Assembly: GCA_964448115.1 (NCBI GenBank)
Contig: CAYUVA010000026.1
Coordinates: 1-60,246 of the forward strand
Length of the DNA: 60,246 nucleotides
Source of the DNA: an uncultured bacterium
Lineage (GTDB): Bacteria; CAYUVA01
Reading direction: 5' to 3'
The translations under genes and the position numbers were made by a program. Every line of letters starts with the position of its first letter. Position 1 is the stretch's first letter. The notes under the pieces were generated by a model. The model was not told where the DNA came from. It did not search any database and saw nothing but the letters and a program-made list of their open reading frames with translations. Shown here piece by piece: positions 1 through 60,246 of this stretch.

Positions 1-1127
1 TTAAAGCGAATAATAGATTATATATATATCTTTTTTTTCTCTGTAGTGGTATAATGATATATATTTCTCTTATAGGGTTATGGATATTTTGCGCTATTAT
101 ATTATCGTTATGTATAATTAAAAATCAATTTAAATTACCTTTATATAGTTATTTATTATGTGTTTTTTATTTTACTTTACCGCTAATAATAATCTTATAT
201 TATAATTTAATCACTGGAGAAACTCAGATGTTCATTCAGAGAATAATATCAAACTTCTCAAATATTGAAAATTATTTTACATATTTATCAAAATTAAGTA
301 CTGTAGTTATGATGATGTTAATTTGTTTTTCATCATCAACGGTATATGCTGATATTTGTAACTTTAAATATAATTTATTTAGCTTTAATATAATATCTAT
401 TATTATCTTTATGATAATTATAATGATATGCTTAAATAAGGTATTGCATTACCTTATAAAAAAGAATGGTGATAAAATTTACATGAATATAACTATATTT
501 CTTGTAACATATTTTATTTTTGTATTTTTATACGATAAGCCTGAGCATCACCATTTTTGGGCTATAACTCCTATTCTACCTTTTATTAAAATGCTTATAT
601 GGAAGGGTATATCGCGAAATAAAAAGAAAATAAAAATAATAATTATAGTTATTTTGGTAAGCGGGTTTTTTATCGATTATTCAAAAGTATTATCATTAAA
701 AAACATCAGATATTTTCCATTAAATCATAAAGCATATGGTATTATGGTTGATAAATTAATTACTGAAAATAAAAATAAACTTATAATATTTAGTGATCAA
801 GAAATAGGTAATATCGAATATTATTCAAAGTATAAAATAAAACCCATATATGTAGAGTTTTTTATATTAGGAGATGATAATATGCTAAATCAATTAACAA
901 CATTAATAAAAGCATTTCCTGATTATTATTATTTTATAACCAAAGTTCCTGAAAAAAATAAAAAATTACATTTTATGGAACTAGACTATTATCTAAGATT
1001 AAATAAAAATTTCCTAGAAGCATGTAAAAGAAACGGATTCGAGAAAGTTATTACCTGGGAGATGCCATGGAATGACCCCGATTTCTCATATAGAATATAC
1101 GAGTTGCGACCTATATCATATCCTTAA
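1..1127 (+). CDS. Polytopic membrane protein, 5'-partial, possibly a GT-C/ArnT-like glycosyltransferase; very AT-rich
   Basis: The frame of ORF 54..1127 is open back to position 3 (KANNRLYIYLFFLCSGIM...), so the gene runs off the window edge. It has many hydrophobic segments followed by a soluble C-terminal domain. The family is inferred from architecture only. Confidence 0.5.
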   Translation, partial: KANNRLYIYLFFLCSGIMIYISLIGLWIFCAIILSLCIIKNQFKLPLYSYLLCVFYFTLPLIIILYYNLITGETQMFIQRIISNFSNIENYFTYLSKLSTVVMMMLICFSSSTVYADICNFKYNLFSFNIISIIIFMIIIMICLNKVLHYLIKKNGDKIYMNITIFLVTYFIFVFLYDKPEHHHFWAITPILPFIKMLIWKGISRNKKKIKIIIIVILVSGFFIDYSKVLSLKNIRYFPLNHKAYGIMVDKLITENKNKLIIFSDQEIGNIEYYSKYKIKPIYVEFFILGDDNMLNQLTTLIKAFPDYYYFITKVPEKNKKLHFMELDYYLRLNKNFLEACKRNGFEKVITWEMPWNDPDFSYRIYELRPISYP

Positions 1128-1296
1128 AAAATCAAACCACATTTCGCTTTATGCATAACGGCTCAAACCTTAACCCTCCAGCCTCCTTTCATGGAACTTT
1201 TTTATAAATTCCAAGTTATAAAGCCCTAAAGTAGGATAAAATGGATTTTGAGGGCATGGAAAAGGCAAATCAAAACGATACTTGGAGAATTAGATT

Positions 1297-2247
1297 ATGA
1301 TCGAGGTGCAGAATCTGACCAAGAAATACGGTGAGACCATCGCGGTGGATAATATCAACTTCTCGGTCAACAAGGGAGAAATAGTCGGCTTTTTAGGTCC
1401 AAACGGGGCAGGAAAGACGACTACAATGCGGATTATCACCTGCTATCTCCCTTGCGATGCGGGAACAGCGAAGGTCGGTGGATTCGATATCCACCAGCAT
1501 CCCATCGAGGTTAGGCGGCGAATCGGATACCTTCCAGAAAACGCTCCCTTGTACAAGGATATGGGGGTTATCGAGTATCTAAGATTCATCGCTGAGATAA
1601 GGGGACTTGAAAGCACCCTAGCCAGGCAGCGAATGGACGAGATGATCGAGACCTGCGGACTTAAGGAGGTTCTGCATAAAGATGTCGGCGAGCTATCCAA
1701 GGGATATAGACAAAGGCTCGGGCTTGCCCAAACCCTGATCCACGATCCCCAGATATTGATCCTGGACGAGCCGACATCGGGCTTGGACCCCAACCAGATC
1801 ATCGAGATACGCAACCTGATCAAGAAGATCGGCAAGGAAAAGACGGTCATCTTGAGCACACACATCCTTCCCGAGGTATCAGCAACTTGTGATCGCACTA
1901 TAATCATCAACCGCGGCAAGATCACGGCGGAGGGAACTACCGAAGACCTGGCTGCAATGATAGAAGGAAAAGATATCTACTGGGTATGCATCAAGGGACA
2001 ACGCAACCAGGTCAAGGAATCGTTGCAGCAAATAAAGGGAGTTGAATCGGTAAAAATCACCGATGTCGATGAGAATGAGTATGTGAGATATCGACTCGAA
2101 TGCTCCCGAAATATGGATCTTGGCGAGGAAATATTCAAACTAGTGGTCGCAAATCAATGGATGATGAATGAGCTGTCCAAGGAACAGATATCCCTCGAGG
2201 AAGCCTTTGTCAAGCTCACCACCAGTGCCGAGTCACCAACCAGCTAA
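1297..2247 (+). CDS. ABC transporter ATP-binding protein (GldA-like)
   Basis: Walker A GPNGAGKTT, signature LSKGYRQR, Walker B ILILDEPT, STH switch; GGAG RBS upstream. Confidence 0.93.
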   Translation: MIEVQNLTKKYGETIAVDNINFSVNKGEIVGFLGPNGAGKTTTMRIITCYLPCDAGTAKVGGFDIHQHPIEVRRRIGYLPENAPLYKDMGVIEYLRFIAEIRGLESTLARQRMDEMIETCGLKEVLHKDVGELSKGYRQRLGLAQTLIHDPQILILDEPTSGLDPNQIIEIRNLIKKIGKEKTVILSTHILPEVSATCDRTIIINRGKITAEGTTEDLAAMIEGKDIYWVCIKGQRNQVKESLQQIKGVESVKITDVDENEYVRYRLECSRNMDLGEEIFKLVVANQWMMNELSKEQISLEEAFVKLTTSAESPTS

Positions 2248-2254
2248 GGAGGCA

Positions 2255-3028
2255 ATGATGGATATACAAAGCAAATCATCAAGCCAGTTAACTCTCAAGC
2301 CGGTCTCAAGCTGGCATAATATAAAGGTTATCTTCAAGCGTGAGTTTAAGAGTTACTTCAATTCGCCCATCGCTTATATCTTCATTATCGCTTTTTTAGT
2401 TACCGCCAATTGGCTCTTCTTCAAGCCGTTTTTCCTGATTAACCAGGCATCTATGCGCCAGTTCTTCCTCAATCTGCCCTGGCTTTTCTTGTTCTTTGTG
2501 CCAGCCATAACCATGCGGATGTGGTCCGAGGAGATGAAGCTAGGCACTCTGGAGATGCTTATGACCCAACCTGTTCGAGACTCTGAGATAGTCATCGGCA
2601 AGTTTTTGGGGAGCTTTGCGCTGTTGAGCACCACCATCGCGCTCACCTTGACCATCCCGATGACCGTCTCCTGGCTGGGTAACCCGGATCCGGGACCGAT
2701 AATTGGAGGCTACCTGGGAGCAATATTGATGGGAGCTGCCTACATCGCCATCGGTCTATTCGTATCCAGCATGACCGAGAATCAGATCGTGGCTTTTATT
2801 ATTGCCATAACATTGATATTTGGGCTACTAATAATCGGCGAGGACTTCGTGCTCATGGCTTTGCCTATCTGGATAGCGCCATTTTGCGATTATATTAGCC
2901 TGGGCACCCACTTCGATAGCATAGGCAGGGGAGTAATCGATACCAGGGATTTGGTTTACTATGCTTCGGTTATCGGTTTATTCCTGTGGCTCAACTTGAG
3001 AACCTTAGCCTCCAGGAGATGGAGCTGA
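2255..3028 (+). CDS. ABC-2 type permease (GldF-like)
   Basis: KREFKSYFNSPIAY, PAITMRMWSEE..GTLEML, ENQIVAF and RGVIDTRD motifs. The AGGAGG RBS favours ATG at 2255 or 2258 over 2168. Confidence 0.9.
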   Translation: MMDIQSKSSSQLTLKPVSSWHNIKVIFKREFKSYFNSPIAYIFIIAFLVTANWLFFKPFFLINQASMRQFFLNLPWLFLFFVPAITMRMWSEEMKLGTLEMLMTQPVRDSEIVIGKFLGSFALLSTTIALTLTIPMTVSWLGNPDPGPIIGGYLGAILMGAAYIAIGLFVSSMTENQIVAFIIAITLIFGLLIIGEDFVLMALPIWIAPFCDYISLGTHFDSIGRGVIDTRDLVYYASVIGLFLWLNLRTLASRRWS

Positions 3029-3048
3029 TTCAAGGAGGGTATCAATAG

Positions 3049-4703
3049 ATGAGCGATAATTCATCAAATCGTGTAAATAAGGGGCTTAGTTGGGGAGTCG
3101 ATTCTGCAATATCCATTGCATTAGTCATCGGCATCGTCTTCTTGATCAATGTCATCGCCTCGCGCCTGTTTGCTCGCTGGGATCTGACCGAGGCTAAGAT
3201 ATACACCATATCGGATGCTTCCAAGGAGATAGTAGGTAGGATGGATGATATCGTAAATATCAAGTGCTATTTCTCGGAGAAGCTTCCTCCACAGGTGATG
3301 AACATAAAGGAGCAGATTCGCGACCTTCTCGATGNNNNNNNNNNAAGGCATACTCGCATGGCAACCTGCGTGTAAAGTGGATAGATCCGGACAAGCTAGA
3401 AGAAAAGGATAAGCAGACGCTCAAATTCATGGGCATCCCGCAGATCCCGTTGCAGGTGATAGAAAAGGATAAGCGCCAGGTGATGAAGGCTTATATGGGT
3501 ATAGCGATAAATTACGGAGACAGGAAAGAGGTGCTTCCCCTGGTGGCACGCATCGATACATTGGAGTACGATATCTCCTCGGCAATACTCAAGGTTTTAA
3601 TGAAACAGCCTAAGACCATCGGTATCCTGCAGGGCAAAGAGGCAAGGGACTTTTGGGATATGGAGGAATGCGGGTTCATCCGCGAGGAGATGGAAAAGGT
3701 CTATAATGTGCGCAAGATCGATCTCGATACGGAGCGCCCCATTCCACAAGATATCTCCACGCTACTGTTGCCTGCACCCAAGGAGCTGACCGAAAAGCAG
3801 CTTTATTATATAGATCAATTCATCATGAAAGGTGGCGAGGTCATCTTCCTGGTCGATACCATGCGTCTTAAAAAGGGAACCCTGCAACCACAGGATTATG
3901 ACACCGGGCTGCTAGCCATGCTCGAACACTACGGCGCCAGGGTCAATAACGACCTGATTAAGGAGTATGACCGGCGAGCGATGTCAATGGCTTCCTTCTC
4001 AACCGGTCGTTTCATGAGCTACACGGTGCCTTATGGTTTCTGGCTCAAGGCGTCTCGTGGATTATTCAATGACGAGATCCCGGCGGTCAGCCAACTGGAA
4101 TCGCTGGTATTCCCCTGGACGAGCAGCATAGAGGCGGTCGAACAACTGCCCGAGGGTGTAGAGGCTGTGGAGCTGGTTAAAACCTCACCCCATGCGGTAA
4201 CCGTAACCTCGCCATACAATTTGACACCCACCATGGGCGGCGATAATCAGGATAGGAACAAAATGGGTGAATACACCACCGCTTTGTTGCTGAAGGGAAA
4301 ATTTCAAAGCTACTTCAAGGACAAGGAATTACCCATCAAGCAGGACGATCAGGATAAAAGCAAGACCGAATTTCTAGCTCAAGCCAATGAGCCATCGAAG
4401 CTCGTAATAATCGGTAACTCACGGTTCATCACCTTGAACCAGGCTCAAAGGCACCAGGAAAACATCCCCTTTTTCCTTAATATCATCGATTATGTAACCA
4501 TGGGTGAGGATCTTATCGGTATCCGCTCTCGCGGCTTCACCGACAAGCCCCTCGAGGAGGTTTCGGAGGCGAAACGAGGCACGATCAAGTTTCTCAATAA
4601 CTTTGGCGTAGCCATCCTGGTGGTTGTATTCGGGCTTGGCAGGCACTATGTAAAAAGAAGAAGGAAGGCTTATGCCGAGATTATGCTAAGAGGAGCTAAA
4701 TAG
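3049..4703 (+). CDS. GldG-like ABC auxiliary component (one gene, split only by an assembly gap)
   Basis: N-part RWDLTEAKIYTIS (3049 frame) and C-part LEYDISSAI / YIDQFIMKGG / LIGIRSR (3264 frame) join across the Ns at 3335-3344. N- and C-terminal TM helices. Confidence 0.85.
3335..3344. other. Assembly gap (10 N)
   Basis: Run of 10 n characters in the sequence. Confidence 1.
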
Positions 4704-4721
4704 ATAAGACGGGGGTATCTC

Positions 4722-5825
4722 ATGATGAAACGAAACCTTATTCTGTTGGTAATATTCATTATCCTGGCTAGCATTGTTTACTTCATGGAATTTGCACCGC
4801 AACCCAAACGGGCTGCTGTCGAGGAGACGAACTTCTTTGTTGGGTTCAATAGCGACAAGGTGGCTCGCATAGAGATAAAAAGCCTTTTCAGAACCAACAT
4901 CCTTCAAAGGGATGGAGACAAGTGGCTAGTTGGCGAGGAGAGCAACCTTCCTACCCAAAAAGAGGAGGAAGGTGATAAGGCAGATACCGAGCCGACCCCG
5001 ACACCTACCCCAGAGATGTTCCTGGCTGATATTGAGCAAGTGGAGAAGCTCCTTGATACGGTAGCAGAGCTACCAAAGGGGGAGCTTGTATCCAAGAATA
5101 GGGATAAACACCAGCAATTCGAGCTTACCGGCTTCAAGGGCACGGAAGTAATCCTGTACGATGAGCATGAAAAGCCGCTGGCGCACTTCAATATCGGCAA
5201 GAACGGTCCCGATTTCCTGAGCACCTATGTAAAAAAGGCTGGTAGCGATAATGTTTACCTGGTTCAGGGCTATATAAAGCATATCTTCGATAAGGGTGGA
5301 TTGGATGGCTGGCGCGATAAGACCATCTTCGATTTCGATCAGGCGAAGCTGGCTAGCCTGACCATCGAGGATTACATCATACCAACTCCACCCCCAAAGG
5401 ATGAGAAAAAGGGAGAAAAGAAGCCCCCCAAGCTCTCCGATAAGCCAGTGAACACAACCACGATAATACGCCAGAACGATAGCTGGAGTATCGCCGAGCA
5501 AGCTGACTTGAACCTCGATATTGCAAAGATCGAGCAGACGGTGAAGACCCTTGCCAGCCTGAAAGCGCAGGGATTTGCCCGCAAGCCAGATGCGGAGCAT
5601 TATGATTTCTCCAAACCACAATATGTCTTCATCGCACAAATGGATGATGGCACCGAGCATCGATTGCTGGTCGGGGGCGATCGCAGGGGGTACCAGTTCT
5701 TCGTAAAAAAACAGGGCGACGAGCAGATCCTGACCATAAATAAGCATGTCATGGAGCAGCTCACCCGCAAGGCTGAGGATTATGTCCTCGCTAGCGCTGG
5801 TGAGCCTGCATCAAAGCCAGAGTAA
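4722..5825 (+). CDS. DUF4340-like membrane-anchored protein
   Basis: N-terminal TM helix, two similar domains, WRDKTIFDF motif, usual position after gldA/F/G-like genes; contains a PTPTPTP linker. Confidence 0.75.
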   Translation: MMKRNLILLVIFIILASIVYFMEFAPQPKRAAVEETNFFVGFNSDKVARIEIKSLFRTNILQRDGDKWLVGEESNLPTQKEEEGDKADTEPTPTPTPEMFLADIEQVEKLLDTVAELPKGELVSKNRDKHQQFELTGFKGTEVILYDEHEKPLAHFNIGKNGPDFLSTYVKKAGSDNVYLVQGYIKHIFDKGGLDGWRDKTIFDFDQAKLASLTIEDYIIPTPPPKDEKKGEKKPPKLSDKPVNTTTIIRQNDSWSIAEQADLNLDIAKIEQTVKTLASLKAQGFARKPDAEHYDFSKPQYVFIAQMDDGTEHRLLVGGDRRGYQFFVKKQGDEQILTINKHVMEQLTRKAEDYVLASAGEPASKPE

Positions 5826-8316
5826 ACGACACTAATATAAATACCCAAGATAAAAGGCTTAAGTATAAGCCGAGCATGAAGGTCATCGGTTGATATCGAT
5901 GCTCTATCAGATGCTCGCCAGGGGGGACAATCATACCCTGAAATGCGCCCTGTGCAATAAAAACAGGGGCTTTTTTGCCATCTACATAAGCGTTCCAACC
6001 CTCGAAGCTGCAAACGCTTATGAGCAGTCCAAAAGGCTTATCCGCATCTGATTCGAGCAGGCTGCCATGTGCCAAGTGCTGTAATAACCGTATGGTAGGC
6101 TGGCGACTGGCGGTTGGAGGCTTAGGATCCAGGGCTTTATCATAAACCTTTTCCAGCGCTGAATGGTGCCGGATTGGAGCTAGATATAAAACCTTCTTCG
6201 CAGCATGAGGCTCAACTTTGATGATATCAAGTGCCTCAGCTTGTGAGGAGATGAAATCATAAGCTCCATAAGGCTTGAAACGCTCAAAATAATCGATGTT
6301 CAGGTAGATCTTCACCTCGCCGTCGAACACCAGCCTGTACCCGGGGAGGCTCATAGGCGCAAAATTCGGCGGATGCAACACATACTTACAGTTTATTACA
6401 TCGACAAGCGGCGAGTTAAAGGCATTAAGCGTGATCTGCCGAAGGGCAGGAAGCAGCTTGGGATCCAGCAGTGATGGGTCAACCAGAGCCAGGTATTGCT
6501 CCTGCCAGTACGGCGTTAACGCATCATTCCCCCGCACATCCTCGATGCCGTAAAGCATGGTAAGGTGCGGTGGATAGACGAAGTGCAGGGGGAATATACG
6601 AAACGGCTCTGGATCTGCCACCAGGAATTGAGCCGAGGCGGGTGTCTTGGAGAGCAATCGAGCATCGCAATAAGGGTTTAGCCTTTCTCCGAAAATGTAT
6701 AGATCGCCAAACACGACCAGGAGCAGTAATATTATTATTACAGGCTTGAAGAAAGATTTATCTTTGGATCTTATGATAACCGTGGCTGTTAATAAAAGGA
6801 GCGTTAGCATGAAAAAGGCTGCCGATATATATATATGCTGTTGAATATAGTCCACCATTCGATTAGAGATGCCTTGTGCGGAGTATCGATGAAATAACCT
6901 TAGCACATAAAGGTAAGCTCCAATAAAAATTGCGCCTACAATGAGCAACCTCGATAGCCAGCTTATCGATCTATGTCTGTAGCTGAGCGCATGATCCATC
7001 CCGTAAGCAGCCAAGACGATCAATGCAAAGCCAGCAGTAAGCCCCATCCTGAAGTTGTATGACATGCGGTAAAGGGAGATGGACTGGGTTACCTGGAAAG
7101 CTCCCGGCAACCCGAATACTATAGCAATGGAAACCGCCAATACAGCTATGATGGCAGGTTTGTTTTTCTTGCCCGGCTGATTCAGGATGCCCCATGATGC
7201 GAATACGAGCACCGCGATCCCTACATATAGACTCCCTATCTCCAGGGAATTGAACTCGGCATAATAAAAATTGCCATCAGCATCGCTGCCAAAGAACTTA
7301 GGTACCAGGTATGCCACAGCCAGCTCCAGCGGAAAATACTTCCAGGTAACCACCGCCTCGCTTCTCACCATGTATGCGGTGCTCTTATAAAGGTATTCAA
7401 GGAAAGGCAAAACCTGTAATGATGATAATAAAGCTCCTGTGATAACAGAACCAACAAACAAAATTAGCTTTTGGGGAATTTCCCCAATTATGCCAGCCCT
7501 GTCGGCGTTGAATAAACCTTGAAAGATAACATACACAAACAGGGCAGTAATTATGTGCATGGTGGTCTCTGCATGACCAATAACGATATTTAGGGCAACA
7601 GCTAATGACAATAATAAAGAAGAGAGCAACCTTCCCCTGATGATGAGTTTATCACCTAAGAGAAACAAAAGCGGGGTATAACAAGCTACCTTGCTGTGGG
7701 GATGCCCCAGCCATAGTATCAAGAATCCACTATAGCACCAGGCAAGTGAGGATATGCTAGAAGCCGCAAAGCTGATGCCCCAATATCGACAGAAGACAAA
7801 CATGAATATGCCAGCTAGAAATGTGTGTATAAAAGCGCTTAGATTGGGCATTAGAAGATCGTCGAAGCAAAATAGGAGCCAATTAAGGGGATAGAATATT
7901 CCGCTTTGCAAAACACCTACAAAAGGGCTGCCGCAGAAATTGTAGGGATTCCATAGTGGGATGATCCCGCTGCTTAAGCTCTTGGCTGCAAAGTGTCGCC
8001 AGGGAAGAAACTCCAAAACCTCGTCGAACAAGATAAGGTTGATCTCCTGCCCCGGCAAAGGTTGCTGATGATAGCGCCAGGGATAATAGACCTTAAGGAT
8101 ATCGAGCGGCAAGATAACCTTGTCTGAGATAATAGCCTGGTGAAAAAAGATCAATTCAGAGATTATAATAATTATGGCGATGGCTAGAAGTTCGCGAAAA
8201 CTAGTGCCGTTGGCTCTAGGAGGCATACTCTCCTTTGAAGTTATTGAGTCAACCATGCGGTCATTTTCAGCTTGTGCCATTTTATGAAGTTTACAGCCTA
8301 AGTGGGAGTGGATCAA
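5791..8316 (-). CDS. YfhO-family membrane glycosyltransferase (GT-C)
   Basis: IIPLWNPYNFCGSPF...FYPLN near the N-terminus, GWNAYVDGK...VPPGEHLIEHRYQP near the C-terminus, many TMs. The true start may be downstream (e.g. 8226). Confidence 0.8.
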   Translation of the reverse strand: MIHSHLGCKLHKMAQAENDRMVDSITSKESMPPRANGTSFRELLAIAIIIIISELIFFHQAIISDKVILPLDILKVYYPWRYHQQPLPGQEINLILFDEVLEFLPWRHFAAKSLSSGIIPLWNPYNFCGSPFVGVLQSGIFYPLNWLLFCFDDLLMPNLSAFIHTFLAGIFMFVFCRYWGISFAASSISSLAWCYSGFLILWLGHPHSKVACYTPLLFLLGDKLIIRGRLLSSLLLSLAVALNIVIGHAETTMHIITALFVYVIFQGLFNADRAGIIGEIPQKLILFVGSVITGALLSSLQVLPFLEYLYKSTAYMVRSEAVVTWKYFPLELAVAYLVPKFFGSDADGNFYYAEFNSLEIGSLYVGIAVLVFASWGILNQPGKKNKPAIIAVLAVSIAIVFGLPGAFQVTQSISLYRMSYNFRMGLTAGFALIVLAAYGMDHALSYRHRSISWLSRLLIVGAIFIGAYLYVLRLFHRYSAQGISNRMVDYIQQHIYISAAFFMLTLLLLTATVIIRSKDKSFFKPVIIILLLLVVFGDLYIFGERLNPYCDARLLSKTPASAQFLVADPEPFRIFPLHFVYPPHLTMLYGIEDVRGNDALTPYWQEQYLALVDPSLLDPKLLPALRQITLNAFNSPLVDVINCKYVLHPPNFAPMSLPGYRLVFDGEVKIYLNIDYFERFKPYGAYDFISSQAEALDIIKVEPHAAKKVLYLAPIRHHSALEKVYDKALDPKPPTASRQPTIRLLQHLAHGSLLESDADKPFGLLISVCSFEGWNAYVDGKKAPVFIAQGAFQGMIVPPGEHLIEHRYQPMTFMLGLYLSLLSWVFILVSFTLALMQAHQR

Positions 8317-8426
8317 CGAATGTATAATTCAACATTTGGTTGCATCCTGAAATAGCATTTGATCTTAATTTCATTATTGCTATTATGCTATCTCGCCATG
8401 CAGATGATGCATTGCGTTATGGTATT

Positions 8427-9152
8427 ATGAAAGAGAATTTTATCATCGCCATTGACGGTCCTTCTGGCAGCGGCAAGAGCACGGTGGCAAGGCTGCTTGC
8501 CCAGCGGCTGGGCATAACCTATCTGGATACCGGCGCCATGTATAGAGCAGCAGCCCTATACTACAAGCGGTTGGGGATCAGCCTCGATGATGAGGATAAC
8601 ATAAAAGAAAGGCTGGATGATCTAAAGATCAGTTTCCAGTTCAGCAATGATGGCGGCAAAATACTGCTTTGCAAGGAGGATGTAACCGAAGCGATACGGA
8701 GTCCAGAGATGGGAAAAGCAGCCTCGGATATATCGAAGCTGCCATCAGTGCGAAAAAGGCTCGTTGAGCTGCAAAGAAAAATAGGAGAAAAAAGGAGCCT
8801 GGTCGCCGAGGGAAGAGATATCGGTAGCTGCGTGTTCCCTGACGCTCCCTTCAAATTTTTCCTTGACGCAGATCCAAAGATTAGAGCCAAACGAAGATAT
8901 GATGAGCTTAGACAAAAGGGCTTCGGGGTGAACCTTAAGGATATATACAACCAGCAAACGCAAAGAGACCAAAACGATGCAACCAGAGAGCACTCTCCAT
9001 TGATCAAGATGCCAGATGCAGTTACCATAGATTCTTCTGAAATGACCATAGATGAGGTGGTTGAAAAAATGTTGGACATTATTAAAAATGTCCTGTATAA
9101 TGCAAAGGTTGATTACATGAAATCGAGTAAGCCAGGGAACACAAGCCCCTGA
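8427..9152 (+). CDS. cmk: Cytidylate kinase
   Basis: IAIDGPSGSGKST, YLDTGAMYR, VAEGRDIG; lies upstream of rpsA. Confidence 0.96.
   Translation: MKENFIIAIDGPSGSGKSTVARLLAQRLGITYLDTGAMYRAAALYYKRLGISLDDEDNIKERLDDLKISFQFSNDGGKILLCKEDVTEAIRSPEMGKAASDISKLPSVRKRLVELQRKIGEKRSLVAEGRDIGSCVFPDAPFKFFLDADPKIRAKRRYDELRQKGFGVNLKDIYNQQTQRDQNDATREHSPLIKMPDAVTIDSSEMTIDEVVEKMLDIIKNVLYNAKVDYMKSSKPGNTSP
9073..9101 (+). promoter_or_regulatory. Putative sigma70 promoter for rpsA inside the 3' end of cmk
   Basis: TGGACA-17 nt-TATAAT. Confidence 0.55.
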
Positions 9153-9184
9153 GCAAATAAATACCCGTAGGAGGTTTTAACAAG

Positions 9185-11131
9185 GTGGTCGAAGAGAAAA
9201 ATAACAACCATAACACTCAACAAGAGGAGGTTGGAAAGAAGCAGCAGACACCCATGGACAAAAAATCGCTGATCGCCGAAAAGGCAAGAGAAGCAACCAG
9301 GCAGGTCTTCGATATCCCCGAAGAAGGGGAATCAATGGATGACTTCATGTCCCAGATCGAAAACCAAGGGCTGGATGATATCGGCGAAGGACAGATACTC
9401 ACCGGCACAGTGATACAAGTAACCGAGAACGAGGTGCTGGTCGATGTCGGCTTGAAGTCTGAAGGGGTCATCTCCATTAGAGAATTCCAACCTTTGCTGG
9501 ATACCGAGGGCATCAAGGTCGGAGACAAGGTAGATGTCCTTTTGGAGAGCACCGAGGATAAAGAGGGACTCATTCACCTCTCCAAGGAAAAAGCTGACAA
9601 GATCAAGCTCTGGGACAAGCTATCCGAGGTATTCAACAACTCAGAGATCGTTAGCGGCAGGGTATTGCAAAGAATAAAGGGCGGATTGACAGTTGATATA
9701 GGCGTTAGAGCATTCCTGCCCGGCTCCCAGATCGACCTGAGACCAGTCAAAAACCTCGATGACCTGGTGGGTAAGACCATCGATGTTAAGATAATCAAGC
9801 TCAACAAGTTCAGGGGCAACATTGTCGTCTCCAGAAGAGTGGTGCTAGAAGAGCAATATCACCAGATGCGAGAGGAGACGCTATCCAAACTGAAACCAGG
9901 AAACATCATAGAGGGTATTGTCAAGAATATAACGGAATATGGTGCCTTCATAGACCTGGGCGGCGTGGATGGTCTGTTGCATATTACCGACATGTCCTGG
10001 GGAAGGATCTCCAAGCCGTCTGACCTGTTCTATATCGGACAACAAGTCGATGTCATGGTGCTCAACTATGATCCTGAAAGGGAGAGGGTCTCCCTTGGTT
10101 ACAAGCAGAAAACCGAGGATCCCTGGCTCAAGGTCGAGGAAAAATATCCTATCGGCTCAATAGTAAAAGGAAAGGTCATTAGTGTTGCTGAATATGGCGC
10201 CTTCGTAGAGCTAGAAGAAGGAGTCGAAGGACTTATACATGTCTCGGAGATGTCATGGGTGAAAAGAGTCCGCGAGGCAAGCGCCATGGTAAACGAGGGC
10301 GACCTGGTCGAGGCGAGGGTCCTCGATATCGACCCGGAAAATAGAAGAATCTCCTTGAGCATGAAAAAAACCGAGCCTAATCCTTGGGACCTAATGGAAC
10401 AAAAATACCCGATCGGCACCAGAGTAAAAGGTAGGGTGAGGAATATAACCAACTTCGGCGTGTTCGTTGAGATAGAAGAGGGCATTGACGGGCTGATACA
10501 TATCTCGGATCTCTCTTATACCGAACGAGTCAGACACCCATCGGATATGCTAAAGGAAGATGAGGAAGTTGAGGCGGTTGTTCACGAGATTGATGCACAA
10601 AACCAGAGGATCTCCCTGAGCCTCAAACATGCAATGGGAGACCCTTGGGACGCTGTCGAGGCAAAGTATAAGGTCGGAATGGAGGTCAAAGGCAAGGTTA
10701 CAAGGCTGACCGACTTCGGAGTCTTCGTGGAGCTTGAAAAGGGAATCGAAGGATTAGTGCATATCTCTGAGCTGGATACAAAAAGAGTAAAAACTCCAAA
10801 AGATGTCCTTAATCCAGGAGATGAAAAGGTCTTCAGGATAATCAAGGTAGATCCGCTGGGAAAAAAGATCGGCTTGAGCCTCAAGGCGATGCTGGAAGAA
10901 CCTTCTGATCTGCCAAGAGCCGATGAAGACCTCGATGTGGTTAAGAAATACCTTGATGACAGCGATGAGGGGTTCGGCACCGGCATAGATCTGAGCGTCT
11001 ATACTGATGAGGATCCATCTAGCAGCGACGAACAAGACAAGGAAGATGTGCAGGACGCCGAAGATGAACGGAGCGATGAGCAGCGATCCCCTGAAGAGCA
11101 GGACAATAATATAGACGAGGAAGAGAAATAA
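9185..11131 (+). CDS. rpsA: 30S ribosomal protein S1
   Basis: Six S1 repeats (YGAFIDLGGVDGLLHITDM, EGLIHVSEM and others); GGAGG RBS with GTG start; long acidic tail. Confidence 0.97.
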   Translation: MVEEKNNNHNTQQEEVGKKQQTPMDKKSLIAEKAREATRQVFDIPEEGESMDDFMSQIENQGLDDIGEGQILTGTVIQVTENEVLVDVGLKSEGVISIREFQPLLDTEGIKVGDKVDVLLESTEDKEGLIHLSKEKADKIKLWDKLSEVFNNSEIVSGRVLQRIKGGLTVDIGVRAFLPGSQIDLRPVKNLDDLVGKTIDVKIIKLNKFRGNIVVSRRVVLEEQYHQMREETLSKLKPGNIIEGIVKNITEYGAFIDLGGVDGLLHITDMSWGRISKPSDLFYIGQQVDVMVLNYDPERERVSLGYKQKTEDPWLKVEEKYPIGSIVKGKVISVAEYGAFVELEEGVEGLIHVSEMSWVKRVREASAMVNEGDLVEARVLDIDPENRRISLSMKKTEPNPWDLMEQKYPIGTRVKGRVRNITNFGVFVEIEEGIDGLIHISDLSYTERVRHPSDMLKEDEEVEAVVHEIDAQNQRISLSLKHAMGDPWDAVEAKYKVGMEVKGKVTRLTDFGVFVELEKGIEGLVHISELDTKRVKTPKDVLNPGDEKVFRIIKVDPLGKKIGLSLKAMLEEPSDLPRADEDLDVVKKYLDDSDEGFGTGIDLSVYTDEDPSSSDEQDKEDVQDAEDERSDEQRSPEEQDNNIDEEEK

Positions 11132-11279
11132 GGCTTACCTTATATAAAGTTTATTGATGCCCTTCTTCTATCGATGACAAATACAGTGAGGTTTTGTATC
11201 TCGAGTTGTAGATCTTACTCTCTCGGATAGTGAATCTTACCTTTTCCAGGACTTCCCGGACACAACCAGGTCAAGCCAT

Positions 11280-11308
11280 TTGCCTTTTAAGGTGAATGGT
11301 GTTATAAA
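11280..11308 (+). promoter_or_regulatory. Putative sigma70 promoter upstream of the pilC leader
   Basis: TTGCCT-17 nt-TATAAA with extended -10 TG. Confidence 0.55.
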
Positions 11309-11314
11309 TAAGTA

Positions 11315-11417
11315 GCTTGGGGCGGCTGAAATATGTGTCTGTCCACCTTGAGTGCGAACATATAGGTTCATCCCTCAAGAGAAATGATGGTTACATAGAT
11401 CGCTAAGAAACCCAAGT
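11315..11417 (+). ncRNA. Candidate structured RNA or 5' leader (rod-like hairpin), family unknown
   Basis: Nested pairings GCTTGGG/CCCAAGT, TATGTG-CTGTC/GATGG-TACATA, CTTGAG/CTCAAG, GAAC/GTTC, beginning about 6 nt after the -10 box. Confidence 0.35.
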
Positions 11418-11449
11418 ATCATTAAAGCACAGATAGCGAGGTGTAAATC

Positions 11450-12661
11450 ATGCCTGAGTTCAAGTGGAAGGGTATTGACCCGCAGGGTGCAGAGCAGAGC
11501 GGGGTTGTCGAGGCTCCTAATGCCGAGGCGGTAAGAGCGCTGCTCAAAAGACAGAATATAGAGCCTGTGCAGGTCAAAAAGAAGGCGGGAGACATTGCTA
11601 TCCCGCTGATTGGAAATCGGGTCAAAGACCGCGATATAGTCGTTTTCACCCGCATGTTCTCCACCATGATCGATGCGGGCTTGCCGCTTGTTCAGTGCCT
11701 GGATATCCTGAGCCAACAGACGGAGAGTAAACCGCTGGCTAAGGCGATCAAGGACATCAAGCGCAATGTCGAGTCCGGGGCAACCTACGCGGACTCATTG
11801 CGCAAGCACCCGAAGATCTTCGATGAACTCTACTGCAACATGGTCGAAGCTGGGGAAACCGGCGGTATCCTGGATACCATCCTGAACCGACTGGCTGCCT
11901 ACATGGAAAAGGCGATCACCTTGAAGCGCCAGATAAAGACCGCAATGGTCTATCCTACCATGGTGGTTATCTTCGCTGGCATTATCGTTACCGTCTTGAT
12001 GACCTTCGTTCTACCGACCTTTGCCAAGGTCTTCACCGAATTGGGCACCACCCTACCATTGCCTACGCAGATAGTTATAAATATCAGTTTGTTCATGAAG
12101 AACTATTTCGTGTACATCTTTGCTGGAGTATTCGGCGTCATCTTTGCAGTAAGATCGTTCATTCGCACCGAACGAGGAAGATACTTATGGGACAAGATGA
12201 TGCTCAGCCTTCCAGTATTCGGTCCACTTCTTCGCAAGGTTGCGGTAGCCAAGTTCACTCGCACGCTATCGACTCTTCTCGGCTCCGGCGTTCCTATCCT
12301 GGATGGGCTGGAGATCACCGCTAAGACAGCAGGGAACAAGGTTATCGAGGAAGCGGTAATGACTACCAGGGTTAGCATCGCGGAGGGAAAAACGATCAAT
12401 GAGCCACTGGCTGAAACAGAAGTCTTCCCGCCGATGGTCGTGCAGATGATCGCAGTCGGTGAATCGACCGGTTCGTTGGACACCATGCTGGAGAAGATCG
12501 CCGACTTCTACGATGAAGAGGTCGATATCGCCGTATCCGGACTGACCGCCATGCTCGAACCTTTAATCATAGCCGTTCTGGGTGTGATTATCGGCGGGAT
12601 CGTTATTTCAATGTACCTGCCAATGTTTAAGCTGATCGGAGAGCTTTCAGGACAGCACTAG
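11450..12661 (+). CDS. pilC: Type IV pilus inner-membrane platform protein PilC (GspF family)
   Basis: FTRMFSTMIDAGLPLVQCL, MVEAGETGGILD, MIAVGESTGSLDTMLEKIADFY, MYLPMF. Confidence 0.93.
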   Translation: MPEFKWKGIDPQGAEQSGVVEAPNAEAVRALLKRQNIEPVQVKKKAGDIAIPLIGNRVKDRDIVVFTRMFSTMIDAGLPLVQCLDILSQQTESKPLAKAIKDIKRNVESGATYADSLRKHPKIFDELYCNMVEAGETGGILDTILNRLAAYMEKAITLKRQIKTAMVYPTMVVIFAGIIVTVLMTFVLPTFAKVFTELGTTLPLPTQIVINISLFMKNYFVYIFAGVFGVIFAVRSFIRTERGRYLWDKMMLSLPVFGPLLRKVAVAKFTRTLSTLLGSGVPILDGLEITAKTAGNKVIEEAVMTTRVSIAEGKTINEPLAETEVFPPMVVQMIAVGESTGSLDTMLEKIADFYDEEVDIAVSGLTAMLEPLIIAVLGVIIGGIVISMYLPMFKLIGELSGQH

Positions 12662-12765
12662 ACATTAAGATCGATCGGAGTTTAACACCATGGCCGTGTT
12701 AGTAGAGCCATATTATCCCAGTCTCACCGATGTTCGAAGAGCTTCATCGAGAAAGTATAACTATG

Positions 12766-13269
12766 CTATGAGCCAGGCAGGATGGAACAGTAGTTGTCAA
12801 TGAAGACATAGTGTCTTTGCTTTTCGGATGATAGCCAATTATAAAAGGAGATCTCCTGTTCCGATTTCGCACTGGAGGCAAGCTTATCATACAATCCCAT
12901 TGCTTTACTGCACAGCTCCAGCATCTTTTTCAGGGTATTATGTTCCAACTCGGATAGCTTGTAACCATGCTGCAAGGTCTCCTCGACATCCCCAAAGACA
13001 GGTTTGCTCGACTCTACCGCCTCGATGTTCCTTTGGCTTGGCCAGCTACCTGCCTCTATGATCCTGGCATGTATCTTCTGCAGGATGTCTATATGGCTCT
13101 CTATTTCAGTGATTATCGGCTTTATCACCGCCAGGCGAAATCTACTGGAGACCTGTTTTGACTGTTTCATTAGGTATTCAAGAAACTCGTGCTCCTGGTT
13201 TATTGCCTTGTTCAGGTCGGTTATTGCTTTCTCTGGTCTATCATTCATCGAAGGCTCCTTTGCATTCAT
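12766..13269 (-). CDS. Ferritin/rubrerythrin-like four-helix protein
   Basis: Duplicated helix pairs with E..H motifs (EIESH; EKQRH), AINQE and MELC. Confidence 0.55.
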   Translation of the reverse strand: MNAKEPSMNDRPEKAITDLNKAINQEHEFLEYLMKQSKQVSSRFRLAVIKPIITEIESHIDILQKIHARIIEAGSWPSQRNIEAVESSKPVFGDVEETLQHGYKLSELEHNTLKKMLELCSKAMGLYDKLASSAKSEQEISFYNWLSSEKQRHYVFIDNYCSILPGS

Positions 13270-13362
13270 AATTCCATGTTTACGATGTTATGATATATCG
13301 AGAATCGATATTGATCAAACATCCAAACCGGGATTGGATAGACAATTTCCTTGCGATTTTTT

Positions 13363-13391
13363 TTGATCTTTTCTATTGATTAAAGTAAAAT
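13363..13391 (+). promoter_or_regulatory. Putative sigma70 promoter
   Basis: TTGATC-17 nt-TAAAAT upstream of the LysM gene. Confidence 0.45.
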
Positions 13392-13460
13392 AGCTATCTT
13401 GAGAATAGAGACTAAAATGGATGGAATTATACGAGCTTTCGTAAAGAAGGGAGAATCGGA

Positions 13461-14780
13461 ATGAGATCCTCTACGATCATATTCATAATATCGGTGTGCC
13501 TCATGGCTGGGTTTTCTATTGCGCTTGTTCGTGTCTTGTATGCCCAGGATAGTGTTAGCTATGGCGGCGTAACCTACAAGCTACCGGCTGCAAAGGAAAA
13601 GATCCCGATACCAGAATCGATCCCCAAGAGCCATACGGTTGTCAAGGGAGATACCTTATGGGATCTGGCTGCTAGATACCTTGCTGATCCCTACCTCTGG
13701 CCGGTGATCTGGATGGAGAACATGCAAGAGGTGACTAATCCACATCTGATATATCCGGGACAGGTGCTCAAGATGCCTGAGCCAAAGATTATGCTCGGAG
13801 AAAAGGAGCCTAAGCCGATTGACCAAGCAGAGCGCGAGGTCTCCGAGGAAGCACCTAGCCTAGCATCATTACTAGGTGAACCTGAAGAACCTGCCCAGGA
13901 GACGCCACAACCAATGCCCGAAGAGCCATCACCGGTTGAAACACCAAAGAAAGAGGAAGTTAAGAAACCAAAGCCCTTACTTACCACAGTACAGGTACTC
14001 GAGGGTGGTTTCGTCTCCAACAAAGTACCACCTCATTTCAGGATTACAGACATGGATCTAGCAACCGTTGCCTGGCATGAGCATTTCCCTGTACCCCGCT
14101 CCCCAGAGGATAGAGGGTATGAATCCTCTGCGATCAATCCACAGGCAGGCACCATATACTTCAATGCACGCAGAACCCAGGTAAAAGTCGGCGATAGATT
14201 CCTAGTATATAATGTTGAAAATGAGGTGATCCATCCGCTAACAAAGGAGAGAGTGGGCAGGTATTTCTTCTACAAGGGTATCGCTGAAACGCTTTGTGTG
14301 CTAGAGAGAATAGCAATAGCATATATGATCGATTTTTCTAGCCCTGTTGAAAAGGGTGATATACTCATCCCCTACCAGGAATATGCCAGCCCCTTGACAC
14401 CCGATCCTTATGTCAAGGACTTTTGTCCATCCGAGGCTATCGGAAGAGGCATCCCGGGGGTAATAATAGGCTCAAAGAACCCTACGGGCGTGATCGATGC
14501 ACTCCCCACGGTCAGCAAGAACGAATTTATATATATAGACAAGGGATACAAGGAGGGAATATCTCCGGGAGATATCTTTGTGATAACCAATGAGGGACAC
14601 GCCAGGGAGGCAAAGGGGATACCATTTAGGGAGAACCTCCCCGGCGAGGAGACCCCACCTCGTGCCCTTGGAGAAGCGGTAGTTATTAGGTGCACGGAGA
14701 ATGTATCCACCGCATATATAACCAGGCTCGGCGGGGTCGCCTTCTCTGGATTCACCGGCTATTTTTATATAGTGAGATAG
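13461..14780 (+). CDS. Secreted LysM peptidoglycan-binding protein (TsaP-like architecture)
   Basis: Signal peptide; HTVVKGDTLWDLAARYLADPYLWPVIW..N..NPHLIYPGQVL; Pro/Glu linker; C-terminal YIDKGYKEGISPGD beta domain. Confidence 0.8.
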   Translation: MRSSTIIFIISVCLMAGFSIALVRVLYAQDSVSYGGVTYKLPAAKEKIPIPESIPKSHTVVKGDTLWDLAARYLADPYLWPVIWMENMQEVTNPHLIYPGQVLKMPEPKIMLGEKEPKPIDQAEREVSEEAPSLASLLGEPEEPAQETPQPMPEEPSPVETPKKEEVKKPKPLLTTVQVLEGGFVSNKVPPHFRITDMDLATVAWHEHFPVPRSPEDRGYESSAINPQAGTIYFNARRTQVKVGDRFLVYNVENEVIHPLTKERVGRYFFYKGIAETLCVLERIAIAYMIDFSSPVEKGDILIPYQEYASPLTPDPYVKDFCPSEAIGRGIPGVIIGSKNPTGVIDALPTVSKNEFIYIDKGYKEGISPGDIFVITNEGHAREAKGIPFRENLPGEETPPRALGEAVVIRCTENVSTAYITRLGGVAFSGFTGYFYIVR

Positions 14781-14795
14781 CTGGCAAGTATTTTA

Positions 14796-15017
14796 GTGGA
14801 AATGTACCCGTGGCTTAAGGAGCTTGGCATAGATCTTGATCTCCAGGCGCTGACCACATACCAGATATATTATCGATGCCTCACGGACTTTCTATGGCAG
14901 CGAAGCCCAAGAAAGATCGACTGCGGTAGCGAGAACCTGGCAAAGGTTTATCCGGGGATCGATTACCTGATCGCCTACTGGGCGGCGAGGTATTGTGGTA
15001 TAGTCCAGGCTCCCTAA
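14796..15017 (+). pseudogene. Short ORF resembling the C-terminal remnant of a larger protein
   Basis: 73 aa with protein-like motifs DFLWQRSP and PGIDYLIAYWAARY; no clear RBS. Confidence 0.4.
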
Positions 15018-15053
15018 GACGCAAAGAACGCAATAAGGAAAAAATATGTATAA

Positions 15054-15261
15054 CCGAGCCGTGAGCGTAAGCGAGCGCTCAATAATAGGCTTTAGGCTTT
15101 AGACTTTAGACTTTAGGAAAGAATGAAATAAAGAGGATCAGGCAAAGACGCAAAGACGGAAGATCCCAAATAGACCTCTTCAGAGGTCTTCATCCATCTT
15201 CCAGCCCAGACTTCAGTCTGGGCTGGCAAACACATACCACTCCCTACCAGTCGTGGCTCGG
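15054..15261. repeat. Cluster of REP-like inverted repeats and palindromes
   Basis: CCGAGCCGTGAGCGTAAGCGAGCG (15054-15077) against an inverted copy CCGAGCCACGACTGGTAGGGAGTGG (15237-15261). Internal palindromes AGACCTCT-TC-AGAGGTCT (15172-15189) and CCAGCCCAGACT-TC-AGTCTGGGCTGG (15201-15226). Confidence 0.65.
15086..15117 (+). repeat. Heptamer tandem repeat TAG(G/A)CTT, four copies plus a partial
   Basis: TAGGCTT TAGGCTT TAGACTT TAGACTT TAGG. Confidence 0.9.
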
Positions 15262-15324
15262 ATTGGACGCACACTTTCTTTGCCCTGACAAGTCGAGAGA
15301 ATATGTCGCTGCTCGATAAGTAGG

Positions 15325-15353
15325 TTGAAAGTCAGTTCTTTTAGCCTTATTAT
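15325..15353 (+). promoter_or_regulatory. Putative sigma70 promoter of lemA
   Basis: TTGAAA-17 nt-TATTAT followed by an AAGGAG RBS. Confidence 0.5.
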
Positions 15354-15383
15354 AGGTCTGAAATAAACTTAAAGGAGACTGCT

Positions 15384-15938
15384 ATGGCAGGTATCATCAT
15401 CCTAATAATCATAGTTTTGGTGGCTGCTTATCTGGTCGGCATCTTCAACAAGATCGTGCGCTTGAAGAACCGCATCCCTAACGCCTGGTCGCAGGTCGAG
15501 GTACAACTGAAGAAAAGGCTCGACTTGGTGCCAAACCTGGTCGAGGTGGTCAAGGGCTATGCGAGCCACGAGAAGGAGACCCTGACCAAGGTAACCGAGG
15601 CTCGCTCAGCAATACAGCGCGCCGGCGGAGATCCCAAGGCTCAGGGCGAGGCGCACAATATGCTCACCGGCGCACTAAAAACACTATTCGCCGTTGCTGA
15701 GGCTTATCCGGATCTTAAAGCCAATCAGAACTTCCTTGCCCTGCAAGAGGAGCTTTCGGCGATTGAGAACAAGATAGCCTACGCACGCCAGTTCTACAAT
15801 GATACCCTGTATCATTATAACAACAGCATCCAGACCTTTCCCGGCATAATTGTCGCTCGCCTCATGGGATACCAGGAAAACAGCGAATACTTTGACTTCG
15901 ATCTCTCCGAGGCAGCACCACCGAAGGTATCCTTCTAA
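15384..15938 (+). CDS. lemA: LemA family protein
   Basis: NAWSQVEVQLKKRLDLVPNLV, YASHE, AEAYPDLKANQNF, ENKIAYARQFYN. Confidence 0.95.
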   Translation: MAGIIILIIIVLVAAYLVGIFNKIVRLKNRIPNAWSQVEVQLKKRLDLVPNLVEVVKGYASHEKETLTKVTEARSAIQRAGGDPKAQGEAHNMLTGALKTLFAVAEAYPDLKANQNFLALQEELSAIENKIAYARQFYNDTLYHYNNSIQTFPGIIVARLMGYQENSEYFDFDLSEAAPPKVSF

Positions 15939-15982
15939 GGCAGCGTAGCCGCATTCAAATTACACACCCCGCTTCAAGAGTC

Positions 15983-16009
15983 CTTAGACTTTAGACTTTA
16001 GACTTTAGG
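15983..16009 (+). repeat. Heptamer tandem repeat TAGACTT, three copies plus a partial
   Basis: CT TAGACTT TAGACTT TAGACTT TAGG; same unit as 15086-15117. Confidence 0.9.
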
Positions 16010-16042
16010 AAGGAAGGGGATTATACATCTTTGTCATTACCT

Positions 16043-16131
16043 TGAAAGTAGGGGCGAACCCATGTGTTCGTCCTTCAATGGGCAGTGTTTGCCCGTCTTT
16101 GGGCAGACACACGGGTCTGCCCCTACTTTCA
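16043..16131. repeat. GTAG-type REP doublet (REPIN-like)
   Basis: TGAAAGTAGGGGCGAACCCATGTGTTCGTCC ... GGGCAGACACACGGGTCTGCCCCTACTTTCA: two inverted GTAG-footed imperfect hairpins. Confidence 0.8.
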
Positions 16132-16325
16132 TGCGCAGAGGTGAAGCTAAGCCTAATTATGATTCCCGTCCCCTTTCTTGTCTTTCCCGCGCAGGCGAGA
16201 ATCCAGGAGAGACACACGAGAAAATAGCTTCAAACTGGATCAATTCTTACCGGCTTTAGGAGGCAGAACTCCAAGTTCACTATCTACCCTCAAACATGTA
16301 TAATCCCTCATAAAACTGGGAATAT

Positions 16326-18341
16326 ATGTCTAATTCATGGGGGACAATTAAGGAGTTTACCGCTCATCATCACAGAGAGATAACCCTTGTTATATTTCTC
16401 CTATGCCTATGGTTTTTAACCTGGAATGTTTACAGCGACATCGACTTCGGGGATAGCGGAGAGCTAATCACTAGCTCGTATTTTCTTGGCATCGCACATC
16501 CGCCAGGATACCCTTTATATACCATAGCCGCCAGGTTTTTCAGCTTTATACCACTTGGAAACATTGCCTACCGCTGCAATCTGCTATCCGCATTTTCGAT
16601 CTGGCTAAGCTCCCTGTTTGGATATTTGCTGTTGCTGAGGCTGGCTGGAAGCGAGGGCTATTGGCATCGGATTATGACACTTTTGTTCCCATTAGGTGTA
16701 TGTTTGACTGGCGGGTTTTTGATGATTGCGCTTACCGCAGAGGTCTATGCCCTCAATATGCTTGTGATCTCACTTTGTATATATGCTGCTGCTGGATTTA
16801 TATTAATCAAGAGCAATCGTTGGTTGTATTTTTTATTTTTTCTTTTAGGGCTTGGCAGTGGGGTTCATCATACGCTCATTTTGCTGCTTCTAGGGTTTGC
16901 GCCCTTGTTACTCTTTCCTTACGCCTCCCCCCTTAAGCATCGATTCTATTTTCCCAAGCGATTATTGCTTGTATTGCTTGTGTTTTCGCTAGGAGCATCG
17001 GTCTATCTGTATCTTCCTGTAAGGGCATCCAGGGATCCAATGATCAATTGGGGCGATGCAAAGCGCTTAGACAGCTTCATCTATCACACTAGCAGGGCGC
17101 AATACGGGAAGCTCGACCTCTATCAAAGAAGCATTCCTCGAACCTACATCCAGTTGAGATCGATCCTGGAACAATTAACCAGCGACCTCTGTTGGTTTAT
17201 CGTATTTTTAGGCTTTATCGGACTCATTCCCACTGGAAGCAAGTGGCTGCGGTGGCTGCGCAGGAGTAAGCTAAACTCCTTGGATGATAATGTTAATTGG
17301 ATCCGAGCGCTAATTATGATTTTATTTTTACTATTATTTATTGGAATAATATTTTTAATCAATTTCAATCCAGAGGGTTATGACTTTTTTTTGGTAAGAT
17401 ATTTTCTTATTCCCTTACAGTATTTCCTATTGTTGGGTGTCTTTTTATTTCTTTTATCGATCGCTAGAATTATAGCTAAACTAAGCATACGAACCGATCT
17501 TCTCATTATGTTTTTAGCGGTGATGGCGGTGGTTGCCATAAGCATAATCGTTTCATCGATAAATGGTATAAAATCGACCTTTTATCCTCCCTGCGGTGAG
17601 TTTACGCCTAGCTATTACGGCAAGTACCTCATGCAAAGCATAAAGCAGGGGGATATACTCCTCGCTGCCGATGATATCGATCTATTTACCTTAGTCTATC
17701 TTCTGCTTGTGGAGGGATATGGCAAGAATATCAGGTTTTACGATATCTCCGGGATGATGTTATCCAATTTCACTACTCCGTATTATAAGGCGAGCTCTCG
17801 ATTCGACCTGCATCACAGCTTGCAAGAGCGGATCGATAAGCTGCTACATGCAAATGATGATTCCAAGATTTTTATCACTTGGCGTTTCCCGCCCAACCTG
17901 GCGACTGATGGGATCAATTTCAAGCTGGCAGGGAAGAGGGAAGGCGAATCGAGGGATAGCTTGCCGCCTCTGCCCCAGCCTTGTCCAGGCGGGTATGGCG
18001 AGCATTATCTTTATAACAATGCCCTCATGCGCCTTTATTTCAAGAGATTTCTGTACCATGACCGTCGCGGGGAAGTGGAGCTTGCTGAGGCTGCCTTGGC
18101 TTGTGCCGAAAAGGTCGGGAAGGATGATCCCGATTTTTACACTTTCATGGGCTATCGTCTTTTTGCACAGGGCAGACATGATCGCGCCATAGAATGCCTG
18201 CAACAGGCAATCAATGCTTACCCGGCAAGCCTGGAGGCTAATTGTCTCATCTACCAGGTGTATAAGGCGTTGAATCGAATCGATGATGCACTCAAGGCGA
18301 AGCGTCGCTGCTTGGAGTTACAGGATAAGCTTCAATGGTGA
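16326..18341 (+). CDS. DUF2723/TMEM260-like membrane glycosyltransferase (putative protein O-mannosyltransferase) with C-terminal TPRs
   Basis: GDSGEL...LGIAHPPGYPLY, AEVYALN, YLYLPVRA..P.INWG motifs; TPR-like C-terminus. Confidence 0.85.
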   Translation: MSNSWGTIKEFTAHHHREITLVIFLLCLWFLTWNVYSDIDFGDSGELITSSYFLGIAHPPGYPLYTIAARFFSFIPLGNIAYRCNLLSAFSIWLSSLFGYLLLLRLAGSEGYWHRIMTLLFPLGVCLTGGFLMIALTAEVYALNMLVISLCIYAAAGFILIKSNRWLYFLFFLLGLGSGVHHTLILLLLGFAPLLLFPYASPLKHRFYFPKRLLLVLLVFSLGASVYLYLPVRASRDPMINWGDAKRLDSFIYHTSRAQYGKLDLYQRSIPRTYIQLRSILEQLTSDLCWFIVFLGFIGLIPTGSKWLRWLRRSKLNSLDDNVNWIRALIMILFLLLFIGIIFLINFNPEGYDFFLVRYFLIPLQYFLLLGVFLFLLSIARIIAKLSIRTDLLIMFLAVMAVVAISIIVSSINGIKSTFYPPCGEFTPSYYGKYLMQSIKQGDILLAADDIDLFTLVYLLLVEGYGKNIRFYDISGMMLSNFTTPYYKASSRFDLHHSLQERIDKLLHANDDSKIFITWRFPPNLATDGINFKLAGKREGESRDSLPPLPQPCPGGYGEHYLYNNALMRLYFKRFLYHDRRGEVELAEAALACAEKVGKDDPDFYTFMGYRLFAQGRHDRAIECLQQAINAYPASLEANCLIYQVYKALNRIDDALKAKRRCLELQDKLQW

Positions 18342-19774
18342 GCCATAAAGGAGGATCTCATAAAAACAAGGTTATTTTTCTGACAGGCTTGTCCTTTTTC
18401 TCTTTCCTGATGGATCTGGCAGCCTTTCACCTGTCATATCTGGCAAGCCATATTTTAAGCCAAGCAGCGAATAGTGCAGAACTGGCAGGCTCTGAAATAC
18501 AATCCCGTCCTGCACTGATAGGCTCAAGTAGCCTTCTTGAATACCTGGTCTATATTATTTTGTTTGCAGTATCGATGGTGCTCTCTGGCATATATCGCAA
18601 TCCGTTGAGCGCTAGCGAGAACTTCCAAGCCAAGGCTGCAATGAAGGGAGTATCGCTGTATGGTGCTTTGTTGATACTGCTAAACCTTTTTCGCTATCAT
18701 GCTAGTTGGTCTGGGCTTATCGCGCTGTGTGGATTCCTGCTCATAGCTGTTCCGCTGGATAAGCTCATCATCGATGATATCAAGCGGTTGGCTCTCAAGA
18801 AAAATGTGGGTCGCATTTTTGTGGCTGTCTGCGAGAGCCTGCCAAGGCTCTGCCAGGCAATCGACAGCCATAAGCAGGGGGTCTATGCGGTGAAGGCATG
18901 TTTCATCGAGCAACCGGTAGTCAAAATCTCCGCCTCCTACCCGGTTCTGCCCCTGGAAGGGCTCAAGCATTGGCTCGAACATAATAGGGTGGACCTGGTC
19001 TGCCTGCCCTGGAATGTCTCTGATAATATAAGGGGTATAGCCCTTGAGGCATGTAAAAGCGCTGGGTTACCGCTAAAAAGGCTTTATGAAGCCAAGAAGG
19101 TAAATATCGGGGACTCGCTGGTGCACCATATCTTGGGCGAGACGCTCTGGAGCAATGCGGGTGAGCCAGCGAAATGGAAGCTATTGGTCAAAAGAAGTAT
19201 TGATCTGCTGATCTCAAGTATCGCCCTGGTGGTTACAGCTCCGTTATTTATCATGATCTCTGTGGCTATTGCCTTGGAAAGCAGGGGTGGCGTATTTTTC
19301 CTGCAGGAGCGGGTAACCAAAGGTGGGCGGCGCTTTAAGATGATAAAATTCCGCTCCATGTACCCTGATGCCCAGCAACGGTTTGAGAGTTTGAGGATGA
19401 AGAGCGATGTCTCCGAGCCATTGTTCAAGCTGCGCAAAGATCCCCGTGTTACCAGGGTGGGCAGGCTATTAAGAAGGTTCAGCCTCGATGAGCTTCCCCA
19501 GTTGATAAATGTCTTTCTCGGTGATATTAGCTTAGTTGGTCCACGCCCCGGCTTGCCCGAAGAGGTTGAGAGATACCTTCCTTGGCAGCAAAGGAGACTA
19601 CAGGTCAAGGGGGGCTTGACCGGTCTTTGGCAGGTGAGCGGTCGCAGCGATCTCGATTTCGAGGAGATGGTGCTGCTCGATCTTTACTATATCGAGCACT
19701 TCAGCCTGCTGCTTGACTTCGAGATAATCGTGGAGACCGCACCGACTATCCTTACAGGAAGGGGTGCATACTGA
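18335..19774 (+). CDS. Polyprenyl-phosphate glycosylphosphotransferase (WcaJ/WbaP-like sugar transferase)
   Basis: KRSIDL, KFRSM, DPRVTRVGRLLRRFSLDELPQLINV, SLVGPRP, GLTGLWQVSGRS. Confidence 0.92.
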   Translation: MVSHKGGSHKNKVIFLTGLSFFSFLMDLAAFHLSYLASHILSQAANSAELAGSEIQSRPALIGSSSLLEYLVYIILFAVSMVLSGIYRNPLSASENFQAKAAMKGVSLYGALLILLNLFRYHASWSGLIALCGFLLIAVPLDKLIIDDIKRLALKKNVGRIFVAVCESLPRLCQAIDSHKQGVYAVKACFIEQPVVKISASYPVLPLEGLKHWLEHNRVDLVCLPWNVSDNIRGIALEACKSAGLPLKRLYEAKKVNIGDSLVHHILGETLWSNAGEPAKWKLLVKRSIDLLISSIALVVTAPLFIMISVAIALESRGGVFFLQERVTKGGRRFKMIKFRSMYPDAQQRFESLRMKSDVSEPLFKLRKDPRVTRVGRLLRRFSLDELPQLINVFLGDISLVGPRPGLPEEVERYLPWQQRRLQVKGGLTGLWQVSGRSDLDFEEMVLLDLYYIEHFSLLLDFEIIVETAPTILTGRGAY

Positions 19775-19824
19775 CTTGGAGATGATCATCTCCATATAAA
19801 ATGATGCTGCGCAATAGAGATAAC

Positions 19825-21279
19825 ATGAAGGTGCTCATGCTCAATCCCCCCTTCTTTCCTCGTTTCTCCAGGGAGCAGCGTTCCCCGGCAGTAACTAAGA
19901 GCGGCACCCTATACTACCCGATGTGGCTCGCTTATGCGACCGGTGTCCTGGAGTCGAACGGCTACCTCACAGCGCTGCTCGATGCGCCAGCAGAGGAGCT
20001 TGAGGCGAGGCAGGTGCTCGATTTGGTCTGCAAGTTCAAGCCCCGCCTTGTAGTGATGACAACCAGCACGCCCAGCATATACAGCGACTTGGCGCTGGTT
20101 ACTTCGATAAAAGACAAGCTCCCTGAGACTTTCCTAAGCGTGGTCGGTCCTCATGTCTCCGCGCTCCCCGAAGAAGCACTCACCCTGTGCCCCAAGCTCG
20201 ATGCGGTCGCTATCGGTGAATACGACTACACGATACTGGACCTGGCAAATCACCTGCGCGATGATGTAGAGCATTACTATATACCCGGCTTGGCTTCACG
20301 GATGGATGAGGAGATACGAATAAACGACCGCCGCGACCTGATCATGGATCTCGATTCCATACCATTCGTATCCAAGACCTATGCCAGGCACCTGAAGATA
20401 GACAATTACTTCTATGCGATCACTCGCCATCCAGAGATAGCCATCGTGAGCGGTAGAGGCTGCCCGCATCACTGCAATTACTGCGTGTATCCACAGACTA
20501 TGCATGGCAGACTGTACCGCTTCCGATCCCCTGAAAACCTGGTCGAGGAGCTTAAGTTTATCAAAGCCACCTTTCCTCAAATAAAAGAGGTGTTCTTCGA
20601 GGATGATACGCTTACGGTTGATAAAAAGCGCTGTCAGCAGATCTGTGAGTTGATGCTCAACGAGAAGCTCAAAATCACCTGGACCGCTAACAGCAGGGCG
20701 GATGTTGACCTTGAGACCCTCAAGCTGATGAAAGAGGCTGGTTGTCGCCTGCTCTGTGTGGGAGTCGAAAGCGGAGACCAGGAGATCCTCAACAACATAA
20801 ACAAAGGGCTGCAACTGGAAAGGATAGAGCAATTCTTCGATGATGCAAGGAAAGCCGGCATAATGATCCACGGGTGCTTCATGGCAGGTAATCGCGGCGA
20901 GACCAGGCAGACCCTGAGAAAGACGCTGAACTTCGCTTTGAGGCTTAAACCAGATACGGCTCAATTCTTTCCATTGATGGTCTATCCGGGCACCAGGGCA
21001 TACAAGTGGGCACAGGAAAATGGCTTCATAGGCACCAAGGATTTCTCCAAGTGGGTAACCGAGGATGGCTTGCACAATTGCGTGATCGAAACCCCTGAAT
21101 TGAGCGCCCGTCAACTAGTTCGTTTCTGCGATCATGCGCGCAGGCGATTTTATCTTCGTCCTGGATACATGCTTCACAAGGGATTGCAATCACTAAGAAG
21201 CAAAGACGAGCTTGCTCGAAACATTCGCAGTGCTAAGCGCCTGTTCAAGCACCTGCTCGGTATTGGTGGTGCTGGTTGA
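19825..21279 (+). CDS. B12-binding radical SAM protein (HpnJ/BchE-like class)
   Basis: N-terminal cobalamin-binding fold (YYPMWLAYA, VGPHVSALP), GRGCPHHCNYC CxxxCxxC motif, FEDDT, GVESG. Confidence 0.88.
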   Translation: MKVLMLNPPFFPRFSREQRSPAVTKSGTLYYPMWLAYATGVLESNGYLTALLDAPAEELEARQVLDLVCKFKPRLVVMTTSTPSIYSDLALVTSIKDKLPETFLSVVGPHVSALPEEALTLCPKLDAVAIGEYDYTILDLANHLRDDVEHYYIPGLASRMDEEIRINDRRDLIMDLDSIPFVSKTYARHLKIDNYFYAITRHPEIAIVSGRGCPHHCNYCVYPQTMHGRLYRFRSPENLVEELKFIKATFPQIKEVFFEDDTLTVDKKRCQQICELMLNEKLKITWTANSRADVDLETLKLMKEAGCRLLCVGVESGDQEILNNINKGLQLERIEQFFDDARKAGIMIHGCFMAGNRGETRQTLRKTLNFALRLKPDTAQFFPLMVYPGTRAYKWAQENGFIGTKDFSKWVTEDGLHNCVIETPELSARQLVRFCDHARRRFYLRPGYMLHKGLQSLRSKDELARNIRSAKRLFKHLLGIGGAG

Positions 21280-21284
21280 ACTAT

Positions 21285-22517
21285 CTAGCTAGCTTTTTTA
21301 TAGATGATCTGCGGTTTGGCGCCCTGGGTGATAACCTCCTGGTTGATGATGCATTCCTTGATGTTCTTGTTGGCGGGTAGTTCGTACATCAGGTCGAGCA
21401 TCAGGTTTTCTAGTATGGAACGCAAGCCCCTGGCTCCGGATTTCTTGGACATGGAGAGCCTAGCGATGCTGCGATACGCACCCTCTGTGAAGCAAAGATC
21501 GATCCCCTCCATCTCGAATAGCTTCTGATACTGCTTGACCAGCGCATTCTTTGGGGAGGTGAGTATGGTAACCAGGTCATCCTCGCCCAGGTCATCAAGG
21601 GTCGCCACCACGGGGAATCTGCCGATGAATTCGGGGATGAGTCCGAACTTGAGTAGGTCATCGGTGGTTACATGGGTGAGCACTTCCCCGTAGCTGAGTT
21701 GATTTTTCGACTGTATGTCAGCGCCGAACCCGAGGCTCTTTTTTCGGATCCTGGAGGTTATCAATGGCTCTATGCCAGAAAATGAGCCGCCAGCGATAAA
21801 TAGTATATTCCTGGTCTCCACCGGTATGGTCTCCTGCTGGGGATGTTTCCTGCCCCCCTTGGGTGGTACATTTGCAATATAGCCCTCAACGATCTTGAGC
21901 AGCGCTTGCTGAACTCCCTCGCCGGAGACATCCCTGGTGATGCTCATATTCTCGCCCTTGCGCGCTATTTTATCTATCTCATCGATGTAGATTATGCCGA
22001 TTTCCGCCCTGGGGATATCGAACTGAGCGGCATAAAGCAGCTTGAGGATTATGTTCTCCACATCCTCGCCCACATAGCCAGCCTCGGTGAGGGTAGTAGC
22101 ATCTGCAATGGCAAAGGGGACATCGAGGATGCGCGCCAATGTCTGGGCTAGCAGCGTCTTGCCGACTCCCGTGGGACCCATAAGCAGGATGTTGCTCTTG
22201 TCAAGCTCCACATCATCTATATTTCCGTTATGCTGGATGCGCTTATAGTGATTATAGACCGCAACGCTCAGTATCTTTTTCGCTCTCTCCTGCCCGACCA
22301 CGTATTCATCGAGCTTGTTTTTTATGTCATGTGGTTTGGGGAGTCTGCCCATAGGTAGATCCAGTGGGGCGCTTTTTTCCTCCATCACCATGACCTCGTG
22401 GCACATATCCACGCAGAAATTGCATATATGAACGCCGTGTCCGGGGAACAGCTTTCGTACTTCCAGGTGGCTTCTTCCACAGAAGGAGCAATATATCATC
22501 CTGTCGTTTTGTCTCAT
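21285..22517 (-). CDS. clpX: ATP-dependent Clp protease ATP-binding subunit ClpX
   Basis: CSFCG..CNFC zinc finger, [45 protein letters not shown]. Confidence 0.97.
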
Positions 22518-22602
22518 CTATGTCTTTCCTTGGCTTTTTGTATGTTCCTGTAACTTAGAACCAGATACTTTAATAATAGTTCCCAGAGGCTTTTTCAAAT
22601 CG

Positions 22603-23409
22603 TTACTTCATTTTTTTATAAGCCAGAATAAACAGCGCATAACCTTTCGTAAAGCGAAGAAGCAGATCAAATGCTGCGATCGCACGACTCAGCGGGTAAA
22701 TAGCACTGTACAACTTGAATAGCTTCTCATAGCGTTGCATCTCCTGCTCGGAGCCGATGGTTATTGCTCCATCTCGCCTGGCTTCCAAAGATTTACTCCT
22801 TCTTGACTTGTGTACATAGAATAGGTTGATGGCTGTCTCAATCGCCTCGGTGAAGAAGCGGGAATAGGAGATACTCATATATACCTCGAAGCCAGCCTTG
22901 ATAAGCATCCCCTTTAGTTTCTCCTCAGAATAGCCCTCACGCAGGTGTCCATACTTATCTAAGGTCAATCCGAGCTTCGGCTTGAGTTTGTTAAGTACAA
23001 GCCCCTTGGCACTTCTCGGGGTAGAGATGATGAGCCAACCGCCGGGCTTGATGATGCGATGCAGCTCCGCTAACCCATAAGCATCATCCTCGATATGCTC
23101 CAAGAAATCGAGCGAAACCGCGCCATCCAGACTCTGATCAGCAAAAGGGAAGCGGTTCGGCTCCACCTGGACAACATTCTTCTCCACCAGCTTGAGCGTC
23201 TCAGTCAGGTTAGCGATATCGAGGTCGCAATGCGCCCATTCACCGCCTTGGCTCTTCATCAGGTAGGATATAACTCCCTTGGCGCAGCCGAGATCAAGGT
23301 AAACTCCATCATCCTCAACCGGCAAGTGTTGCTCGATTAGTTTCCACTTCTGCTTTTTCTTGAGGCTCTTATTAAAAAGCCTCAGCGGCCAGGGCGTCTT
23401 CTCGTCCAT
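22603..23409 (-). CDS. Class I SAM-dependent methyltransferase
   Basis: YLDLGCAKG, FPFADQSLD, FLEHIEDD, RIIKPGG. Confidence 0.85.
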   Translation of the reverse strand: MDEKTPWPLRLFNKSLKKKQKWKLIEQHLPVEDDGVYLDLGCAKGVISYLMKSQGGEWAHCDLDIANLTETLKLVEKNVVQVEPNRFPFADQSLDGAVSLDFLEHIEDDAYGLAELHRIIKPGGWLIISTPRSAKGLVLNKLKPKLGLTLDKYGHLREGYSEEKLKGMLIKAGFEVYMSISYSRFFTEAIETAINLFYVHKSRRSKSLEARRDGAITIGSEQEMQRYEKLFKLYSAIYPLSRAIAAFDLLLRFTKGYALFILAYKKMK

Positions 23410-23596
23410 ATCGCAAATGTTATCAGCTAATCCGTATTCAAGGCAAATGCTAAGGCAGCATAGCCGCAACCAATAACCCCTGTCATCCCGAGTTCCTCAT
23501 TGGCTTGCGCCAGTGGGTAACTCGAGAAGAGGGCAAGCATTATATAACTCAATGGTCGCAGTCGTTTACCTGTGATATTATGCAATAGTGGCAGCC

Positions 23597-25423
23597 ATGA
23601 AAGATTTGCTCGAAAAAAAGGTACCTGCATTACCTGAGTTACCTGGAGTGTATCAGTTCAAAGATGCCATGGGGAATATTATCTATGTTGGAAAGGCAAA
23701 ATCTCTAAGGCATCGGGTGCGCTCCTACTTCGGCTCACTGCCCAATGGTTATCCCAAGCTCTATAAACTTGTCGAAGAGATTGCAGACCTCGACTACATC
23801 GTTACCGAGAACGAGCTAGAGGCGATAATCCTCGAATCAAACCTGATTAAGCATCTTAAACCCAAGTACAATGTAGATATTAAGGATGACAAGAACTTTC
23901 CTTATCTCAAGATAGACCGCAGCATCCCATTCCCCCGCCTTCAGATCGTCAGGAAGGTGCTTGCGGATTCGAGCCTATATTTCGGTCCCTTTGTGCCAGC
24001 TAAGGCGCTGCGAGGTACGCTTTCATTGCTACAGAAGCATTTTCCGCTGCGGGTTTGTAAACGCGATCTGAGCAAGATCCATCAACGACCTTGTCTTAAC
24101 TTCCAGATAAATAAATGCCTTGCTCCATGCGTCAGGAATATAGATCAGCAGCGATATGAGGAGCTTCTTAGGAATGTCATACTCTTCCTATCCGGCAAGA
24201 AGGATATACTGGTCGATGGGTTGAGAGACAAGATGCGAAGGCTGGCTGATGAACTAAGGTTTGAGGAGGCAGCCCTGATCAGAGATCAGATACAGGCAAT
24301 CGAGTTGATCATGGAACGACAGGAGATGATCTCGGTGAAGCTGGAGAACCAGGATATCATAGCCAGTGAGCTGGAGAATAACCGCGCAGTAGTCCAGGTC
24401 TTCCATGTAAGGCAAGGCAAACTTATCGGGAGATCCATACATGTAATAAAAGATACCCAAGGACAACCAGAGGTCGAGATTCTGAGTGATTTCATTAAAC
24501 AATTTTATGCCTCGGATACCCTAATTCCTCCAGAGATCCTGCTTCAGCAGGAGGTGGAGGATCAGGAGCTACTAAGCGAATGGCTCAGCCGAAAAAGAGG
24601 CTCCAAGGTGAGGATGCATGTGCCTCAGCGCGGCAGGAAAGCTAAGCTTCTCGACCTGGTTAGCGAGAATATCAAGGAGGCGCTGCGTTTGCATATTCTG
24701 CAGGATGAAAGAAACATGCAACAACAATCGATGCTTGCCCGGATATTCGGCTTGGAAAAACCGCCAGGGAGGATAGAATGCTTCGATATCTCGACGCTGG
24801 CGGGAAGCTATTCCGTAGGCTCAATGGTCGTGTGGAAACAGGGGAAATTAGTGCCCTCGGAGTATCGCCGCTTCAAGATTGAGACCGTCCAGGGGGTCGA
24901 TGACTACAAGATGATGTCCGAGGTGGTCAAGCGCAGGTTTACCGGTTCGCTGGCAGATAAAACCCCGATACCGGACCTGATATTACTAGATGGCGGTAAA
25001 GGACAATTGAATGTTGCAGTAAGGGCACTTTGCGATAACAACATCGATAATATAAAGCTCGCTGCAATCGCCAAGGGGGAAGATAATGATCTTATCTATC
25101 TGCCGGGGAGAAAAAATCCACTGAACCTCAGGAAAGATAATCCGGCACTGTCGTTGCTACAGAAAATAAGGGATGAATCTCATAGGTTCGCCATCGAATA
25201 CAACCGTAGCCTGCGTAAGAAGGCTACCACCCGCTCCATTCTTGATGAGATTCCCGGGCTTGGTCCCACTATAAAGAAAAGACTACTGAACCAACTCGGC
25301 AGCCTTAAGGCGATAAGGGAGGCTGATCCGCAAGCCCTGGCACAGATAAAAGGTGTAAGCAGAAAACTAGCCCAAACCATATATGATTTCTTCAGAGCAA
25401 TTCACCAAGAACCGCTTGAATAG
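23597..25423 (+). CDS. uvrC: Excinuclease ABC subunit C
   Basis: GIY-YIG PGVYQF..IIYVGKAK, RIECFDIS, LDGGKGQ, RDESHRFA, HhH motifs. Confidence 0.97.
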   Translation: MKDLLEKKVPALPELPGVYQFKDAMGNIIYVGKAKSLRHRVRSYFGSLPNGYPKLYKLVEEIADLDYIVTENELEAIILESNLIKHLKPKYNVDIKDDKNFPYLKIDRSIPFPRLQIVRKVLADSSLYFGPFVPAKALRGTLSLLQKHFPLRVCKRDLSKIHQRPCLNFQINKCLAPCVRNIDQQRYEELLRNVILFLSGKKDILVDGLRDKMRRLADELRFEEAALIRDQIQAIELIMERQEMISVKLENQDIIASELENNRAVVQVFHVRQGKLIGRSIHVIKDTQGQPEVEILSDFIKQFYASDTLIPPEILLQQEVEDQELLSEWLSRKRGSKVRMHVPQRGRKAKLLDLVSENIKEALRLHILQDERNMQQQSMLARIFGLEKPPGRIECFDISTLAGSYSVGSMVVWKQGKLVPSEYRRFKIETVQGVDDYKMMSEVVKRRFTGSLADKTPIPDLILLDGGKGQLNVAVRALCDNNIDNIKLAAIAKGEDNDLIYLPGRKNPLNLRKDNPALSLLQKIRDESHRFAIEYNRSLRKKATTRSILDEIPGLGPTIKKRLLNQLGSLKAIREADPQALAQIKGVSRKLAQTIYDFFRAIHQEPLE

Positions 25424-25474
25424 ATGGCAACCATAGGGTAAGTTTAATCAAGATAACTAAAGGAGATAAAAAAA

Positions 25475-25744
25475 ATGAGCCAAATCAAGATCGAAAAACC
25501 GACAAAGGAAAAATTAAAAGAGCTAGGAGTTGAAAACTGGTGCCCCTGGCAGTGCGAACCATCAACCTTCGACTGGGAATATGCCGATACCGAGATAGCC
25601 TATATTATCGAGGGGAGCGTAGATGTTGAGACAGACCAGGGCATGGTTAGCATCGCAGCAGGAGACCTGGTAACCTTCCCGGCAGGGCTAAAGTGCGTTT
25701 GGCATGTGAAAAAGCCAATCAGAAAGGTCTATACCTTCCAGTGA
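25475..25744 (+). CDS. Small cupin (DUF861-like)
   Basis: WQCEPSTFDWEY...GDLVTFPAGLKCVWHV; AAGGAG RBS. Confidence 0.85.
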   Translation: MSQIKIEKPTKEKLKELGVENWCPWQCEPSTFDWEYADTEIAYIIEGSVDVETDQGMVSIAAGDLVTFPAGLKCVWHVKKPIRKVYTFQ

Positions 25745-25762
25745 TAAATACCTATCGTTAAC

Positions 25763-26890
25763 ATGCGTTTGCTCCCATGCAACAAGATAAGTTCGGGCAT
25801 TGCGATTATTTTGCTCATATTACTGGGATCAACCTTATCCTCTAATGCAGAGCGCATAACTATAAGAAGCACTACCCAGGGGAAATCATTTGAGGTAGAA
25901 TACAGGCTCATCAATGGAAAAAAGTTTATCAAGCTCGATGATATCACTGACTTTTTATCCTTATCCTACGAGAAATACCCCTTCTCTAACCGAGTGCACC
26001 TTAGCGGTGAGAACATAAGGATTGTCATCCTCCCCAATGAGACCATTGCGATAAGTGGACAAGATGTCATTCACCTGCCGGATCCTTTTGTATTGATAGA
26101 TGGCAATCTGTATGTAACCATGGATACAATGAAAAGGATCACGCAAAGCTCACCAAGGCAGTATAAGTTGGATTATCTTAAACAAAACCAAGAGCCTAAC
26201 ATGAACGAAAAAGTCCCTCCCCATGGGCTAGAGCCTGGAGACAAGTTTTTTCGAGAGCCAACTGCCGGTGTCCGAGTGATCGCAATCGATGCAGGTCATT
26301 CACATACTAATCCAGGAATCCTCGCTGCTGATGGCTCAAGGGAGAATGAAATAAACTATCAGCTAGCAATACTGTTAAAGGAAGTATTAGTAAACAGATA
26401 CGGATTCCTGGTCGAGTTAATAGGCGAAAAAGATAATGAACTTAACCAACTACAACGAATTGAAGCTGCCAATCGACTCAAGGCAGATGTTTATATCAGC
26501 ATCCACCAAGCCTTCAGATGCCCTCAATCACGCAACTTGTACATATATTATTACCAAGATGAGACCGGGCGCTCTCAAGACCTTTCGCCATGGGAGCAAA
26601 GCTCCCTTGAATACAAAGAGAGCAGCCGACTCTTGGCTTATAGCATTGCCGAAGCACTTGAATACAGCGAATTGAGCAGGGAAACCAAAGTACAGGGAAG
26701 GCAGCTTATCATCCTGGAAGGACTAGCCATGCCAGGAGTAGTTGTCGAGCTTCTCTGCTTGAATCAACCAGATGACCTAAAATTGATAAAAGACAAAACG
26801 AAACTTCAGCATCTTGCTGAGATACTTGCTAATGGCATTTACAGCTTCAGAAAGGACTTCGAGGAGCTGATGCGCGTCCAAGACAGGTAG
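25763..26890 (+). CDS. N-acetylmuramoyl-L-alanine amidase (Amidase_3)
   Basis: Signal peptide; IAIDAGH, E, YISIH and VVVE zinc/catalytic motifs. Confidence 0.8.
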   Translation: MRLLPCNKISSGIAIILLILLGSTLSSNAERITIRSTTQGKSFEVEYRLINGKKFIKLDDITDFLSLSYEKYPFSNRVHLSGENIRIVILPNETIAISGQDVIHLPDPFVLIDGNLYVTMDTMKRITQSSPRQYKLDYLKQNQEPNMNEKVPPHGLEPGDKFFREPTAGVRVIAIDAGHSHTNPGILAADGSRENEINYQLAILLKEVLVNRYGFLVELIGEKDNELNQLQRIEAANRLKADVYISIHQAFRCPQSRNLYIYYYQDETGRSQDLSPWEQSSLEYKESSRLLAYSIAEALEYSELSRETKVQGRQLIILEGLAMPGVVVELLCLNQPDDLKLIKDKTKLQHLAEILANGIYSFRKDFEELMRVQDR

Positions 26891-26893
26891 GCA

Positions 26894-27511
26894 ATGACAA
26901 AAGAAAAGGAGATAAAGGTCGGTTGCATATTGATTCCCTTCATAGTCTTCGTGTTTGTTTTAAGCCTGGTCGTGTCATTATGGATCTTCGGCTTCTTTGA
27001 GAAAGGAGCCAAGGAAATGGTAGTGAACATCGAGAAAAAACTGGCTGAATTGAGCCCGGCTCGCCAGAAGGTCGCCATCTTTTTGATTGATGAGAATGAA
27101 ATGATCTTAAGGGCAGAAGCCATGACCATACCAGAGGAACCTAGAATTACAGAGTCTATTCGCAGAATATGCGAACTTTTAATACCAGATAATAAAAATA
27201 GCGCACTTAAAAGCCCCATCTCACCGGGTACAGAGCTACTCAACTGCTTTGTCGATGATCGAGAAAACCTTTATCTCTACTTTGAGAAACCGCTATTCGA
27301 GCCTTCAGAAGCGGACATACAATGTGAGATCTTAGCCAGGGATGCGCTGCTAGCAACCATGTTTGCCAACTTTCGCGATCTCAAGAACATCCAGTTGATA
27401 TTTGACCAACCACCCATGGGGCATCTTAAGTGGGAATTGAAGTTTACACCAAAGGTAGTGGAAAAAATAATCAAGGATAACATCTCTGGGGGGTTCAATG
27501 AGGAAGGATAA
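26894..27511 (+). CDS. GerMN-like domain membrane-anchored protein
   Basis: N-terminal TM helix; SPISPGTELL...LLATMFANF...VQL-like pattern; amidase-GerMN-rph context. Confidence 0.6.
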   Translation: MTKEKEIKVGCILIPFIVFVFVLSLVVSLWIFGFFEKGAKEMVVNIEKKLAELSPARQKVAIFLIDENEMILRAEAMTIPEEPRITESIRRICELLIPDNKNSALKSPISPGTELLNCFVDDRENLYLYFEKPLFEPSEADIQCEILARDALLATMFANFRDLKNIQLIFDQPPMGHLKWELKFTPKVVEKIIKDNISGGFNEEG

Positions 27512-28238
27512 CCGAGATAATAACCAGATCCGTAAAGTGAAAATAACAAAAGACTACCTTTTTAATCCTGAAGGCTCTGCCTTGATCGAGATTGGTAATA
27601 CGCGAGTAATCTGCGCTGCTACCCTCGAAGAGGGAGTGCCATCTTTTTGCGAGAACGAACAACAAGGGTGGATCACAGCCGAATACGGTATGCTCCCCCG
27701 CTCTACTGATCAAAGAATGAGAAGGGAGGCTTCAAGTGGAAAACAGGGCGGACGCACCATGGAGATACAAAGACTCATTGGGAGAGCGCTAAGAGCCGCC
27801 GTTGACCTGGAGCAGCTTTATGGATGGACTATCAAGATAGACTGCGATGTTATCGATGCCGATGGAGGAACAAGGTGCGCATCGATCAGCGGAGCCTTTG
27901 TTGCACTGATTGGCGCCCTGAAGGTGCTCAGCTATCGAATGGAGACAAACTTCAGACCGCTAAAAAATTATATCGCAGCCATTAGCCTCGGCATCGTTGA
28001 TAACGAGATGATGCTTGATTTGGCTTACGATGAGGACTCCAGGGCAGATGTGGACATGAATGTGGTAATGAACGACAGCGGACAGTTCATCGAGGTTCAG
28101 CTTACCGGGGAGCGAAAAACTGTAAGCTCCAAACAGATCACACAGCTTCTTGAGCTAGCCGCCGACGGCTGCAAACAGTTATTCCCCATCCAAAGAAAAG
28201 CAGTACAGGATGATATCCAAGCCTGCGGTTTGATATAA
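27498..28238 (+). CDS. rph: Ribonuclease PH
   Basis: GWITAEYGMLPRST, GRTMEIQRLIGRALR, DADGGTRCASISG, DMNVVM. Confidence 0.97.
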   Translation: MRKDNRDNNQIRKVKITKDYLFNPEGSALIEIGNTRVICAATLEEGVPSFCENEQQGWITAEYGMLPRSTDQRMRREASSGKQGGRTMEIQRLIGRALRAAVDLEQLYGWTIKIDCDVIDADGGTRCASISGAFVALIGALKVLSYRMETNFRPLKNYIAAISLGIVDNEMMLDLAYDEDSRADVDMNVVMNDSGQFIEVQLTGERKTVSSKQITQLLELAADGCKQLFPIQRKAVQDDIQACGLI

Positions 28239-28265
28239 CGATCAGCAACGGACAAAATCCGAACC

Positions 28266-29537
28266 TCAATCTCCTACCTTGAGCCACGGCCATGGATACC
28301 CTTCGATCCCGCCTTGGCTAAAGGGGATGAGAGAGAGCAGGTACCTGTCGCTGCCGGGAAGCGGCGGGATGTCGCCTTGAATTAAAGAAAAAACCCCCTC
28401 TTCCAGGGGATCTGGCTCCAGGTACACGCCGGTAGGCAACCCCAGATAATAGATCTCCACCGACTCCACTGGATCAGCCTGGTTCTGTGCTGCTAGCGAG
28501 AGTATGTGCAGCGAGCCGGGGCTGGTAGTGGAGAGGCTGCTTGTCATGTAGCCGGCTGCCCAAATGCAGGGGGGCGCTGCCGGAGTCGGCGTTGCGGTCG
28601 CCGTAGGCAGCGGAGTCGGCGTGTGCCAGTCGTGTGCGGTCAACTCGGCGATGATGGGGAAATGATCCGATGGATAGCGCCCTTGACTCCCGTATTTGTG
28701 CATATCTACGATCCAGGTCCGCACCTGCCAGCGCGCTGCGCCGCCGATAAATATATGATCAATGCGCGATGAGATATCATAATCGGGCAGCGGTCGCTGA
28801 TAGGTGTCGATGATGCGCACCTCGGCTTGATCGAAGCTGTCGTTGAGGTCAAAGTCGATCCCCTCTATGCCGTTGGTGAGCGCCTGATACGCCTCCGAGT
28901 CTGGCTTTGAGTTGAAGTCGCCGAGCACTATGACCGGCAGGTGCGATGCAAAAGGCTCGGTGCGTTCGATGACTATGGGCGCGCTGTGCTCCTGGTTGGG
29001 GCTGTTGGGATCGAAGTGGGTGCAAGCAAAGTAAAGCTCCCTGCTATCGCTTTTTTGCCTAAGGTGCGTCCAGGCGACCAGTCGCCAGAGCTGCCAGTCA
29101 TTCCATCCCCAGCTCCATGGAACATCCGGCGTGGGGCTGAGCCAGTAGAAGCCGTATTCAATCAACTCAAAGCGCTGCGGGCGATACAGGATGACCGAAT
29201 CAGGAAGATCCTTCTTCCAGGGATTGTCCGGATCCTTGAAATATATGGCTTGGTAGCCGCTTGTAAGCTCCAGGACCTGCTGTACCTCGTAGCCGGTGAT
29301 AAGCTCCTGCAAGCCGATCAAGTCAGCATCATAGCGCTCAAATATATCAGCAAAGTAATCGATACGGTCGCTCCAAGGATCGTACTCACCAAGACCACAC
29401 ACCGAGCAGAGGACATTGAAGGTCATGGCAACAAGCTCGCTGTTGGAGTTGTCTTGCATGGAGTAAGCAATGACCGCAGTGAAGGCAATAGTAAGGATTG
29501 ATATTATGAATATCGAATGTTGCAGTCTATGCGCCAA
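28266..29537 (-). CDS. Secreted endonuclease/exonuclease/phosphatase-family protein with Pro/Thr linker and one AGY..WP[YW] C-terminal module
   Basis: MTFNV, GLQE, THFD, GDFN, RIDHI and SDHFP motifs. Probable TTG start at 29537 with AGGAG RBS and signal peptide. TPTPLPTATATPTP linker. Confidence 0.85.
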   Translation of the reverse strand: MAHRLQHSIFIISILTIAFTAVIAYSMQDNSNSELVAMTFNVLCSVCGLGEYDPWSDRIDYFADIFERYDADLIGLQELITGYEVQQVLELTSGYQAIYFKDPDNPWKKDLPDSVILYRPQRFELIEYGFYWLSPTPDVPWSWGWNDWQLWRLVAWTHLRQKSDSRELYFACTHFDPNSPNQEHSAPIVIERTEPFASHLPVIVLGDFNSKPDSEAYQALTNGIEGIDFDLNDSFDQAEVRIIDTYQRPLPDYDISSRIDHIFIGGAARWQVRTWIVDMHKYGSQGRYPSDHFPIIAELTAHDWHTPTPLPTATATPTPAAPPCIWAAGYMTSSLSTTSPGSLHILSLAAQNQADPVESVEIYYLGLPTGVYLEPDPLEEGVFSLIQGDIPPLPGSDRYLLSLIPFSQGGIEGYPWPWLKVGD

Positions 29538-29584
29538 CCTTTCATCTCCTATGTTGAATGCTACAATTAGACATAGGTGGCTAT

Positions 29585-30814
29585 TCAAGCGGGGTAATTT
29601 CTCTTAGCCCAAGCGCTTAAAATTTCTCTATTCAGCATGGCACGACCCTTGAGCTTGATCGCCTGGTCGATCATCTTTTCATGCATCGGCTCCAGGCTCG
29701 CCTCGAGTTTCATGGTCATATCATACAGCCTCTGAAGGATATCGTTATCCCTGGAGTTGATATAGTATTCCATGAGGTCTGTCTCCTTGCAGATCGCATC
29801 GGTGCGAATATCCATGGAGAGCGTAATCATGGGGATCTTCTGCATCAAACCGAATATGCAGCCGTGATAATCGCCACTAATAAGCATCTCGCAGGCGGCG
29901 ATCAGGGCAAGCTGCTCATCGAGATTATATGTCTCGCTGGGAACGAATTTAATCCGTTCCCTGTTCTTGCTCAAAGCGATTATATCCAGGCAGGGTTTGC
30001 TGTCCCATTCCTCTATTGCGAAGAGGATCACATCCTTGTCGTGCTCGGTAATAAGCCAGTCTATATATCGAGCCATCAGTTGCTTAAAGCGCTTGCTATC
30101 CTCCCTGCTGCCCAGTTTCCACGAGTAATAAAGCGGTCCCTTGAACTGGTCCTCTTTTTTCCCAATGCCCTTAAGGGTTACCGGCCACCAGTAAAAGTCC
30201 TTGGGCGCGATACCAACCAGGTTCTTCTTACCATAAAGGTTTAGCTGCCTTAATAGATCATTTTTCAATTTTGCAGTCGGTGTCTTGAGCACAAATGCAG
30301 TATCGGCGGTTACATGCACCTGGCGCTTCACCCCGATGTGCCGCAGGCGCTGGTACGCGTCATAGCTGCGCACTATGACCAGGCTGGCTGCATTGATCTC
30401 CCGCTTAGCCTGCATGGCGTTGAACCAACTGAGGTTGCCGACATCGTTTGCATAGCAGATCACCTTCTTGCCCATTGTGCGCGCCAAGAACATCCCGTAG
30501 AGGAACTTGTACAACAGAAGCGGCGAGAAGTGCTCGGTGAAGACCGCTCCCTCTGCGAGAACGAGCAGGTCATATTCCTTGATTATGAAAGGGAGTTTAT
30601 GGATTAGTTGTTCGTTCCCCAGCTTGATCAGCTTCACTTTCCCCGGGTCAAGATACCGTTTTGCGTGGTCGATGCTGGAGGTTAGAACGCCGAACTCGAT
30701 CCTTTCCTTGAATACCGAGGTAAAGTCCTCGATGCAGCTTATCATCCGTGCTTCGCCCCCGGCGCTGTTATCGCCGGTGATCCCGAACATTAAGGTTTTT
30801 ACCTTGGTAGCCAT
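29585..30814 (-). CDS. Polysaccharide pyruvyl transferase family protein (CsaB/WcaK-like)
   Basis: NSAGGEA, IVRSYDAY, VTADTAF, YHGCIFG; AAGGAG RBS before ATG at 30814. Confidence 0.78.
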   Translation of the reverse strand: MATKVKTLMFGITGDNSAGGEARMISCIEDFTSVFKERIEFGVLTSSIDHAKRYLDPGKVKLIKLGNEQLIHKLPFIIKEYDLLVLAEGAVFTEHFSPLLLYKFLYGMFLARTMGKKVICYANDVGNLSWFNAMQAKREINAASLVIVRSYDAYQRLRHIGVKRQVHVTADTAFVLKTPTAKLKNDLLRQLNLYGKKNLVGIAPKDFYWWPVTLKGIGKKEDQFKGPLYYSWKLGSREDSKRFKQLMARYIDWLITEHDKDVILFAIEEWDSKPCLDIIALSKNRERIKFVPSETYNLDEQLALIAACEMLISGDYHGCIFGLMQKIPMITLSMDIRTDAICKETDLMEYYINSRDNDILQRLYDMTMKLEASLEPMHEKMIDQAIKLKGRAMLNREILSAWAKRNYPA

Positions 30815-30854
30815 ATTGCCTTCTCCTTTTTTAAGAACATTATCTATACCTGGC

Positions 30855-31367
30855 TCAACCGCCGGATTCCATTGCCCGCAGCGTTTCCTCCAGCTTTTCT
30901 TCCCATCTTGTCCCACGGGGCAGATCGATAAACATGGCAGCCATCGATATGGCGGCAAAAGATAAGAATATCTCCCAATCCCCTGCGATCAAAAAATAGC
31001 TCAATCCGAAGATAGACAGGGACTCATATAGGGCAAAGCGTGCGATATAGCCGCTGGTCATCGCCTTGAAGTAGGCATCAAGACCGCCTTTCATCACATC
31101 GACAAGCCTCTTGGTGGAGAGAAAAAGCCTTCCCCAAGCATAAGCGATTCCGAGGTTCATAAGCGATGCCATGATGAATAGAACCTTGATCATCAGGAGC
31201 AGTCCAGGCTCCATTTTTACATATCCATCGAAATCCTTTCCCCCCTTGGATATAACCAGGGCGATGGCAATGTAAACCGCGACCGAGCCAAGTATGGCGA
31301 TGCAGATAGTGAATGTTCTCTGGAAGGCTGCCTTGCTTTTCTCTTTTTGTTCCTTTAAGCCATTCAT
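30855..31367 (-). CDS. Hypothetical 4-TM membrane protein
   Basis: 170-aa ORF with four hydrophobic helices, co-directional within the operon. Confidence 0.7.
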   Translation of the reverse strand: MNGLKEQKEKSKAAFQRTFTICIAILGSVAVYIAIALVISKGGKDFDGYVKMEPGLLLMIKVLFIMASLMNLGIAYAWGRLFLSTKRLVDVMKGGLDAYFKAMTSGYIARFALYESLSIFGLSYFLIAGDWEIFLSFAAISMAAMFIDLPRGTRWEEKLEETLRAMESGG

Positions 31368-31452
31368 GCTGCCCTTTTCCGATTCATGGTCTTATGGTAT
31401 CACTTCTTTTCTTCGCGTCTTAGTGCCTTAGTGGTTAGGAGACTCTCAAGCC

Positions 31453-31860
31453 TTAATCCTCAAGCCCAAAATACCTTTTCACGAACCTGATAATCTCGCT
31501 TGTCGGCGTACCGGGAGTAAATATCTCAGCGACACCAGCATCCTTTAGGGCGGGTATGTCATCATCGGGTATTATTCCCCCACCGAAGACCATCACATCA
31601 TCTAGCCCCTTTTCCTTGAGCTGTCTAATCAACTCTGGAAAAAGGTAGTTATGGGCGCCGGAAAGCAGGCTCAGTCCGACCGCATTGACATCCTCCTGTA
31701 GCGCAGCTTCCACCACCTGTTCCACGCTCTGGTGCAATCCGGTATAGATCACCTCGAAGCCGGCGTCTCGAAGCGCACGAGCTATTATCTTGGCGCCGCG
31801 GTTGTGTCCATCCAGACCCGGTTTGGCGATAAGTATTCGTATATGCTTGTAGTCTCCCAT
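31453..31860 (-). CDS. Acyl-CoA mutase small, cobalamin-binding subunit
   Basis: [10 protein letters not shown] (DxHxxG), [20 protein letters not shown]. Confidence 0.93.
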
Positions 31861-31865
31861 GTATG

Positions 31866-33554
31866 CTAGAACTCCTTGGACTCGATATGTTCTCCGAAGA
31901 CTTGCCTGAAAGTATCGCAGATCTCTCCGATAGTTGCATAAGCTCGCACCGCCTCAATGATATGGGGCATGGTGTTCTCATCGCTGCGGGCGCATTCATC
32001 CAACCGTTTGAGCGCTCGCTTGACCGCCTGGTTATCTCGATTCTTACGCAACCTTTGCAGCCTTTCCAGTTGTTGCGATTCTACCTCAGCTCCGATCTTG
32101 AGTATGGGTATCTTCACATCGATATTGGTGGCGAACTTGTTGACTCCAACGATGGTTTTTTGTTTGGTTTCGAGCGCTTTTTGGTACTTGTAGGCTGCAT
32201 TTGCAATCTCACGCTGGGGGTATCCTGCCTCGATGGCGGCTATCATCCCGCCCATGTTCTCTATTTTTTGCAGGTACTCGTAGAATCCTTCCTCCATCTG
32301 GTTGGTTAGTTTCTCCATAAAATAGCTGCCACCTAGGGGATCGATCGTGTTTGTTACCCCTGTCTCCTCGGCGATGATCTGCTGGGTTCTAAGGGCGATG
32401 GTTACCGCCTCCTCGGTGGGTAAGGCGAGCGTCTCATCCATTGAGTTTGTGTGCAGGCTCTGGGTTCCCCCGAGCACGGCGGAAAGCGCCTGGAGGGCAA
32501 CGCGCACTACGTTGTTCATCGGCTGCTGAGCGGTCAGCGTACAGCCGGCGGTCTGGGTATGGAAGCGCAGCAGCAGCGAGCGCTCATTCTTGGGATTGAA
32601 ACGATTCTTCATCTCCCGTGCCCAGATCCTTCTCGCTGCCCGATACTTGGCTATCTCCTCGAAGAAATCGCTATGCGCATTGAAGAAGAAGGACAATCGG
32701 GGCGCGAAATCATCGACATCGAGACCAGCATCGACTCCAGCCTGAACATAGGTCAAGCCATCTATTAATGTAAATGCCAGCTCCTGTATTGCCGTGGAGC
32801 CTGCCTCCCTTATATGATAACCGCTTATCGAGATGGTGTTCCATTTGGGGACATGCTTATGGCAGTACTCGAAGACATCGGTGATAAGGCGCATGGAGGG
32901 GCGGGGCGGATATATGTACGAGTTCTGCGCTATGTACTCCTTGAGGATATCGTTTTGTATGGTGCCGCCGATCTTGTCAGGCGAGACCCCCTGTTTCTCG
33001 GCGGTTACGATGTACATAGCCAGGAGCACCGAGGCGGGACCGTTGATGGTCATCGAGGTCGTGATCCGATCCAAGGGAATGTCATCGAACAGCACCTCCA
33101 TATCCTCGAGCGAATCGACAGCTACCCCGCACCTGCCGATCTCTCCCCGTGATAAGGGGTGATCCGAATCCCTGCCCATCAGGGTAGGGAAGTGGAAGGC
33201 GACCGATAGACCGGTCTGGCCATTGGCGATAAGGTACTTATAGCGCTGGTTGGTATCCCTTGCGGTGCCGAAGCCGGAAAACTGGCGCATGGTCCACACC
33301 CGTCCCCGGTACATCGTGGTGTGAATACCTCTCGTATAAGGGTATTTGCCGGGGAAACCGAGATCCCTTGCATAGTCCATGTCCCCAATATCAGAGGGGG
33401 TATATAGCGGCTTGATCGGATGGAATGAAACGGTGGAGAAATCGGGGCGCAGCTCTGGTTTTTCTTCAATGGTTTTATGGTAACAATCATCATACCAACT
33501 TTGGGTGGCTTGTTTTATTGAAGCACAGGTTATTTCATCTTTACTGCCCATCAT
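31866..33554 (-). CDS. Acyl-CoA mutase large subunit (methylmalonyl-CoA mutase family; isobutyryl-CoA mutase-like specificity residues)
   Basis: [57 protein letters not shown]. Confidence 0.93.
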
Positions 33555-33655
33555 ATCACCCGTATCTTAAGATTCTTGGGCGATCCTATATCAATCCTAA
33601 TCACCCGCAGAACTAATATGTATTCATTTTGCCATCCATAGTCAAGGGAGTATGG

Positions 33656-33683
33656 AAAGGGGCGATCCTTTAAGACCGCCCCT
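33656..33683 (-). terminator. Putative intrinsic terminator after the 580-aa secreted protein
   Basis: Minus strand AGGGGCGGTC-TTAAAG-GATCGCCCCT followed by a short T run. Confidence 0.55.
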
Positions 33684-33724
33684 ATTATAATCGTTGATCT
33701 ATTCTCTAATGGCTAATGTATCCC

Positions 33725-35467
33725 CTAGTTGATGTTGAGGTAGGGCCAGAGATCGCTCTCGTCATCGTTGCCCATTGCCATAACCTCAAGGATCACCTGT
33801 AACGGAGTATTTACGGTAACTCCGGGCACCAACAAGCCGTAGATGCCATCTCCCGGACCAAAGTCTCCCGAAGCCCCGTTGTCGAGCAACTGCAAGCCGG
33901 CAGGGGTGCCTCCGAAGAAAAGCTCAACCGAGTTGATACCGGCAGGGTGAGGCATCACATAGACCATCAGGTTCAGATCCCCGGGCACTCCCACCTTGAG
34001 ATCGGTCTGCCAATATCCGCCAAGCGCGATAAATGGTCCGTTGGGTCCCTTGGATTGAGGATCGACTCCGTTTAGCACGGTCAGAAGCTGTAGCTTTGCC
34101 CAGTCGATGTTATGAGCTGAGGCAAGCATCATCTCGCTCGGCTTTCGGCTTTGTGCAGCGGCAGCCTTGACATTCAGGTAAGGCCAGAGGTCGCTTTGTG
34201 CGCCGGTAGAGTCGGTTGCCTGGATCTCAAGCGGAACATTCATTGGAGGGGCTGCACCAGCAGGGATTGGAAGGGTAATGCCGTAGATCGAGTCGCCAAC
34301 TCCGAAGTCTCCATGAGTGCCATCATCAAACATCTCCAAACCGGTCGGGCTTCCATCGACGCAGACATCCACCCTGGTTATAGGATCTCCATCCGGATCG
34401 GTGATGAAAGCCAGCAAGGTCATGTTGCCACCGCTAGCGGAGCTGATATAGGTGTCCCAGTAGCCGGCTAGAAGGATCTTGGGTGGCGCACCTTCACCTG
34501 GAGTCGTTGGAGTTGGGGTGGGTCCGGTTGGTGTTGCGGTTGGAGTAGCGGTAGGTCCCTCCTGGGTGGGGGTTGGAGTAGCGGTAGGTGCTTCCTGGGT
34601 AGGGGTGGGAGTGGCTGTCGGCGGCTGTGCGGGAACATTGTAATCGGTTACCGTAAGTGATCCGAAGGTTATCTGCCCCACTCCACCAAAGGACATGTTG
34701 GTTACCTCCTGGACTACATGGTAGAGCATAGCTGGACAGAACCAGAAGTCGAGCTGGGCGGTTGACTGGGTGCCAATGATATCCTGTGCGATGTGATAAG
34801 CGCTGCAACCTCCGCGCATCTCGATGGCATCGCAGTTCATGGTTAGGTCCCAAACCTCGCTTTCGTCAAAAGCTTCCTCTGGCTGCAACGGCTCTAAGGA
34901 ATAGATGCCATAGAGCCTGACATTGACGCCTTGCTGTGACCAATCCATGCCGACATCGAGAGGGAAGGAAACATCCTGGATCGGGGGGCAATAATCCTCG
35001 AACTGATCAGCCACCAGGTCAGCGATCTTTGCCCAATAGTCTGGAGCAAGCTCCATCTCGATCTCACCGGCAACATAGCGATGCTTTTTAACAGTAGCAT
35101 AGGTATCGACTGCCAGCCAAACATCTCCCTCCCAGGTCCCGTCCAGGACTCGGATATTGCCATTGATGGATTCATAGTGAATCTCGCCTTCAGCTCCGAA
35201 GCCGCCGTTGAAGTGAATGTGATAGCAACTGATAGTCGTTCCGCCCTCACAGGTCTGCACTACATCTTCAATACCTACATAATTGTAGCGCGCACTTGAC
35301 TGCATGCTCAGGTTGCCTGTAGCACCTTCAGCATCAATGACCACATCGTAGCTCTCAACGATGTTCCACCAGGTGCCATCAGGGAGGTTCGGTTTCTCAA
35401 CAACACCGAAACAAAGGCTGAAAGTGATCAGGGTAAGTGAGATTACCCACAGGGGGATTTTTTTCAT
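33725..35467 (-). CDS. Secreted protein: beta-rich N-domain, Pro/Thr repeat linker, two tandem AGY..WPY C-terminal modules
   Basis: Signal peptide MKKIPLWVISLTLITFSLCFG; AGGAGG RBS; PTATPTPTQE repeats; modules at 34169-34486 and 33725-34039. Confidence 0.85.
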   Translation of the reverse strand: MKKIPLWVISLTLITFSLCFGVVEKPNLPDGTWWNIVESYDVVIDAEGATGNLSMQSSARYNYVGIEDVVQTCEGGTTISCYHIHFNGGFGAEGEIHYESINGNIRVLDGTWEGDVWLAVDTYATVKKHRYVAGEIEMELAPDYWAKIADLVADQFEDYCPPIQDVSFPLDVGMDWSQQGVNVRLYGIYSLEPLQPEEAFDESEVWDLTMNCDAIEMRGGCSAYHIAQDIIGTQSTAQLDFWFCPAMLYHVVQEVTNMSFGGVGQITFGSLTVTDYNVPAQPPTATPTPTQEAPTATPTPTQEGPTATPTATPTGPTPTPTTPGEGAPPKILLAGYWDTYISSASGGNMTLLAFITDPDGDPITRVDVCVDGSPTGLEMFDDGTHGDFGVGDSIYGITLPIPAGAAPPMNVPLEIQATDSTGAQSDLWPYLNVKAAAAQSRKPSEMMLASAHNIDWAKLQLLTVLNGVDPQSKGPNGPFIALGGYWQTDLKVGVPGDLNLMVYVMPHPAGINSVELFFGGTPAGLQLLDNGASGDFGPGDGIYGLLVPGVTVNTPLQVILEVMAMGNDDESDLWPYLNIN

Positions 35468-35677
35468 CCCAGTACCTCCTGGTTTAAGATTTTTCTAGAT
35501 CTTAGTATCCTTTTCCTTGAAGATTACGCTTTTGGTTAGTTCTAATAGCATCTGTAGATATTTCCAGCATCCATTCCAATTGTCAAGTATATTCTTTTTT
35601 CAATATCATTCAACTCTATTTAGATAGACGATCTGAAAATTTGTAAAAATATTTAATATCAAGGAGATAGTTGGTTA

Positions 35678-35706
35678 TTGACATGTTTAATGCAATGCGT
35701 TATGGT
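35678..35706 (+). promoter_or_regulatory. Putative sigma70 promoter
   Basis: TTGACA-17 nt-TATGGT. Confidence 0.5.
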
Positions 35707-35744
35707 GCGAAGGAATAAGTAACAATTAACAAGGAGGAAACGAG

Positions 35745-36161
35745 ATGACGCAACAAAAAGATCCGATAATCATCGTTCTGATTAAGGGAGTATTCGAGCT
35801 TGCTAAAAAGTGCCTTGAGAAGATCTCTGAACTGCCCGAAAAACTGGAGAAAGTGGGGAGAGATTACGAGGTAAAAAAAGGTGTGATAACCAAGGAAAGC
35901 CCCGTGGAGACTCCGGTTCAAGAAAAGCCTTCCCCAGGCAGCAAGCCACCAGAAAGACCAAAGGTGGACAAAGTTCCAAAGCCAGAAGACCTTAACGAAG
36001 CAGTGATAGCGCTGGTCAATGAGCATCCTCAAGGGATAAGCCTTCCTGAGATCGCTGAATACTTCGGCAAGAAGCCGCAGGCTTTCACCAGGCGCATAGG
36101 TGGATTGCTTGCCGATGGGAAACTCCGCAAGGAGGATAAGCTCTATTTTCCAAAGAAATAA
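35745..36161 (+). CDS. Hypothetical protein with a C-terminal winged-HTH-like domain
   Basis: AGGAGG RBS; Pro/Lys linker then HPQGISLPEIAEYFG...LLADGKLRKEDKLYFP. Confidence 0.65.
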   Translation: MTQQKDPIIIVLIKGVFELAKKCLEKISELPEKLEKVGRDYEVKKGVITKESPVETPVQEKPSPGSKPPERPKVDKVPKPEDLNEAVIALVNEHPQGISLPEIAEYFGKKPQAFTRRIGGLLADGKLRKEDKLYFPKK

Positions 36162-36273
36162 ACCTTCCTTCTGATTCAAGGACATAGCCTCCACAAAAAT
36201 CAACCCTAGAACTGGTTGACAAGAAAAATACCCTCTGGAATAATAGCCTGACCATATCCACGGAGGGTATTAT

Positions 36274-37602
36274 TTGGTGATCAGCATTGGTATTCGAAGG
36301 GAAGATAAGAACCGCTGGGAGAGACGAACTCCCCTGATACCGGAGCATGTAGGGCAGTTGATCAAACAGCACCATGTAAAAGTTATTGTTCAACCCTCTC
36401 CCATTCGTATATATAGCGAGGCGGATTATGTAAAAGCTGGCGCACAGATCAGCGAGGATCTCTCAGCGTGCGATATGATCTTTGGGGTCAAGGAGATGCC
36501 GGTATCATTCTTTCAGCCTGGAAAGACCTATATTTTCTTTAGCCATACGCTCAAGGGGCAAAAGAGTAATATGCCGATGCTTAAAAGATTGCTTGAGCTT
36601 GGCTGCAACCTGATAGACTACGAGCGCATCGTCGATGAGGAGAATCGAAGGCTGGTGTTTTTCGGAAGGTTCGCCGGCATCGCCGGGATGATCGACTCGC
36701 TATGGGCACTATCACAGAGGCTACAATACGAGGGCATAACCGATTTTCTCGATGGAATAAAGCCTGCCTATGCATACCGCGATCTCAATGAAACGAAGAT
36801 GTTTTTACTATCCTTAAGGGGCAGGATTAAAAAGGAGGGCATTCCAAGGGAGTTAGCGCCTTTCATCGTCGGATTCGCTGGATACGGGAATGTATCCAAG
36901 GGCGCGCGGGAGATCTTCGACCTGTTGCCCCATGAGAACCTGGAGCCGGGCGAGATTCAAAAGGCTTATGAGCATCCGGATCGCTTCAATAATCTGTTCA
37001 AGGTAGTCTTTTACGAGAAGGATATGGTAGCGCCGATAAAGCCGAATGCCCTCTTCGACCTTCACGATTACTATGTCAATCCAGGGCGATATCGCTCATC
37101 GTTCAGCCGCTACCTGGAGCATCTATCCATGCTGATCAACTGCATCTACTGGGAGCCAAAGTATCCCCGCCTGGTTACCCTTGAAGACCTGCGCAGACTG
37201 TATGGGCAAGGAGAGAAGCCCCGTCTGAGGGTGATCGGCGATATATCTTGCGATGTGGAGGGGGCAATAGAGGCGACCCGCTGCGTAACCAGCCCCGATG
37301 ATCCCATATATGTTTACGATCCTGTTGATGATCGCATCATCTATGGAACTGCCGGCAGGGGACCGGTCATACTTGCCGTGGATAACCTGCCCTGCGAGCT
37401 ACCCGTGGACGCCTCGGTCGAGTTCAGCAATGCGCTGCTTCCATTTATGAAAGAGCTTATAGAAGCTGATTTATCCCGTAACTTTGATGAGCTGGAGCTA
37501 TCCTATCCCATTAGGAGCGCTATTATCGTACACAAAGGGAAGCTGACCCCTTATTTTAGATATCTACAAAAGTGTGTCCCAGGCAATAAAGCGGAGGCTT
37601 AA
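36274..37602 (+). CDS. Lysine-ketoglutarate reductase-like protein (AlaDh/PNT fold; LKR half of AASS)
   Basis: IGIRREDKNRWERRTPL, FGVKE, FFSHT, LIDYE, GYGNVSKGA, GDISCD, AVDNLPCELP. Confidence 0.85.
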   Translation: MVISIGIRREDKNRWERRTPLIPEHVGQLIKQHHVKVIVQPSPIRIYSEADYVKAGAQISEDLSACDMIFGVKEMPVSFFQPGKTYIFFSHTLKGQKSNMPMLKRLLELGCNLIDYERIVDEENRRLVFFGRFAGIAGMIDSLWALSQRLQYEGITDFLDGIKPAYAYRDLNETKMFLLSLRGRIKKEGIPRELAPFIVGFAGYGNVSKGAREIFDLLPHENLEPGEIQKAYEHPDRFNNLFKVVFYEKDMVAPIKPNALFDLHDYYVNPGRYRSSFSRYLEHLSMLINCIYWEPKYPRLVTLEDLRRLYGQGEKPRLRVIGDISCDVEGAIEATRCVTSPDDPIYVYDPVDDRIIYGTAGRGPVILAVDNLPCELPVDASVEFSNALLPFMKELIEADLSRNFDELELSYPIRSAIIVHKGKLTPYFRYLQKCVPGNKAEA

Positions 37603-37773
37603 AGGCTTGAGGAAAGAAAGTGTATGCTGCCAAGTGCGAGGGATTTTTAGTACCGAGATACAAAGCTGCCAGGTAAAAGAGATTCAACTTGATCCTCTTT
37701 GTGTTTTTGTGCACTATTTGTGCCTTATTGGTTGTTCAACATTATTACATCGAGATAAACCGAGGGTTTAACG

Positions 37774-39111
37774 ATGAGTGAAACGAAGAAAGTACTAGTA
37801 CTAGGGGCTGGATTAGTGGCAAGACCGCTGGTGCGCTATCTGCTCGAATTACCGGGCGTATCGGTTACGGTCGCAACCAGGACGCTGTGGAAGGCGGAGA
37901 AACTGGTCGAGGGCTATGATAATGGGATCGCACTGACTTTGGATCTGAGGGATCCTGCGCAACTGCCGCAGCTTATCGCTACCCATGACCTGGTTATAAG
38001 CATGGTGCCCTATACTTACCATGTCCAGGTGGCAAGGGAGTGCATAAAGCATCGCAAGAACATGGTGACCACCTCTTATGTCAGCGAACAGATGTGGAGC
38101 CTGGATGCGCAAGCAAAGGAGGCGGGTATAATCATCCTGAACGAGCTGGGGGTTGATCCGGGTATTGACCACATGTCAGCGATGAAGATCATCCACGATG
38201 TCGAAGATAAAGGGGGCAAGGTAGTCAGCTTCCGCTCCAACTGCGGGGGATTGCCTGCTCCAGAAGCGAATACCAATCCTTGGGGATACAAGTTCTCCTG
38301 GAGCCCGCGCGGAGTTATCCTCGCAGCCAGAAACGCTGCCAAGTTCTACGAGGATGGCGAGGTTGTTCAAATACCGGGCGAGGAGCTTTTCAAGCACTAC
38401 GAGATAGTCGATGTTCCAGGGCTTGGCAAGTTCGAGGGGTACCCCAACCGTGATGCCACAGGCTACAAGGAGCTTTATGGCTTGAAGTACGCACACACCG
38501 TGTATCGAGGTACCCTGCGCAACCTGGGCTGGTGCGATACCTTATACAAGGTCTCTAAGCTGGGGCTGCTCGACCTTGAGGAAAGACAAGGGCTTGGAGA
38601 GATGAACTGGCGGGAACTCATCAACTCATTATTGCCCGGTGAACTTCAGGGTGGAGATACTAAGGCGAACCTTGCAAAACACCTGGCTATCGAGCCTGAT
38701 TCGGATATCATGCAGCGCTTCGAGTGGCTGGGGCTGCTGAGCGATCAGAAGCTACCGGTTGGCGATGGCTCTTTGCTTGATAACTTCGCAGAGCAGATGT
38801 TGCAAAAGTGTCCCTACCAGGAGGGGGAGCGAGATATGGTAATCCTGCAGCACGAGTTCATCGCCGAGTACCCGGATCACAAGCAGAGAATTACCTCCAC
38901 AATGATAGACTTTGGCATCCCGCACGGCGATTCATCTATGTCCAGGACGGTTGGCTTGCCCCCTGCAATCGGAGCTAAGCTGATCTTAAACGGTGAGATC
39001 GAGCTAAAGGGAGTGCAGATCCCAGTGCACAAGGGGATCTATGAGCCGGCGCTCAGGGAATTAGCTGAGATGAATATATCGCTGGAGGATAGGTTCGAGA
39101 GGATAGATTAG
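37774..39111 (+). CDS. Saccharopine dehydrogenase (SDH half of AASS; LYS9-like)
   Basis: VLGAGLVA, TTSYVS, NELGVDPGIDH, CGGLPAPE, YKFSWSPRG, YPNRD, RGTLR, MSRTVGLP. Confidence 0.92.
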   Translation: MSETKKVLVLGAGLVARPLVRYLLELPGVSVTVATRTLWKAEKLVEGYDNGIALTLDLRDPAQLPQLIATHDLVISMVPYTYHVQVARECIKHRKNMVTTSYVSEQMWSLDAQAKEAGIIILNELGVDPGIDHMSAMKIIHDVEDKGGKVVSFRSNCGGLPAPEANTNPWGYKFSWSPRGVILAARNAAKFYEDGEVVQIPGEELFKHYEIVDVPGLGKFEGYPNRDATGYKELYGLKYAHTVYRGTLRNLGWCDTLYKVSKLGLLDLEERQGLGEMNWRELINSLLPGELQGGDTKANLAKHLAIEPDSDIMQRFEWLGLLSDQKLPVGDGSLLDNFAEQMLQKCPYQEGERDMVILQHEFIAEYPDHKQRITSTMIDFGIPHGDSSMSRTVGLPPAIGAKLILNGEIELKGVQIPVHKGIYEPALRELAEMNISLEDRFERID

Positions 39112-39426
39112 CCCTCATAGCCAAATACCGATCATGCACTTCGCACTCTTCTCTCTTTGCGTCTTTGGGTGATCAATTCTTTTTTTTTTTTCTGCGTCTA
39201 TGCGTGAGCGTCTTTGCGTGCTCCTCTTTCCTTTCCTCAAGCCTTTCCAGGCATGAAGGCAGGGAGACATCGCTTGATCTTTACTCTTTCATTAACTATT
39301 ATATCAACATCTTGTGGCTTTGAAAAAAAATGCGCATTTTGTAGTATTTGCCTATTTACAAAATAGTAATGGTATATTATATTAAGGATATGGTAATAAT
39401 AAAAAGAAACCCCTTTGATTGATGGC

Positions 39427-42400
39427 ATGAAGCTCAAGAAGATTATCCTGAACGGCTTTAAGTCCTTCTATAATAAGACCGAGATCCAATTCGATTCGGG
39501 GATTACCGCCATTGTTGGACCCAACGGTTGCGGAAAGAGCAATGTTATCGATGCTATTAAGTGGGTGCTCGGTGAGCAGAGCATCAAGTCGCTGCGCGGA
39601 AGCAAGATGGAGGATGTTATCTTCAATGGCAGCGAGCTGTATCGCCCCTTGGGGATGGCAGAGGTAAGCCTGGTCTTGGAAAAGCCACAGACTGATATTG
39701 ATAACAAATACCTGGATGAGGATGGAGATCTTTTAACGATAACCAGGCGCGTGTTTCGCAGCGGTGAATCGAACTATTTTCTCAATAACAAGCACTGCCG
39801 ACTCAAGGACATACAGGAGATCCTGCTCGATACCGGCTTGGGAGTGCATTCATATTGCATTCTGCAGCAAGGTCGGGTCGATGAGATCATCAATGCCAAG
39901 CCAGAGGAAAGAAGGGAGCTTATCGAAGAGGCGGCTGGGGTTATGAAATATCGCCTTAAACGAAAGGCTGCCGAGGAGAAGATGAGGCAGACCGAGGAAA
40001 ACCTGATGCGCATCCAGGACATCTTCGTTGAGGTGAGCAGAACCAGGAATGCCCTGCAAAGACAAGCAGCGAAGGCTAAAAGATACAAGCAGCTACAACG
40101 AGAGGCAAAGCAGCTTGCGCTTAACATCTTTGGATTCAAATACAAGCAGCTACAGAAAAAGATCACCGAACTGGAAAAAGAGAAGGCTTACTTGGAGGAC
40201 ATTGTAACCAAGATATCGGCAACGGTGGCAGCCTGCGAGGCTGAGCTTGAGGAAACCAAGATCGCTTGTCTGGAAAAGGATCATCAAATAAAGGAGTTGG
40301 AGAGGAGCTTATACCAGAATCAGGGAGAGATAAAGCGACTGGAGACTACCAGGGAGATGCTTGGCAGCAAGCTAAGGCAAAATAAATCAGCAATAGTTGA
40401 CATAGAAAATGACCTTGAAAACTTAAACAGGGAAAAGGCGGAGAAACAGGCTCAGCTCGCAGATAACAACACGGTGGAACTAAATCTATCCAAAGAGCAT
40501 GCTATCCTCACCGAGCGCCTGAAAGAGGAAGAAAAAAAGCTGGAGGGCAAACGAGAGAAATATCGCTCGCTGGATCCTGATATGGAGGGGAAACGAGGCA
40601 GAATTATGGATCTTCTCTCCCAGAGCGCTGCCATAAAAAACGAGTTCAATAATATAAAGATGCGCATCGAGGCAGAGAAAAAGAAGCTCGAAAAACTATC
40701 CGATGAGCGATCCACCCTCAAGCAAAGGTTGGAGGATCTTAGGATGAGAGGCGAGAAGCTGGAGGACAAGAGAGCTGCCTCAGAGATCTCGATGCTGGAG
40801 ATAAAAACAGAGGTCGAGTATAACCATGATAAACTCGATAAGCTAAAGGGGGAAGCCAAACAGCTTGCATCAGCCATCGCCGATGATGCGCAGGATCTTG
40901 CAAAGATGCAATCTCGCCTGAACGCCTTGAGCGAGATGGTTCAATCCCTCCAGGGATTCTCCGAGGGGGTGCGCAGCTTGATGACCAACAAGGGAGATGC
41001 GCCCCAACCTACACCCTGCTTTGCCGGGGTCATCGCAGACCTTATCCAGACTGACAAGAGATACGAAGTGGCGATTGAGATGGGTCTTGGGGAGTGCTTC
41101 CAGGGGCTAATAACCAGGCAGGCTCAGGATGCGCTTGATGCTGTCAAGCTGCTTAGAGAAAAAGATCAAGGTAGAGGCAGCTTCATTCCGGCAGATCTTG
41201 AATCCAACCCTTCGCTTGCCAGCTTACCGGATCATCCCTCCATAATCGGCTTTGCACGCGACCTGGTCAAACCAGAGAACGGCAATGGCGAGCTGCTACG
41301 CAACCTGCTGGGCGACCTGGTGGTGGTTGAGGACCTGGCTGGGGGCTTGGATGCCAGGAAAAAACATCGGCTTGTAGTCCCCATGGTTACCTTGTCCGGC
41401 GATCTGATCTCAGCGCAGGGGATCATCACTGGCGGAAGCGTCAGGCAGCGCGTATCCGGATACCTTGCCCGCAAAAAGGAGATCAATGAACTTACTGATA
41501 AGGTATCCTCCGCTGGGATAAAACTTAAACAGTTAAAAGCAAGGCTCAGCGAAGTGGAGAGCAAGGTGGATAAGACCACCCGGCTCCTTGCCGAGCTTGA
41601 GGAAAAGATGCAGCAGGAGGAGAAAGTCCAATCAGACCTGCTTCGCGAGTACAGTATTTTGGGATCAGAGGAGAAGAACGCCAGGGGAAGGGAAGAGATC
41701 ATCCAAACCGAGATGCATCAGTGCCATTTTGACATCGATAGCCTGCAGAGGCGAGCCAAGGAGCTTTCCTTCGAGATGGTAGAGCTGGACACCAGGCGTA
41801 ATCAGCTCGAGACGGAGCTTAAGGAGCTTAAGGAGCGAAAAAAGAGGATGAGGCAAGAGCTGGATGCTGATTCAGCGACCTATAATGAGCTTCGGGTCGA
41901 GCTTTCGAGCCTTGCAGAACGGCTACGCAGCGCTAAACTCCATCGCAAAGACCAGCACCAGGCGCTAGAGACCATAAAAAAACGAATAAATCAAGAACTA
42001 GACCGCAAAAGTACGCTTGTAAAGGAGAATGAGGATATTGAAAAACAATTGGAGAAGCTAAAAAGCTCCATAGCAGCTACCGCTGGCGCCCTGGATAAAG
42101 ATGCTGTACACCTGGCTAAACTCAAGGATAACCTCGATGAACTAAACGATAAGCTCCAGAAGGCGGAGGTCAAATCAAAAGAGAAACGAAAGGAGCTAGG
42201 GGGATACAATGATCAACTAAATGATATCAATGTTCAACTTGCTGGTTTGGAGACGCGGATGAACAACGAGTGCGAGTCCTTATGGGAGCGATTTGCTTTA
42301 TCCCCTCAAGAGGCGCTCATGGAGTTCGATCCCGGCGAGATGAATATTGAGCAGAGTCAACGCGCCCTGCTCGATGTAAGGCAAAGACTCGACAAGATGG

Positions 42401-43008
42401 GAGATGTGAACCTTAAGGCGATAAACGACTTCGATGAGATCGACCAGCGCTTCCAGTTTCTCAAGGAGCAGCAACGGGATCTCCAGGAGTCGCTCTCCAA
42501 CCTGCGGGCAGCGATCAGAAAGATCGATAATACCTGTCGCCATCTGTTCAAGGAGGCATTCGACAAGGTGAACGATTACTTCCAGGAGGTGTTCCAGCGC
42601 CTGTTCGATGGTGGCAAGGCTAGGATGGCATTGACCGATCCCACCGATCTGCTTACTACTGGCATCGAGATCGTAGTCCAGCCGCCGGGCAAGTCGCTGC
42701 AAAAGATCTCGCTTTTATCCGGCGGTGAGAAGTCTCTGGTAGCGATCTCGCTCATGGTGGCGCTGTTTCTGCACAAGCCAAGCCCGTTTTGCCTGATGGA
42801 TGAGGTAGATGCAGCCCTCGATGAGGCTAATGTGGGTCGCTTCACCGAGCTGCTCAGGGATCTTTCGCAGATCACCCAACTGTGCCTGGTTACCCATAAT
42901 CTGCATACCATGCGCGATGCCAACACCCTTTATGGGGTTACGATGAGCGATGATGGCATTAGCAGCGTGCTCAGCGCATGCATAGATGAACTGGTGGAAC
43001 AGAAGTGA
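39427..43008 (+). CDS. smc: Chromosome segregation protein SMC
   Basis: GFKSF, GPNGCGKSN, long coiled coils with a hinge, LSGGEK, MDEVDAALD. Confidence 0.97.
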   Translation: MKLKKIILNGFKSFYNKTEIQFDSGITAIVGPNGCGKSNVIDAIKWVLGEQSIKSLRGSKMEDVIFNGSELYRPLGMAEVSLVLEKPQTDIDNKYLDEDGDLLTITRRVFRSGESNYFLNNKHCRLKDIQEILLDTGLGVHSYCILQQGRVDEIINAKPEERRELIEEAAGVMKYRLKRKAAEEKMRQTEENLMRIQDIFVEVSRTRNALQRQAAKAKRYKQLQREAKQLALNIFGFKYKQLQKKITELEKEKAYLEDIVTKISATVAACEAELEETKIACLEKDHQIKELERSLYQNQGEIKRLETTREMLGSKLRQNKSAIVDIENDLENLNREKAEKQAQLADNNTVELNLSKEHAILTERLKEEEKKLEGKREKYRSLDPDMEGKRGRIMDLLSQSAAIKNEFNNIKMRIEAEKKKLEKLSDERSTLKQRLEDLRMRGEKLEDKRAASEISMLEIKTEVEYNHDKLDKLKGEAKQLASAIADDAQDLAKMQSRLNALSEMVQSLQGFSEGVRSLMTNKGDAPQPTPCFAGVIADLIQTDKRYEVAIEMGLGECFQGLITRQAQDALDAVKLLREKDQGRGSFIPADLESNPSLASLPDHPSIIGFARDLVKPENGNGELLRNLLGDLVVVEDLAGGLDARKKHRLVVPMVTLSGDLISAQGIITGGSVRQRVSGYLARKKEINELTDKVSSAGIKLKQLKARLSEVESKVDKTTRLLAELEEKMQQEEKVQSDLLREYSILGSEEKNARGREEIIQTEMHQCHFDIDSLQRRAKELSFEMVELDTRRNQLETELKELKERKKRMRQELDADSATYNELRVELSSLAERLRSAKLHRKDQHQALETIKKRINQELDRKSTLVKENEDIEKQLEKLKSSIAATAGALDKDAVHLAKLKDNLDELNDKLQKAEVKSKEKRKELGGYNDQLNDINVQLAGLETRMNNECESLWERFALSPQEALMEFDPGEMNIEQSQRALLDVRQRLDKMGDVNLKAINDFDEIDQRFQFLKEQQRDLQESLSNLRAAIRKIDNTCRHLFKEAFDKVNDYFQEVFQRLFDGGKARMALTDPTDLLTTGIEIVVQPPGKSLQKISLLSGGEKSLVAISLMVALFLHKPSPFCLMDEVDAALDEANVGRFTELLRDLSQITQLCLVTHNLHTMRDANTLYGVTMSDDGISSVLSACIDELVEQK

Positions 43009-43066
43009 TACCTGATATTGAAAAATATCAAGATTACCTTACAATCATTAAACTAGTATTTTCCCC

Positions 43067-43095
43067 TTGACAAGCTTAATCAGGATTTTTACAGT
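43067..43095 (+). promoter_or_regulatory. Putative sigma70 promoter
   Basis: TTGACA-17 nt-TACAGT. Confidence 0.5.
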
Positions 43096-43158
43096 AAGCA
43101 ATATAATGTGATGGGATCACTAATATTACACAATATATTGAATAGGAGGATGCTGGTG

Positions 43159-45183
43159 ATGCATAAGAACACCCATTCGGTTTACTTGTTAGTAATTATG
43201 GCTGGAGCCCTTATTTTATTGGCTCCGCAAGTTGGTTACCCTGTCGAGTTCGGCAGTGAGCTCCCGGTCAGCAACTGGGGCACCACCCCATGCGCTGCGG
43301 TCGATGACCTCGGTTATCTTCATGTAGTCTGGGTCGATTACACGCTTGGGCTGCATTACAAGAAGTTCAACCTGAACGGCTGGGACGGATATGAGGATCT
43401 TGACGCCGAGGAGATTCCAGAGATGGTGCCTGGTGGATCTGCGGTTGATAGCCGTTTTGCTCCACCAGCCATTGCGGTAGATAAGCAGGGCAATCCGCAC
43501 ATCGTCTGGGGCGGGTATAAGATGCCCGAGGTCGGTCCAATTTACTACATCACATACCAGGATGGAGCCTGGGGCGATCCTGAGGTCGCGGTCTGGGGCT
43601 GGTGGGACTGGGTATCATTCCCCGATATCGGGATCGATCACAACACGGGCAAGATCTGGGTTGTTGCTGAGGAGGTTACCTTCTTCCCCGCCGGCTCAAA
43701 TAACCGAATCGTCCTTAAATACAAGGACCCAGAGTCCGGCCAGTGGCTTCCCAATGAAACTTATGAATGGTCTCCTTACTATTTATCCGATCCCGAAGCA
43801 AAGGATCCAAGAAAGTGTAGTCTGGCAGTGAATAAGTTCGGGGATGTATTTGTAACCTGGCGCCAAGCGGTCGATGGCGTGCATAACGAGATACACATGA
43901 AGGAGGTTACCGCTGAGGGTGAGTTCAAGGACATAGTGATCCCGGTTCGCTATGGATTATGGGCTGCTGGTGCATACATCGAATCGGATGAAAATGGATA
44001 TCCACGATTTGCAAATGCTGTCTTCGATGATGAATTCTGGGTTGGCTTGGTTAACTATAGCCGCTGGGACGGTAATGAGTGGATAAACAATGGGTTGCCT
44101 ATACCTGGAGAGATATCGACTGATTCGGATAATGTCTTCGTAAAGATGGCGCTCAATGAGCCGTGGGTATGCATCGCATATACAAATGATCGCCATTTCT
44201 TTTACTATTTATCCAACCACGATGATGAGGAATACTTGTGGGAGGAGTTCCCCTACGAGGGGGACAGCCAGCAAAAAGGGAGACCGTTTCCGGTTGGATA
44301 CGATGATGGATTCATATTCTTCTGGGACGATACGCGGGGTTATCTTTACATGCGCGCTATGATGCTCGGCATCGGCAAGAGGAAGCCGCTGATCAGGGCT
44401 GCCGGCTATGGAGATACAAGGCTGAGCACCTGCGAGGGGGGGATGCTTGTGCTTAACGCCGCCATCGATGACCAGGTGGAACAGGACAATCTCATCGCCA
44501 GCGTGGAGATGATGTACAACCATATCCCCATGGATATTTATCTGCGCGATGATGGACTCGGCGGAGACAGGGCTGGCCAGGACGATGTGTACTCGATTCA
44601 ACTACCTATAATACCAGGGGCGCCTGCTGGGGATTATCTTATCGAGCTGATCACATTCACGGATAATGGACAGGCAAGCTCCATCTGGCCTTATCTTACC
44701 GTGTGGGGAGACGAACAACAGGGAGCAAACGAGTCAGCCCCATACACGATTCCGCCCATAACCCCCTGGTATGCGATGGAAAACGAGCTTATCAATCAGC
44801 CGCCGGCGGCTCCAGAGGAGAAAGGTTATAGCAGGTATGACTCCACCGCTCCCATAATCGATATGGCGGGGTACGAGGATACCTACATAACCAACCGGGA
44901 TGGTGGGCTAATCACCATGCGCGCTTATGTAAAAGCGGGCAACTATAACGCGCAGGATATCAGCGTCGAGGTTTACTACCAGGGGATGCCGACCGGGATA
45001 ATGCTAAATTATGTTGGAGTAGATAATACTTACACGAACGGGGATTATGTCTATGAAAACTCCACTGAGATAATACCAGGCATACCCCCAGGCGAGTACC
45101 TGCTCGAACTTGTAGCCACCAATCCGCAGGGTGAAAAGAGCATCACCTGGCCTTATGCAAGGGTATTCTATACCCTGAAATAG
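43159..45183 (+). CDS. Secreted acidic beta-propeller-like protein with two tandem AGY..WPY C-terminal modules
   Basis: Signal peptide; repeated P.IAVD..G..H[VI]VW blades; modules at 44383-44703 and 44848-45183. The AGGAGG RBS favours a start at 43156 or 43159. Confidence 0.8.
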   Translation: MHKNTHSVYLLVIMAGALILLAPQVGYPVEFGSELPVSNWGTTPCAAVDDLGYLHVVWVDYTLGLHYKKFNLNGWDGYEDLDAEEIPEMVPGGSAVDSRFAPPAIAVDKQGNPHIVWGGYKMPEVGPIYYITYQDGAWGDPEVAVWGWWDWVSFPDIGIDHNTGKIWVVAEEVTFFPAGSNNRIVLKYKDPESGQWLPNETYEWSPYYLSDPEAKDPRKCSLAVNKFGDVFVTWRQAVDGVHNEIHMKEVTAEGEFKDIVIPVRYGLWAAGAYIESDENGYPRFANAVFDDEFWVGLVNYSRWDGNEWINNGLPIPGEISTDSDNVFVKMALNEPWVCIAYTNDRHFFYYLSNHDDEEYLWEEFPYEGDSQQKGRPFPVGYDDGFIFFWDDTRGYLYMRAMMLGIGKRKPLIRAAGYGDTRLSTCEGGMLVLNAAIDDQVEQDNLIASVEMMYNHIPMDIYLRDDGLGGDRAGQDDVYSIQLPIIPGAPAGDYLIELITFTDNGQASSIWPYLTVWGDEQQGANESAPYTIPPITPWYAMENELINQPPAAPEEKGYSRYDSTAPIIDMAGYEDTYITNRDGGLITMRAYVKAGNYNAQDISVEVYYQGMPTGIMLNYVGVDNTYTNGDYVYENSTEIIPGIPPGEYLLELVATNPQGEKSITWPYARVFYTLK

Positions 45184-45422
45184 GCTGGCAACTGGCAGTA
45201 AGAGCTATTGGATCACCAAGGCGCCAAGGCACGAAGAAATAAAGATCTCCTTGAGTGTTTTAGCACCATAGTTGTTTTATGCTCTCATATCAATCTCAAT
45301 CTGTCGGTTTTGCTTCTTGACAATGCAGTTAATAGTGTGATTAAAAGGTGATGTTGATTTAACCTTGCATCCAAGCGCTGGAATATGGTGCAGGATAGCA
45401 TTGTTTAAAAAAAATATAGACC

Positions 45423-46010
45423 ATGGATACTAATCCAAAGAAGCCCTCCTCGAACAGGATCTTCATCCTGGTGCAGGCGATGACCGTCTCGCGGATACCG
45501 TTGGCACTGGCATTTGGTGTGCTGCTTCATCATAGCGAATATAAGTTCTGGAGCGTTTTTATCTGCCTGTTTTTGCTTGCTATTATCGAGCTATCGGATG
45601 CGATAGACGGCTTCATTGCTCGGCGAAGCGGGGTTACCAGCGAGTGGGGCGCAATGCTCGATCCTTACGCGGACAGCATCTCCAGGCTCATAATCTACTT
45701 TAGCCTGGCAATCAATTCCCAGCGCCTGACCATTATATGGCTGCCAATAATTATGGCGCTAAGGGACATCACTGTCGCCTACAGCCGCATCGTGCTGACC
45801 AAGAAGGGAAAATCGGTAAAAGCAAAATGGAGCGGCAAGTGGAAGGCGCGCTTCCAGGCGGTCGGTGCTTTCCTGCTCCTTTTAGGACCAGCATACTGGG
45901 GCTTCACCGGGGAGTGGCTCAAGTACTTCTTATCCTGGGTGATCCTGCTGGTTACCGCCGCCTATGCCTTCCAGTATGTCCAGTCGGCAAAACATGCCTT
46001 TGAGGAATAA
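45423..46010 (+). CDS. CDP-alcohol phosphatidyltransferase (PgsA-like)
   Basis: DAIDGFIARRSGVTSEWGAMLDPYAD signature. Confidence 0.88.
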   Translation: MDTNPKKPSSNRIFILVQAMTVSRIPLALAFGVLLHHSEYKFWSVFICLFLLAIIELSDAIDGFIARRSGVTSEWGAMLDPYADSISRLIIYFSLAINSQRLTIIWLPIIMALRDITVAYSRIVLTKKGKSVKAKWSGKWKARFQAVGAFLLLLGPAYWGFTGEWLKYFLSWVILLVTAAYAFQYVQSAKHAFEE

Positions 46011-46037
46011 CCATCCTTCAAGTCCCCATGATCAACC

Positions 46038-47402
46038 ATGAGCAATAGAAGATTCATAGTAATCGGCGGGGATGCTGCCGGTATGAGCGCAGCCTCCAGA
46101 GCCAAAAGAAGGGACAAGGACCTAGATGTCCAGGTCTTCGAGATGGGGGACTTCGTATCCTACGGCGCCTGTGGGATACCTTACTTCATTGCCGGCAGGG
46201 TTAAGCAACTCGATGACCTCGTTGTCATAACCGCAGAAGAGTTCGAGTCCAAGCGGGGCATAAAGGTTCACAAGCGACATAGGGTGGAAAAAATATCTCC
46301 TAATGATAGGCGGCTTATGGTGCGCAGGCTAATAGATGACCATACCTTCGAGGTTTCTTATGATCATTTGCTTATCGCCACGGGCGCCTCGCCGCTGGTT
46401 CCACCCCACCTCGATACCGAGCTACCGGGAGTCTTTACCTTACGCGGATTGGCTGAGGCAGCGAGGCTCAAGGAATTCGTGGTCAATCGCTCCCCCAGGG
46501 AGGCGGTTATTGTCGGCGCCGGCTACATCGGGCTGGAGATGGCGGAGTGCCTAACCGACGCCGGACTCAAGGTTACGATGGTGGAGATGGCTCAAAAGCC
46601 GATGTTCTTGATGGAAGACGAGATCGCCAGCCTGATCGTTAATGAGCTTGCTGGCAACGGGGTGAAGCTTATGCTCGGTGTCGGGGCACAAAGCATCCAA
46701 AGAGCCGATGGCAAGGGGCTGGTTGTCCAGCTTTCTAGTGGAGATTCGCTAAAAACCGACCTGGTTATCATCGGCATCGGGGTCAAGCCGAACAGCGAGC
46801 TGGCAAAGGATGCGGGCATCGAGCTTGGTGTCAAAGGTGCAATCAAGGTTAACCGCAAGCAACTGACCAGCGCAACGAATATCCTCGCCGCCGGCGATTG
46901 CGCCGAGTGCTATCATCGAATACTGGGCAGGAATACTTACATCCCGCTTGCTCTGGCTGCAAACAGACAGGGGAGAGTGGCGGGAGATATCGTGGCTGGG
47001 TTGAACAGCGAATTCCCCGGCGTGCTAGGCACTGCGATTAGCAAGGTTTTTGACCTGACCATCGCCCGAAGCGGACTATCCATGGCTGAAGCAACTGATG
47101 CGGGCATCGAAGCAGAGAAGGCGGTGGTATCAAGCAACTCCCTACCTCATTACTACCCTGGCGGAGCGAGGATAACTTCTGTTGTCCTCATCGATAAGAA
47201 GGATGGCAGGCTCATCGGCGTCCAGATGGCGGGCAAGCACGGGGTGGGACAGAGGATCAACACCTGGGCTACTGCGTTGACTGCTGGGATGTCGCTGGAT
47301 GAAATAGCCGGGATGGATCTTGCCTATGCACCGCCATATTCGCCGGTTTGGGATCCAGTTCTGGTCGCTGCCGAGGTGGCAAATAAAAGGCGTAAGGCTT
47401 AA
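46038..47402 (+). CDS. FAD-dependent CoA-disulfide reductase / NADH oxidase family
   Basis: GGDAAGMSAA, SYGACGIPY (redox Cys), GAGYIGLE, AGDC, YAPPYS. Confidence 0.88.
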   Translation: MSNRRFIVIGGDAAGMSAASRAKRRDKDLDVQVFEMGDFVSYGACGIPYFIAGRVKQLDDLVVITAEEFESKRGIKVHKRHRVEKISPNDRRLMVRRLIDDHTFEVSYDHLLIATGASPLVPPHLDTELPGVFTLRGLAEAARLKEFVVNRSPREAVIVGAGYIGLEMAECLTDAGLKVTMVEMAQKPMFLMEDEIASLIVNELAGNGVKLMLGVGAQSIQRADGKGLVVQLSSGDSLKTDLVIIGIGVKPNSELAKDAGIELGVKGAIKVNRKQLTSATNILAAGDCAECYHRILGRNTYIPLALAANRQGRVAGDIVAGLNSEFPGVLGTAISKVFDLTIARSGLSMAEATDAGIEAEKAVVSSNSLPHYYPGGARITSVVLIDKKDGRLIGVQMAGKHGVGQRINTWATALTAGMSLDEIAGMDLAYAPPYSPVWDPVLVAAEVANKRRKA

Positions 47403-47417
47403 TAGTGTACTTTCAGA

Positions 47418-47939
47418 CTATTTCTTTCCCTTTGGCATGACATACATGACCATTTGTCTGCCTTCCATCATCGGCTCTTTCTCGACCTTTGCAAGGTCCT
47501 TGAGATCTTCGACAGCCTTTTCGAGAAGCTCTCTTCCCTGGTCTTTGAAGACGATCTCTCTGCCTTTGAACCTGACGGTCAGCTTTACCCTGTTTCCTTC
47601 CTCCAAGAATCTTCTGACATGATTTATCTTGTACTTATAATCATGTTCTCCGACCTTGGGGCGAAACTTGATCTCCTTTACCTGTATGACCTTTTGGGCT
47701 TTTTTAGCTTGAGCTGCTTTTTTGCTTTTCTCGTACTTGTACTTACCGTAATCGATGATCTTGCAGACGGGCAGATCTGCCATGGGTGCAACCTCTACCA
47801 GATCCAAGCCCTCTTCCTCGGCTAATCTTAAGCCCTCACTTAGGTCAACCACTCCGATTTGCTCGCCGTTACTTCCGATTAGTCGGATCTTCTTGGAATT
47901 GATGCTCTTATTGATCCTTATCTGCTGTTGTTTTCCTAT
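47418..47939 (-). CDS. infC: Translation initiation factor IF-3, non-canonical ATA start
   Basis: LDLVEV, PVCKIIDYGKYKYE, KEIKFRP, VRFKGRE. The frame extends upstream through IRINKSI..IRLIGSNGEQIG to GGAGG-6 nt-ATA at 47939. Confidence 0.95.
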   Translation of the reverse strand: MGKQQQIRINKSINSKKIRLIGSNGEQIGVVDLSEGLRLAEEEGLDLVEVAPMADLPVCKIIDYGKYKYEKSKKAAQAKKAQKVIQVKEIKFRPKVGEHDYKYKINHVRRFLEEGNRVKLTVRFKGREIVFKDQGRELLEKAVEDLKDLAKVEKEPMMEGRQMVMYVMPKGKK

Positions 47940-48169
47940 AGTTGACCTCCATGGTGGTTAACAAAAGTGTATTATCATCCTTAGTTTGTTTTCTTAGCAC
48001 TCATTTCAGAGACAATTTATATTCCCATGTTGTTTAAAAGTAACATAACAATAAGTACTTGTAAAGGACTAAAGGTTTATCCACAGAAAATTTTTATTGT
48101 GGGTTTATTATGAATATGATAAGATCATGCGTGATCGCTAATTCAAATATAACAAAAAGGAGTAATGAA

Positions 48170-50794
48170 ATGAAAGCAGGCAGAATGGCGTTGTTTTTAA
48201 TGCTATTATCGCTTGGTGTCGGTCTGATGGCACTTTTTATCCTCGGCTGCGAGGATGATGACAACGGTGGTGAAACCGCTGACTTTGTCTTCACAGCCCC
48301 GGGTCTTGAGGATCCGGTTCGCATCTATCGCGACGACCTTGGAATAGTACATATCTACGCAAAGTGTCTTAATGATCTATATTACGCCCAGGGTTACATG
48401 CAGGCTCATGATAGATTCTGGCAGATGGATCTTTATCGCAGAGTGGGGGGAGGAAGGCTAACCGAGATACTTGGTGGATTGCCACCGGTCATCGAAAACG
48501 ACATCTATTATAGAACGCTTTTCATGGGGGCTGACGGTGTTAGCGTGCTAGATACCATCTACCAAAACATGGATGAGACCACCAAGACATATCTTGAGGC
48601 TTACACCGATGGAATAAACTTTTACCTCGACAAGCTAGGGGCAGGTGAGGAATACACCTATATGCCTGAGGAGTATCACACCTTCATCGTCAATGTGGAT
48701 AACCTTGAAAAGTGGGATCCTAAGGACACGATAGCTATCGGGAGACTACAGACATGGGACTTAAGCGGTTCTATAGGTGAGGAGCTAGACTTAACCGAAT
48801 GGCTTATGTCGCTTCCGGCAGATGTGTTCAGCATGACCGTGCTAAGCAAGCCTGCGGTTCCGGTTAGCATTTTTCCAAGCGCAGGAGCGACAAGCAGCAA
48901 TGATGCGACTCCAGATTATGCAGCGATAAAAAGCCGTCTGGGAGTCTTCATAGATCAGGCGCTACTAAGGCAGACCAAAGAGAAGATAAAGCGCATAGAA
49001 TCTTATAAATTCCACAATATTGATAAACCATACAGCAACAACTGGGCTTTATCCCCCTCTATAACCGATGGATTAGGCACCCTCTGCTTCAATGACCCGC
49101 ATCTTGGGACCCAGAATCCCCCTATATTCCACTTTGCCCACCTGGTTTGCGAGGATGCTGCTGAACCGATGAATGTGATGGGTGTCTCCTTCCCCGGAAC
49201 GCCAGGCATTGTTATCGGGCACAACGAGCATATAGCCTGGGGGGACACGGTGGTAGGGTATGATGTTACTGATATCTACCAGGAGACTCGAACCACGGAT
49301 TCTGAGGGTAACGATGCAGTTTTGTTCAATGGCGAGGCGGTTCCTATTATCAAGGTGCCTGTTACCCTTAAGCTCGGTCCGGGGGAGGATGCGCCGACCC
49401 AGGAGGAGATCATAGAAGTCGTTCCTCATCACGGACCTATCCTTGCCGAGTTATCCGATGGTGATAAGGCTTACTCAATAAGGTGGACAGGACATGAGCC
49501 GACCAACGAGATCAAGGCATTCTTCGAGTTGAACAAGGCTACCACCGTGCTGGAGGCTTTCGATGCGCTGAAGCACTTCGGGACTGGTGCCCAGAACTTC
49601 GTAATCGCAGACAAGGACGGCAATATCGGCTACTATCCACATGCGCTAGTACCAATTAGGGAGAACATAGACCAGTATCCGCCGTATTTTGTCCTTCCTG
49701 GAACCGGCGGCGCCGAGTGGATCGGTTATATCCCCGATGATCGGCTGCCCCAGTTGTACAACCCAGAGACCGGCTTCATTGCGACCTCGAACAATGATAT
49801 CTATGGAACCACCTTTGATAACAATCCGCTTAACGATGAGTATTACTGGTACTTCAGCGCTGATATAGGCTTCAGGGCAGGCAAGATCGAGGAGCTGATA
49901 AACAAGTTCATTTATGCTGATACCAAGACAATGGAAGACCTGAAGGCGATCCAGACCGATATCTACGATCCCTTTGCCGAGCGACTGGCTCCCCATTTCG
50001 TCAACGCAGCGACCAATTATCCTGACCTGGTGGAGCAGTATGGCATACAGTGGGCGGTCGATTACCTCAATAATATGAGCTATTACTGCTATTCTGGCTA
50101 TGATGAGCAGTTCAACCAACTGGCAGAGGGTGAGCAGGTCGATGCCAGCATTGCCACCTCCATCTTCTTCGCTGCTGCGAATAGGCTTGGAGAGCTGATA
50201 TACGAAGATGAGTTCGAGAGCTATGGAACCTCTGAGCCTGGCTGGGATTATAAGACCAAGGCGGTACTGGCTGCTATCGAGGATACTAGCGGCGCTTACG
50301 ACCGCTTCTTTGATGACATTACCACAGCCGATGTTGAGACCAAGGACATGATACTTCTAAAGGCTCTGAATCAAGCTGTGCAGTGGCTCTCAGGGGATGA
50401 TGGCTTCGGCACCTCTGATTATACCACCTGGCGATGGGGAGATCTCCATTACTGGAAGCTGGAACATGCTTTTTCCAGCTTTGGTTATAAGGCTCTGGAT
50501 TATGGACCCTTCCCCGGACATGGTGGAGACTATACGGTCTGCGCCTCTCGATTCTCTACTAGCTATTCGAACTTCAAGATACGATCCGGCGCCAACTGCC
50601 GACTGGCATACAGGGTTACTGAGGGCAATGTCGAGGCTTTTGATGCATTCCCAGGAGGGAATGTTGCCATCAAGGACGAGCCCTACCGGTATAACCTGAT
50701 GGACGACTATGTTAACCGAAACTACTTCACACACCTCTTCTACGAGGATGATGTGATGGCGAGAAAGGTGCTTTACATAAAGCTAACTCCTTAG
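48170..50794 (+). CDS. Penicillin acylase family (S45) Ntn-hydrolase, predicted lipoprotein
   Basis: Lipobox ILGC; RDDLGIVHIYA, AQGYMQAHDRFWQMDL, SNNW nucleophile, NDPHL, WRWGDLH. Confidence 0.9.
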   Translation: MKAGRMALFLMLLSLGVGLMALFILGCEDDDNGGETADFVFTAPGLEDPVRIYRDDLGIVHIYAKCLNDLYYAQGYMQAHDRFWQMDLYRRVGGGRLTEILGGLPPVIENDIYYRTLFMGADGVSVLDTIYQNMDETTKTYLEAYTDGINFYLDKLGAGEEYTYMPEEYHTFIVNVDNLEKWDPKDTIAIGRLQTWDLSGSIGEELDLTEWLMSLPADVFSMTVLSKPAVPVSIFPSAGATSSNDATPDYAAIKSRLGVFIDQALLRQTKEKIKRIESYKFHNIDKPYSNNWALSPSITDGLGTLCFNDPHLGTQNPPIFHFAHLVCEDAAEPMNVMGVSFPGTPGIVIGHNEHIAWGDTVVGYDVTDIYQETRTTDSEGNDAVLFNGEAVPIIKVPVTLKLGPGEDAPTQEEIIEVVPHHGPILAELSDGDKAYSIRWTGHEPTNEIKAFFELNKATTVLEAFDALKHFGTGAQNFVIADKDGNIGYYPHALVPIRENIDQYPPYFVLPGTGGAEWIGYIPDDRLPQLYNPETGFIATSNNDIYGTTFDNNPLNDEYYWYFSADIGFRAGKIEELINKFIYADTKTMEDLKAIQTDIYDPFAERLAPHFVNAATNYPDLVEQYGIQWAVDYLNNMSYYCYSGYDEQFNQLAEGEQVDASIATSIFFAAANRLGELIYEDEFESYGTSEPGWDYKTKAVLAAIEDTSGAYDRFFDDITTADVETKDMILLKALNQAVQWLSGDDGFGTSDYTTWRWGDLHYWKLEHAFSSFGYKALDYGPFPGHGGDYTVCASRFSTSYSNFKIRSGANCRLAYRVTEGNVEAFDAFPGGNVAIKDEPYRYNLMDDYVNRNYFTHLFYEDDVMARKVLYIKLTP

Positions 50795-50831
50795 CTTTGA
50801 CTCTCTTTCGTCAAGCGAAGCTCCAATCAAC

Positions 50832-50858
50832 GCCCCTTGTGTGCAATACACAAGGGGC
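50832..50858. terminator. Hairpin between convergent genes (possible bidirectional terminator)
   Basis: GCCCCTTGTGT-GCAAT-ACACAAGGGGC. Confidence 0.55.
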
Positions 50859-50916
50859 ATCTTAATTCCATTGGGTGCTTATCCCGATTAGGGTCTGGAG
50901 TTGCGAAAGGCTCTTA

Positions 50917-53379
50917 TTATTCTTCACCAAGGATTATGATCCTGGTTTTTCCCCTAGATTCTGTCTTAATGATTAAAGACTCGGCTCCGTAATCATCGAC
51001 ATATCTACACCAGCCATAGGCTGCCCAGCTAAGCGCTTGTTCATCTTCATATCGCTCTGCCAGCAGACCATCGATGAACACCATGTGCGCGCCATGACCG
51101 ATCATAACCTTGAAACAAAGGTTCTTTCTAGGCAGCCCCTGGTAGGTTATCTTTATAGCCCCACCAGGGTCGGTTTTAACTCGTGTTTTTGAGCCATCAT
51201 ATAGCTCAAACTTCGAGACTTCTGCACCAGGAAACACCAACCATCCCAGCTTATGGTCATCATCAAGATGGTTTATCCCCCAAGGCTGGCTGCGATCCCA
51301 TATATTCGGAGAGCGAAAGTTGTATGGTATTGTGCTTCCAGCCTTTATAAAGACAGGCATCCGGTTAAGCGCATAAGCCCTGCTGTGATATCTATCGCCC
51401 TCGAATCGCTCTGCAGTGAAGAAGTCATACCAGCTTCCAGGGGGAAGATACACCGCCCTCATCGCTTTTCTGTGGTGTTCGCTATAGACGGGTGCGACCA
51501 GTATCTCTTCTCCAAGGAAATATTCGATCTGCTCCTTGTAGGAGATGGGATGGTTCGGATAGTACAGGGCAAGCGCCCTTATGATAGGCAAGCCGGTGCG
51601 ATGCGCCTGCAATGAATATGAATAAAGGTATGGAAATAGTTCGGTATGGATCACAGCATACTTGCGATAGATATCGATTGCCTCCTGGTCGATATCCCAA
51701 GGTTCATGGATTCCCCTCCCCCCAGTCTCCATTATTGGACAGAAGGCACCGAACTGCGCCCAGCGTAAAAAGGTTATCTTGGAGGGCATCATGAATCCGA
51801 GCTTAGGGGTATATCCTTCATAGCCCCCGATATCGGATCCCCAGAATGGAAAGCCGGAAAGCCCGATGTTCTGCCCTGCCCTGACGCATGCCTTCATGCC
51901 CTGTGGATCCCTGAGATACGAGAATTGATCCCCAGCCCAGAAGCCTTTTATCAAGGTTCTTGAGCCAATATATCCACTTCTGGGTATGACCAGGTAATCA
52001 TCAATGCCGAGTTCCTCGAAGGCATCGCAGGTCGCCTTGGCATACAAATAAGGGTACTGGTTATGAACATAACTGTTAGGGAATCCGCTGTTGTAGATAG
52101 CTGAATCTCCCAGATCCTCCTCACCGCGATCCAGCTTCACTCCATCTATGCCGAGAAGTATCAGCTTTTGAACCTTGTTCTTCCACCATTCACGAGCCTG
52201 GGGGTTTGTAAAATCCACATGCGGATGCTCTCGATAGCGAACTTTCTGCACCAGGTATCCTTTTTTCAATGCCTCCTGGTAGTTTACCGATGTTGGACGG
52301 ATGAAAGGGCTGAGCCAGACAAGAAACCTGCATCCGAAGCTGTGAATGGTTTCGATCATCTTTTTCGCTTCCGGGAAATACCTAGGATGGAAACTCAGGT
52401 CGCCCTGCACGAAACCGCTCTCAGGATCAGCGCCCTCCCAAGGATTATCAAGCCAGATCGAGCCTAACGGTATTCCCAGGTGGCTCATCATTTGAACATC
52501 CTCGTATAATTCGTTGCTATCATGATAGCGATCTCGCCACTTGTGGGGGGAAAAGACCCATTTGGGCGGTAGTGGTGGCTTACCATTGACTGAAGCAAAT
52601 TTGGATATTACATCGAGAGGGTTCTTTCCAAGTATTACTTGATATGAGAACTCTTTATCCTGCACCGACCAGCTTATCAAGTCCCTATCAACCCCAGGAT
52701 CCCCCAGGCTTGCCCATCCCCTAGCGTAAGTATCCATGAATATTGCATATCCTTTTGAGCTAATAATAAGCGGCATCAGGATCTCCATGCTGTCATTCAT
52801 GTAGGCTGCGCTCTTTTCCTCCGAGCCGCCCCTGGGGTGGTGGACCCAGAAACTGAACGTTCTGCCCCGTTGATCAATGGCATTGAAGTGCTGTCCTCCG
52901 CCCATCAGATGTTCTCTCTCGTCGAGCTTAAAGTTTTCGCAAATACGATTGATCGCGCTAGCTCGTTCCAGTTTGACACTAAACTTATATACATTCTCGC
53001 CTAGTTGCTTGATGGATAGATAAGCATAACGCCCTCCGCTGGTGGAACATGTAAGAAGCAATGTATCAGGCGCAATCCTTAGGTACTTTATAACCTTAGT
53101 AAGCCGATACCAGCTATACCCAACCCTGAAAGAGAAGGGGCGGCGGTTTTTCTGCACAGTATCCGGCTCTGGTTGACTTAGAACAATTACGCCATTTAGA
53201 TCCTCGAAGCGGTAATAGACAGGATCTTTATTTACTATCAATCTGATGTCTTGGTTTTGAATGGTTATGGTATCGTTCTGGTCGCTGATATAAAAAGCTT
53301 GCACGGTATCCAAGGAAAGCACAACAAGGGTAAGAGTAATGAGTATGAATGGCTTAACAATTAAAACTGGTCGCATCAT
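50917..53379 (-). CDS. Secreted glycoside hydrolase family 31
   Basis: PPLPPKWVF, WLDNPW, VDFTNPQAREWW, GIDGVKLDRGE (nucleophile), WAGD (acid/base), WGSDIGG, RWAQFGAF, VYLPPGSWYDFFT. Confidence 0.9.
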   Translation of the reverse strand: MMRPVLIVKPFILITLTLVVLSLDTVQAFYISDQNDTITIQNQDIRLIVNKDPVYYRFEDLNGVIVLSQPEPDTVQKNRRPFSFRVGYSWYRLTKVIKYLRIAPDTLLLTCSTSGGRYAYLSIKQLGENVYKFSVKLERASAINRICENFKLDEREHLMGGGQHFNAIDQRGRTFSFWVHHPRGGSEEKSAAYMNDSMEILMPLIISSKGYAIFMDTYARGWASLGDPGVDRDLISWSVQDKEFSYQVILGKNPLDVISKFASVNGKPPLPPKWVFSPHKWRDRYHDSNELYEDVQMMSHLGIPLGSIWLDNPWEGADPESGFVQGDLSFHPRYFPEAKKMIETIHSFGCRFLVWLSPFIRPTSVNYQEALKKGYLVQKVRYREHPHVDFTNPQAREWWKNKVQKLILLGIDGVKLDRGEEDLGDSAIYNSGFPNSYVHNQYPYLYAKATCDAFEELGIDDYLVIPRSGYIGSRTLIKGFWAGDQFSYLRDPQGMKACVRAGQNIGLSGFPFWGSDIGGYEGYTPKLGFMMPSKITFLRWAQFGAFCPIMETGGRGIHEPWDIDQEAIDIYRKYAVIHTELFPYLYSYSLQAHRTGLPIIRALALYYPNHPISYKEQIEYFLGEEILVAPVYSEHHRKAMRAVYLPPGSWYDFFTAERFEGDRYHSRAYALNRMPVFIKAGSTIPYNFRSPNIWDRSQPWGINHLDDDHKLGWLVFPGAEVSKFELYDGSKTRVKTDPGGAIKITYQGLPRKNLCFKVMIGHGAHMVFIDGLLAERYEDEQALSWAAYGWCRYVDDYGAESLIIKTESRGKTRIIILGEE

Positions 53380-53489
53380 TTTAGGGACTTTAGTGTTTTG
53401 CAGCCTTTCAGTCAAGAGAGTAATAAAAAACAAACCAGGATAAAACCTAGTAGTTCACTACCAACCTGTTTTATGCTACCAATATCTCG

Positions 53490-55295
53490 ATGCCTAATAG
53501 GAACCTCTTAGCAGTTATTATTGCCCTAATAATAGTGGTCGTGATCGTCTGCTCATCAGCAGCGCCAGGACAAGACGAAAATCTCGGCATCATCTTTGTC
53601 GTGCTCGATGCCTGCCGCGCTGATAGGCTCTCGTGCTTTGGATATGATCGACCTACCTCACCAGCCATGGATAAGCTCGCTGAGAGCGGTATCATCTTAG
53701 TAAATCATTATTCACAAGCCCCGGAGACGATACTTTCTATGCCGCAGATATTCTGTTCAAGGTACTTCCCAACTCCGCTGGAGAGCTCAAGAAACTGGAG
53801 AAGGCAGTTCAAGATCGCCCTCGATGACGAGATTATTTTTACCAAACTCTTGCAGCAGTCAGGATATTACACCGCTGCGTTTACTGCACACTCATTCTAT
53901 CCGCAAGAAGGCAAGCTGGCAGCCGCCTTTGATGAGTACCACTATGTGAACCCTAAGAGAAAATCCTCCTATGCTGAGGCAGACCGAATGATAGAGGAGA
54001 GTATCAGGTGGATCAAGATAAACCGCGGCAAGAATTACTTTCTTTATATCCATCTGATGGACACCCATTTCCCCCATTTTATAAGGAAGGGCTATCGGGA
54101 TTGGATAACAGGCAAGTTAACCTACAGAGCCATAGAAAAAACGCTCGATTGGATACAACACGAGCCTGATTTTTACTCGGATGAGCTGAAAAAACTGTTT
54201 TCTGACCTCCATGACATGAGCATCAGGTACACTGACGATCAACTGGCACGCCTGTTCAACTACTTGCGTAACGAGGGCTTGATAGAGGATACACTAATTA
54301 TCATCACCGCCGATCACGGCGAGGAACTTGGCGAGTATGGGGCTTTAGGGCATGGATACTCGCTTCGGGATGAGGAGCTCCATGTACCCTTGATTATCCA
54401 TTATCCAAGAGGCTTTCCCCAAGCTCGCAGGGTAGATTTTTTAACGTAGCATGTTGATATAGCGCCTACGATACTGGATATCTGCCAGGTGGATCTGCCT
54501 GATGGATTTCGAATGGCCGGCAAGAGCATGGTTCCCTTGTTATCTGGAAAGTCCGTCAAGCCGCTGCACCGCTATACATTCGCCTGGGGAACAAAGGGAA
54601 TGATGGGGATCAGGGACCAGAAATACAAATATATTACGGCTGATGATAAGGAGTACTTGTACGACATGAATCTCAATGAGCAACCAGTTAATAATATCTC
54701 GGATAGATATCCCGAACTGCTAGCATCTTATCGAGCGGAGATCAGGAGATTCATCAAGTTGAAAGTTCGCTATGAACATGCAGGATATAAGGAGCCGGAT
54801 AAGCCATTCACCGTCATGTTCCCTCTGGAAGCTGAACCTTCCAGCAGCTATTCTACCATGCACCAGCCGCTTGGAAACAAGTGGATCTTCAAGCCGTTTC
54901 GTAAGCTTTCCTTCAAGGGCTATACCGATCATCCCCCGCGGATCGATCTTGAGCTTGATGCACCTTGTGGCACATATCGACTTTATTGCAAGGTTGATGT
55001 TATCCAATCGCCATCTCAGGATGATGAAAGGCTGCTTTTTGCAATAAAGCTACAAGGGGAGGACAAGTTCCGAGTAATTAGGGCTAAAGATTCCTTTACG
55101 AGCGGTTATGCCGAGGTCGGAGAGGTTAACATAGTAGATTCAACACTGATAGTAGCCCTTAAACCAATATCGGGCAGGAGCGATATCAGCATCACCGAGT
55201 TTCAGTTCGTGCCGCTCGATATCAAGACCAAGAAGTTGGAAAAGACTGAAAAACAACGCCTTGAGCGACTTAAAAGCCTCGGTTATATAGAGTAA
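53490..55295 (+). pseudogene. Secreted sulfatase-like (alkaline phosphatase superfamily) hydrolase/transferase interrupted by one in-frame TAG at 54447-54449
   Basis: LDACRAD, HLMDTH, TADHGE, HVPLII, then FLT*HVDIAPTILD continuing in frame to a typical LKSLGYIE end. Confidence 0.75.
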
Positions 55296-55621
55296 ATCGA
55301 GGATAGACCTCGCTGGATGGATATCTAAACGAGTCTTGAAAATCGAGTTCGGAAATTACTTAAAAAGATTTGCTATTATAATGACAATATAATTCCCTAT
55401 TTCGGGTGATTTTAATAAAGATGATAACATATCTGGCTTTACTTGGAGGTGAAACCATGAAATGGATACTAGGTGCCGACTCCTGTTTGTAGGGGATCTC
55501 CTAATACACGAAATTATTTGTGCTAGTAATATTGATATCAATGATTGATAAATGATATAAATTATATATTATTATAATACAATAATAATTTACCTAGATA
55601 TTGATAACTGCTTTTAAAAAA

Positions 55622-55637
55622 TGTTCCATGTGGAACA
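55622..55637. promoter_or_regulatory. parS: parS-like centromere site
   Basis: TGTTCCATGTGGAACA, one mismatch from the palindrome TGTTCCACGTGGAACA; intergenic, with symmetry extending into AAAA/TTTT flanks. Confidence 0.7.
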
Positions 55638-55765
55638 TTTTGCGAGATTACAGGATCGAAGGATCAGGGGTAGGTGCTTAATTGAGATATTAGGATCGCT
55701 AAACAACCATAATTTTTGATGCAATAACTGGATATTCGCTTGATACTTTTGCGACCTGGCAGAAT

Positions 55766-58462
55766 TTAATCAAGATAAACCTTTAGGTAAGGCCAGCGGA
55801 GCAGGCTCTGGGCATATACCTCAAAGGTGAACCGTCCTGCAGGGATGCCCGCCCCCATAGCTATCGGCTCCAGTGTATAAACACCATAACTACCATACTG
55901 CAAAGGTATCCCTTCCGATGCGCCAGCAAGTTTAAGGTGTACCTCAACTTCGGCCATTCGGTTCGTTATGGCTAAGAAATTCACCACTCCCCCAGCCTGG
56001 CTGGAAAGGGTCGAACCCATCCACCCCGCCATGCTCACCGCAACTGTCGGCGTCGGCGTCGGGGAGGGAAGCGGGGTCGGCGTTGCATAATCGCTGGTAT
56101 ATTCGATATCTATCCGGCGAGTAATCCCCCCAGGCACCGATAACAGCGGGAGTGTGAGCTGTGTTCGCCCCCAGAGACGCTCCAACTTGCAGTCATCTAT
56201 CGGCAAAGGCTCGCCATCGACCGCCACCCTATCAGGCTGCGCGTAACCGAGCGCTGCCTTGTAGCAGAGGTTGAAATCCTCACTACCCTTGTTGGAGATG
56301 CTAGCCCGATAAACTCCTCCGTCATCGGCGACCATGAGATCGTAGCGGGTATCAGAGATACGATTATCGGTCACGGTGAAGCTCCCCCAGCCATTGGGCA
56401 GATGGGGGAATAGATCCACCCTCATTTTCTCAATATCGGTGTGCAAGCCGGTAAGGTACTCCATCATCCCCTCCAGCACGGCTGATCCCTCCCAGGGGCG
56501 AAATCGGGCTGTGATGTCGCCATCGACCGCATCCCCTACTGGAGAGTAGGTTAGCATGGCTACCGAGTGATCGTAGTGATTCTGTCCCTCAGCGACCTCG
56601 CCGCTGTCCTGGGCGATAAGGTCTATTGCGTTGAAGGCAGCCTCTGCCTTTGGGTGATCGGTAACTGCCAGGCTGTACACCAGCTGCCCCGGCATCATTC
56701 CATCGTAAGGCTCCAGGTTTAGCGTTATAGCCCTGGGCGGCGATTGTATGGTGCCATCTGGACGCCACAGGTAATCGATGGTTCGCTGGAGGTTGGAGAG
56801 CATCCTTGGATGATGGTAAGGTAGATAGCCGATGTAAAGGGGAAGCGTATTGATATCCTCGAAGGGGAAGAGCAGCGGTTCGCTATTGGAAAAGAGCACC
56901 CCCGGCGAATAGAAGCCCTTGTCGGCCAGCCAGTACCATCGTTCACACGCCTCGAAGGCTGCCTGCTCGTACTCACGGAACAATGCAAGGTCATCGGGCT
57001 TGTCCAGCAGCATCGCAAAGTGCTCCATTGCCCGGCAGGCTACCACATACAGGAACGATGAATAGGCTGACCAGATGAAGTTCTCCGGCTCGTAGTACAA
57101 GGTCGCTATAAAGAAGACCCAGCGCCATGCCTCATCCTTGGAGAGCTTGAACAGCCAGTCCTCGTTATGTTCCTGGTCCACCAGCCACTGGCGAAGGAAC
57201 TCGTACCTGCGCTCGATGAAGGGGAGATCCCCAGTGGTTCGATAGTAATCGTAGTACTTTAGGATGACATAGTTGGGTGCCTCGGTCTTGTTGCGACTGG
57301 GAGGCTCCATTATCTCTATCTGACTCCAGTCAGGCTCTGGAGGTAGATTATCTATATCGACATCGAGTCCGATCGAATTGCTCATCGAGCTGTGCTTCCA
57401 GCAAGCCTTGAAGTGATAGTCAAGCGAATTGCGGATGTCCTCGTAAAGCCCCAGTCGAGCGTAGAGCCTCACCGTTGCGTGATCATCCCTGATGTTATAG
57501 ATCGTATAGCGCGACATGGGACCGATTCCGCCTCGATAGGCGGTCTGTAGCTTATTTATTATAAGTGTTACATCGAGCAGTTGGTTTACCTTTGGATCTG
57601 GTGAATGGAGCCTGGCTAGCTGTGAGCGCCAAGACCTGAAATAATCCCGCACCTGTTCGAGAAGCTCCAACTTGTCCGCTGCAAGCAACCCCGCCTCCAC
57701 GACCTTATGATCGATTCCAGAATCAGCGGTAACGATGTACTGGTAGAATAGCCGCTCCTGCCCCGGCATAAGGTCTCCTATCCAGATCGATAGCTGGTTT
57801 CCGGATGCCTGATAGACACCCTCAGCGGAGAGATATGCATATTCATCCGAGTTGCCGCGTCGCTCCACGATATACCTTCCCTCTTTGCTCCAGGCTTCCC
57901 CGGCGTTGTAGGAGAAAAGCTCAAGGTTTGCGGCTATGTCGCTCGATTCGTTGCTTACGATGGTGATGCGGACCATAGCTGTCATGCCCAGCGGAGCGTA
58001 ATCGACCGTGTAGAGCGCGATGTTCTCCGCGGTCAAACCTTTTGTGATTACGATGCCGGTGTCCTTTACCCACCAAGCCCACTCTTGGCGAAATACGCTT
58101 TCCTTTCCATTGACCTTGACTTTGCTGGCAATGTCGCTGAAGAAGGGGCCTTTACCCTCGTAGTCGGGACCGCAAAGCTCGTGCAGCGAGTTTAGTGGAT
58201 ATCCGATCCCGACCATTGCGAAGGTGTATCCATTTCCTATGCCGAAGGAGGCTCTCTCTGCGGTGCGGAAGATGACCGGGTCTGGATTTTGCACATACTC
58301 TGCCCAGGCGCTGCGCTCCAGTAGCCAGGGATGCTGCTCGAAGAACTGAGCCATCGGCGTTTGCGGTGTATCAACCTCCCATAGATGAAGCGCCTCGATC
58401 AAACCGACATTAAGGAATAGACACACTGATAGTGCCAGCAATAACCATGCTTTTGTCTGCAT
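55766..58462 (-). CDS. Secreted six-hairpin (alpha/alpha)6 glycosidase-like protein with Pro/Thr linker and one AGW..WPY C-terminal module
   Basis: Signal peptide; YNIRDD, YYDYYRTTGD..F, SGEVAE, RPWEG and PHLPNGW resemble GH15/63/65/78-type barrels; ATPTPLPSPTPTPT linker. Confidence 0.65.
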   Translation of the reverse strand: MQTKAWLLLALSVCLFLNVGLIEALHLWEVDTPQTPMAQFFEQHPWLLERSAWAEYVQNPDPVIFRTAERASFGIGNGYTFAMVGIGYPLNSLHELCGPDYEGKGPFFSDIASKVKVNGKESVFRQEWAWWVKDTGIVITKGLTAENIALYTVDYAPLGMTAMVRITIVSNESSDIAANLELFSYNAGEAWSKEGRYIVERRGNSDEYAYLSAEGVYQASGNQLSIWIGDLMPGQERLFYQYIVTADSGIDHKVVEAGLLAADKLELLEQVRDYFRSWRSQLARLHSPDPKVNQLLDVTLIINKLQTAYRGGIGPMSRYTIYNIRDDHATVRLYARLGLYEDIRNSLDYHFKACWKHSSMSNSIGLDVDIDNLPPEPDWSQIEIMEPPSRNKTEAPNYVILKYYDYYRTTGDLPFIERRYEFLRQWLVDQEHNEDWLFKLSKDEAWRWVFFIATLYYEPENFIWSAYSSFLYVVACRAMEHFAMLLDKPDDLALFREYEQAAFEACERWYWLADKGFYSPGVLFSNSEPLLFPFEDINTLPLYIGYLPYHHPRMLSNLQRTIDYLWRPDGTIQSPPRAITLNLEPYDGMMPGQLVYSLAVTDHPKAEAAFNAIDLIAQDSGEVAEGQNHYDHSVAMLTYSPVGDAVDGDITARFRPWEGSAVLEGMMEYLTGLHTDIEKMRVDLFPHLPNGWGSFTVTDNRISDTRYDLMVADDGGVYRASISNKGSEDFNLCYKAALGYAQPDRVAVDGEPLPIDDCKLERLWGRTQLTLPLLSVPGGITRRIDIEYTSDYATPTPLPSPTPTPTVAVSMAGWMGSTLSSQAGGVVNFLAITNRMAEVEVHLKLAGASEGIPLQYGSYGVYTLEPIAMGAGIPAGRFTFEVYAQSLLRWPYLKVYLD

Positions 58463-58480
58463 TGTTAGCCCTCGGTTATT

Positions 58481-59989
58481 CTATTTACCTTCGTGGAATA
58501 CTATTGCCTCGAAGACCTTGAAGGTCGCGCCTTCCTTCCAGGCATCAGGGGGAAGCCCGGCTTTTCTGCACAGGCTGGAGACGGTTTGCTCTTTATTCCA
58601 TCCCTGCTCCGGCGCCACCTGGGGTAGATAGACCGCCTGGTTCATACCCTTTTGAAGGATTATGCCGTGCTTGCCGATTACAAACTCATCCAGCGAATCG
58701 ATCTTCTTCGGGATGGTGAGCACCGATATCTCGATCTCGATATCCTTCAGCTCCGATTCCTTGACGGTAGGGAATCGATAGTCCTTGGTCGAGGCGTTGA
58801 CCGCATTTTCCATTATCGCCTGGTAGAGTGGCTTGATCGGCTCTATATATCCGATGCAGCCCCTTAGTTGCCCTTTCTTGTTCAGGGTAACGAATACGCC
58901 GCGCTTTTCCTTGAGTATATCGTGCGTTACCTCGATGTCAGGGAGCTTTTGCTCTTTGATATAGGTCTTTAGTGTTTTTCTGGCAATGTCAAGCATCTCT
59001 TCTTGCACTTCTGGATCGTGCAGGGACTTCTCCTTTGACCGCGCAGATTGGGGCATAAAAAAAGCGACCGCTCCATAGCCGACCACCCGGTCATGCTCTC
59101 CATACACGCTATCCCCCGAGTTCTGATAAAATAGCCTGGTCGCCTTGCTCGCCCCCAGTTGCTTCATGGCGGTGATGGTCGCTACCACAGCGCCCTGCCC
59201 GCAGCAGATGGTCGAGACCCCACGCACCCTCCCCTCGTTTTTCCTGGCGAGTGATTCCAGTTTCTCGGTGTCCATCTCGACCATGGCATCGATGGTCTGA
59301 GCATCAACTTTTTTAGCTGTTTCATAGTCCGGATAGTGCGACAGGTCCGTGCTGCAAACGATAAGGATCTTCTTATCATTCGCCCCTTTTTTGATCACCT
59401 CAGCCAGGTCCTTGCCCAGTTGCACCTGGTCTGCATAGCTTATTTGTCCAAGCAGCAAGGGCAAGATTTTGATTTCCTTCTGGATTATCTGCAAGAAAGG
59501 TACTTCAACCTCCAGTGAGTGCTCACCCTGATGATAGTCAGGTGTAGGCTTATACTTGGTGGATCGCTCCATCAGCGCTTTAGCCAGGTCTTTATCGATG
59601 TCGATGGTTCCCAGAGGTGTCCTCCACTTATCGCCCGTATATACCGATACGAAGCCGAATGGAATCTGGTGCGAGGCGCCGATAATTATGGCAGTATCGT
59701 ATTTCCTGCCTTCCAGTTGCTTGAATCCCCAGGCAGCGGTTCTTCCAGAGAAGACATACCCGGCATGGGGCACGATTATAGCTGCCATCGGCAGTTCGCC
59801 ATGTTTGACCTCAGCTTCGGCGAGATATCCATCGATCATTTTCTTTAGCTCATCAGCCTTGCCCGGATAGAATTGCCCGGCAACGGCTGGTTTTCTTATC
59901 TCTTCGGACATAATTTCCCCCTGCAATAAAACTAGCATCCCAATTATTGACAACAATAAAAGAAGTGAGTTTTGCTTGTCGTGAAACAT
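58481..59989 (-). CDS. amrB: AmmeMemoRadiSam protein B (MEMO1-like) fused to protein A (AMMECR1-like)
   Basis: RKPAVAGQFYP, VPHAGYVFSG, EHSLEV, STDLSHY, then GVFVTL...LRGCIG, EISVLT, YLPQVA. Confidence 0.9.
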   Translation of the reverse strand: MFHDKQNSLLLLLSIIGMLVLLQGEIMSEEIRKPAVAGQFYPGKADELKKMIDGYLAEAEVKHGELPMAAIIVPHAGYVFSGRTAAWGFKQLEGRKYDTAIIIGASHQIPFGFVSVYTGDKWRTPLGTIDIDKDLAKALMERSTKYKPTPDYHQGEHSLEVEVPFLQIIQKEIKILPLLLGQISYADQVQLGKDLAEVIKKGANDKKILIVCSTDLSHYPDYETAKKVDAQTIDAMVEMDTEKLESLARKNEGRVRGVSTICCGQGAVVATITAMKQLGASKATRLFYQNSGDSVYGEHDRVVGYGAVAFFMPQSARSKEKSLHDPEVQEEMLDIARKTLKTYIKEQKLPDIEVTHDILKEKRGVFVTLNKKGQLRGCIGYIEPIKPLYQAIMENAVNASTKDYRFPTVKESELKDIEIEISVLTIPKKIDSLDEFVIGKHGIILQKGMNQAVYLPQVAPEQGWNKEQTVSSLCRKAGLPPDAWKEGATFKVFEAIVFHEGK

Positions 59990-60246
59990 AAGATCACTCT
60001 CCCTTTCACTGGATCACTATTTTATTAAGTAATCGAGCGATTTTCAAGCAGGTGCTGATCTTGTTTTCAAGTTATAGAAAACGAAGTTTCTAAACAGCTC
60101 CTAATGCAATGTAGGATCGAATATCGAGATCCCGGAATGTAATATCCACCAATCCTGCATCCTGCCATATCATTGTACATCAAGATCTCGCTTGTGTTAA
60201 TATTATCCTAAAAGTGATGTCCATCAATCAACTCAAAGAAAGGCTC

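Follow-up and report, generated by a model that had tools for sequence, protein, structure and literature searches.

A C-terminal Ig-like module on secreted proteins of an uncultured bacterium: predicted strand-swapped pairing and a possible role in surface docking

Results

Four secreted proteins encoded in a 60,246-nt stretch of DNA from an uncultured bacterium (the whole of which is hereafter called the window) carry six copies of a module of ∼105 amino acids, which structural models render as an FN3/Ig-like beta-sandwich, the Ig-like fold that a sequence-only reading of the window had expected. Two copies of the module probably pair about a two-fold axis through the AGY strand and swap their last strands after a WP hinge, as judged from the models. 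The explanation that we favor as a whole, and to which we assign a probability of roughly 45%, is that the module, as a dimer, serves surface proteins exported by Sec as a tag for docking or retention. The positions of the copies and of their carriers are given in Table 1.

Table 1. Carriers, linkers and module copies in the 60,246-nt window.
Feature	Position	Strand	Details
Secreted EEP-family nuclease/phosphatase, one module	28266..29537	(-)	PF03372, E 5e-13
Pro/Thr-rich linker of EEP carrier	28575..28625	(-)	
Module copy 1	28269..28574	(-)	Single, terminal; acidic loop deleted; chain 1 in complex model
580-aa secreted protein, tandem carrier	33725..35467	(-)	Passenger without Pfam match
Pro/Thr-rich linker of 580-aa protein	34487..34627	(-)	
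Module copy 2	34169..34486	(-)	Tandem position A of 580-aa protein
Acidic DDG..GD..GD loop in copy 2	34262..34339	(-)	Residues 377-402; matches NCBIfam choice_anch_X
Inter-module linker of 580-aa protein	34040..34168	(-)	Trp-bearing helix, then Lys-Gly motif
Module copy 3	33728..34039	(-)	Position B, terminal in 580-aa protein
Secreted propeller-like protein, tandem carrier, 674 aa	43159..45183	(+)	BNR_4 match below cut-off
Module copy 4	44383..44703	(+)	Position A of propeller-like protein
Inter-module linker of propeller-like protein	44704..44847	(+)	Trp-bearing segment
Module copy 5	44848..45180	(+)	Position B, terminal in propeller-like protein
Secreted six-hairpin glycosidase-like protein, one module	55766..58462	(-)	Bac_rhamnosid6H PF17389, E 1e-5
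Pro/Thr-rich linker of glycosidase-like carrier	56045..56092	(-)	
Module copy 6	55769..56044	(-)	Single, terminal, divergent; loop deleted; iE 1.1e-8, external profile

All six copies proposed by the sequence-only reading are in-frame translations at the positions proposed, and their alignment contains invariant G8, G20, V39, W101, and P102. Pairwise BLAST bore out the kinship of copies 1-5 (mostly E 1e-6 to 1e-21, with copy 1 versus copy 3 at 0.006), but copy 6 was weak in pairwise comparison (E ∼0.1) and was recovered by profile. A profile of 263 modules taken exclusively from other genomes, for which the best reversed-ORF decoy had an E of 0.1, recovered all six copies (iE 5e-40, 2e-30, 1e-28, 6e-25, 2e-19, and 1.1e-8). 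The description of the carriers was likewise confirmed: each of the four has a hydrophobic N-terminal stretch and no later TM segment, three have Pro/Thr-rich linkers before the module, and Pfam assigns them unrelated passengers or, for the 580-aa protein, none. Two start sites are inferred, that of the EEP carrier (TTG at 29537, from a ribosome-binding site, in an ORF open from 29588) and that of the propeller-like carrier (43159, in an ORF open from 43108). The 580-aa protein has a paralogue at G000:C45:6221-7984.

Many more carriers had been predicted genome-wide, and we found 160 in this genome (G000). Signal-like N-termini were present in 145 of the 151 carriers with intact 5′ ends, and the last module lay at most 10 residues from the stop codon in 147 of 167 matching ORFs. 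The claim that the module is always C-terminal thus holds within the window but not genome-wide, as some of the 20 exceptions have a module directly behind the signal peptide and others an internal one; a free C-terminus is not strictly required. Because the module is present on 159 of 2,867 called genes and on 140 of 325 soluble signal-bearing ORFs of at least 400 aa (∼43%), it labels a large part of what several uncultured phyla secrete. It occurs in 20 genomes from four phyla near Acidobacteriota, consistent with the taxonomic restriction that had been anticipated. Passengers include C25, S8, C14, and C11 peptidases, GH31, phosphatases, beta-helices, FG-GAP, PQQ, and Kelch propellers, LTD, and PKD, which are typical surface cargo, and the largest carriers reach 3,293 aa. 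Lipobox-like sites were found in 0 of 151 carriers as compared to 57 of 2,642 other genes, so that no lipid-anchored carrier was found, and later TM-like segments were found in 2 of 160; this mutual exclusion suggests that the module serves in place of a lipid or TM anchor. Carriers are scattered in the genome (11 adjacent pairs versus 9.3 expected). Five carriers break off after a single strand of an FN3-like motif; read-through of their stop codons was rejected because all three kinds of stop occur among them and none of the reading frames goes on beyond the stop.

Among the most conserved columns of the module are G (99%), Y (89%), W (80%), P (98%), and L (90%), and at least four residues, mostly five or six, follow the Pro in 137 of 143 terminal modules. 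An acidic loop is optional: a regex for it matches 36 of 114 terminal singles, 16 of 35 A modules, and 25 of 35 B modules. In copy 2 it may bind Ca2+. This loop qualifies the earlier proposal that the module is new. Pfam and NCBIfam do not model the module as a whole, and only the optional loop is catalogued, as choice-of-anchor X (NF041940), a 37-position model that shares the acidic DDG..GD..GDG loop but spans about one-quarter of the module (∼25 of 105 residues). The 580-aa protein (37.7 bits) and the free form described below (25.5) exceed its cut-off of 25 while the other three window carriers fall below it, and among 61 module members 33 matched at E ≤0.1 and 28 did not. Matches to Big_7, Big_13, and Ca_tandemer were weak and below cut-off; the same 61 members had no match to TIGR04183/Por_Secre_tail or to dockerin, and no curated model linked the module to SLH domains or known CBMs. 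Fold comparison was generic (best Z 7.6, rmsd 3.5 Å over 93 residues, with many FN3/Ig domains tied), as was the likeness to CBM-adjacent FN3 domains. A PDB sequence search gave a best E of 0.71, no solved tandem with the same packing was among the matches listed, and the ESM Atlas matches were unnamed clusters (0.89; free form, 0.92). Searches of the literature outside subscription journals found no description of the domain.

Pairing was predicted with two predictors, and everything said here about structure is predicted. When window copy 1 was modeled in complex with the free subunit, the score was 0.81 as compared to 0.00 for the best of three controls; among solved complexes 116 of 157 attain this mark, and among mismatched pairs 2 of 215 do so, a calibration that is approximate here, with our own alignments used. 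Runs agreed in at least 71% of contacts, partner pLDDT was at least 62, and the best contacts were reciprocal (residues 97-100 of chain 1 with 139-143 of chain 2, 78-80 with 161-162, and 6-10 with 60-62). Read against the alignments, these residues appear to be the AGY, GxYLL, and WPYLxV motifs, which are among the most conserved columns. AlphaFold2 gave the tandem of the 580-aa protein a pTM of 0.86 across a low-confidence linker in which one helix (residues 129-138) has a pLDDT of ∼97, and the free-form monomer, whose C-terminus forms no strand, a pTM of 0.67. Alignments of single solved FN3/Ig domains to the tandem model run from residue 1 to 252-253 over only 84-95 positions, but on the monomer model they end near residue 161, five or six residues before the target's end. 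Because single-domain alignments span the tandem but stop short on the monomer, the tail of B would complete the fold of A. Tandem copies are thus predicted to pair within one chain, the last strand of copy 3 completing copy 2. The predicted interface of the two-chain model is closed and two-fold symmetric, with the acidic loop outside it, and the Trp helix is absent from the confident interface residues in trans. Because the complex tool also accepts proteins closely related to the true partner (10 of 12 colicin pairs), it cannot tell a homodimer from a heterodimer, nor whether the free subunit is the real partner.

None of the 166 tandem linkers is short (range 19-74 aa, median 35). A Trp lies 12-28 residues before module B in 97 of 166 cases and before first or single modules in 30 of 157. 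Of 33 tandems, 23 have [KR][GAS] ahead of module B; the motif stands before A modules in 4 of 32 cases and before singles, which are biased by their PT linkers, in 4 of 124. The free form is a conserved secreted protein comprising a signal-peptidase-I-type signal, a Trp helix, and a module, and its pro-segment is homologous to the inter-module linker of the 580-aa protein. In G000 the predicted mature form is encoded at G000:C4:99910-100404. The free form lacks cargo, is conserved across two phyla, single-copy, and syntenic in 7-8 loci, and in one phylum a free form is the best match in each of the 11 module-positive genomes; 22 free-form sequences align, and the form is far more conserved than cargo-borne copies. 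The genes that flank it in conserved order have housekeeping roles (fabF, khpA, mfd [by eye], an ATP-grasp gene, and genes for a TPR protein and a PPIase). Sequence signal separating A-like from B-like modules is weak (75 of 113 singles A-like, 9 of 12 free forms B-like). In seven of seven incomplete genomes of the phylum of G047 no free form was seen, though true singles are present there. Conversely, G052 and G054 keep it with only tandem carriers found, and it is retained where only two carriers were detected; capping of singles by the free subunit is therefore not the whole story. High expression of the free gene was considered and rejected, its codon index lying at the 21st percentile as compared to 88 for rpsA, on an index that mostly tracks AT content.

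Of the export, anchoring, or docking roles that had been proposed, docking is the best backed, by the predicted strand-swapped pair and the free partner subunit, whereas export or anchoring can be suggested only tentatively because the search for cognate machinery found none. The cell is diderm, with four Omp85 and six secretin matches in G000 and a GspK-like gene. PorV (PF19572) was found in 0 of 5 genomes with a positive control, SprA (PF14349) also in 0 of 5 but with a control that gave no match either, and TIGR04183 had no match in G000 and one in G047. A link to T2SS was rejected, T2SSN being found in 0 of 5 genomes and T2SSK matches being non-specific and present also in G058. The 12 FadL/TraF-like barrel genes of G000 all fall below the PorV cut-offs, and of 14 barrel profile matches, 6 are no more than two genes away from a carrier (post hoc p 0.03, without significance at a distance of one or three). 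A FadL/PorV-like receptor was rejected because such barrels were not found in 6 of 7 genomes of G047's phylum and have 5-7 matches in module-negative G058-G060. Gene neighborhoods gave no link to machinery, as the neighboring families were the genome's large families, without enrichment. No repeated-receptor family stood out among 333 signal-bearing non-carriers, and no multi-receptor scaffoldin was seen (at most four module copies per ORF).

Discussion

We propose that the module is a beta-sandwich that is incomplete when alone. Two copies would associate, related by a two-fold axis that passes through the first (AGY) strands, and the last strand of each (YLxV, after the Trp-Pro hinge) would enter the other beside its GxYLL strand, as two programs predict. 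The pair would be the working unit, a handle, usually on a Pro/Thr linker, for the Sec-exported hydrolases and adhesins of a diderm cell. In tandem carriers it would form inside one chain; single carriers may pair in trans, with each other or with a free subunit that keeps the acidic loop most singles have lost. The pair, with the Trp helix and loop, may then bind a surface component, which is the weakest step. Whether docking or retention, at the surface rather than in the periplasm, is the purpose of the pair we regard as an even bet.

Small terminal elements on unrelated exported proteins are familiar. IPTL-CTERM, PEP-CTERM, and LPXTG tails consist of a motif, a TM helix, and a basic tail at the C-terminus; the module resembles them in its placement but has neither TM helix nor basic tail, and three other proteins of this genome have such tails but not the module. 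Dockerins are helical EF-hand-like Ca2+ repeats that tether enzymes via cohesin in cellulosomes. The module, too, is small and terminal, stands behind a PT linker on many enzymes, and has a possible Ca2+ loop, but it is all-beta in the models, and like would pair with like.

Rather unlikely, in our judgment, is an outer-membrane export signal like the T9SS CTD, in which what a translocon or shuttle (T2SS or other) recognizes is either the last strand, which is labile, or the pair once folded; the dimer would then be a by-product or a means of making an export-competent folded unit. The diderm envelope with its Omp85, secretins, and GspK-like gene, the sheer share of large soluble exported proteins that bear the module, and a cargo that resembles that of T9SS, including a C25 peptidase, all speak for such a signal. 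So does the RgpB CTD, which, according to PMC4804311, also dimerizes by a last-strand swap that its authors propose aids recognition. Type A CTDs resemble the module in being seven-strand Ig-like domains that stand at the end of diverse hydrolases and adhesins exported by Sec, follow a flexible linker, and swap their last strand (PMC4804311). However, the module has no sequence match to these CTDs, is ∼105 rather than ∼70 aa long, and occurs without a detected PorV or, in G000, TIGR04183; its swap looks obligatory in the models, whereas the RgpB CTD also folds unswapped in the account given there (PMC4804311). Secretins and GspK-like genes are also found in module-negative G058, some modules are N-terminal or internal, others form self-pairing tandems, and it would be strange for a signal that serves export alone to be conserved in two phyla as a secreted module free of cargo. 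The module is analogous to the T9SS CTD, not a member of that family.

Doubtful is an undescribed surface-display system of several uncultured phyla near Acidobacteriota, with a strand-swapped Ig dimer as its brick, in which a protease-matured free subunit and ∼160 carrier copies pair combinatorially and co-assemble on the surface. We consider improbable a self-assembling layer or filament with the free subunit as its brick, cleaved at the basic site after the Trp helix, and with carriers co-assembling as decorations, polymerization proceeding by open-ended strand donation or dimer packing. In type V pili and chaperone-usher systems, donor-strand complementation completes a sandwich with the terminal strand of another chain. 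The chaperone-usher case is also mentioned in PMC4804311. The module shares with these systems an incomplete sandwich completed by another chain and a possible basic cleavage site, and the single-copy, syntenic, strongly conserved free form, its retention alongside only two detected carriers, the [KR][GAS] motif before module B, and a C25 peptidase that itself carries the module would suit a polymer. But the exchange is predicted to be reciprocal and closed, no carrier examined has a lipobox-like site, and the module is fused to ∼160 different passengers; moreover, none of the seven genomes of G047's phylum yielded a free form, and the codon index of the free gene is low, though this index mostly tracks AT content.

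An ordinary accessory Ig-like domain (for dimerization, stabilization, or glycan, Ca2+, or mineral binding), spread by shuffling and without a sorting role, would account for the generic fold, the sub-cut-off matches to Big_7, Big_13, and Ca_tandemer, and conserved aromatics that could make a CBM-like platform, but we think it quite unlikely, as the aromatic motifs fall within the predicted interface, the carriers are chemically unrelated (proteases, phosphatases, glycosidases, adhesins) and almost never have lipid or TM anchors, and a self-pairing tandem cancels cross-linking, which suggests that the pair itself is recognized.

The module is a ready annotation marker for these uncultured phyla. 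If carriers and free subunit do co-assemble into a display system, the cell would have an enzyme coat on the scale of a cellulosome, built without scaffoldin, sortase, or T9SS, and the module would provide a genetically encodable tag for coupling like with like. If the swap holds, an obligate strand-swap pairing module would join the short list of bacterial ways to tether enzymes, and it would bear on the proposal, made for the T9SS signal, that terminal Ig-like tags offer their partners a last strand that is labile. The predicted swap suggests that the module would be a new kind of docking tag, one that holds or routes proteins at the cell surface.

Results

All six module copies claimed in the window by the sequence-only reading are there as it gave them, and the five typical copies and the divergent copy 6 were all matched by a profile of 263 modules, every one from a genome other than G000, to which the window belongs (iE 5e-40 to 1.1e-8; best reversed decoy 0.1). 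Iterated searching of the 30,492 stop-to-stop ORFs of G000 (3.98 Mb, 94% complete), with the six copies as seeds, found 205 module domains in 167 ORFs (one copy in 131, two in 35, four in one); the external profile gave 202 domains in 164 ORFs, terminal in 144. The module had been described as always C-terminal, which holds for 147 of the 167 ORFs, whose last copy lies within 10 residues of the stop; the remainder are not terminal, several lying directly behind the signal peptide and several having PKD, Big_5-like or other tails behind them. Removing 7 short or weak ORFs left 160 carriers, a lower bound because the contig of one further carrier ends just past the module's first residues (Table). 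Carrier length had a median of 881 aa and a maximum of 3,293 aa, and a PT-rich linker precedes the module in 82 of 123 carriers with one copy (singles) and 9 of 34 with two (tandems). Five carriers run on beyond the module and end, at three different stop codons, directly behind the first strand of an FN3/Big_5-like repeat (PxxPxNPxP..GA..V.PN), of which G000 also holds an unbroken copy; these one-strand ends may be either a second tag of the donor-strand type or a truncation that recurred.

Signal peptides, reported earlier for the four window carriers, are general: by a hydropathy heuristic (not SignalP), a signal-like stretch is present in 145 of 151 carriers with an intact 5′ end versus 483 of 1,079 other long ORFs, and a later TM-like segment in only 2 of 160. 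A lipobox-like site occurs in none of 151 carriers versus 57 of 2,642 other G000 genes. None of these 57 lipoproteins, which include a penicillin amidase in the window, bears the module; in many, an acidic run follows the Cys, which we take to resemble the Bacteroidota lipoprotein export signal. Three non-carriers end in a C-terminal motif, TM helix and basic tail that we regard as IPTL-CTERM-like, so a membrane-anchoring sorting route exists alongside the module. Judged by its genes (four Omp85, six secretin matches), the cell is diderm; three Omp85 proteins are of POTRA-Omp85 and one of PD40-Omp85 type, one POTRA-Omp85 gene adjoining TamB and Mla genes and another TolB.

Pfam scanning of 37 of the 160 carrier ORFs, and of 14 further proteins mostly from other genomes, identified peptidases (S8, C25, C14, C11, S15), GH31, purple acid phosphatases, FGE-sulfatase, beta-helices, FG-GAP, PQQ, Kelch and BNR propellers, LTD, PKD and Big_5. 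Pfam assigned no family to 12 of the 37. The window's TMEM260-like and YfhO-like GT-C glycosyltransferases, with a similar gene having 29 homologues in G000, are candidates that might O-glycosylate the PT linkers.

When 61 module sequences were compared with known families, NCBIfam choice_anch_X matched 33, over the acidic loop only; the sole other NCBIfam match, Ca_tandemer, and the only Pfam matches (Big_7, Big_13, DUF4625) were all below cut-off, and no PDB sequence matched below E 0.7. A literature search found no description of the domain, and the first part of the PMC8248873 main text does not mention one. The family is real, large and uncatalogued.

An Ig-like fold had been anticipated, and the model is indeed a generic FN3/Ig sandwich with no standout relative (best Z 7.6, rmsd 3.5 A, 93 aligned). 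In the AlphaFold2 model of the window tandem (pLDDT 90.6, pTM 0.86) the linker helix is docked; in that of the free monomer (pTM 0.67) it is undocked and the final strand is missing. Single solved domains span the tandem model from residue 1 to 252-253 while using just 84-95 positions, but on the monomer they end near residue 161, before the target's last strand, which argues that in the modelled tandem the last strand of module B completes module A. ESMFold2, run independently of that model, gave a complex of window copy 1 and the free subunit a score of 0.81, and the best of 3 controls scored 0.00. This mark, which 116 of 157 solved and 2 of 215 mismatched pairs attained, is only roughly valid here, as our own alignments were used; the runs shared at least 71% of contacts, with partner pLDDT at least 62, and the tool does not tell homo- from heterodimers. 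The predicted interface is symmetric, with the AGY strands facing each other at the small residue preceding the invariant Gly and the YLxV tail of each chain against the partner's GxYLL strand, so the two motifs by which the module was first recognized form the predicted interface. A near-invariant Pro (98%) sits at the predicted hinge, the tail behind it is 5-6 residues long in 115 of 143 terminal modules, and the shortest tandem linker has 19 residues; the predicted reciprocal strand-swap pairing would account for both the tight tail length and the absence of short linkers. Such pairing would need a free or flexibly linked tail rather than a free carboxylate, which would explain why the final position is the rule for the module but not obligatory.

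The free subunit consists of a signal peptide, ~55 residues containing amphipathic helices and a conserved Trp, and one module, and 22 of 23 aligned short homologues retain both this layout and the acidic loop. Because its Trp segment and module align over 128 columns with tandem linker and module B, a tandem can be read as passenger, module A and a fused free-type unit. In all 11 module-positive genomes of the phylum of G022 the best match is a short free-form ORF, mostly flanked by khpA and an ATP-grasp gene in convergent orientation. In seven genomes of the phylum of G047, where true singles occur, the free form was not detected, yet it is retained in two genomes whose detected carriers are all tandem; it is thus not required for singles and not only a cap. 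Positional subtypes (A-like versus B-like) gave a weak signal.

Among 1.84 billion cluster representatives, 844 matched the module (E≤0.001). No relative from G000's own phylum was sampled; three of 40 genomes from other phyla gave matches, 20 in G022 and a single weak partial one in each of the other two. By phylum, the module was present in 11 of 14 genomes for G022 (4-51 matches apiece), 7 of 7 for G047 (labelled Ca. Coatesbacteria B130_G9) and 1 of 201 sampled for G046 (labelled Acidobacteriota); 0 of 31 relatives of G003 matched in a search without a positive control. One free-form homologue bears the source name 'candidate division CSSED1...'. In an RpoB tree of 30 sequences, G000 and the phylum of G022 were sister lineages (support 0.956) lying close to Acidobacteriota (0.965), and the phylum of G047 followed on a long branch (0.817). 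This placement suggests an old origin with later losses, as far as a single-gene tree, which is no proof, can indicate. An FG-GAP tandem carrier of ~1,680 aa is common to G000 and G022's phylum (30-33% identity). In G047's phylum, two loci hold 2-3 paralogous secreted proteins in tandem upstream of a 1,870-aa carrier.

Elsewhere in the window, a sulfatase appears to occupy two consecutive ORFs (a frameshift, assembly error or real split); two adjacent genes presumably correspond to both halves of aminoadipic semialdehyde synthase (lysine-ketoglutarate reductase, saccharopine dehydrogenase; by eye); a Memo-AMMECR1 fusion with an N-terminal hydrophobic stretch lies directly upstream of the glycosidase carrier; and 10 N bases occur, with an X run in what by eye we take to be a Gld-type ABC substrate-binding-like gene. 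G000 also holds ~43 paralogous radical SAM proteins, presumably (by eye) of the B12-binding type.

Table. Locations of features in the window, G000 and the phylum of G047
Feature	Location	Strand	Length
Free subunit	C4:99847-100407		186 aa
Carrier cut by contig end	C58:20514-22500		
Overrunning carrier	C53:14181-17885		
Overrunning carrier	C25:34138-37008		
Overrunning carrier	C29:36661-38775		
Overrunning carrier	C16:63840-66227		
Overrunning carrier	C1:76593-78365		
Unbroken repeat, within	C17:9853-11679		
Penicillin amidase lipoprotein	window 48110-50794		
IPTL-CTERM-like tail (presumed)	C6:6209-11707		
IPTL-CTERM-like tail (presumed)	C42:2-985		
IPTL-CTERM-like tail (presumed)	C52:124-1581		
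Omp85	C2:65259		
Omp85	C9:52426		
Omp85	C25:48255		
Omp85	C43:10720		
TMEM260-like GT-C	window 16326-18341		
YfhO-like GT-C	window 5791-8316		
Paralogous secreted proteins	L181:960-6182		~460 aa each
Paralogous secreted proteins	L185:1542-5250		~460 aa each
Sulfatase, first ORF	window 53490-54449		
Sulfatase, second ORF	window 54489-55295		
Semialdehyde synthase halves (presumed)	window 36274-39111		
Memo-AMMECR1 fusion	window 58481-59989		
ORF with X run	window 3264-4703		

Discussion

The sequences show that the module is a lineage-restricted domain at the end of exported, non-anchored proteins and that it comes as singles, as tandems and in a free form. The closest known system is the T9SS C-terminal domain, which is alike in working (cargo, position and fold) and whose RgpB representative likewise swaps its last strand (PMC4804311); the module is nevertheless no member, failing on sequence match and on PorV. 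Although the choice-of-anchor X loop sits inside it, the module is a different domain; nor is it a dockerin, an SLH domain or a sortase tail. Among terminal Ig-like tags it is distinguished by its predicted pairing through strand swap, by tandems that would pair with themselves, and by a free subunit.

Paired modules may act at the cell surface as a handle for docking or retention, because the module excludes lipid and TM anchors and the cargo is chemically unrelated. Were cross-linking of cargo the sole role, self-pairing tandems would be pointless, which also argues for such a handle. No binding partner was found among the candidates examined in G000 and the comparison genomes, nor was cognate machinery found via T9SS markers, gene neighbourhood, T2SS genes or the expanded FadL family. 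G000 carries an unusual expansion of 12 barrel genes (e.g., L158-L169), ten FadL/OmpP1 and two TraF_2-like, which was rejected as the module receptor. The family offers a specific, testable predicted mechanism.
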